Below are positions 1 through 64,000 of a stretch of 64,000 bases of DNA, piece after piece; position 1 is the stretch's first letter; every line of letters begins with the position of its first letter. Below the pieces are notes generated by a model. That model saw only the letters and a list, made by a program, of their open reading frames with translations, did not search any database and was not told where the DNA came from. The position numbers and the translations under genes are program-made. Location of the stretch: assembly GCA_023231475.1 (NCBI GenBank), contig JALJEE010001557.1:1-64000 (forward strand), written 5' to 3'. This DNA is from Seison nebaliae. Taxonomy: Eukaryota.

Positions 1-162
1 ACTTTGATGAAAGGTATCAAATAGATAATTCGATCCATTCTCTTCAATATCCTCAAAATTACTCTGTTTTATAAAAATGTTTTTCAAAATCTTCTTAAAT
101 ATTACTCGCTCTTCCAAATTGATTTCATCCATTCCTCTTATCACTTTGGACTCACGGATCAT
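1..162 (-). CDS. Possible 5' part of an unknown gene running off the window edge (MIRESKVIRGMDEINLEERVIFKK...)
   Basis: ATG at 162 on the minus strand followed by 54 open codons to the window edge. No recognisable motif. Confidence 0.3.
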   Translation of the reverse strand, partial: MIRESKVIRGMDEINLEERVIFKKILKNIFIKQSNFEDIEENGSNYLFDTFHQS

Positions 163-340
163 AATCACAGCACTAATTCTCACAGTAATTTTCAGTATAA
201 AAAGTGTAAATTTAATTTAGATTTAAATGAAATTTTAAGAAAAAAAACAGTTTTTAATTTTCTTAATCAATTTCTAAAAATTCGAATATTTCCAACATAA
301 TAATATTGATCATTATTAAAATAGATAAAATGAAATAAGT

Positions 341-844
341 TTAATTTCCAGATTGAATAGCTCGAATGACAGCTTCAGCACATTCCACCGAAATTTGTGC
401 TTCCGTCTTTTTATATTCGTTAGTGGAAGGTGAATCGGTTGATGATGTCAATGCCGATTGTGATTCCTTCAATTGCTTCTGAGCTTCTGTCATGTCCAAT
501 TGATCTAATGTGACAGCTTCCTCTGCCAACACTTGAACTGATGAATCGTCATTGATGGCAAGCGAACCAGAAGAGACGAAATATTTTTTTACATTTCCAT
601 CATTCTCTGTCACGGCCACCACTCCTGGTTTAAGGACCCCTAGAGATGGTACGTGTTCCGCTAAAATACCCAAATGTCCTGCGACTGTGGGAACGTCAAT
701 TTGTTTGACGATGGCGTCAGAATAGAGAACGGTGGAAGGAGAAGCAAAAGTCAATTTCATTTCACTTGCCATTGCAAATTGACTAGTTGTAATTCCACGT
801 TTTGTCAAATTACGAAGTGCAGTTCTTGAGATGGTGGAGAACAT
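341..844 (-). CDS. ATP5F1D: Mitochondrial ATP synthase F1 subunit delta (intronless)
   Basis: Arg/Ser-rich presequence; motifs LTFASP, VKQIDVPT..G.LGILAEHVP, LKPGVV, YFVSSG, VQVLAEEAV typical of F1-delta. Confidence 0.95.
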   Translation of the reverse strand: MFSTISRTALRNLTKRGITTSQFAMASEMKLTFASPSTVLYSDAIVKQIDVPTVAGHLGILAEHVPSLGVLKPGVVAVTENDGNVKKYFVSSGSLAINDDSSVQVLAEEAVTLDQLDMTEAQKQLKESQSALTSSTDSPSTNEYKKTEAQISVECAEAVIRAIQSGN

Positions 845-1202
845 GATAAAGAAAATATGTTTATTTTATACAAAATTTTCTAATGTGATCAAAAAGAAAA
901 ATTTGGAATTAAACAAAATTTTGATATTTTTTTAAAAAATTAAATTGCAGTGAAAGAAGTAATTTTAAGCTGTTCTTTCTAATTTGAATTTGGAAGGAAT
1001 TCACATTTACAATTGAAATATATTGAAAAGTCTTATCTCTCATTGAATCATGAGGAGTGGGGGAGAAAGTATCATGTTAAATTTTATTTGAACTATAATA
1101 AAGTTTTTTTTTCATTTATCTCCGTAACTTTTTTAATTTTTAAATTAATTAATATTTATTAAATTCTCATTTTAATTAGAATAAAAAATTATTGTGGAAA
1201 TT

Positions 1203-2865
1203 ATGTCATTCTTTTCAAAGAATTGTGTGAGACATGTATCGTCCGCAGCAAGTTAGAAATTGATGAAAGATTTTAAGAATTTTAATTTTTGTAAAAGATA
1301 AATTGAATTTGACTCGTCGAATGAAAGATGTTGTTTTGATCGATGGTGTGAGAACTCCATTTCTGGTGGCAGGTACTGATTATAAGAATATGATCGCTCA
1401 TGATCTTGCACATTCATCTCTCGTGTTAATATTTTTTTGGAATTTCATTCTTCCATGAAGAATTTCAGTGCTTTGAAAGAGAAAATTCCATTTCCGTTAG
1501 AAGAGATCGATCATGCCGTTTACGGATGTGTCATGATGGAATTCATTACCAGTAATATTGCTAGAGAAGTTTAATTTAAATTTTACGAATTATTTTTATG
1601 ATTCGATTCTATATATTCGAAGGCTATGTTATCAGCTGGTTATCCGGAGAAGATCTCCGCTCATACTATCACTCAAGCTTGTATCTCTTCCAATCAATGT
1701 TCTGCCACTGCTATATCGATGATTGCAAGTGATCAAGCTGATACAGTTGTAGTAGGTGGAGTTGATTTTATGTCAGACGTACCAATTCGATTCAATAGAA
1801 AGATGAGACAATTAATGTTATCGTTAAATAAAGCGAAATCGGGAAATGCCAAATTTAGTGTAATCTCCAAAATGTTGTCACCAAAAGTTTGGTCACCTGA
1901 ACTCCCAGGAATTGCTGATTTTACTAGTGGAGAAATTATGGGACATTATGCTGATAGATTATGCGCCGCTTTCAATGTATCACAAGCGGAACAAGATGAA
2001 TTCGCTAATCGATCACATACGAAAGCATTTGAAGCGACGAAAAATGGTCATTTAACTGACGTTTTCCCAATGTATGTTGAAGGTGGAAAAGATGCAATTT
2101 CTACTGATAACGGTATCAGAATTACTCCAATAGAGAAATTGAACAAAATTCGACCGGCTTTCATCAAACCACATGGAACTGTTACTGCAGGAAATTCTTC
2201 ATTTTTAACTGACGGAGCTTCGGCCGCTTTGATTATGTCGGAAGAGAAAGCGAAACAATTAAATGTTAAATGTAAAGCATATTTGAGAGATTATATGTTT
2301 TATTCATGCAATCCTAACGACGAACTATTATTAGGGTTTCCATTCAATTCCATCAATATTCCATTGAAATTCTCCTTTTTTTCAGACCTGCAGTTGTAAT
2401 TCCAAGATTGTTGAAGAAGATTGGTGCAACATTAAGTGATATCGATGTTTTTGAAATTCATGAAGCATTTGCTGTTAAGAATATTCTTTATCAATTTTTC
2501 ACTTCAAATTCCATTGGAAAATTTAGGGACAAATTCTTGCAAATTTGAAAGCGATGTCTAGTGACAAATTCGCTCAACGACGTTTGGGAACGAGTAAAAA
2601 TGTTGGAGAAGTACCAATGGAAAAATTGAATACATGGGGTGGATCTTTAGCTCTTGGTTAAATGCTCAAAATTCCTTTTTCAAAGAAAAATTATTTCAAA
2701 AAAATTTTTTTTTCAGGTCATCCTTTTGCCGCGACTGGTACTCGATTAATAACAATGGCTGCTAATCGACTACATCAAGAAGATAAGAAATATGCATTAG
2801 TTGCTGCTTGTGCTGCTGGTGGACAAGCAGTTGCTATGTTAATCGAACGTCATCCTGACTATTAA
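1203..2865 (+). CDS. HADHB: Trifunctional enzyme subunit beta (3-ketoacyl-CoA thiolase), 7 exons; introns 1252-1297, 1425-1468, 1569-1622, 2336-2385, 2474-2526, 2657-2716
   Basis: Spliced product contains [16 protein letters not shown] (catalytic Cys), [36 protein letters not shown] and AACAAGG. Confidence 0.93.
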
Positions 2866-4872
2866 ATTATTTAAATAAATATTTTCTATGATATTTTAAC
2901 GGAACAAATAAATTTTTCAGTTGTCGCTTAACATTTTTGTGTGATAACTAACAATTAATTCATATATATACATATATATATGTATATATATATATTCATA
3001 TAGATAACGTTGTAAGAATTTGGAAAATTAAGAAAGAAGAAATTTTTAAATTAGTGATAAAAGAGAAGAAGGAATCTTTATGTTGTATAATAATAATAAG
3101 TTTTATGACGTGTAATTTCGATTAAATGATCAAATAAAATTAAATGAAATTTGTGTTTGTTAAAGGAAATTAAAACGAGGGAACGAGTTGAGATGAAACA
3201 CGGAGAGACAAATAATAAATGGATCTTTGAAACGGATGGTGAGATGGATGCAAATGAATGAATTTCATTAAAATAATAACATTTCAAATTGTTAAATGAT
3301 AATAAATATTTTTCATCCACCAAAACATTAAGATAAGATTTAAATTTCCAATAAATATATATGTGAACCGAAAGAAAAAAAAATTGACACCGACAAAACG
3401 ATTCAATTTTAATAGAGAGGAAATTATTTGGAGAATTCTCAAAAGAATTCTTTCGTTGCATGAGAAACAAACGATGAGAAGATGACGATATTTTTCCATT
3501 CAATTCATTTATGATGGAAATGAAGGTTATGGAATAGATTGCAAGGAAAACGGATAAATAGAGGATAAATAGAAGATAAATAATTTAAATAAATAAACAA
3601 ACCTCTCCATCGTTCAGTCAATCACATTTTGACAGATTCGACGAAAATGGAGAAGGTTTGAAAAAAAATCCTGATAATTCATGGAATTGATCATGATTTT
3701 AGAAAATAAGTTAATAATGTGACAGAAGTACATCAATCGATTATTGATTAGGTGTTGATCGATAATTGCATGATAGAATCGAATCCGTTATGGATAACGA
3801 ATATTTTTCAATATCGATATATCTGTACGAATGTTTATAAATGTATGTGTTTGTGTGTGTTTGTGTGTGCATGTGTGTGTGTATATGAGTGTTTGTGTGT
3901 GACTTTGAATGACATTGGAGAAGGAAGGAGAAAATTTTGACAATATAAAAGAACCGGTCAATCACTTGATATGTTTCTGGACATATTTTGTGGTAAATGA
4001 ATGAAGGAAAGAAATGAATTAAAACAAATTCAGATATTCAATCGATTAATTGATTGATTGATTGATTGATAATTGTTTGTCAATTTGAGTTTTTGATTAA
4101 ATCTTCATTGGAATCATGATTTATTTTTTCGATCGAATATAATTTGTTTTATTTCATCACCAATTTTTCCAACCACACGATGATCATATCGAGTAGTTTG
4201 AGGAGAAAATGAATTGCCCGACAAAATCATCAAGAAGCAGAAGGAGAGAATTGAGAAAATCGAATTGCTTCAAAGATTTTTTGGAAAAAGAAGAAAGTTA
4301 AATATGAAATAGTGATTTCTCAGAACATGCATAATCGTTCGAATTCCATCTCGTTTCAGGAAATCACTGGCAACTTGATGAGACGAAATAAGTAACTGAT
4401 TACTTGGAGAAGATTTCCTAATTGAACTTGTTAGTTAGAGCATTGGAATCAGTTTCTCGCCCAAAATCTTTTTGGAAATATTTTTTTCGTAATAAAATTT
4501 TATTACAACACACAACTTTTAATTGATTGTTCACCGGTGCCATTTTTATGATGATTATGATGATGATGATGATGATAATAATAATGTTGTTAATTTTTGT
4601 TGTTTTTCGTTAATTATCATTATAAGGAAAATTATTTTTTCTTTCTCACATTGATTTGTTTTTGTATACGAATATATATATATATATATAAATATATATT
4701 CATTTAATTCATTTATGTAGAATTATTTATACATACAGTTATTATTGTGTTTGTATGCATGTGTGTGGATGTGGTGCAGTTTGATGGATATAAGAAAAGA
4801 AAAAGGATAAAGAAAATTCCATCAATAATAAAGTCATTCAACTCGGAAATTCGGAGAGGAGAAAAAGAAAAT

Positions 4873-7106
4873 TTATTTTTTCTTTCGATATCTTGTCGAT
4901 TCGAGAGAGGATTTATTTGGAGGGGAATTTTTATTGATCGATTTCTTATTATTCTTTCCAATCATTTGATCACTTTTCATTTTGTTAATGGATTTCGTTG
5001 TTGTTGTTGTTGTCGGTTTGTTTTCTTTCGTAGCCATTTTCTTTGTACCATTTTCATGAATTTTTGGTGTTGATGTCGATGAAATTAGATTGTTGTTAGT
5101 TGATTCGGATTTGTTGGAGATGTCGGTTGTGAGATTTGAATTAGGAATATTGGGAGATTTCAACGGCGTATCATTCGCCATATTCGAATTAAGAACATTT
5201 GAAAAATTATGATAATCGCCAGCAGTAGTAGTGATGATGTAAGCGTTGGATGTTGTGATCAATTGATCCAATGGAATATTTCCACATTGACTATTGACAA
5301 CGATTTTACCCGTTGGAATTTCTGCTTTAGAAATATTTTCCGTTAGAGTCGATGGGAATTGTTCATGCTCTTCACTCGTCGAACTGAGAAAACTGATTTG
5401 ATTCTTGAAATTCTGAGTTGTTTGAGATTGATTCAGATCACCGATGGAGAAAGCGAAAGCGTTCGGATCATAATCTGGACTGAGATCATTCATCGATTCC
5501 TGTCCCGAATGATGAGAACCATAAAAGAAATATGGATAGACATATGGAGATGAGAAGAATTCCATTGAATTTTCTGCTATTGGTGTGGATTCAACTCCAA
5601 TATCTTTTATTCCATTATTAGCAGGAACTTCGATTGAATTATCTTTCATTATCGCCGAGGAACATATTCCATTGAGTTGTGGAGGATCTTGTGAGAGTGG
5701 CGATGTAGATCCGGTTGAACAATCAGATTTCTTCAATGTAACTGACGTTACTAATAATTGTGGTTGTGACATGGCAGTGGTAGTGAGTTGAGAGATGGTA
5801 TTGGATGGTGGGAGAATGGATGATGATGATGATGATGATGATGATGTGGATAATGTGGGAAATTCTATTTCGCTATGTGAATGATTAATTATTCCATTCT
5901 CATATTGTTCCATTCCTTCGTTACTACTGCTGATTTCGTTTGATGACGTTCGATTATCATTCGTGTCATTGGAAGACGTTGGCATACCATCAGATGAATC
6001 GGATGCAATCTCTTTCGGTCCTACACCTCTTCCTCCTTCTGTCAATTTGGTTGGTGTCATTATCACTGGTCCTGATATCTTTTGCGAATATTGAATTTGT
6101 TCCATCTCTTGTTGTGTTGGTGTTGATACCAATTGTTGTTGTTGTTGTTGTTGTAAATTGGCTTGTTGTTGTGGTACAGTTAGTGGTGGTTGTTGTTGTT
6201 GTTGATTTAACATAATGGCTGATGGATCGATGATAGTTTCTGGTTGAACATATGAATAATATGGATTCAAATTGAAATTATAAATCATATTCTGTTTCTG
6301 AACATGCTGATGGATCTGATATTCCAAATCATGAAGATGTTTTTCGATTACAGCTCGATTCATATTGTCAGTGATCAATGAAAAGAATTGTTGCTGTTGT
6401 TGTTGTTGTTGTTGGGATTGGGTTGTAGTTGTCGTTTGCATAGAATTTCCGTTGTAGGATGACATGGTGTCTGGTATGGCGGATGTGGATAGATGTGATG
6501 GTGGCGGTTGTTGAGAGACAAGTGAAGGGAAATTCTTATTATACAGCGATTCAGCTGTCGTGACACATTTCCTCGCATTATGTCCATACAGATAATGCGT
6601 TTGTCCACAATTATTTATTAATTTAATATTATTATCATTTTCCCCTTTTACATGTATCGGTTGTTGAGATGATGGCTGTGATGGTGGTGGTTGTGATGGT
6701 GGTATCTGATGATGGACATTTGGTGGATCGGTCAAATTATACGATTGACTAAACTTACCATCACATTGATCCTTCTTTATTGGCATGGTTAAATTATAAA
6801 GATCTTGACCATTCATATTCTGAGGTTGTTGTTGTTGTTGTTGTTGGAGATATAATTGATTTGTTGTCAATTCTTGGGTGGTGGAGGGTAGTATTGGTGG
6901 TGGTGGTTGATGATGATGATGATGATGATGTGGGAGATATAATTGTTGATCCAAATTCTGTTGATACATTAGAGAATTATAATTATTTTGTCGAAGTGGA
7001 TCGATGAGAGGATCATATTGTTTCTTATTCTTATTCTTCTTTCGATTATTCTCATTTGTTGGAGTGTTACTATTCGGATGGGAAATAAATGATGTTTTAT
7101 CTTTCA

Positions 7107-7191
<85 letters not shown>

Positions 7192-8748
7192 GGTTGTTGT
7201 AATAGCAATGTTGTTGGATGATGATAGATTATGATAATTTTGTTGATTCATTAACATATTATTATTAAATAAAATTTGTGCTAAATATTCTTGTGGCAAC
7301 GTATTAATGAAGGGATAGAAATTATTTGACATTAATGGCGTTCCCGTCCCACTTTGTTCCGTCAAATAATTTTGATTAATATTATGTTGTTGATGTGTTT
7401 GTTGTTGTTGTTGCGGATGTTGATTATGATGATGATGATGATGAATTTGATGTTGTTGTTGTTGTTGGGGTGGTTGATGAGGATATTGATGATGGAGATG
7501 TTGTTGCGTAGATGGTTTCCTTCTATCTATCATCTTCTTCTTTAAAGAATTACCAGTCGAATTATTTGTCAATAAAGTGGTAGTGGAAGGTGTTTGTTGA
7601 ATGGGTATCATTGATGGTGTGGGTAATGTTGTATTGATGATTGATGGATTATTTTGATTCGTCACATTACTAATTATGTTCGTGTTATTGTTATTATTGA
7701 TAGTTGTTGTTCCAATCGTTGTTGGAGTGAGTATCAGATTATTTGATGGATTAGAAGGAATTTGTCGAGATTTCTCCAATTCTGCACGACCCGTTGCCAT
7801 TTGTTGTGCATACATGAATTCTTTCGGTTGTGCCTTCTTACATTCAACATGTTTCCCTCCAATTTCGTGATAACGATGTTTGCATATACTATCCGCCTGT
7901 TGTTCATTTTCCATCGTTACGAAACCGAATCCTCGATGTCGTTGTGTCTGTTTGTCGTAGAGGAGCATCGCTTCTACGATTGTTCCGAATTGGGAGAAAT
8001 GTTTACGAAGATCATCCTCCGTTGTCGACGACGACAATCCTCCAACAAATATTTTCTTCGTTTTCGTCACTTCCTTCGGATTCCGTTGTCGAGGAAATGC
8101 TGGTTTCGGATCAATCGTCTTATCATCAATCATATGTTTCTCGATCGGTTTACCTTTCGGATCATCTTTCCTTTCACCTTTCAATACTCGTTTAACACTT
8201 TTCGCATGTTTGAAAATGATGAATCCAAATCCTCTCGATCGTTGTGTAACAGCGTCTTTCATAATCGTACATTCTTGCACCGAACCGAATTGACGGAAAT
8301 ATTGAAGTAATCGAGTGGGAGTCGTTTGCCAACTCAAACCTCCGACGAATATTTTCCGTTTGAAAACATCTCTCATTTGTGGAGTCATATTCTCAAAATC
8401 ATCATTATCACTATCTTCATCATCACTCGAATCATCATCATCATCATCATCATCATATTCTCCATCATCCTCATCTTCGTCACTCTCATCATCTTTTTCT
8501 TCACCATTTTCTATTTGTAATTCAATCTTATTCTCTCCACCATCATCATCATTATCACCATCATCGGTATTATCGAAATCATTGATTAAATTCTCGTTAT
8601 TCTCACAATTTTTCTCATCACAATCGTCATTCGTTCTCATCGATTCCATCAAATTCATTTTCTTTTCATTCATCGAACAATTCTCATTCACGTCATTGCA
8701 ACTTGATGTCGTATCTGATTCACTGATCGAAACCTTCGCAGTAACCAT
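4873..8748 (-). CDS. msi: Musashi-like RNA-binding protein: two RRMs plus very long acidic, Asn/Gln/His-rich low-complexity regions; intronless CDS
   Basis: RRM1 KIFVGGLSWQTT...RSRGFGFI...KTIDPKPAFPR and RRM2 VTKTKKIFVGGLS...RHRGFGFV...VECKKAQPKE are Musashi-family signatures. The true start may be a later Met. Confidence 0.85.
7108..7191. repeat. Perfect (ATT)n microsatellite, about 28 units, encoding poly-Asn in the Musashi-like ORF
   Basis: Directly visible trinucleotide run. Confidence 0.95.
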
Positions 8749-8754
8749 GGTAAC
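8741..8754. promoter_or_regulatory. RFX X-box GTAACCATGGTAAC overlapping the first ATG of the Musashi-like ORF
   Basis: Matches the X-box consensus GTNRCC(N0-3)RGYAAC exactly. Confidence 0.55.
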
Positions 8755-11700
8755 CGTAAGTTGATTTTAATAATTCTCTTTTTCTTTATGATCACACGTA
8801 AAACATGAAGGAATTGTCGTTCGTCTTCTTGTTCTCTTTGGAGTTATTCTCCCAAAATAATTGATTGTTCCCTTTCCCGTCGATGTTGAGATGATATCAA
8901 ATCATTTCATGAGTTTCATCATTTCATCTCGGATTACTATCTCAGAAAATCGACTTTTATTTTATTCTCCCCAACTAAAAGAAATTCCAATTAAAATAAA
9001 CGGAAATAAATGAAAGGAAATTGTCTCTAAATAAATCTTTCGTGTCCCACACCAGAAAAAGAAGAAAAAATTAAGAAAAGTTATTAGATATTAAATATTA
9101 ACTATTACGCATTAGATCCGTATTAGGAGAAAATCATAGAAATAAGAAGAAATCGAACAGAAAGAAAAAGATAAAGAAAACGACGTTTCAACATTAACAT
9201 ATTATCAAATTCCATTAAACGATGACCTCTGAACTTCTCGATTGAAATTCGATTTTCCCTTCTCTCCTCAAAATGTTCAATGAGAAACTTGATGTCAATT
9301 TCAAGTAGGTCAAACTTCACTTCTCCTCAAAAGATGATGATGATGATGATGAAGAAGAAATTTGAAAATAAATCACATACACACATATAACCACACGTAT
9401 ATATATGGGAATATCAGTAGGAAATAATCAGAACACAAAATTATTTTCATTTCTCAAATTTTTTCTCAAATGGAAACAAGTTGTTCCAACACCAAACCGA
9501 TTTGTTGACAAATTTCGACAATTATGTCTCTAATTGTTTAACGATCCACACTGAAGTTACTTCACTTCAGAAAATATTAAAATTCTTATTTCGTCTTTCC
9601 TTCTTCTACGTCGTTCCGCTCTGTTTACGTAAAAGGGAAATGTCAAGGATCTGTTTACCATCAACATAACCGCCACTAGTACCTATCGACATTGTCGTCT
9701 TAAAAATGATTAAATTCTATTTATTTTATCCATCCATCCGCATAACTTTCTCCTCACATATCTTATCGTTCTCCACTCCACACAAGGAATTGGAGAAAGG
9801 AGTTACTTCTAGTACATAGTCTCATTCGGCACAAAGAACGCCCACTATTCTACTACTACGAAGTTTTGATCGCCTCGCAAAAGAAACATATCTGTCATCT
9901 CCGCCAATTATTAAAAATTCCTTTAAATAAATGTAAATGGATGAATGGATGAACTGACAGATCAACTGACGATGGATGAATGAATAGATGGATGAGATGA
10001 ATGAATGAATGTAAATACAGATAGAATTCTTATGGAGAGCAAATAATATGAAAATGAGAGAAATGTTTTGTGTCTTAACAAATTTCTTCCTTTTTTTCGC
10101 CTCTATCTCTTATATCTTTTATCATCATCAACATTTTTTTTTAATTGATCCACTACTTCTTCATGATTCTCTCTCTGGACCTTGATCTCTGATATGTTCT
10201 CTTTCATTCTCTTCAAACATTGATTTCCATCCAGTCCTCACACCATCATCATCACCATCGCCATTATTATTAATATTATTATTATTATTGGCTGATATTC
10301 AAGTACTATCTCTTCACACTAATTTTCTTTTAATTCAGAAAGAAGAAATTGTTGAGAGAAATATGTGGAAGAAGCAGTTAGAAATTATCGTGTCTATTCA
10401 TTCCATCTCACTTCCATCATCCAATTACTTCAAGAATGTTAGACAATCATCTAGGAAGAAAACGTAAAGATAATATCGATTGAGAACAGGATTCTTATAT
10501 AAGATTTCTACTTGGCAATCTCATCATCATCACGAATAATCTCAGAAATCTCAAAGGAATTTCCTTTTTTTTCATGGAAGAAAGATTTCTTTGTCGATGA
10601 ATTCACATTGAGAGAAATAAATAAAGATTGTCTACTTTGTCCTATCGATAATACACAATCGATTCGAATGAAAATGTGATGTAATGATAAAGGAAGAAAA
10701 ATTTTCTTCTCAATACGGAAAGTTACGGACATTATTGTACTATAGAAAATTCTACAATTCGACGTATATGGGAACTGTTTTTTTTTTTTGTTTCTAATAC
10801 CATTCTTTTCTTATGATCAATTATTATCGTTATATTTATTCTAACAACAGATACGTAGAAAAGAAAATATATATTTTCTTTATTTCTCTATTACCATCAT
10901 CATCACCATCATCATCAATCTCTTGTGTGTGTATGTGTGAAGAGAGTAGTATTAGATGAAGAGTGTTAATTTTTATTTGTTATTAAATATTCTCTTTCCA
11001 GAAAATAACCGAATGATGAACTTCCTGATTCAGTGAAATGACTGCTCAAAGTGTTATGGAATTCTGGTGGCAGGAGGAGAAGTAAAATCGAAATAGTTAC
11101 ATAGTTAGAAAGAATAGAGAAGAATAAATTTCAAATTTTTTCTAATTCAAATAAATAAATGAAAGCAAAATTTTAAAGAGGATTTTAAGCGATTTCTTCA
11201 ACTATATCAATTTGAGAATTCAATTAGATTCTAGTGAAATCATCAAATCGAACGTATTGAAAGAAAACACAATAATTTCGATTCATCTTTCAATCATCAC
11301 CCATCCACATGGAGATGATGACGGAAACGGATGAAGAAGAAAAAATTTTCATAAAATTATTAAATGTTTTCTCATATTTTATCCGAATGAAATTTGGAAC
11401 ATCTCTCCCATTATTATATTTGTTCTCATGTGATTAATAATAATAAGCACACATCACATACATACCCAAAATTCAAATCGTTCTCCCTCATAAGTCACAT
11501 CTTTTGATTTGAAATCACCATCTATAACGAAGCGAAAAAAATCTCGAAAATTGGTGTAATATTATATCTCCTTTTAGTTTCATTTCCTTCCTCTTTCAAC
11601 GAACAACGAACAACAACAAGAACAACATGTGAGAAAATGAAAATAAAAATTATTTTATCAAAATTTTCACTCCGTTATGGAGACTCAACTTTGTATTGCA

Positions 11701-14700
11701 AACGATTATTGGCATAATGACTAAATAGGATCGAGAAGAATTAGAATTGAATGGAAAGAGTATTGACTTATTTCTATTAGAGGAATGCTTACTCGAAAAC
11801 AGAATGAGATGGATGGATGGATGAATGGATGGATGGTGAAAATGGAGACCGAAGAGGAATTAAGTTGTAGGAACAAATAGAAATAAAATGATGCATGTTT
11901 TCTCCTAATCGAAAATGAGAGTATAAGAAAACATGCGATATAGCAGAGAACTTACTTTTGTCAATGTAGTTGTATTGTTACTTCCCTAATTATTTATATT
12001 ATTTGAATGAAATCACATTTCATTTCGTCTTGAAAATGTCGGTTGACCTTCCAACCAAATTTCCTCTCACAAATTACTGGAATAATAAGCACTTCACATA
12101 TATTGCCTGATTGTTTTTTTTTTTTTTTTTTTGAAAGAAATAATTCCCTCAAATATCATCTGTTTTACATTTGTGTATGATTTATTACATTTGATGATCA
12201 AAACTACAATTCGATTGCATAACACATTCGCTTCCTCACTCTACCCATAAACTTCACGCAAAATCGCTAATAGGAATGAACTCTTCTCTCACATGTAATA
12301 ATCAAATGGCGAGAAGAAAGAACAACTATTTTTATCTACAATGACTTATTACCATTTGCGTATGCAAACATTAAACCTTCCCAACAACAACAACAACAAC
12401 AACAACAACACGAGTAATAAGAATAGTTTTAGAGGAGAGATATGCCCTTAACAATCTGAAAACGAAACATTTCCCGTTTATATTTCGGAAAGGAGAAATA
12501 AAATGAAACATTCCTCCCATTCCTCCTTCCTTAACAACATACGGCAACTCTCGGCATAATATCATATTATTTCATATATTAATTCTTAATACCATTTTCC
12601 TTTCAAATCATTCAATTTCTTTCTCCTAATTCAATTAATAACCAACAACAACAACAATGATCTTTCGGAAAAATTGGGAGAACATAAATTCTTCATCTAA
12701 TCTGAAGAAAATCTGACTCGATATAGAAAGGAAAGATTTGGGAAAAGATGAAAAATTAAGAAATCTAATTTTTTTTAAAATTTATTTAGTTGAGCTAATG
12801 AATATGATTAGAGGAATGGAAATGGAAAATTGATGAAAATGACTTGGATGAATCACATCCATCCAACGAGATGGTGATGATAATGATGAGGAGAGAATTT
12901 CATTAAATTTTAATTTAATTGTCAAAAAAATAGAAAAAATGGACACGCTTCGTCAGAGACTATTCGAACATTTCATTTGACAAAACTGAAATATAACATC
13001 AAATATAACAAGATGGTGATGATGATGATCGTCATAGGTATTATATCATGATCATACATTTCATCTCTTTCTTTAAATACACCATCTCAACGTTTTCTTC
13101 TCTTCTCATCATTTTTGATGATGTATACACTCGACTAGACGTTCGTTCTTCCTAACTACAACGACATTGGCCTTCCACATTCATTTTTTACGTTGTCGTT
13201 AAATTTAATTTCATATTAGTTAACTGGTCGAACCATGATCTCCGTGTACGATAAAAGAGACTTACAAATCATCCCATTTCTTTTCCAGAAATTAAAAATG
13301 TGAAAATGAAATTGAAGTTCAATTTCGTTAAAGTTTCCACAGGATTAAAAAAAAATTCTTTCCAAAATTTCAAATTTCTTCTTCATATAAAATTATTTCC
13401 TGAATTTCCAATGGAAAATAGAATGAAAGAGATTATTGATTCGACACATCCAATTCTGACGAAACGGAACAACATCATACGTTTGTTAGAAAATATAAAA
13501 AATAGAATTATTTATCTTCATTTTTCTTTTCTTCTAATAAGCGATTCTTTTTTTTTTCTTTAAATCTTTTCTACATCATTATCGATGGAAGGAATAAAAG
13601 GAGAATGGAAGAGGAGAGATATTAGGAGAATGGAGGGGCAAGCGGCATTGGAAGAAGTTGGTAGTCAGGAAACTTATTGATATCATTGATTAAATCATCA
13701 GTAAATGGAGGGGGAACGATGTTGCAATAATTATATTGATAAACTTGTATGGAAGATTCTATTCGAATAATCCATTGTATAGTCTACAATAATCCAAACT
13801 GCACAACCGAATGTCGGTCGACTAATAGATTAATATGAAGACGGATGAAGAGTAGAGAGAAATCGGTCGTCCATACGTCTATCTATTTCATAATTTTCCT
13901 ATGAAAATCGACTAAGCTCAAGTAGAAAATTGAATGGACTTAAAAAGGAAGAAAAAGAGGAGAAACATCGACAATGTGATGAATGGAAATTTTATAATCA
14001 TAATAAGAAACATTATCATCCTTTCTCTTTTTTCTTCTCACAATTCGATTGAGTTCGATATATGAAATAATCACCGAGTAGAACGTATATTGAATCGTTT
14101 CCCGATAAGTTTCTTCTCACATATCATAAATCGAATAAAGATGAATTCAAGACTTCTTCTCTTCAATATCTCATGAATAGACATCTGCTCAATAACTGCA
14201 CTGGTAAGATAAGTTCTTACGTAAAGGAGTAATTGGATACATACATTCATCCACTCACTATAACTGATCAATAAAAGAATAACAAGAAATTTATTTATAT
14301 CAACCAAATCCTCCCAATTCCACTCAATTTGAAGTGTATGATGAAGGAGAGTAATATAAGAAGTAACAGAAGAAATAATTCCTTCTCCAGATAATGTTGG
14401 CGGAGGTAAATAATAAAGTCGAACAATAAGGAGAACTGCTAAAGAAATACATGGACCGACAAAGCAATTCGATGAATTATACAGATACACATATATCTTT
14501 CGTCGTTCCTATCAACAATTAACTTAAATCAACATTCAATTTCATAATAATAAAAAAAATTCTATTGTTTATCTATACGATTCATTAATCTTCTTATATA
14601 TACAGACTGCCATCCATTTATCTGAATTACCAACGACAATTGTCCAAACGAAAAGCATACACATCAAATATATTTCTTCTTCCTGGAAATAATAACATTT

Positions 14701-15070
14701 CTTTCTACGTAGCACGATAACGATGAGAAATATTAATGGGAAAAACATTCACACACATGTCAACAAAAGCGGAAAATTTAAATTTGAAAATAGAAAATTT
14801 CTAATAATAATTATCTCATTTTTTCTTCTTCTCCAATAAACTCGTATGAAACATCTTTAATAAACAACAATAAGTTAAGCTTGAAATATTTATTTTTTTC
14901 TCATAACATAAATTTCGAATTATTAGCCCTCAAATTTGGTCGTGTACAGACGGAAATAAAATTAATCACTTATCAATCGCTCCTAAATACTGTTCTTGTC
15001 AAATCTCCTCCAAAGTAGGCGCATCAGTTCATATAATTTTATTACTTACGTAAAAATTGTAGGCGTAAGT

Positions 15071-17900
15071 ATGTCGTCCGGCTTACAAGTGAGTCGACGC
15101 TCGAAATATTCGAAGCTTGTGCCAAATACTCAAAAAGATTTTAACGTTAACGATCTCGTACTGGTGAGTGTGAAAGGATATCCAATTTGGCCTGGAAAAG
15201 TTACTGATTTTCTCCTATTAAAATATTCCATAAATTCTCTTTCATCACAATTTGTTTTTTGGGAATTCACTTCTCAAATTTCTCTTTTTCAAATACAATT
15301 ATGAAATTTATATTTTCGGAAATCACATACGTAATTTGTCTTTTTCAAATACAATTATGTGAATTGAATAGATTGAAGAGCAAGTGGAAATAAAAGGGAA
15401 GAAAATTGGGAGATATAAATGTCGATTTTTCGGAACGAATGAAACGTTAGAAATTTCACATTATCTTTTAAAAATTTTATTTTCTTTTTCAGATTGATAA
15501 CTGGATATCGTCGAGTTTATGATTATCAGACATTCACTCATTTATTAAATGAGAGAGATAATCGGAAATTTTTCCAATTAGCATTATGGCAAATCAAAAA
15601 CGATCCATTTGATAGATTATCGAAAGATGAGCAAGCAGAAAAGTTCGAGGAATATATGAAAGAAAGACGACCAACACTCGAAGAAGTTGAGGTGAGGAAA
15701 ACGTCTATGGTGGAAATTAAAGAAGAGAAATTAGACGAAGAAGAAAAACGAGAATTGGCAGAGAAAGAAAATGATAAAAATTTCACACAAAATTTCGAAG
15801 AAGAAAATGTGGAAACGAGACCAACAGAAGGAGGGAATTTAATAGAGAATGTAACAACATCATCAACGTCTGATCATCGAAAGCGAAAACGGAAAAATTT
15901 GGTAAATTCAGATTATTTCGATGATTCATCCAACGATATCGTTCATGATGATAATGATGAAGATTTCGTCTTGAATTCTCATGAGAAGAAAAGGAAGAAA
16001 GAAAAGAAAAAGAAGGATGAGAGAAAATTATCGATAAGTAGAAAGAAATCACAAAAATCGAAATTACCTCAATCATCTGTAATGGAATCACCTACGAATA
16101 ATAAATTTAATCGATGTAAAAATATTTCAGATTTATTGAATGATAATAATGTTGAAGAATGTTCGAAGGATGAGGATATGAATATGAAGATTAATGTAGT
16201 TGTTCATCAGAATAATGATAATAAATTCAATGGAATGAATATTCAAATAAAAGAAGAGAAAATTGATCATGAGATAAATTATGAAAATTTACCGGAAAAG
16301 TTGCCATTCCATCAAAACGTTGAAAGTTTATCACAAAACGAAAATTATGAGAATTTAGAAAATTCAAAAAAAAAGAACAACTCAGAAAATTTAACAAAGA
16401 AAAGAAATTCGTCAAAGAAGAAAAATTATGAGAAATTGTCCAAATCGAACAATTTAGATAATTTAGTAGATGAAGAAAATTATGGTTTTTTGTTGAATAA
16501 TCGATCTGATGGAAATTTATCGGAAAAACAAAATTTCGAAAATTTACCTGACAATGAGAATATTGGAGGAGATTTATCAGAAAAACAAAATTTAGGAAAT
16601 TTATCTCAAAATGAAAATTTCGGAAATTTCTCAGAAAATCAGAATTGCGATAATTTAGGAGAAAGGAAGAAGGATGAAGATGATGAAGATTGCGATGTGA
16701 TATTTCAACCAATAATTGATTTGACAGATCCTGAATATGATAAACCGTTGTCACCGTCAGCATATGTTGAAGATGAGAAATTGATGAGGAAGAATTTGAA
16801 AATAAAAGAAGAGAATGTTTTATTTGAAGAGATGAAGAATGAAGAAGTGGGGGAGAATGATGAAGAAAAGCCGATTATTAAGAAGACGATTATACCAGAT
16901 CGTGATGGTCCCGTTGTCATGACATTAGATAAGGATCAACCATACGTCCGATATTTTAGTAATTATAAAGATAGTTTCGCTTTGCGTCAACAAGCGGCGA
17001 GGAGGAATGACGAACGAGTTTTGACTTTGAAACAAATCGAAACGTTTTTCGCTCAAAATGTTCAACCAGCAATCGGGAATAATCTCTCGTATTATATGAG
17101 AAATAAATTGAAGAATTCGACAATGTTGAAAGCGGTTTATGGGAAATTCATCGAGAGAACATCAAATCAACGAAAACGGAAAAAGAAGGAACCACAAGAC
17201 AAATGTAATAAAGATTCACCGGAGAATAAAAAGAATACTTTGATCGAAGTAATGTTAGAAGAGAATCGAGCACAACAAGCAAAATTACGCGAACGACAAG
17301 CAACTGGTACGACTACTAATCGAACATCATCAAAAACAAAAACGACGAAAACGAATAAAGTGCCAATGACAAATTATCAGAAATCAGCAGATGTCAAAGG
17401 AATTTATCGTTTTGAAGAATGGAATCAATTGAATGATGTTTTGAGAGATAATTGTTTTTTAGCTGCGAAAACAAATTTATTTTCTATTCGAGAAAGTGTT
17501 CTCACATTGAGTGAGACTTATGATTTTGCTAATATTCCCGTTTTCCATAAATCGTTAGATGGAAAATTTCTGGAAACGATCATCCTCCAATATCTGATGA
17601 GAATCGACGGAATTATCACAATTGAAGTTAATTTTTTGAAGTTTTTTTTTAAAAATTTATTTCAAACATTTCTAGTCGGAAGATGAAGAAGATGAATTGA
17701 TTATGATTCTGAGAGGATTATCAGAGGTGTTGAATTGGAACGAAATTAAAGAGAATGTTCGTCTCTCACCACAAATCGTTAAGAGATCTGTTCTAATTTT
17801 TGAGAAGCATGCACATTTGTGTCATTTGAACGATACGATTGGAGATCTGTTTAGTCAAATAGAAACGGAATTGGAGACTCTTGGTGAAAACGAAGAATAA
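15071..17900 (+). CDS. PWWP-domain chromatin protein (HDGF/LEDGF-like N-terminus), 4 exons
   Basis: Spliced N-terminus DLVLVSVKGYPIWPGK/IEE...YKCRFFGTNET is a PWWP domain. It is followed by Lys-rich NLS-like and Asn/Glu-rich repeat regions. Introns start near 15200, 15445 and 17627. Confidence 0.75.
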
Positions 17901-18436
17901 TTTGAAATTACAATTAACTTACCGTTTTTTATTCAAGGAAATTCGCGAGTCGTCTTCTTGTTGTTGTATATTATGATTAAATGAATAAATGAATATCATT
18001 AATTCAAAATAATTTTCCTATCAACAAATTTCTTATTTTATTATGAAACGCAAATCGTAATTCTCCATGAGATTTTAATATTCTTCATTCACCATATAAT
18101 TCTAATGATCTATTAATAAACGTTTCCTCATTTCTTCTTATCTTATTATTATCCATTCGACCACATTACTAATCAGAAGTTAATACTGTGGAAACGGATA
18201 AAATTAAAAAAATGTTTCTTTCAATTTTCAGATAGTAAAAAGGAATTTATGTAAATTTAGGAGATGATTCATGGAGAGGAAGTAAAGGTGAAGGTAATTA
18301 ATGTTTATGGGAGAACAGCTGAAGGAATTATCAGATGTAATTGATAAATGGAAAATTTTATGAGGAATTTCTTCGGAATAATTCATCGATTATAATCGAA
18401 CAAAAGTTTCATTTCATTGAACAGAACATTTATGTA

Positions 18437-18988
18437 ATGAATTGGACTTATCATCATCTTCATCGGTTGACATGGTGTGGAGATTCATCCACTTCCATCT
18501 ACGATAATGTTCCGACGAAAAATGTCGATGAATTATCATGTTTATCTTTTCGAGATAAATTACAAATGTTCGACGGATCCACCGAAATATTCAAAACGAA
18601 TTACGTGACAAAAAAGAAATTGTTCCGTCCACTCACTAAACGAGATGGGAATGATCAGTCGATAAGGAAGATGAATGGAAAGAAAAATGGTTTTAAGGAA
18701 AATTGGAAAAAGTTTGAAGAGATTTCCAATCGACGCAATTCCACCATCGAATTAAGAGGAACTTTAAAATTACCATCAAATGTCAATAATATTTTCAATC
18801 AATTGGTGAGAATTTCAGAAGAAAGACATGAACGCTTATCACCCGAACCATATCAATCGGTGGATATTTTAAAAGTTTTCGAAGGAGAAACAATTGAGAA
18901 GGAAAGTGAAGGAGAAGAATTTATCAGAATGTCACCAGCATTCATCTCTCTCCATCGTTTATATCGACCAGAGAAATTTAATTTATAA
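18437..18988 (+). CDS. Hypothetical protein (start uncertain; upstream exons possible)
   Basis: Open frame of more than 180 codons with normal composition, convergent with MCU. No family recognised. Confidence 0.45.
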   Translation: MNWTYHHLHRLTWCGDSSTSIYDNVPTKNVDELSCLSFRDKLQMFDGSTEIFKTNYVTKKKLFRPLTKRDGNDQSIRKMNGKKNGFKENWKKFEEISNRRNSTIELRGTLKLPSNVNNIFNQLVRISEERHERLSPEPYQSVDILKVFEGETIEKESEGEEFIRMSPAFISLHRLYRPEKFNL

Positions 18989-19214
18989 AAAAAAAATTAT
19001 ACTGAAACAATTTATTTCTGAAAACGTTTTTGTTTTTTTTTCACAATAAAGACAAACGAACGGAAAATTAAAGACAAAAAATATGTTTTTTCTTTCGAAC
19101 CCAAAACTTTCTTTTACGTCGAATGTTCTTATAAAAAATAAATTAAAAAATTTCATGATATTTGAAGATGGAAGTTAAACACGAGAAAAGAAATGGACAT
19201 GAAGAGTGTGAAAG

Positions 19215-20423
19215 TTAAAGTTGTTTGTCGACTGTTTTGGGTAAGGCGGAAATGAGAGAATCAGGTTTCGATTTCGGTTTTAATGGTTGGATACCTAGAG
19301 GTGGAGGAACGGGTAGTTGGAAGATGAGAGGATCTCTCAATCGACATAGATCATTTTCCAATTGAAATATTTCATCTTTCAATTCATTGTATTTTTTGAT
19401 ATCTAATGTCGTTTTAGAAATCAGTCGATGGAAATGACCGAGGTATATTCGGTCACCGGCCGAATCATAAACATAATCAGATTTGGTAAGAAGATAATAT
19501 GCGTAAGCTGACATTAATCCACCATACGTCACGAAATATGTTACAGGCTCGACAATGTCCCACGAATATTCCCACCAAGTGAGTCGTGCTAGAAGTCCGG
19601 TTTGGAAGGCCATCACTCCCATAAAAAGCCAAACGATTCGATTGGTAAATTTTCGTGATTTCCTATGTAACTCCTTACAAGCACTATCCATTGGTGCTAC
19701 TTCACTTTTTAATTCTTCTAATTTCTTCATCAATTCTTTCTCCTTCTTTATCTGATGTTCACTAACACTGAGTCCTACGTATAATTTATTGACTAATGAT
19801 CGGACATCATCAACAGCGAATTGATTAATAGAACTATTCGTTTCTTGACTATCGAATAATTTGATTTGGGGTGGAACGGTTACGTCGAATGCATCACGGT
19901 TTATGATTAAACGAAAATCGTTGAGGAGTAATGTATCAACAGAAGTCGATCCAGCCAATCGAATATTTTTATCATTATAAATGGCAATATAATCAATTCC
20001 AGCATCTTCATTTCTGATATTTGTACATAACGTTTGAACAGTATCGCTAATTGGTCTTAAAACGAATCGACAATATTCTCGTCGCGATGGTAACGGCACT
20101 ACAAGTATTGGCGTACCTGATTGTTCTTCAATTGTTAATTGACGAACATTGTCTAATGAATAACCATTAATTTTATTATTATCTACATCGTCACTGTTGT
20201 TGTTGTTATTATTGTTGTTGTTGATGTTGTTGAGGAATGAAGTGGTAATTAATTGACGTTGATTAATGAAAAGAAGTTGAGGTAAAAGAATTTTATATTT
20301 AGCAGACAATATTAATTGTTGTTGTTGTTGTTGTTGTTGTTGATGTGATGATGGAGTGAGAAGATGATTAGATAAATAACGAGAAGAATTTGAAAAGATT
20401 TTATGATATTTGGACATCATCAT
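19215..20423 (-). CDS. MCU: Mitochondrial calcium uniporter pore subunit (intronless CDS)
   Basis: VPLPSRRE.C.F.LRP N-terminal domain, and two TM helices around LARLTWWEYSWDIVEPVTYFVTY (DIME-type filter). First ATG at 20423. Confidence 0.95.
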   Translation of the reverse strand: MMMSKYHKIFSNSSRYLSNHLLTPSSHQQQQQQQQQLILSAKYKILLPQLLFINQRQLITTSFLNNINNNNNNNNNSDDVDNNKINGYSLDNVRQLTIEEQSGTPILVVPLPSRREYCRFVLRPISDTVQTLCTNIRNEDAGIDYIAIYNDKNIRLAGSTSVDTLLLNDFRLIINRDAFDVTVPPQIKLFDSQETNSSINQFAVDDVRSLVNKLYVGLSVSEHQIKKEKELMKKLEELKSEVAPMDSACKELHRKSRKFTNRIVWLFMGVMAFQTGLLARLTWWEYSWDIVEPVTYFVTYGGLMSAYAYYLLTKSDYVYDSAGDRIYLGHFHRLISKTTLDIKKYNELKDEIFQLENDLCRLRDPLIFQLPVPPPLGIQPLKPKSKPDSLISALPKTVDKQL

Positions 20424-21369
20424 TTCTTCTACTTTTCTTCTCAATAAAAATTGACTCAAATAAATATTAATTGAAGAGTGACTTCATATGAATTTGTTTG
20501 GAATTGTTCGATTTATTTTATTGCTGAGATCAGTTCTTAGGAGATTGACATCGGATCATTCATTCAGATCTTTCAACAAATGATAATTATTAAATGTGTA
20601 GAAGAAAACTTTCATTCACCGAAAAGAAAGATTAGTTTGTGGAAGAAGAAAATTTATCAGTGGGAGGTGGCAGTAGATAATTTTGTTTTTCGAAAGATAA
20701 TTTGTATTATTCCCACTTCTCCTCCTTTCTTCCGTCAATGGAGAAAAGTAATCGAGTATATGGAGGAATAGAGCAACAATCCTTTCTTCTCCTTTCCAAA
20801 TTCTCCTTTATTCTTTTTTGATCATTGACGTTCGGGGAAATACAGGAACCTACGGACATTTATTTCTCTCCCTATTCCGCGTATAGTTATTGTTGTTTAA
20901 TCAAACATAAAATATACCGGTCTATTTGAAGAAACTTCTTCGATACAGGAAAAAAATAAGAAAAATTAATTTATTCGAATAACTATATATATAAAGATAT
21001 ATCAGATATATTTCTATATCGAATTATTCTCCAAAAAATAGAAATTAAATAATAATGGACTTACCATTAATTATTGTTCGTTTCGGTTCTATGACTATTC
21101 TTCCTTTATTTAATTATACTACCAACAACTCACTTATCGATTTGATTTATTGAAAAAAAAAAAATGTTTTCTTTACACAAATGAAATGGAACAAGGTCAG
21201 GAAACATCGAACACATTCTCTTTTGTATATTTAACCTTACGTCCTTTTCCTTCCATGAAATTTCTTGATTAAATTACATTTTTAATTCATCATTTACAAG
21301 AGTAAGACTTATAATTTAATTGAATGGGATTATGAAGATAAGATGGGGAAATGAAATTAATTTTCTTTT

Positions 21370-21384
21370 GTTGCTCTTGGTTAC
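21370..21384. promoter_or_regulatory. X-box-like motif GTTGCTCTTGGTTAC upstream of the coiled-coil gene
   Basis: Imperfect RFX palindrome about 240 bp before the ATG at 21625. Confidence 0.35.
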
Positions 21385-21624
21385 GGGAACATCATTTTGT
21401 CTTTTTAGTTTCTTCGAAGAATGTCGATGGTTCGTAGAATACGTTGTTATAATGAATGTGATTGTTAAAATGAAGTGATTGAAGGAATAAATTGAATTAA
21501 TCCGTATGGGAATTCAATCGATTTCTTTTATTTCGAAACAATTTTTATATAATTATTTAAATTCTTATTGTTCAAATTAAAAGATAAACATTTTATTCAA
21601 TATATATATAATTATATATATATC

Positions 21625-24183
21625 ATGACGAATGAGTATGGTTTTCGTTCTCAAGGTATGTCGAAAGAGTCGTCATATTTGAACATGAGAGAACCACATC
21701 GATCCATCGTCCCTTCCAGTAAATTGCCGATAAAGCATTTGTTACGATTAGATGACGATTCAGAAGACGACTTACGATTTGATCAGTTGATAGGACAAAA
21801 CTTTTCCCGTTCGTCCAAAATCGATCAGAATGAGGAAGTTGAAGTTTATGATGATGATTTGGTGATATTGTCGGAAGGACCGAACGATAATAATTCTGCT
21901 AATATTATCGATTCGATTAATATGGATATCTTCCAAGATGGTATGAATGATAAGGATCCAAATAGTTTTAGTGATATGTCATTTACGGAAACGGAACATA
22001 TACCAGGTGACGGTCGTCGTAAAAATAATAATGATAATTTTAGGAAAGCATTACATGCTCCCGTGCCAACTGAACAGAATTATATTCAAAAGAATCTCCA
22101 TAAGAAGATCGGAGAGAATATGAAGAGGATGTCGAAATACCATAATTTATCTCAATTGACACCCGAATCTCGAATTAGTACACGAACCGTTAGTACGACG
22201 AGCAAGTTAAGTGCTACGGGAATGGAATATAAGAAGATGTTTGAAGAAGCTCATGAGAGAGGTTAGGATATTAATGGAAAACTATAAATTTTATTAGAAA
22301 GTCAAGTGATGAATTTATCTAGAGAACATGCTGACATCCCACCAACTACTGATCACGTACCAAGAGTTCTTTCTCTTCTTCTAATATTTTAAAAATTATT
22401 TAAATTTATTTTCAAAAGAAAAAATCGAGTAGATCCTCGTCGAAGAGTAGAGAGGAAGAAGTAGTGAAATTTGTAAGTAAACAAATTCTTAGTGAGATTC
22501 AATCGATGAGACAAGATATACCAAAAACATCTGATAACGAATTACAGGAGGAATTATTGAAAGATACAGAAAATACGATTACGACATTAGAAGAACGTCT
22601 TCGTGGTTTAGAAGATAAATTGATCTCTAGTGAACAACAGAAAGCGATCGAAATAACGAAAGTGAAAGTTCGAATTTTTAGGATATCATCAATAAGATCT
22701 TTAAGAAGAATGAGATGAAAATGCAGAATGGTGAAAAAGAACGAGAATTAGCGAAATTGAGGACGGACAATGAAATCCATTTAGTTGAATTAGAAACACT
22801 TCAAAAACAATTAAAGTTAAATTCAAATTGTTTAATTTGAATATGAAATGAGAATAATTTGAGAATAGATGTAAACAGAAGGAAGTGTTAGAATTGAAGA
22901 ATTTGCAACGATCTTCTGATCGACAACGAAGGAAACAACGAGAAGATTTCGAAAATAAAATCAACGATGAAGTCATTAATTGGAATAATAAAGTTAACGA
23001 GAATCGTTTCGGAAGTGAATAAAATTTTCATAAATTCAGTTACATAATGCGAAACATGAAGGAGGGATGTTAATGAAGGAAACTAAAGATGAATACGAAT
23101 TATCGATGAAGAAGATAAAGGAAGAACATAAGGAGAACATGGGAAAATTAGAGGAGAAATTTCGACGTGAAATGAATGAAAGAGAAAATGAATTGAATGG
23201 AAAGATTTCGATATTGGAAAAGAAAACGAATAAATTGGAACAGGAATTAACTTTTACGAAAGACAAGTTAAAAGTGGAACATCAAAAATATGAGAATAAA
23301 CTCCAACAAATAAAAGATGAGGCCGATCGAGAAATTTCAGAAGCGGTTCGAATGAAACGCGAAGAATCGATTAACGCGATAAAGAAGGAGAGTGCAAAGA
23401 AAACGGTTTCCTTCCATGAAATATCTCCATTAATTCCATATGTTGTTTAGCAATTGTTTGAGAAGGAGAAAAGAGAGTTGAAAGAGGAACATACAAAAAA
23501 ATTAAATTCGTTCGCTCAGGAAACAGATAACCGAGTAAAAGCCGTCGAACAAATGTTGGAAGAGAATGAAAAGCAAATTAATGACTATAAGAATAAAATA
23601 GTGGAATATGAAATTAAAGTGAGTAACAAAGAAAAGGAGTCGACCAATTTGGAAAACAAAATAAATTATATGTCAGAAAAGTACAAGAAAATTACTCAAC
23701 AACTCAAATATCAGAGTGAGGAGCGAATTGAAGTTTTCTTAAATTTCTCTCAAAATTTTTATTTCTTGGATTATAGGAAGAACAACAATTGAATTTATTG
23801 AAAAAAGAAAATCAAATTTTACACGAATCAAACAAAGAATTAATAAAGAAATTCGAAACTGATGTTAGTGAGAATTTGATGAATGTGATTGACTATTGGT
23901 CAATTTCTAGAAAGAATTATTAAAGAAAGATTTCCAAGATCAAATTGTCAACAGTTTCCCAACTTCGGTCAAGAAGAATTTGGACGATACCGTTTTTCTA
24001 TTGAGAGAACAGATTCAAGCGTTGCAGGGACATCTGAAAAAGTCTAAATCTCCAACACCTAAACATCTAGTGACTGATAAAGGGAATGTGGTACCGAAAC
24101 CGATTTGGTTAGATGAGAGGACGTGCAAAAAGCGAGAAACTCCTGCTGGATCGGGAAGAAGTTCACGTAAAAGCAAACAATGA
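21625..24183 (+). CDS. Long Glu/Lys-rich coiled-coil protein, 9 exons; possibly centrosomal or ciliary
   Basis: ORF fragments join in frame across 8 short GTT..AG introns. Heptad-rich composition; no specific family recognised. Confidence 0.7.
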
Positions 24184-24429
24184 TTAATTTGTCGTGCTTA
24201 TAAGTTATCAGAAACATTATCAATACTATATCTTGTTACTTATCATTTTTACCTCAAAATAAAATGAAATCATTCAAAAATTAGGAAGTCAGTATTTATG
24301 ACTAATAAAATAAATTCAAGTTTATGAAAAAGTTTTTTCGATTGTCAATTATTGTTGGCTAATATTTAAGATGAAATTAGATAGATTAAATTTTTTAATT
24401 CTCATATTTTAGTGGAATGGTTAATGGAA

Positions 24430-25492
24430 TCAATATAATGCTACAAATGTAACATCATCTGCAATTTGAACTTGATCTATGAGATATATTGAGCAGAATT
24501 AAAATGAGATTTAAAAAGTAGGAACCTCTAGTACTGTAAATAGGTCCACACGAGTATAAGATATAATCAGCTTCATATGGTCTTGGATCATATTCGTTAT
24601 GTCTATAGTAACAGGCACCAGTGGTAGAGACGATTGATATTACGATACTATCAGTATCACAAGTTACACAATTCGTTATGAATGACAATGGTCTTTTTCC
24701 GTTACTAGATAAAGTAAAATTATAAAAGAATAAAGAATAACGAACTCAAATAAATGTTCTTCATTATAATGGGTGGAATGAATTGCTCCTAAATCATATG
24801 GTTCACACCCTGGAGCAAAAGGTCCAATGGCATATTTGATATGTTGTATACGGAACCAACGAGTGTTATCAGATTCCTCCTTATTATTCTCAAAAATAAA
24901 TCTTGCCATAACATGGTCATTTTTATGGAAATCGAGTTGTATCTACAAATAATCGGTTAAGAGTTTATTATGGACGTCATTATGGAAAAATAATTGATAG
25001 TAACGTATTCGAAATTAGCGAATGGCATAGAAAGTAATTGAGATTTATATCGTCTACTAAAATTTAACGATATTGTACCGACCGGTTCGTCTATATCATG
25101 TCCGTCATTAGTCTCCCATCTGTCAGGTAAGGAAGGTCCTTTTTCGGTTATACTTCTACCTAATATTACATCTAATGAAGTTTCTTCAATTATTTATTTT
25201 TATCATGAATATTATAACTTTGATAAATGATGAATACATCTCCTTCTCTTATACAAGTGAATCCAAAATCATTTGATCGTTTAAAAGCTTTCTGTTTCAC
25301 ATCACAAATCTGATGATCATCATTCACAAATTGTCTCAATTTCACAATATCCACATTGGCACTCAACATTACAACACAATTAGTGCATGAGATATCATTG
25401 GAAGAGAGTCCTCGAGCGATAGCACTAGCTAACGATGTCGCTGATGAGTATTGAGTTAAGAGAAAAATCCAGTAGCAAATTTCGAAAAACAT
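24430..25492 (-). CDS. Secreted Cys-containing protein of unknown function, 5 exons
   Basis: Hydrophobic signal-peptide-like N-terminus. Four GTT..AG introns join the ORF pieces in frame, ending ...DDVTFVALY*. Confidence 0.65.
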
Positions 25493-26048
25493 TTGGAAAA
25501 TTTTATATCGGAATTCTATTCAAATGGATTCTATTAATAGTGGAAAGATTTTATTCTCAATATAAGATATTGATTTTCTATTTCATATTGATGATGTCGA
25601 AGAGCATGCAATCGTTAAGTCCTAATAGTCATATGATAAGAATTTTAACTGTGTTGATGAATTGATTTCGGTTTCAGAGAGAATTTTCTATTCATTAAAT
25701 TTTATTGATAATCAATTGTTGTTTAGATTGATTATTTTATTTCATTCATTCAATTATTTTATTAAATTTATTTCTAATAAATTTTTAAAAGAAATGGTTA
25801 TGTAATTTTCGAAATTCACCCTATAGTCATGGTGATACGAAGTGCGAAGGGAAATAGTTTACTTCGTTTCCCTTTTAATAATTGAAATAATTCCAAATAT
25901 AGAACCGTACGAAATCGTGATTCCTTAATCACGAAGGAACTTTTTTTTTGAAGTCCTTTTCCTATGAAGTCCGGACAAAAAGCTAGTAGGGTAATATTAT
26001 GGGGCTATGAGACGAGGTACGAATTTAAGGAGGTATGTCAAACATTTA

Positions 26049-26143
26049 GTACGAAGTGAGAAAGGTATGAAATGAGAAAGGTACGAAATGAGAAAGTACT
26101 AAGTGGGAAGGTACAAGGGAAGAAGGTATGAAGTGGGGAGGTA
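26049..26143. repeat. Degenerate 15-16 bp tandem repeat (consensus approximately GTACGAARTGAGAAAG), about 6 units
   Basis: Units: gtacgaagtgagaaag / gtatgaaatgagaaag / gtacgaaatgagaaa / gtactaagtgggaag / gtacaagggaagaag / gtatgaagtggggag. Confidence 0.8.
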
Positions 26144-26347
26144 AGTAATTTTAATGAAATTTTATTTTTTACAAAATTGATGCTCCGAGGATGTTCTTCT
26201 CGGACGATGAAAGTTCTGTAACATTAATGTCTGACTTGAGTCCTTTCTTTTCTTGAGAAGGAAATAAGATAACTCACTAGTATTAGATAAGTAGAAGAAA
26301 CATTATCGCATTTAAGAATCATTACTTAAAAAACTTACTCCAAGTTT

Positions 26348-26436
26348 CACGGGGACACACATGATAATGACGGTAGGACATATATGAAATCCCGTGTAAC
26401 CCCGTGTAATCCCGTTTGTAAAGGGTTAACCCTTTA
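26348..26436. mobile_element. Possible DNA-transposon relic: CCCGTGTAA repeats and a perfect palindrome TAAAGGG-TTAA-CCCTTTA resembling piggyBac-type ends
   Basis: 18-bp palindrome at 26419-26436 centred on TTAA; CACGGG/CCCGTG inverted repeat. No transposase and no partner end found in the window. Confidence 0.35.
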
Positions 26437-26894
26437 GAATGTCTAGATTAACAAGTTAAAAAATTTTAATTTAACAATTTAATATTTCCTTAATACTGTT
26501 GTGGCTCCGTATTGTCACCGAAGAAGGTTTTGTTGAGATTTACAGAATCCATAGTTATTGAGTAGAGAACGATTTAAGATTCGAAAAGATACGTTTATTG
26601 TCTTCAATAAAAGAAAGATTTATTATTATTATTTTTTAATTTTTTTCTTCTTTTTTTTCACACTCGCCTCTTCAGCTTGTCTTTTCTGAAATCCTGCTTC
26701 AGTTCACCAACGCCAAGACAATACAATTTGCAAAATCATCGAAATAAATGATCATTGTTCATTTCAAACGCGTATTGAAACTAATAGCTTCAAAACTTTC
26801 CTATTTTACTACTTATTAATTGAAAGGAATAATAATTTATTTTTGTTCGTTTTTCGTTAAGAGACTTCCACAGTTTCTCACAACTCGTCTTATC

Positions 26895-28030
26895 ATGACT
26901 TTAGTTGAGAGGAATGAAATAAAAAGATTACTAAAGTTGAAGAATGTGGAAGTTGTTCGCCAATGGTCGATGGGCGGAGTGTTCGATAACTGTATATTGA
27001 AGACGGACATCGGTAAACTGTTCGTGAAGAAGAGTAATAATTATACAGCTCCGAAGATTTTGCATGCGGAAAAAGAGAGTTTAGATGCATTGATTCAAAC
27101 AGAATTATTCCGAGTTCCTAACGTCCATCTGGTTTTCGAAAATTTCGGTAATTGTTATATCGTCATGGAATATCTGGAGGATTTGAAGTCGTTATCGATC
27201 GGTAACCATCGAATATTTGGACGACAATTAGCTTTGTTTATTCTGATTTGTTCATTAAATTCACATTATTATTTGTGTAGATTGCACAAACATAACTGGG
27301 ATTTGATGGATGCGAAAGATGATCGGGCAGTTCTCAGATATGGTTTCCATACGGACACCGCTTGTGGTACATTGATGCAGAATAATGAATGGGGAGATAA
27401 TTGGGTTGTTAGTTGTCGAAGGATAATTAAGTGAATATTCAGTTTTCATTTTAGAGATTTTACGAGAAGAAATTAAAACAAGTAACTGACTATATATTAA
27501 TCAAAGTTAGTTTAAGTAGTTTTCGAATGGAAGTGAAAAATTGCAGGATAAACATGCACATCTTCAACAACTGATTAATAAACTAACGAAAATATTGCCA
27601 AATTATTTTGGCGATTACAAAAACTTAGGGAAAAGTATAAAACCTTCACTACTTCATGGGGATTTGTGGTCAGGCAATGTGGGAACTGTTGGCAACGAAA
27701 TATGTTCAATTTCTTCTTTACTCGTCTTTGACATTGTTGTTTTAGCGTTATATGATGCAGCTTGTCTTTATGGACATCATGAATTTGACTTAGGAATCGG
27801 TTATATGTTTGGACCCAATTCACCAGCTATGATATCTGCATATTTCGAAGTGATACAAAAGATGCCGATGTTTGAGAAAAGGAAACCATTATATGAAGTA
27901 TTCCATCACTTAAATCATTGGTTATTTTCAATCAGTTGCCTCACATTACCTTTTATTTAGGGCTCATTTCGGTCGACAATATGAAATCGATAGCATATCA
28001 TTATTGGAAAGATTAATTGCAAATGCTTAA
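26895..28030 (+). CDS. FN3K: Fructosamine/ketosamine-3-kinase family protein, 6 exons
   Basis: LFVKK, YIVMEYL, YGFHTDTACGTLMQNNEWGDNW, PSLLHGDLWSGN, YDAACLYGHHEFDL, HHLNHWAHFG. Confidence 0.9.
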
Positions 28031-28800
28031 ATCAAATTATTTCATGACCTCTTTCTCATAATTCTCACTATTCTCAATGGATATTGTACCTAAATAATAT
28101 TTTTCTACTTTACGTAATCGAATTTTCTCATTTATATTTATTAAGGAAATTAAAATTAATAAAAGTATATTGATACCCGATAACGTCATATTTTCTAAAT
28201 AAATGATAATTGAATATTCCGTTAATCCAATCATTTTTTATGGAAAATTGGTTTATTCATCTTTTTATTACAATTCAATTCTATTAGACTGGAAACTTAA
28301 AATTGTATTAAATTTCCATTCTTTGCGAGATCGGAAGTTTATTGATTAAGGATAAAAATATTAATAGGAAAATAATTAATTAAATTTCCCTTTGTTCTTT
28401 CATTCAGTTATTGTATTTATTTAATAAACATAACAATTTATGGAATGATATTATCATCTTAACATGATATCTTTATTAATCATGACACATATAACATATC
28501 AAGTATTAACATAACAAACTGTATTTACAAGATTAAAACAGAGATGTAGTCCATACAGCGAATGAAGCTTTCCTTTGGAAAAAGAATGGTCTCTTATTAC
28601 TTATCTGATTAGGGATATGATAGTCTCAGATATTATGATATCAGATACCCCTATTGTTATTGGATTTTTCTTAAAATTGGCATGATTCTAGTCATACCAC
28701 TCAATCACTATTTACATAATTTCATCCCAATTCTGTATAGTTCCATTACTCAGCGAAAACATTCATTTTTAGAATACTCTCAGGAATTTATTACTATAAA

Positions 28801-30087
28801 ATGACCATCACAATAGCGCCACAATTTGACGAAGTTAAAGTTTCAGCGACTTTAGCAATTAATGAAAAATCGAAAGAGTTGGAAGCGAAAGGTAAACAGA
28901 TTTTCCGTTATGGATTCGGTCAATCACCATTTCCAGTACCGGATATACTGATTGAAGAATTGTGTGAAAAAGCGCCGGAGAAATTGTATTTACCATCTCA
29001 TGGATTGTTGGAGTTACGAGAAAATATAATAAAATTCCAACGTCACTTCTACAAGACTGACGAAAAACATTATTCTTCTGCTGATAATATATTCATCGGT
29101 CCTGGTAGCAAAGAGTTATTGTTCGATTTACTCCTATTAATAAACGGTACTCTTTTACTACCGAAAGGTTCTTGGGTCAGCTATGAACCTCAAGCTAGAA
29201 TTCTAAAGAAACCAGTGATATATATTGATACTAAATACGCCGATTCTTATAAGATTACTCGAGAGAGTTTGACGGAGACATTGAAAACAGTCGATGAAGC
29301 ACAACATTTAATTTTAATCATGAGTCCGTTGACTAATCCGGTTGGTTCGAATTATACGATGGAAGAAATTAGAGTTCTTGGAGAAATTTGTAAAGAAAGA
29401 AATATCACAGTAATATCAGATGAAATTTATACGCTTTTGAATCATAAATCTGAAGAATGGGAACCATCGCCGTCAATGTCGATGGTTTTACCAGAACAAA
29501 CTATAATAACGAACGGATTATCTAAAGCTTTTGGTGCTGGTGGTTGGAGAATTGGTTATTGTGTTATTCCCAACAACTTATTATTAGTCTTAGAGAAACC
29601 ATTAATTAGTTTAATTAGCGAAACATATTCCTGTGTAGCTGCTCCTATTCAATATGCTGCGATTAAAGCCTATGATGTTGAAACTTTCCAGATGTCAATA
29701 TTATCGATTATGAAGAAGCAAATCAAAGTTCTCAATCACATTTATTCGAGAATTGACAACGAACTTAAACAAACTAAATTAATTTATCATGATTATGGGG
29801 CATATTATTTAATGCCGATTTTCGTTAATTATCGAGAAATATTTAAAACGAAATTGAACATAAACAATTCAAACGAATTGGCTACATATTTACTGGACGA
29901 ACTTGGTATAGCAACGTTATCAGGAGATGAATTTGGTATAAATAGCGAAGACTTAGCACTACGGTTTGCTTTCGTTAACTTTGATGGGAAGAAATCGTTG
30001 GAAAACATGGACTATTTGGACGACGTAATAGAAGATACCGTAAAAGGTTTCAAGACATTAAGGGAGTGGTTAAATGAATTAGAATGA
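28801..30087 (+). CDS. PLP-dependent class I/II (aspartate aminotransferase Ib-like) aminotransferase, intronless
   Basis: SATLAINE, GFGQSPFPVP, GPGSKEL, SWVSY, NPVG, ISDEIY, and SKAFGAGGWRIG carrying the PLP lysine. Confidence 0.9.
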   Translation: MTITIAPQFDEVKVSATLAINEKSKELEAKGKQIFRYGFGQSPFPVPDILIEELCEKAPEKLYLPSHGLLELRENIIKFQRHFYKTDEKHYSSADNIFIGPGSKELLFDLLLLINGTLLLPKGSWVSYEPQARILKKPVIYIDTKYADSYKITRESLTETLKTVDEAQHLILIMSPLTNPVGSNYTMEEIRVLGEICKERNITVISDEIYTLLNHKSEEWEPSPSMSMVLPEQTIITNGLSKAFGAGGWRIGYCVIPNNLLLVLEKPLISLISETYSCVAAPIQYAAIKAYDVETFQMSILSIMKKQIKVLNHIYSRIDNELKQTKLIYHDYGAYYLMPIFVNYREIFKTKLNINNSNELATYLLDELGIATLSGDEFGINSEDLALRFAFVNFDGKKSLENMDYLDDVIEDTVKGFKTLREWLNELE

Positions 30088-30242
30088 ATTTCTTTATAAA
30101 TTCATTAAATTTTTATTAACATCTCTTCCATTTTTTGTAAGCAAAAACTTATTGTTAATCAATTTTGAAAAATAAAGAATAGTTTCGAATAAACACTGTA
30201 TATTGTATTTATTTTAATAAGTTTAGCTTTTGAATTTTTGTC

Positions 30243-30256
30243 GTTGCCATAGTAAC
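30243..30256. promoter_or_regulatory. RFX X-box GTTGCCATAGTAAC, 12 bp upstream of the PIH1D2-like ATG
   Basis: Exact match to GTNRCC(N0-3)RGYAAC, in front of a dynein-assembly-factor gene. Confidence 0.75.
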
Positions 30257-30268
30257 GTATTAAAAGAG

Positions 30269-31282
30269 ATGACTGAAAAAGATCAATTAAGTAGTTCTGA
30301 TCGAAATCTGATGGATAAGTGCGATCCTGCAACGTTTAATAAGATGTGGAAAGTTTTAGATAATTTAGCTAAAGACAAACCTTTAGTGTATCGGTTAGTG
30401 ATCGGCTAATTTAGTATGGGATTTTCCTGAAATTTTCTACAGTAAATTTTTACAGCAACAATTTGAGAAAGCTGAAGAAGAGAAGAAGATTGCACATCCG
30501 TTTATTTTATTAAAAGGTTGTACCCGTTTGAATTTGAATGTGTATTTAACAATAACTTATTCGCCGAGAATAACGAAAACTAAAAACGAACAAGGACAAC
30601 TTCAATATTTCGGATCATTTAAATTGTTATCATGCACCGTTTGTAAAAGTTAATCTTTTTATTGAAAGACAACTCTGACAATTTCGAATTAACAGATAAG
30701 AATTGTTATTTTGCTATCGTAACATTTAGTAAACAATTTCTGGAATCGATTCCATTAAACGATTTATGTTCTGATATGACTATATTGATGAATGAAATCA
30801 ATTCATCCATAAAATTGACAGGAATGCTAGTTGTAAAAGTTCCATCGAAAGACGACTCTTTCCATGGAACATTGACATTCGATGATTTAATCCATCAGTA
30901 TTTAATCTCATCAAATAGATCGAAAATTATTGAAGTAGTTCCAACCGAACCAACGAGTGCGATTAACATGAGATTTGTGAAGAAGTCATATATCAATTTA
31001 ACGATTCCCCAAATTATTTTCCAAGAATTAGATGATGGAAAATCTTTCAATTTAGGAGTGGAAGTTACAATAACAAATATCGATAAAGTGAAAGCGAGAA
31101 ATATAAAGATAACATATGAAGAAGAAAAGAATCAGTTAAATATCTGTGAAACAAATCGAGTTATGAAACTGATTCAATTACCAAAAGAACTCTATCGAGA
31201 TAATGAATTACCGATACGAATAAAATGGATAAAAAAAGATTCATTCCTATTGATTCTCATACCATTAATTCAACAACTTTAA
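30269..31282 (+). CDS. PIH1D2: PIH1 domain-containing protein 2-like (axonemal dynein assembly co-chaperone), 3 exons
   Basis: N-terminal MWKVLDNLAKDKPLVYRKFLQQQ matches the PIH1D2 W..LD.LA...P..Y.KFI.QQ pattern. CS-like C-terminus (IQLP...IKWIKK..FLLILIP) and an upstream X-box. Confidence 0.7.
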
Positions 31283-31400
31283 TTTATTAAAACAACTCTC
31301 ATCTAATAAAAAAATATCGTTGAAAATACTTCCAAATAATCAAATGAATTGTATTAAATTAATATAATTAAAATATAATATTCAAATTAAAATTCTTTTT

Positions 31401-32590
31401 TTACATATTCAAAGCAACACGACAACTTTCCCAAACGATTTGATCATCCTTCGTCTTCTCTTGTGCGTATAATAATTTAACGAGATTCGTAGAATGTTTG
31501 TCATTGAATGCACCCATCGCTTCAATACATTCGTGACGTACCATAGAATTTTCAGATAAATCATTCATTACCTCATTTAAATGATTGGACGTGTCATGGT
31601 CGAATAAGGCGATTTGTCCTAAAACAAACGCACATTCGTGACGATATAATGCACTTTGTCCATATTTAGCTTCTAAAAAAATTTTTAAAAAAAATTGAAA
31701 AAATTTCCAAAAAAGATAAAGTTTGAGAAAATTTTGTGAAAAAATAAAATAAAAAAAAAATCAATTTTCTAAAATTTTCTGAAAAAATATAATTTGAATA
31801 AATTTTTTAAAAAAAATCAGTTTTCGAAAATTTTCAAAAAATAATAAATTTAAAGAAAATTAGAAAAAAAAATTGAATTTAATAACTTGTAAGATGAAAA
31901 GAAACCTGAAGCAATAATTTCCAAAATTTTCCGATCAGTTTTATTTTTCAAAAATAAATCTCTCAATGTAAATAGAACTCGATAACGTTGGAACAAATCC
32001 GACACCTTTAAACTTTTTTTCAATTCATCAACATTGAAATCATCTAATGATTTATCAGAATTTTTTGTTAATGACGGTGCTGGATCGATACAATCGAATG
32101 AATCATTAAAATCGTTGATCTCATCTGATTGTCCGTTATAAAATTCGATTCTCTTCACTGCCAATTCACACGTTTCACGAACTTCTACATATTTATCAGA
32201 ATCTCGATGAAATTTCAATATTTCCATCACATCTATATTGAATCTTTTCTTCGCTTCTGTACATCGATTGGGACCTAATGCACCTAAAGCTTCACATGCT
32301 TCATGTCGTGAAATATAATCATTTTCTAATGATTTATTTCTTAAAATCTCATCAATAAGAATCGGAATAACTTCACAACGTTTCATTTGTCCCATCACAT
32401 ATGCCAATTCGTGGCGTAATAAAATACTGGGAATTTTTATCGCTTCTCTAATACCATCTAATATCTCTCTTAAAATCGTTTTATCATTCGAATTTTCAAC
32501 GATTTGACGAAGTTGAAAAAGTGACGACATTCTCTCCTCAATCTCATTCTCTTTTCCCAACAAATTCCTCAAATTAATCAAATGTGACAT
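31401..32590 (-). CDS. DOHH: Deoxyhypusine hydroxylase, 2 exons (intron 31673-31905)
   Basis: Four His-Glu iron-binding HEAT motifs: LLRHELAYVMGQ, SRHEACEALGA, LYRHECAFVLGQ, MVRHECIEAMGA. Also EVRETCELA and DPAP. Confidence 0.92.
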
Positions 32591-32736
32591 GATGAATAAA
32601 AATTTTCTATTTTCAAAAGAAAAGAATAAATTTCCATCAGATAATGTTGTTGAAGAAGAAGTGAACAAATTTCCATCAGATGATAGAAATGTGGGAGAAA
32701 ACAAATGATGATTTTATAATAAACAAAATAATTTCT

Positions 32737-34530
32737 TTACAATCCTTTCTTCAACGTATATTTAATCCGTCTCTTATTCCGTTTCCTGGAAAAATGAAAA
32801 AAAAATTTTCAAAAATTATTTGTGAAATTTAAACTTGTTTAATTTCTTTCTCGGTTCAATAATATTTCTCTTCTGTAATGAATAATATCGATCTTCTAAT
32901 AAATTGACATTCGTCTACAAATTAATATTCCATTAAATTCACTCATCCGAAAGAAGAAAGAACTTTCATATTTTTTAAAGAATTCGTCGCATCTTCTTCT
33001 AAATTCATCACGCTCAATCGTTTCTCTTCGTCGACAAATTTGAATTTTCCCAATTTCTTCGTTTTTGTTTCTTCAAATTTTTTCTTCTTTTCTCGTTTCT
33101 CTTCGTTCATTTTCTTTCTTTCCTTCAACGAATTTTCAACTTCTTCTGTGATTTGAAGAACGCTAAAAAAATTTTCAATAATTTTCCAATTAATTTTTTG
33201 AAAAAAAACTTTTTATTCAATCGTCCAAGACGGATCTTTTCACGTAAATTCGCTTTCGACTTTTTTATCAATTTCACTTTTTCTATTCGATTCCTTTCCG
33301 TTTTACTTTTTCTTTTTTGTTTTTTCTCTCGTCGTTTCTTCAACAATTCTTTCTCTTCACTTGTCAATAGACAAATATCTATATCTTCTTCCAATTCTTC
33401 ATCTTTCGTCTTCTCTTCTTCATTATTAAATTGGATATTATACAAATCTTGAACGAAATTTTGCTAAAAAAAATTTTAAATAAGAAAATTAGAAAAAAAG
33501 AAAAACTTTCGATTGAGAGAATGCTTGGAGTAATTGGGGTTTTTCTAAAATGATTTCTTTTTCTTTATATTCCACATCTAACGCGTTTGGTATTAACCGT
33601 TTGATATGATTCTATCAAAGAAAAAAATGGAAATAAGAAAATTGAATAAAATTTTTTTTTAGGAAAAATCAAATTATTTTTTGGAAGTTCAGATTCGCCT
33701 TTTTGAATCATTTACACATTTAAATTCTGCTAATTAAATGATTCTCATATATATGATTTATTCTCATCAGAAGAAGAAAAATGAAAACATTATAGAAAAA
33801 ATGGAACTTGTCGATCTTTCTCCTCAGGTCGATAAGATAATCCAGGATGTGGTAAATCGATCGATGGTAATTTACATGATTCTCTTTGATCAATTAACGA
33901 TTTAGAGACGGTGGAATTTTTCTTCTGATTTAATAAGAATTTGAATATGAGAAAAAGCGGAAAAAATGAACTTCTTCTTCTTTGCCATCCCAGAGCAATT
34001 GAGTTTTCAATGAATCTTTCTTTAATTTTTTCTCTTTATTTTTCTTCGTTAATTTCTGCAGATTTTCATGACGAATTCTCTTCTCTTCTTTCCGTTGAGT
34101 TAATCCTGCACGGATTTCATCTAACGTCTTCTTTTTCACTGGTTCATTTAAACTAAATGAAATTAATTAGTTAATTAAATTATTTTTTTAAGTGAAGAAA
34201 AACCTGAAAATTTTTTTGTGTAATTTATCAATTCTATTTAATTTCTTTTGTGATAGAATCGGATTTCCTCTTGCCACTGTATCAATCGTAAAATATGAAT
34301 CAAGATTTTTTTTTACATTCACTCTGTGAAGTTTAAAATGAAGAAGAGAGTTGAAGAATAATTAAGAACCCAGTTCTTTTCTCTAATAACGCGTCAACCG
34401 ACTCTAAGGGAATATCGGAAACATCGATATATTTCCTCCAATTTTTCTTCGATTTTTTAGTAAATTTTTGACTTTTCTTCTTCGCACAATTCACTTTCTT
34501 CGTTTCTACTTTATTCTCATTTAACTTCAT
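32737..34530 (-). CDS. NOP53: Ribosome biogenesis protein NOP53 (GLTSCR2), 9 exons
   Basis: N-terminal KKSKKNWRKYIDV, YFTIDT, LPHPGLSYRP, and C-terminal NLLEDRYYSLQKRNIIEPR. Eight GTT..AG introns restore the frame. Confidence 0.88.
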
Positions 34531-35774
34531 CCTTAACACATGTGATTCCTTTTATTTCATTCAGCTTTCACTTTAAAACCTTTATTAGTTTTTTAATGAA
34601 ATTCTCTAATAATTTCTGGATTGTCGATTCTGTTGAATTTGTTGATGAAAGTAGTTGAACTTTTCCTATCTTGAACGTCTTTTTTTCGTTTTATTATTTT
34701 CTAACAATTATTAGACTTATTAATATGTTACACGTTGAATATCGATTATTTCAGCACTTACTTAAATCATTCCGTTTTCCTCACTCTATATAAAATGCTG
34801 TTGAAAAGGTTAATTTTCTCTTAACTATAGTTAAGTTTCGGCTTCCTCTCTCGATTTATTCATCCATCATTTCCTCATCCTAATTCACTTGACGTAGGAA
34901 TTGAGTGGAATGAATCTGGTTTGTTAAAAATAAAATGAGAGAGCAAGATGGATATAAGAAGTTGTATCGAATTGAACATGAGTAGAGTAATATGTGTGTA
35001 ATTTAGCATAGGTGGAAGTTTAAAAAAAGTTGTTAGTTTCTTGTAAGTTTAAAAAACTACATCTATTGCTACAATTGTTGTGTTTTAACAAATATTTTAT
35101 GGTTAGTTGTTTCTTGAAACCGAGAAACTTATAGGATTGATCAACTTTAAAGTTCTTCAATTTTGTACTTCGTAATTAATTGGTGGAAGCAGTGAAAATA
35201 ATCTCCATAATCAAACGTACACTAACGAAAATTAACAGACTGAAAAAATTGTTGTAGTAATGAAGGAACTAATGGAAATAATGATTGAGCAAATCGCTGT
35301 ATAATTGTGAGAAAATTTTAGATGGTTTCATTTTCCAAAAACTCTTTTCCTATAGAAAACCGATAAACACTTGCTTATTGTGAGTTGATAATTTCGGGTT
35401 TTTGAGTTTTCGGGTACCTCTTGAAAATTTAATCTTTTCTTAAGTTTCTAATTTCTAAGTATTATTAAATTAGTAACTCCAAAGATTAAATAAACTCTAC
35501 TAACTTAAGTTACAACTGATTTCTTTCAAGGATGTTTTTTGTTTAAAAGAAATGAATATTTCATTCTGGAAATGATATAACAATATTTGATGGATGATAT
35601 CAATTCTCAAGCAAATAATCGATGAGTAATAATTGAGAAGATTTATGAAAAGATAAAAAAACATATTGGAAAATAAATTGAATGACGTAATAGACATACT
35701 TTGTTTATTTAATGGCCAATAGTAATTTCAATGAAATTTCATTCTTAATTCGGTAAAGTTTCGTCGAATTGAAA

Positions 35775-38700
35775 ATGATCAATCAAAAAACGAAATTCCG
35801 AATATTGTTCTGGAAGGTATGGATCCAAATGAGAAGGAATTGGATGAGCACTTTGATGGAATTATTCCTGCCAATTATCATTCCGTTGATTGTCATGTTA
35901 TATGTTCGTTGGAGGATAACTGTTGAAATGAATGACGAAGTAACTGAATGGCCGTCGTATAGTTTGAGTAATTCGAGCAGGGCGTTACCAAAATATACGA
36001 CATTAGCTTATACTCCGAATGAATCGTATGTTCACGAAATCGTTGACAAATTGCCAATGAGAGAATTGTTGACAACACGAGTGTTTAATACGGAGAAAGA
36101 AATGGAAGATTATTCAGTAAAGAATTGTTATTTTAAATAATTATTTAATTAATTATTATTTTAACATTAGCACAATTTTGGGCTGCTGCGATCGTCTTCA
36201 TAAATCCGACAACGTACAAATTGCGATTTCCATTGAAGTTGCGTTCGCAAGTGGAAGAAAAATATTGGGATACATCCAAATTAGCATATCGTAACGTTCA
36301 CCGATTAAGACCGACTAGTGAAGTTGCTAGTTACGATACTAGACAATGTTAATTTTCAATATTTTATATTATTAATGAAACTACGAAATTAAATATTTTC
36401 GTAGATTATACATTCGAGGGATTTCTCATATTACAAGAAATGATTGATCGATTGATAATTGCCAATCATTCCAAAGGAAAGAATGGAACTACCGTATCAT
36501 ATGATAATATCGAACGTAAAATGCAACGTCTCCCTTATCCTCCATATATCGACGATCGAATATCTATACTTTTATCGTCACAATTACCGTTCTTATTCAC
36601 CATCAGTATGATGTTCATTGTGGTGTTGAATGTGAGAGCGTTGACGATCGAAAAAGAGATTGGAATGAGAGAATTGATGAAATTACACGGACTCACTAGA
36701 TTCAATCAATGGTCAGTTTATGTGATTAAAATGATTTTATTCGCTTTCTATTTCACCATAATTATGACGATTGTTTTCAAAGTTAATTTTCTTAAAAATC
36801 AAGTTTTTCATTCATTCGAATCTTAAGATAAAATTAACACCCACGGAAAGTGTAATAAGTGAATCGATTGTCCGTAATACAAATACTCTTATTTTATTCA
36901 TATTCATCTTTCTATACGTCGCTTCAATGGTTACATTTTCGTTGTTCTGTGCCGCCATCTTCTCAAAAGGTTCTTCGTTTTCCTTCGAGAAATTTAATTG
37001 TTCATTGTAAATTGAAGGATATATTGGAGCGTTGGGTGGTGGATTATTAACATTCTTCACTTATATGCCATACACTTTTGTCCAGAATGTAGATGTGCCA
37101 AAAAGTGTAAGAATTGTATTATCGTTATTCTCTACCTCAGCATTCTCATTTGGAACGGAGGTTTTAGGCGAATGGGAAGGAAGAGGTATCGGAGTAACTT
37201 CTGACACATTGGCTGAACAACCCATTTTAATCTATCGACTCTCATTTATGGATGTATTGATTATGTTAGGGTTCGATACGATACTATATTTATTATTAGC
37301 TATATATGTCGATGATATTCATCCTGGAGAGTATGGTATTGCGAAAGATTGGTTTTATCCTGCACAGGTTTCTTTCTTCTTTTTAATTTTTATCAAAAAA
37401 TTGTTATATAAATTTATGGAAATTAGTACCTGATTAATAAATGGAGGGAATCGGAAGAATTTTTAAATGAACAAAAAAGTTTTAAGTTGGTAAATTTCCG
37501 AAAGAGTTTTTTCGAACGAAGTAACAATGATGACCTCGTACCGACAATTGAAATAAAGAATTTAAGAAAAGTTTTCTTTTCACAATTCTCGTGACTTTTT
37601 GAAATGTTTGTTAAAAGGTTTTCTATGAAAATAAACTCTGCAAAACATCTGAAGGGAAAGTGGCGGTTGATTGTCTGAATATGAAAGTTTATGGTAATCA
37701 GATTACTGGTTTCCTCGGACAAAACGGCGCTGGAAAGAGTACTACTATCAATATGTTAACTGGTTTGGACAAGTAATTATGCAAATTTTCCAATTATTTT
37801 GTTTATGTTATTGTAGGAATTATGAAACCGACTGGCGGGCATGTGATTATTGAGAATAAATATGATCTCTCAGAAAATCTGGATACTTTCCGCAACAGTT
37901 TAGGTGTCTGTCAACAACATAATGTTCTTTTCGATTATATGACAGTGAAGGAAACCTTATACTTTTTTGCAACGGTTCCCAATCTTTCTATTTAAAAATT
38001 TAAACCGAGTTTAATCTCTCAAAGTTAAAAGATTCGGTGGATGTTGATAGGGAAGTGGAAAAATATTTGCATAGTTTAAATTTAGAAAGTCAAACTGATA
38101 AATTATCGAGACAATTATCTGGTGGACAAAAACGTCGGTTATGTATCGGAATTGCATTTTGTGGTAATTCGAAAATGATCATTTTAGATGAACCAACAGC
38201 TGGTGTGGATCCGAAAGCTCGTCGAGAAATTTGGGAGATTCTCTTAGATCATAAGAAAGATAGAACTATTATATTGACAACTCATTTTATGGATGAAGCG
38301 GATTTTCTTGCAGATAAAATAGGAATATTATTCGAAGGTAAATTGAAGTGTCACGGAACGAGTCTCTTCCTCAAAGGTAAATTTGGGAAGGGATATCATT
38401 TAATTTGTACGAAAAATGATGAAGCGAAAAAAGATACTGGAAATCGAATGTTAAACTGGTTCAACAAGGACGAAATTGATTTCAAGGAAATTGAAATAGA
38501 ATCAGATATCGGAAAAGAAATCCAATTCTCTTTCCCGAAAAAGAAAGCTAAAGAAAATCTACCACAGATGTTAGAGAGTTTAGAAAAGAAGAAGAATGAT
38601 TTTAATATCGATAATTATGGTTTGAGTATAACGACTTTGGAAGAAGTCTTTCTAAAAGTGACAAATCAGCACGAATCCGACCATAAACCGGATGAAGAAG

Positions 38701-41694
38701 TAGAAAATAATTTAATAGATCGAAATTGGATAAGAGAAATAACCGAACCAAAATATTCCTTACTTACTGGAAGTGCATTGTTAATTCAACAATTTAAAAA
38801 TAATTTTCTTAAAATAATTCTACAAAATACTCGCAATCTAAAATTGTCCATCGCTCAAGTTTTGGTACCGATATTATTCGTTATTTTGGGAGTAATCGCG
38901 TTCAATATATTTCCTTCGGCTCTCTCAAAACATTCTCTATTACTCGGTCCACAAAACTATTCGGAACATATTGTTCCATTCGAACTGGAATTATCGGAAG
39001 CGGAATCGACACAAATGGAATTAGATATTTCAGATGTTTTCAGCAAAATTAAAAAAAGTCGGAAAGTAGATGACGATTATACTGTAATTTTACATAACGT
39101 TAATAAAGAATTGAACGAAAAGAAATATGCGGTGTGCGGAAATAAACAGTTAATATTTCTCGAAAAAAACTTTAAATTTTGAAAATTTTTCTTACGAATT
39201 TTTAGGTCGTTGCAAAATTATTCGGGATGTTTCGGAAATGAGATAAGTGTACATGACTTCTTAATGAATCATGTTATCGGTTTGAGAATAGAGAAGATTA
39301 ATTCGACTCTTCAATTAATCTCATTGTTCGAAAATTATTATTATCATGCTACAGCATATTCAGTTAATATTGTTTCTAATCTTCTGATGAAAATGGAAAG
39401 TGGAAATACCGATAATTTAATTACTACTTACAATCATCCATTGCCTCCAACTAATTCGGATGTACTGGGCCATCGTGATGATATTGTGGAGACGTTGGGT
39501 ATTTATATTCTTCTCATCGACGTGTTGATTGCATTCGCATTCATGTTCGCATCATACGCAGCTAATGTAGTCAATGAACGAGTATCTGGTGCTAAATTCT
39601 TACAAAATCTCTCTGGTATGAACTCCACCATTTATTGGTTAACTAATTTCCTTTGGAACTTCTCCAATTTCATCGTCGTATCAATCGCCATAATCATAAT
39701 TTTCAAAATTGGAGATGTATCACAATTAACTTCTAATTTCGGTTAATAGAAAGATAATATTAAATTAATTTTAAATATATCGCTCGCGAAATGACAGTTT
39801 TAGGTTCTCAACTATTTTTTCTGTTTCTACTCTTTGGTCCGTCGAATATCATGCTCATGTATATTCTCTCGAAATATTTCAAGAAATCAGCAAATGCTGT
39901 TGCTGCTCTTTGTTCGTTCAACATTTTGACGGGGGTCGTACCGTTTACGGTGATCTTCATTCTCAGACAAACTACAGATAATCAGGATGTACCTGACGCA
40001 TTAGATAATATTTTCATTATACTTTTACCAAATCATATGTTCGCTAACGGAATCTTCAAATTATACACATTGGAAAAAACAAAAGTAATTTGTGATCAAT
40101 ATTCAAATTTAATTATAAGTTAGAAAATATAATATAATTTTTGATTCTTCTAACATTGAAAGTAAGAGTTTGTAAGAGTTTTTTTGAAATTGTAAATCTT
40201 TTAAAATTTTCATTTTAATTCCTTAGAAGATTTTTCAGATTTATAATTTCGAAAAAGAATTAAAAGGAAGCTAACAAAATTGATATTTATTTTAAACGTT
40301 TTAATGTTTTAGGTGATTGTGATAAGAACTTTTTCTCGATGGAAAAACCTGGTGTACTGTTGAATATTATCTTTCTTGTCGTTCACGCAATCCTCATAAG
40401 CGGACTATTAGTTTTCATTGAGTCGCGTTTCAGTTATCGTATTCGTTGTTACTTATCAAGCATTATTAACCGATTGAAAACATGTCGAAGTAGAACTGAA
40501 AAAATGGAAAATGAATCGGTCGAAATTGAAGTTTAATTAATTTTAGTAATCAAATAAATAAATTTTTTAATTGTACTATTATATTAAAGGATGTATCTCC
40601 TGATATAATAAAGGAACAGAAGTATGTGGAAGACATCCGAAGTAACAGTAAGAAATTGGAGGATAATGTAGTGGTGGTTGATGGAATTGAGAAGAATTAT
40701 GGAGATTTTACTGCAGTTCATCCTACTTATCTACGATTAGGTTATGGCGAATGTTTCGGTTTGTTAGGAGCGAATGGTGCCGGTAAAACAACAATTTTCA
40801 AAATGTTAACCGGTAACGAAACACCATCAAACGGAAATATTTCCATAAATCAAATGAATTTAAAATCGCAACCAAAACTAGTTGGGAAATTTAATAGAAA
40901 TTAAAATTATATCATTCTGTGCATTGTAGGTGCAAAAAACTATGGGCTATTGTCCTCAATTTGATGCCTTATCAAATTACATGACGGGTAAAGAAATAAT
41001 TGAATATTATTGTTATATTCGAGGAATTCCTGATGAATATGTTTTAGAAACGACGAAGAATCTAATGAAATTGTTGAACTTAGAAAAATATGCGAATGTT
41101 TATGCAACGAAATACAGTGGGGGAAATAAACGGAAATTATCCACCGCTATCGCCTTAGTGGGCAATCCGAATGTCGTCTTGTTAGACGAACCAACGAGTG
41201 GAATGGATGTTGGTGCGCGACGGTATCTATGGAGAATAATTTTAGCAATTCGAGATACTAATAAACGATCAATCATTCTGACCACACATTCGATGGAGGA
41301 GTGTGAAGCATTGTGCACTAGAGCGTCGATTATGATGAATGGACAATTCCAATGTCTGAATTCCATTCAACAATTAAAGAGTTTCTATGGGAAAGGTTAC
41401 AATTTATCGTTAAAAACCAATGATGGCGAATCGATGAAACGATTATTAGAGTTTTTGAGGGAGAATTACGAGAAGGAGAATGTTAAAATAATAAACGAAT
41501 GTCAAAATATCGCCGAAGTCCAACTGAGAAATCACAACAATCGTCATTCACTTTCTTCCATTTTTGAATTGATGCAAAATAATCTGGATGAATTCTCCGT
41601 GAAAGACTACGCGATTACACAAACTACATTAGAACAAATATTCAACCAAATCACATCCAACCAAATTTCGCCTAATGGAAATTATGTTAATTGA
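35775..41694 (+). CDS. Full-size ABCA-family (ABCA3-like) lipid transporter, about 14-15 exons
   Basis: Two TM bundles and two NBDs: GQNGAGKS / LSGGQKRRL / ILDEPTAG / TTHFMDEAD, and GANGAGKT / YSGGNKRKL / LLDEPTSG / [16 protein letters not shown] and TTLEQIF regulatory motifs. Confidence 0.93.
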
Positions 41695-53029: not shown

Positions 53030-56000
53030 ATGGCGGATGAGGTGGATAGCGACGACTATTGTTTCTGTGGGAAAATTATCGGAGGAGAGATGATGTTAGT
53101 TGATTGAATTCGAATGATTTAATAAATTTCTCTGTTGTAGTCAATGTGATGGTTGTGAGGTGTGGTTCCATCTCGAATGTTTGAAGATGGATGAATGGTT
53201 GTCCAAATCGATTCATCATTATTTCTGTTTTTTGTGTCACCATCGGAAGAAGTTGAATGTGACATATTATGACAAGAAAATCTGGTCGAATAAACGATTT
53301 GAAATCTTGACAGAAGTTCCTTTCATTTTTAAGATATTTTAATTTTTCAATATTTTAAAATATTCTCATTTTTAATAGAAAAGCAAAAAACAAGAAACTA
53401 AATTACTCTCCTTCCTCACTGATGACATCAAAACTTGCGATGACTTCCGATTGATGTGGACGAAATTGCCAAAATATCGACGTTCTAGTGGTCGACGTCG
53501 ATCGAAAACATCGACCGATCAATCGATTTCTGATAAGGCCAAGAAAAAAATTCGATTGACAGATGATTATGAAACAAATAATGACGATGAAGAGGAAGTA
53601 GAAGTGAAAGATGAGAATAAAATGGAAATTGATGAAATGATTGAGGAGAATTCAGAAGTTAAAGAAAGTCAATCGAATCATGATAGTTTAATGAGTGACG
53701 AAAGTGTTGATGATAATGAAGATAATGAAGAGGAAACTGAAGAATCTACCGATGATGATGTAGAAGAAACAGAAGAAGAAACAGAGGAAGAAAGTGAAGA
53801 AATAGAAGAGAAAAAAGTAGAATGTGAAGAAGAAATTGATGAAAATGAATTATCATCAATTTTCTATGAAGATTTCATTGACTTAGCAAATTCGGATGAT
53901 GAAACAAAAATGTTGTTTAATCAAATCATTGAATTAGGAACGATGGAATACGCACTTCAATATTTAATGAAAATCAACCAATTTAACGATTTCCAATTCT
54001 TCCATTCAATTCCATCATCATGTTCTTGTTATGATGATCATCTGCCATCAATTCGATTGACATGTCCATTCTGTTCACATGTTACATTGGAAGACAATTC
54101 TTTATTTACACATATCGCTCAAGAACATTTTCTCATTCAACATTTCCCTCATGACAAATGGGATAATAAACATCAAAAGTTTCTTTTTGAACAGATCTCA
54201 AATCAATTCGATTCGATGAATTGGAATGATATTTATTTAATTTCGTTTGGAGAACATGTTGCTGAGCAAACCGTCTTCCATATCGATCGGATGTTAAATG
54301 AAATATATCCATTGAAAGAATTATATTTCTCCAAATTCAAATTGTCTAATGAATGTGTTCAAGAAGATGAAGAAGAGAAAGAGATTGAGAAGATACCAAT
54401 TATCGAAATTGAAAATTTTGTGAAAAATTTACTGGACGATATTGAAAAGAATGAACAAGAGGAAAAAGAGAGAGAATTGAAAGAAGAGGAAGAGAAGAAA
54501 TTGAGATTAATAAAAGAAGAAGAAAGACGATCGGATGAATTGAAAATGATAAAAGAAAAAATATTGAAAGAATTGAAATTGGAGAAATTGAAAGTTAAAG
54601 AAGAGAATGAGACGAAAAATATTCAAGAAGCGAAAATTCCTGAAGAAAATTCTGAAATAAAATTAAAAGAATCGAAAATTGTTGAAAAGAATGACGAAAC
54701 GGAACTAAAAGAATCGAAAATTCCTCAAGAAAATGATGAAACGAAAAAGAAAAAATCGAAAAAACTTCAAGAAAATTCTGAAACGAAAGCAAAAGAATCG
54801 AAAAAACTTCAAGAAAATTTTGAAATTAAATTGGAAGAATCGAAAGTTGTGGAAAAGGATTATGAAAAGAAAACGAAAGTTGTGGAACAATCGACATTGA
54901 AAAATTTGAGAGATTTCCGAATTAAACGAGATGAAGATGAGAATGAAATGAAAAAATTGGAGATATATCAAGAAAGAAGGGAATCGAATGAACATTCCAT
55001 TCCACCTGAACAGACAATTAAAGATTTATTGGAGAAGAAATCGAATGATGAGAGTAAATCTATTTTAGTTCCATCCACCGTCTCCACTGATAACACATCC
55101 GTCATCTTTCCATCTACATCGTCTGGTACTTTAATGAATTGTTTCCAAAACAAAGAAAATAAAGGAGTCGTTCCTCTTATCTCACCAAACAGTTACAAAT
55201 TATATAGTCATCAATCTCCTATGAATGATGCCAGACAGAAATTTTATAAGAAAATCATAGGTAACGAATTAAATGAATCAGAAGAGAGAATGGAATCGAA
55301 GATTCGAATACCAAAAAATCCTTTACTTAATTTCCGTCCAAATCGCTCAGCGAATCGAATTGAAAAAAAACCTTCGATTAAGACTTCACCTGTTGACGAC
55401 AAATGTAAAGTCAGTACAACCAGTGACGGATGTTCAGAAGTGATGACATGTTCCGTCGACGACGTTGTGAAAGCGGAACCATATTTTAAAATAAGGAAAC
55501 GACAATGGCCAATAAGAAGATTGATTTCTGAATTAGATCGATTTTGTGAGAAAGAAACAGAACCAACAAATTTCTTCAATTCCGCATCATATGCCGCAGT
55601 CAAATATTACATGACTAAATTTGGAGAAGAAAAATTACATCGAGAAGATTATTCGTTATCAAATCAAATATTTTTAAATAAAGAAGAGAAAGATTTAGAA
55701 GTAGAAATCTCGAAAGAAGATATTATTCGACCGACATCACTTCTCCATCAAATCCGTCGACATCACAACGACGAAATCATTTTGAATGGAAAATATAAGA
55801 ATCACACGAAACCGTTTCGTTCAGTTGTTAATAAAGAATTTAAACGATCAAACAAATCAAATAAAACTCAAAATTCAAATTCGATCAATTCGAATAAACG
55901 AACAATAATTCCTCAAATTACCGACGAGTATTGTAGCGAGTACACCAGCTCATCAGAACTAACGAAAAGTCTGTTAAATAAATCCACCATCTCAACCATC

Positions 56001-56348
56001 CCTCAATTGGATGGTATGGATTTGAGTGAGGAACGAGTTACTCTTGTCCAAGTACCGATGAATAATTTATTTTCATATTCTGTCGAAATACTGACGAATT
56101 GTCTTAAATCGAGAGAGTTCATTGATGAATTGTCCGAATTGGAAAAGAAACGAAAGAAACTTTTCCGAACGAACTTCGTTCGTTTAATCTCTTCTGTCTA
56201 TTGTTCATCACTTTTCAAGCGACTTGCACTGTTCTTCAATTCACAACAACGTCAGATGAATCACCGAGATTTCTATTTAAATCTCTTTATCTTAAACAAA
56301 ATGAAAATGAGATTAGTGCACAATTATCTTGAGGTTTTGGAGAGATGA
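53030..56348 (+). CDS. PHD-finger protein with acidic region, C2H2-like zinc finger and 14-aa repeats, 3 exons
   Basis: Spliced N-terminus YCFCGK...MIQCDGCEVWFHLECL...YFCFLC is a C4HC3 PHD finger. CPFC-x12-H-x4-H lies further downstream. It joins in frame to the 965-aa ORF. Confidence 0.8.
54617..54860 (+). repeat. Coding 42-bp (14-aa) tandem repeat, KESK(I/K)xxE(N/K)xExK-like, about 6 units
   Basis: QEAKIPEENSEIKL / KESKIVEKNDETEL / KESKIPQENDETKK / KKSKKLQENSETKA / KESKKLQENFEIKL / EESKVVEK. Confidence 0.8.
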
Positions 56349-56777
56349 TATGAAAGATTTCTTTTATTTGTTGGAAAGATATTTTCTTATTCATTTGTAT
56401 TATATGAAAAAATTTTCTGGGAAAACTCATTCTTTTGTTTCATAAATTTCCTTCATTTCTTTTACTTCATTTTTTCGCAACAGATTTTTTTTTACGTTAA
56501 CCCATCTATTTTCAATATTTACTACTCCTAAATTTTATTTTCATATCAGAAATTATTATAAACAACTTCATATGTCCATCTTTATAAGTTAGAAAATAAT
56601 CGTTATTTTTCAACATTTTTCGAATTAAAAGAAAATTTCCATTTTTCAATCTTTTCTTAAACTTTTCGATAGATAAAATTAAACTTTTTAGGAGACTATT
56701 AAATCAGCTTCATTTTGAAAAATTATATCGTTTCAATCAGTTGCAATTCTACTAAATATTTGTTATCAATTTTTTCT

Positions 56778-56792
56778 GTTGCTCTCGACAAC
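56778..56792. promoter_or_regulatory. X-box-like motif GTTGCTCTCGACAAC upstream of the NME8-like gene
   Basis: Imperfect RFX palindrome about 110 bp before the ATG of a dynein-associated gene. Confidence 0.45.
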
Positions 56793-56899
56793 GAGAAGAT
56801 TTTGTTTAGGAATCTATTATTCTTTTGTTTTTCCATTTTTGTTAGTGTTTATTTTTGTGATTAGGTTTTATTTATTTATTTCTGTTTCCGTTCCTGATA

Positions 56900-59800
56900 A
56901 TGGCACGTCGAAAGCATGATACGTCACTTAATGTTTATCATTTTCATGAACAGTCGTTCTTAATATCCATAAATATTTCAGCAACTTATTTCTACGCAAG
57001 AAGAATGGGAAGAAATGTTAGAGAAAGATGGACTTTGCAGTTAGTTCTCCTTTTAGCCAAATTCTTTAGAGAGATTATTAAAAAAAGTCTTGGAAAATTA
57101 TTCTACGTTATAAAAATTTTAATTTTAATTGGAAGATGACTGATAGAAAATATTTTCTTTATTATAGTTATATAACATTATGGTTAGAGTAGTTATGAAA
57201 TGAATGAGATTTCGAGATTTTATGAGAAAAAATGAATTTTCGATGAATGAAAAATTGAGAAAGAGATAAATTAAATATTATTAAATAGTTATAGATGTTT
57301 TCGGTGAATTTGCTGGACGATGTTCGGCAATGGACAATATATTCAGTAGGTTCCTTCATACCGAAGCACCAGAGCCCGATCAAATATTCTTCTTTGCGGT
57401 GAATAATTTTGAAAAATTATTAATTTACTTTCTGTTCCTTCAGTTGTTGATGTGTTTCAATTATGGACTGGTCCTTGTCGAGCGATGGACAATGATTTCC
57501 GTACAATTCGCAATTTATTTGACTCATCAATTTTATCATTTTATTCTGTTCGTTTTCTTTCTCCCTTTTACTTTCTTTAATTATTATAAACTTCCTCTAA
57601 TCATCTCCTAATTAATGTGATAGGCATGTGCTGATAAAATAGACTCGCTAGACAAATATCGTGGAAAATGTGAACCTTGTTTTTTATTCTATTCGGTTCG
57701 TTTCTATTATCCTTGAACTTCATTTATCGAGATTTTAGGGAGGAGCATTAGTTGCAGCAGTAAGAGGAGCGAATGCGCCTGATCTTACCGAGACGATGAA
57801 ACAGATGGCTAACAAAGAAATATTGATACAAAAAGGAGAAGCAACGAGAGTTGAAATCAAAGATCCGGCTATCGCTCTAATCGAAAGAGAGGAGCAAATT
57901 CAAATGGAGAAACAACGAGTGATCGATAGTGAAGGTTAATTTTTACCCAACATTTTTTTAGGAAAATATCTTTTGGTTCAATTAGATATTATCTTCTATG
58001 GAATGAATTCACTTTATGGACATCAATTTCTTCTGCCATGTAATTTGATAACTTTTAATTTTCCTGTGACAAATCCTTTCTGTTCCCAAAACTACTTGTG
58101 GAATGTCTCCCTATTTTCTATTGAAAAATTTGTTCTTGAAACATTTCCAAATTGTCTAATTTCTCTATTTTCTAGCAATGGTGAGAAATTTTATTACAAC
58201 TGCTCTCATTAAGCCGGATATCGTGGCTGACGGAAAAGTCGATCTAATGTTGGAAGAGATAGAAAACGCAAATTTTGTAGTTGTATCTCAAGTGACGAAA
58301 ACGTTTACAGAAGATGAAGCTAAAGAGTTTTATAAACATCATCGTGAAGAAGTTGTGGTTTTTTTCGAAAAACAAAATAATAATAAAATCTTGTCAGTTA
58401 TTCTTTTATGAATTGGTGGATTTCATTATAAGTGGAGAATGTATCGCCGTGGCCATAACATTAAAATCATTATATAATATCAAGACGTTGGATGACGTAG
58501 TTAATCGATGGAGATCAGTTATCGGTCCATGGAATATGGGACAAGGAACTCAAGGTGAGAATGATGGAACTTTAAGGAAGAAATATGCTTCAGATGAAAT
58601 TAAAAATGCCATTCATGGTCCTGATAAGGCAGCTCAAGCGAAAAAAGAATTGGCCTTATTCTTCCCCAATCTCATCATTCCTCCGGAAATTATCAAAAAA
58701 ATCGTTGACCAAACTGATAAAGATAAGGCGGATGTGATTGATAAGAAGAGTTCAGTTCAACGTGAACGGACAATTGCAATTATTCGCCCGAAAGCAAATG
58801 CTTCATTGAAAGGTTTATATTCATTTTCTTCGATTAATCCTAATACAAATTTAAATGATTAGTTGAGATATTAGATGCGATCAAAGAAAAAGGATTCAAA
58901 ATTGCCATGAACAAGGAAGTGACATTGGAAGTAGAAGATGCTCAAAAAATTTATGAAAAATTCCAGGAAGAACCATTTTATGAAGGACTCATTAATGAAA
59001 TGACAAAGTTGCATTTTTAAATTATGAAAACATTTATCGTATTTACATCGATTTAGTGGTCCGTTAATGGTTCTGTGTTTAGTCAGTGAGAATGCGATAG
59101 AGAAATGGAGAGGTTATTTGGGACCAAAAGAAAAGAAAGATTTCCCCGCATTTATTGACAGTTTCCGTGCTAGATTCGATATTGTCGATTCGCCAATCAA
59201 CACTTTGCATGGTGCGTCTACTCGAGCTGAAGCGAACGCTGAATTGGCATATTACTTCAAATTGGAGCAGACGGTGGCAATTATTCAAAATGATCCAAAA
59301 GTCAACCGAGGTTCATTTTCGTCGTTTGAGAAAAGAAACATAAAAAATTTTTAAAAACTTAGATCGAATTATTTATCAAATGGAAGATTCGGGATTTATC
59401 ATCAGTTCGGAAATACGAATGAATTTCACCGAAGAACAAATAAGGGAACTTTATGCAGAAAAAGTGGATGAAGAGTGGTTCCCCAAATTCGCTCGATATA
59501 TGACAGAGTTAATAATTTTGATAATTCAACTTTTTTAAATTGTGGGTTTTTCTAGTGGGGAAAGTGATATTTTATTATTGACAGGGGAAGACGCTATCGA
59601 GAAATGGAATACAATGATGGGACCGTATGACCCGGAAGAAGCTAAAGAGACAGCTCCCGACTCGTTTCCTCAATTTTGACTTTCCTTAATTCTACATTTC
59701 CTTTTATAGTTTACGTGCTATGTATGGTAGTAAATTGCCTCAAAATGCAGTACATGGTCCATCCAATACGGAAGAATTTGAAAGATTTATGAAACTTTTG

Positions 59801-60096
59801 TTTCCAGATTGTGAGAAGGATGAAAAAGGAATATATACTGGTCCTAATATTGATGATCTTGGTTTTTTTGGATTGTTAAATTATTTTTTTGAAATTCTCT
59901 TTTTCAGGCGTTGAAAGAAAATCTATTGATTCAAACGGTTAACTTTTGCTTTTTAGTAAAATCACTAGAATATAATTGAACAATAATGGATGAGGGGAAA
60001 ATAATTTTAACTACTACTTTTTTAGGTTTCTTTTACTGGGCATTAGAGGCTAAATCTAAAATGAGACGAGGTCGCGCTACTAGTATTAGCTCATGA
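56900..60096 (+). CDS. NME8: Thioredoxin plus three NDP-kinase domains (NME8/TXNDC3-like outer-arm dynein chain), with duplicated alternative thioredoxin exons
   Basis: MARRK start; thioredoxin DKIDSLDKYRGKCEPCFLFY..G.LVA.VRGANAP; NDK domains ALIKPD...NAIHGPD, ERTIAIIRP...NTLHGAS, EQTVAII...NAVHGPS. The last exon is less certain. Confidence 0.88.
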
Positions 60097-60771
60097 AATA
60101 AGAAATATAAATGAAATTAATAATGTTTTAGTCTTTCTTCAAATTAAAAGTAGAAAAATTAGGAAACTAGTAGAATGTGTAGACTTTAATTTTTCTTATC
60201 TTTTATTTATTTTTCAGAATAAACCACTCGACTTCTTAAATACGTCGTATACGAACATTAATTTCCCCAATAATTTATTTATTTATGAAGACGCGATTAC
60301 AATGCACGCGATTGTATTTGCAAACACTTTAATTTTTACTATTACATTTTAACATTTTATTAATGGAATATTATAGTTTTAATAAATTTTCATTCTATTC
60401 AAACTTGATATATTTCATCTTTCTTTCAATCTATCTGTAAATTCTTTTCTGAAAATTATCACCTTCTTGTTTATTTTTACATATATATCTATTATAAATA
60501 ATCTTATTTCAAATCATCTAATGATACTCTTTCTGGTTTTAATAAGCATTATTAGATGGGAGTATTAAATAAAATAAATAAAACAAAATGAATAATAATC
60601 CTGTTGGAATAGGATTATTTATAATTATCATAATGGAATATCTTATGTTTATTGCAATAACTTTAAATGAGATAAAATAGAAAATGAAGAAATTTTCGTA
60701 TTAATTTCTTCATTAAAAGAAACGATTAAAATTTATAAAATTTCCGCTCAAACATTATAAAAAAAAAGAAA

Positions 60772-61062
60772 ATGAGTTTAACTTCAAAAATCGTCTTAGG
60801 GTGCTCGTTAAGTGGTTGTGCTGGTGTGATCTGGTATGTGAATCATCTGAAAGACAAAGAACAAGAAGTTGAGAATTTCTTTAAAAATTTAATTTCTATC
60901 TCTAACATGTAGAGGATGTCAAAGAATGTATTGAAAGATTTGTTTGAAGCGAATGAGAATGCTAAATCAAATCCACCTGAAAATGTGTTGACAGTTCAAG
61001 AGAATAAAGAGTTATATGACGAACAATTACGAATCATAAATAAATTGAAAGCAAAACAATAA
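60772..61062 (+). CDS. PET117: Cytochrome c oxidase assembly factor PET117-like, 2 exons (absent from the ORF track)
   Basis: MSLTSKIVLGCSLSGCAGVIWYVNHLKDKEQE/RMSKNVLKD...ENKELYDEQLRIINKL follows the PET117 pattern (MS..SK.VLG.S...VH...RL..GV.RD...EN.....EQ..L...L). Confidence 0.75.
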
Positions 61063-61257
61063 AAAAAACTTTTGAAAGAGATATCAAGGATCTTTCCCTT
61101 TTCCCCAAATTGACGTCATGTCCACTCCTAATTTATTTTCTGACGTTAACATCGTAAAAATGAGAAATAAAACATTATTTGAAATTAAAATTTTTTAATA
61201 ATACATAATAATTATTATAATTTAATATATTTCTTTCAGATATCTCCATTCCATTCA

Positions 61258-64000
61258 ATGTCTCTAGAATTTGTACAATTTCGTGGATTAATTCGAAGAA
61301 ATTTCACAATAATCCGTAGACATTTCACATTTCTTTTAACAGTTCATTTTCTTTCTCATTCATCTACAAATCTATCACATTCTAGTGTATAATTATACCG
61401 ATAATATTTTGTTTAATTGTAATTGGAAGTGAAAGTTTAAAAGAAGATTCACTTCCATCAATTGGAACGATTTTGAGAGAGTCACCAGAATTCACTCAAT
61501 CGATCCATTCAGAAGAGAACAAATTCTATCAACATTATTTCTCGAGAAAGATTCCATTCAAAAAACCGAATTCAAAACATGAAATTCTCATATTTGAAGA
61601 GAAGAAAAATTCGAGTGAGAAATTTCAAGAAATTTTGAATGATAATCAAATTCGATTTTCGTTCGTTAATAATTCAAGTGAAATCGAAACGAAATTGGCA
61701 TTGAATTGGAAGACGATAATTTTTGGAGTGAAATTCAAGAATACCATTTCAATTCATTTTCAATATAATAATAAGAAGAGTTCGAAATCGTTTTCTGATA
61801 TAACGGAAATCGATGAAGGAATTCAGGAATTTCGCGATTTTATCATCTCTGGAAATAATGACCGTTCATGTATTTATGCTTATGGTCTCTCCAATGATGA
61901 TCATGAATGTTATGTGAAATTGAGGAATGATAAAGGAATTTATTATTCGTTTCTTCTTCTTCTTAAATCAATGGGAATTGAAGAATTCGATCAATTCAAT
62001 TGGTCTTTCCAACTCCATTACACTAATGAGACTATCGAATCATTTAAAGATGAGAAAACGAGTTCGATTTCACAAATCAATTCCATCTCGTTAATTCTTC
62101 TACCGTTATTGGTGAGTGGAATTATCACTCCCATTCTTATGGTAATGATCGAAGAGAAGGAGACACAAGTGAGACATGTCATGATCATTATTGGCATGAA
62201 AATTTATATTTGGTGGTACAGATTTTTTCTTCTTCATTTTTTCCTTTTCTAAATTTCAGAATTTTTTTAGGATTGCATGGTTTTCTCTTATTATTCTTGT
62301 GAGCATTATTCAAAGTATTTTTTTTATAATTTTAACAATCATATTCGACATCTTCTCGGACGGATCGAATAGATTCGAATTGGCAATCGTCATCTTTTTA
62401 TACGCATGTTCATTCACTACTTTCTCTTTCGTTTTTTACTTATTCTTCGATCGTCCGAAAACTTATATGAATTTCTTGACGATTTCTGATATGATTCTCA
62501 ATTTCCTTTTCGTCATTCCAATGGTCATGATAGGAGTGGATGTTCATGTACCGAAAGTGATGTCTATTCTTTTCTGTTTCAATCCGTCTTTCCCCTTCCA
62601 AATCTATTTGACAAAAGTTATCTCAATTTTCAACAATTACAAAATCATTTAAACCTATTCATTTCTAGTTAGATAATGAGAATGAGAAATATTCAGAATT
62701 CCTTCAGAACGAATTAGATAATCGTCAAGATATTGGCAATCTATTGACCAGTACAGAAATCATAATTTATCAATTTGTCATTACCATATTATATTTGATT
62801 ATAACGATAATATCCGATCATTTCATTAATAGTTCCCTCCATTTTCTCATGTTCAAATGAAATATTTTTTTAGAGAAATATGCAGCAGATGATTTGGAGA
62901 ATGGGAATGTATTGATGGAAGTGAAGAATTTAAAAAAGATTTATCATAAAAAACGATTAATTCCTAAGAAATATTATCAGTCTGATGATTTGGTGGCTGT
63001 GAACGATCTCTCATTTAAGATCGAACGTGGAGAATTGTTAGCATTGATCGGTCATAATGGTGCGGGAAAAACGTCATTAATTAAATGTCTCATTGGAATG
63101 GAGAAATGGAATGATGGAAGTATCTCGATGAATGAGAAGAATTCCATCGGAATTTGTCCTCAAGAAAATACGATTATTAAACAATTAACATGTTATGAGA
63201 ATATTTTAGCATTCTCTTCAATCAACGGACAATATCAATGTGATAAGATTAATAGTGTTCTCTCACAATTAGGTCTATTATCTATGAGGAATAAGAAATC
63301 TGGTGGATTGAGTGGAGGACAAAAGAGGAAATTATCGTTGGCGATGGCTGTAATTAGTCAACCACAAATCCTCATTCTAGACGAACCAACAACTGGTATG
63401 GATCCTCAAAGTCGTCATAATGTCTGGAAATTTTTAAAAAATTATAAAATGTATGGTTTGGATGATGGTTTGAATGGAACTTTGGCACCATGTATCATTC
63501 TCTCCACTCACTACATGGACGAGGCGGATATCGTTGGTGACAATAAACTGATGATGGCACACGGTCAATTACGATGTTATGGCACTTCACTCGATCTTAA
63601 AATGGAATTCGGTTCTGGGAAATATTTGACAATAACAAAAAAAACGGGGAAAACATCAAAGGAGAATAATTTAATTATTAACCAAATTCTCCAAACGAAA
63701 GACATCAAATTAGAAGAGGAGACGAATGAATTATTGAAATTTTTCATCTCAAGTAAACTTCCTTCCATCACTTTTTTGGAAACCATCAAAAAAGTTCAAG
63801 AAATGCAGGATTTGAAACGGATTTATCGTTTCATAATCAATTCCATTACTTTGGAACATTTATTCCTCAAATTGAACAAAGAAGAAAATGAGAGTGTGGA
63901 ATCATTAAATGGAACGATTAGTAATCAATCGGTTGAATTGCAAGAAATGGATCGTATTCATCGAGATTCCGATAATATTATCAGAAATGATGGAAATGAC
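61258..64000 (+). CDS. Second, divergent ABCA-family transporter; 5' part only, truncated by the window end
   Basis: QFRGLIRRNF N-terminus, EEKET motif, and NBD1 GHNGAGKT, LSGGQKRKL, ILDEPTTGMDP, STHYMDEAD, ITLEHLF. Confidence 0.88.

What the first reader, a model, noticed from the sequence alone, without database searches (positions are those of the whole stretch)
1252..62873. Near-invariant GTT 5' splice sites: a rewired splice-donor code in an animal genome
Seen: I assembled 14 multi-exon genes by reading frame and homology, and about 83 of about 86 introns begin GTT. Examples: HADHB 1252 gttaga, 1425 gttaat, 1569 gtttaa, 2336 gtttcc, 2474 gttaag, 2657 gttaaa; all 8 NOP53 introns; 13 in ABCA; 14 in Slo. 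Positions +4 to +6 vary freely (gttccc, gttggg, gttgaa, gtttgt), with GTTAGT/GTTAAT only a subset. Where a nearby GTA/GTG exists (1423 gtg, 36117 gta), using it gives an early stop. Established: animal U2 introns mostly have a purine at +3, which pairs with pseudouridine 6 of U1 (5'-AUACUUACCUG); a U-rich +3 consensus is known from Entamoeba (GUUUGU). Inference: this lineage may have a compensatory U1 (for example 5'-AUACUAAC), altered U6 ACAGAGA/METTL16, U1-C or LUC7 recognition, or a new intron-definition mechanism for 40-60 bp introns.
Basis: partly seen in the sequence, partly recalled or inferred. Interest (0 to 1): 0.92.

Follow-up and report, generated by a model that had tools for sequence, protein, structure and literature searches.

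The report
Rotifer introns that start with GTT
In this stretch of DNA from the tiny marine rotifer Seison nebaliae, almost every predicted intron begins GTT instead of the GTA or GTG used by other animals, so its splicing machinery has likely been rewired to read a different start signal, possibly through a changed U1 RNA that could not be checked here.

Summary
Confirmed. The window is Seison nebaliae (Seisonidea, Rotifera). Three database proteins map exactly onto it: 34 of 35 introns start GTT. Homology to non-Seison proteins, blind to +3, fixes 29 of these 35 as GTT and one as GTG; 5 stay unresolved. A gene finder started from a canonical prior converges to 84 of 86 GTT. My curated set is 83 of 86, against 42-49% by chance (p<=4e-22). 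Other positions are weak, but GT at +5/+6 persists (12 versus 3.3 expected) and GTTNNGT is absent: the normal register with R changed to T at +3, not a shifted one. No introner family. Two of three exceptions are canonical donors at likely alternative-splicing sites. Mechanism untested: no genome, no RNA run, and the one U1 laid from the runs is of unknown origin with the key base unreadable. Best guess: a U1 with A opposite +3, as in Entamoeba. No animal case in eight literature searches; this scan noted GTT donors before only in protists. One 64-kb window.

The parts
1203..2865 (+). HADHB, 6 introns, donors 1252, 1425, 1569, 2336, 2474, 2657, all GTT
   Evidence: exact map of deposited SNEBB_003196; 5 of 6 fixed by non-Seison homology
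15071..17900 (+). PWWP-domain gene, donors 15200, 15446, 17627, all GTT
   Evidence: own model; Pfam PWWP
21625..24184 (+). coiled-coil gene of no known family, 8 donors (22262, 22366, 22668, 22816, 22993, 23406, 23733, 23864), all GTT
   Evidence: own model only; the neutral run chose non-GTT sites at some of these
24430..25492 (-). unknown gene, donors 25218, 25004, 24745, 24525, all GTT
   Evidence: donor-neutral model
26895..28016 (+). fructosamine-3-kinase-like gene, donors 27236, 27408, 27506, 27704, 27921, all GTT
   Evidence: own model; Pfam
30269..31282 (+). unknown gene, donors 30394, 30649, GTT
   Evidence: own model; weakly determined, a GTA/GTG parse scores as well
31401..32590 (-). 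HEAT-repeat gene resembling DOHH (name recalled from sequence, no Pfam hit), donor 31905 GTT
32737..34530 (-).
   Evidence: donor-neutral model; best parse without GTT scores 17 versus 80.5
35775..41694 (+). ABCA transporter, 13 introns, all GTT
   Evidence: exact map of database protein P0241; 11 of 13 fixed by homology
43079..43774 (-). unknown gene, donor 43725 GTT, 36-nt intron
   Evidence: own model, weak
45530..50155 (+). Slo/BK channel, 15 introns, 14 GTT
   Evidence: deposited SNEBB_003209; 13 fixed as GTT by homology
47988..48135 (+). exception 1: canonical GTGAGT donor, 148-nt intron, at the junction where vertebrate Slo1 isoforms differ by inserted exons
   Evidence: deposited model; alignment to gar isoforms with and without inserts
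53030..56348 (+). PHD-finger gene, donors 53095 and 53316, GTT
56900..60096 (+). thioredoxin-NDK gene (NME8/9-like), 13 donors, 12 GTT
   Evidence: own model; Pfam NDK
57289..57623 (+). exception 2: two tandem, similar exons (57289-57398 and 57444-57547), predicted mutually exclusive; the first ends at a GTGAAT donor (57399), the second at GTTCGT (57548)
   Evidence: either exon alone keeps the frame (644 or 642 aa), both together stop at 107 aa; exons alike, E=2e-6
60772..61063 (+). small gene resembling PET117 (name recalled), donor 60868 GTT
61258..64000 (+). second ABCA-like gene, donors 61342, 62617, 62832 GTT
62216..62270 (+). exception 3: GTACAG donor (or GTGGTA at 62213), 55-nt intron, no nearby GTT
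   Evidence: ABCA profile prefers 62216 by 5.4 bits

Best explanation
The predicted introns of this Seison nebaliae window are short GT-AG introns that begin GTT in 83 of 86 cases, and the spliceosome likely reads them in the normal register with a part whose preference at +3 has flipped from purine to U, most likely a U1 snRNA carrying A instead of U opposite +3. Steps: (shown) the donor signal is GTT plus weak remnants of the usual consensus (-2 A, -1 purine, +5 G, +6 T), about 6.2 bits in all; (shown) introns cluster at 40-62 nt, are G-poor, and are T-rich at +6 to +15; (inferred) so short a signal would work by intron definition, pairing a GTT with a YAG some 50 nt on, perhaps helped by a U-rich-tract binder of the TIA-1 type; (inferred, untested) a one-base change in the U1 5' end would turn the U-pseudouridine mismatch at +3 into a U-A pair and so select T genome-wide; (inferred, weak) canonical GTG donors survive where a donor must skip the nearest acceptor, at alternative-splicing sites.
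For: 34 of 35 GTT in exactly mapped database proteins; 29 of 35 fixed as GTT by +3-blind homology; EM from a 5% T prior gives 63 of 84 T at once and 84 of 86 at convergence; forcing GTA/GTG costs 53 to 131 score units in HADHB, NOP53, ABCA and Slo; sequence 30201-50200 is identical in an independent lay of run X1, which may be the source; 9 of 10 listed frame-breaking indels in low-depth ~83%-alike contigs fall inside two predicted introns (12 of 54 rows shown). Register: GTTNGT 12, GTTNNGT 0, 3.3 expected each; intron-side pairing excess z=4.3 normal versus 1.7 shifted or bulged. Precedent for the U1 step: Entamoeba GUUUGU with U1 ACAAAC and Mastigamoeba (Roy and Bowser, 10.1101/2022.06.08.495308).
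Against: The Seison U1 was not read. The only U1 that my lay found in the runs differs from a canonical invertebrate U1 at 12 of 67 letters, only one of them listed; its origin is unknown, so a canonical U1 is not excluded. The strongest U1 pairs are poorly kept (-1 G 26 of 86, +5 G 21 of 86, neither in 45 of 86), odd for selection driven by an RNA duplex, and +5 G and exon purines can equally come from U6 and U5. Altered donors without U1 change are on record (Thecamonas, Micromonas, 69 yeasts), though those concern +4. All three exceptions have a purine at +3, which suits a canonical U1. No RNA junctions; one window; no relatives compared.
Confidence: 0.5

Rival explanations
1. U1 is canonical, and +3 U is selected later, in the catalytic core: a changed U6 ACAGAGA box (G44, which faces +3) or a changed PRP8/SNRNP27K/METTL16 makes U+3 a third obligatory letter, with U1 only loosely marking the region.
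For: +3 is almost as fixed as +1/+2 while U1-pairing G positions are weak. U6 G44 faces +3 and pairs only weakly with A or G (PMC11732430, passage); Roy and Bowser note that GUUUGU pairs better with U6 ACAGA. U1 position need not set the cleavage site (PMC11162779, passages).
Against: G44 is general in eukaryotes that still prefer purine at +3, so a real change is needed and none was seen; the one +3 precedent (Entamoeba) kept U6 and changed U1. U6 and the proteins were not examined.
Confidence: 0.27
2. Canonical snRNAs; GUU is read by proteins of the U1 particle (altered U1-C or LUC7) and a U-rich-tract binder, as part of cross-intron definition of ~50-nt introns.
For: T is 0.57-0.60 at +6 to +12 versus 0.40-0.48 further in; tight length peak; Entamoeba U1-C is highly diverged; LUC7 subfamilies shape donor composition (PMC11842720, passages).
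Against: A U-rich tract does not explain 97% at one position; 9 of 11 introns over 100 nt also start GTT. Proteins not examined.
Confidence: 0.11
3. Canonical U1 pairs one base out of step (shifted or bulged register), so its A7 pairs with U+3.
For: Would explain +3 U with no snRNA change; -1 A is raised (42 of 86, p=0.011) and GTTAA is the commonest pentamer (16 of 83). Known in a small share of human donors (PMC11162779).
Against: Its hallmark is absent: +6 G 7 of 83 (background), GTTNNGT 0, -2 C 11 of 83, no coupling of -1 A with +5 A or +6 G.
Confidence: 0.07
4. Artefact or local effect: AT-rich composition, a self-reinforcing gene model, or one burst of mobile introns.
For: T follows GT in 42-49% of cases anyway; the database proteins may be predictions trained on the same genome; 51 of 86 donors are my own models.
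Against: p<=4e-22; +3-blind homology gives 29 GTT to 1 GTG; introns are no more alike than Markov controls (27.1 versus 26.6 +- 0.6), show no terminal repeats, and have the usual phase bias 40:25:21; 15 unrelated genes, both strands.
Confidence: 0.05

Closest known systems
Entamoeba transformed donor GUUUGU(U) with co-evolved U1 ACAAAC (Roy and Bowser, bioRxiv 10.1101/2022.06.08.495308; abstract and Results parts 1-2 of 3 read)
   Same: U at +3 in nearly all donors, GT-AG ends, normal register, short AT-rich introns.
   Different: Entamoeba is an intron-poor protist with a strict hexamer (88-90% GUUUGU, 97-98% GUUUGN) and a fixed branch point. Here an intron-rich animal (about 3 introns per kb in the multi-exon genes, lengths) fixes only +3: GTTTGT occurs once in 86, 36 different hexamers, no branch-point enrichment (41 versus 41.8 shuffled). 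U1 change not shown here.
Ordinary metazoan U2-type introns, (A/C)AG|GURAGU (PMC3488318, passage)
   Same: GT-AG ends, remnants of -2 A, -1 G, +5 G, +6 T, pyrimidine-rich acceptor, phase 0 excess.
   Different: +3 is T in 97% rather than A/G; -1 G and +5 G are both weak, so the donors fit neither of the two classes of PMC11732430 and PMC11842720.
Shifted or bulged U1 registers at atypical human donors (Roca and Krainer 2009, Roca 2012; seen only as cited in PMC11162779)
   Same: GTT start, often after A.
   Different: About 1.5% of human sites use such registers and carry the displaced consensus; here GTT is the rule and the displaced G is absent.
Animals with non-canonical donors: copepod Eurytemora GA/GG donors (PMC5714493, listing and abstract start only); Oikopleura and Fritillaria (recalled, no call)
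   Same: Animal lineages with a changed donor code.
   Different: Those alter +2 or both ends in a share of introns; this keeps GT-AG and inverts +3 in nearly all.

Membership tests
U2-type spliceosomal introns | GT (or GC) first and AG last | tested here: met
   each of 35 exactly mapped junctions has exactly one GT/GC-AG placement
U2-type spliceosomal introns | purine at +3 in most donors | tested here: not met
   3 of 86
U2-type spliceosomal introns | +5 G/+6 T bias in the normal register | tested here: met
   weak but significant: +5 G p=3e-5, GTTNGT p=1e-4
U2-type spliceosomal introns | removal shown in RNA | not testable with these tools
   no RNA holder listed; X6 and X7 laid nothing
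U12-type introns | RTATCCTT donor (PMC3488318) | tested here: not met
   none of the 86 donor hexamers
Entamoeba-type transformed donor with co-evolved U1 | near-universal U at +3 | tested here: met
   83 of 86
Entamoeba-type transformed donor with co-evolved U1 | strict hexamer GUUUGU and low intron density | tested here: not met
   GTTTGT 1 of 86; about 3 introns per kb
Entamoeba-type transformed donor with co-evolved U1 | compensatory change in the U1 5' end | tested here: inconclusive
   one U1-like contig per run, origin unknown, the position facing +3 not listed
Shifted/bulged-register donors | consensus displaced by one base (+6 G, +7 T) | tested here: not met
   +6 G 7 of 83, GTTNNGT 0
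Introner-derived introns | introns alike in sequence, with terminal or flanking repeats | tested here: not met
   similarity at Markov-control level, no terminal repeats

The most novel reading that the evidence does not exclude
Seison is the first animal with a co-evolved splice-donor code: a rewritten U1 (A opposite +3) serves the constitutive GTT introns of an intron-rich genome, while a second, canonical U1 or a special pathway serves the few GTG/GTA donors kept at regulated alternative-splicing sites such as the Slo1 variable site and the mutually exclusive thioredoxin exons.
Probability: 0.2. Interest if true: 0.92.

Novelty: new variant of a known kind. Interest (0 to 1): 0.75.

Why it matters
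A purine at +3 is one of the most general features of splice donors, and known rewirings of it come from intron-poor protists. An animal with thousands of introns and alternative splicing that has switched nearly all of them to U+3 had to move a whole genome and its spliceosome together. That makes two open questions testable with public data: which component (U1, U6/PRP8 or U1 proteins) really sets the +3 rule, and how a genome-wide signal can change without an intron bottleneck. It also matters in practice: gene finders with generic animal donor models will misplace exons in this lineage.

Tried and rejected
No whole genome is held, so no genome-wide logo and no search for U1, U6 or splicing proteins. 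No Rfam family in the window. No RNA holder listed; runs X6 and X7 laid nothing and X1 and X2 behave as DNA, with no splice joints. U1 motif scan of viral contigs: 2 hits, neither a U1. Scan of genome contigs: 11 hits, 7 checked, 5 real U1 genes with a canonical 5' end, all contamination in bacterial bins. Runs X1-X4 laid on one of them (L009): one contig per run over 292-358, canonical stem-loop II loop in the loose end, GC-rich flank, depth 0.4-0.6 of the main contigs in X1 and X2; could be host, another organism or Seison; the decisive base is not listed: no verdict. Bdelloid HADHB alignment against metagenomes: best 80 of 379 loci, none with introns, so no comparison with relatives. U6 and the splicing proteins were not examined. 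Avoidance of decoy GTT near donors: not specific (27 GTT, 27 GTG, 17 GTA, 13 GTC in 30 nt upstream of 84 donors). Branch-point motif: none above shuffles. Rejected: shifted register, U12 type, introner burst, composition alone. Dropped as doubtful: in-frame stop-free introns at Slo 45836 (deposited, GTT) and FN3K 26952 (GTT).
Full report
Source. HADHB exon 4 and a Slo exon are 100% identical to NCBI proteins labelled SNEBB_003196 and SNEBB_003209 of Seison nebaliae, on a contig of 67,643 bases. Seison is a small rotifer living on the crustacean Nebalia, with a genome of about 46 Mb, about 32% GC, compact genes and two divergent strains (PMC8351084, passages). The window is 29-33% GC. No whole genome is held.

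Check 1, database proteins. I mapped P0121 (HADHB), P0241 (ABCA, unnamed but identical to the spliced gene) and P0391 (Slo) letter for letter, allowing any intron ends. Each of the 35 junctions has exactly one GT/GC-AG placement; 34 start GTT and one GTGAGT. These proteins may be predictions; the passages I saw do not say how they were made, so this is not RNA evidence.

Check 2, homology blind to +3. For each of the 35 introns I enumerated every frame-keeping GT/GC-AG pair within 45 nt and scored the whole protein against profiles of non-Seison homologues (112, 45 and 22 sequences). The best GT donor is GTT in 31 of 35 (22.9 expected by random choice among valid donors, p=3e-4). Counting only clear cases (no valid non-GTT donor, or at least 4 bits margin), 29 are GTT, one is the GTGAGT, and five lie in poorly conserved linkers and stay open: 1252, 39149, 40531, 45836, 48356.

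Check 3, all genes. A small gene finder with no donor information beyond GT recovered GTT at every HADHB, ABCA, NOP53, DOHH-like and 24-25 kb intron, with some non-GTT calls where it fused genes or misplaced small exons; its coding and acceptor models were trained partly on the three mapped genes. Run on 15 delimited genes and started from a canonical prior (A .62, G .30, T .05), it gave 63 T of 84 in the first round and settled at 84 of 86. I then edited by hand: Slo 47973 replaced by the deposited 47988, PHD 53099 by 53095, ABCA2 62213 by 62216, FN3K 26952 dropped, NME8 given both alternative exons (57548 added, acceptor changed), and the deposited Slo 45836 left out. Result: 83 GTT, 2 GTG, 1 GTA. 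Background for T is 0.42-0.49; p is 4e-22 or smaller. Least certain are the 21.6-24.2 kb, 30.3 kb and 43 kb genes, which have no homologue in hand.

Sequence quality. A contig of run X1 spans 30201-50200 without a difference, though it may be the source; in low-depth contigs about 83% alike, 9 of the 10 listed frame-breaking indels lie inside two predicted introns and the other two listed exonic indels are multiples of three (12 of 54 rows shown, depth under 5).

Anatomy of the signal. Counts A/C/G/T: -2 51/12/8/15, -1 42/5/26/13, +3 1/0/2/83, +4 36/20/7/23, +5 31/15/21/19, +6 17/13/8/48. Information against local background is about 6.2 bits, 5.5 of it in GTT. Forty-five of 86 donors have neither -1 G nor +5 G. 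Introns have a median of 49 nt, 8.8% G, and raised T at +6 to +15; acceptors are TAG 55, CAG 16, AAG 15; no branch-point motif stands out. Seventeen unused GTA/GTG sites near 16 of 84 donors match the canonical U1 better than the donor in use. The register is the normal one: GTTNGT 12, GTTNNGT 0, 3.3 expected each. The introns are not a mobile family.

The exceptions. The Slo GTGAGT donor follows KKCSCKT, the same junction at which gar Slo1 isoforms differ by inserted exons (that this is the STREX site is recalled). The NME8-like GTGAAT donor closes the first of two similar tandem exons that cannot both be used; it lies 45 nt before the second exon's acceptor, the favoured intron length, so a non-GTT donor there would avoid joining the two (inference). 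The third, GTACAG, is an ordinary 55-nt intron. Two of 11 long versus 1 of 75 short introns, p=0.04: suggestive only, n=3, alternative splicing not shown by RNA.

Mechanism. Something in trans must favour U at +3. A U1 with A at position 6 is the smallest change, keeps the register and has a precedent in Entamoeba; I give it about even odds. The main rival is selection at the U6/PRP8 stage, because +3 behaves like a third obligatory letter while the U1 G-C pairs are loose. My one attempt to read the U1 used real U1 genes found as contamination in bacterial bins as bait for the runs: one U1-like contig per run was laid, 12 differences in 67 letters, only the central one listed. A single GC-rich hit per run fits a host or bystander U1 as well as a Seison one; it decides nothing.

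Literature. Searches found no description of Seison donors or of an animal with a +3 T consensus; 'Seison' with 'splice site' occurs in 2 papers, neither on this. The library lacks most subscription papers, and I did not open supplements; Additional file 1 of PMC8351084 and species tables of pan-eukaryote intron surveys could hold a Seison logo. Seen: PMC8351084, PMC10125929, PMC11732430, PMC7310846, PMC3488318, PMC11842720, PMC11162779 as passages; PMC10599564 abstract; Roy and Bowser abstract plus two thirds of Results. Earlier notes of this scan report GTT donors in protists (Bonamia, a foraminifer, unnamed protists with shifted classes), none in an animal; they are unchecked and prompted the shifted-register test.

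Verdict. A real, statistically overwhelming donor variant in one window of an animal, a new variant of the known kind 'transformed donor consensus', apparently undescribed, mechanism open and cheap to settle with the full assembly.

Noticed in passing
window 57289-57547: Two tandem similar exons in the thioredoxin domain of the NME8/9-like gene, predicted mutually exclusive; the CxxC-like site reads GRC in one and GPC in the other.
   Followed up: partly
window 51830-52160 (+): Neuropeptide precursor with four MDPFAFG repeats between GKLGKR spacers; weak Pfam Allatostatin hit. A possible 5' UTR intron from a GTATTT at about 51564 to 51829 would be another non-GTT donor.
   Followed up: no
window 40163-40177 and 59908-59937: Possible micro-exons inside longer introns (15 nt in ABCA, 30 nt in the NME8-like gene), each flanked by AG and GTT; the second keeps the frame.
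   Followed up: partly
window 45836-45892: The deposited Slo model removes an in-frame, stop-free 57-nt GTT intron that my models retain; may be a prediction error or an alternatively retained intron.
   Followed up: no
window 28801-30084 (+): Intronless class I/II aminotransferase in an intron-rich neighbourhood; origin (retrocopy or horizontal transfer) not examined. ATP synthase delta (341-844), MCU (19215-20417) and a 1292-aa RRM gene (4873-8748) are also intronless.
   Followed up: no
runs X1 and X2 laid on window 30201-50200: Contigs at depth 2-5 that are about 83% alike to the window, consistent with a second lineage in the same runs; useful for testing conservation of +3 T.
   Followed up: partly
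L003, L004, L006, L009, L011: Five bacterial genome bins carry animal-type U1 snRNA genes on short contigs, that is eukaryotic contamination.
   Followed up: partly
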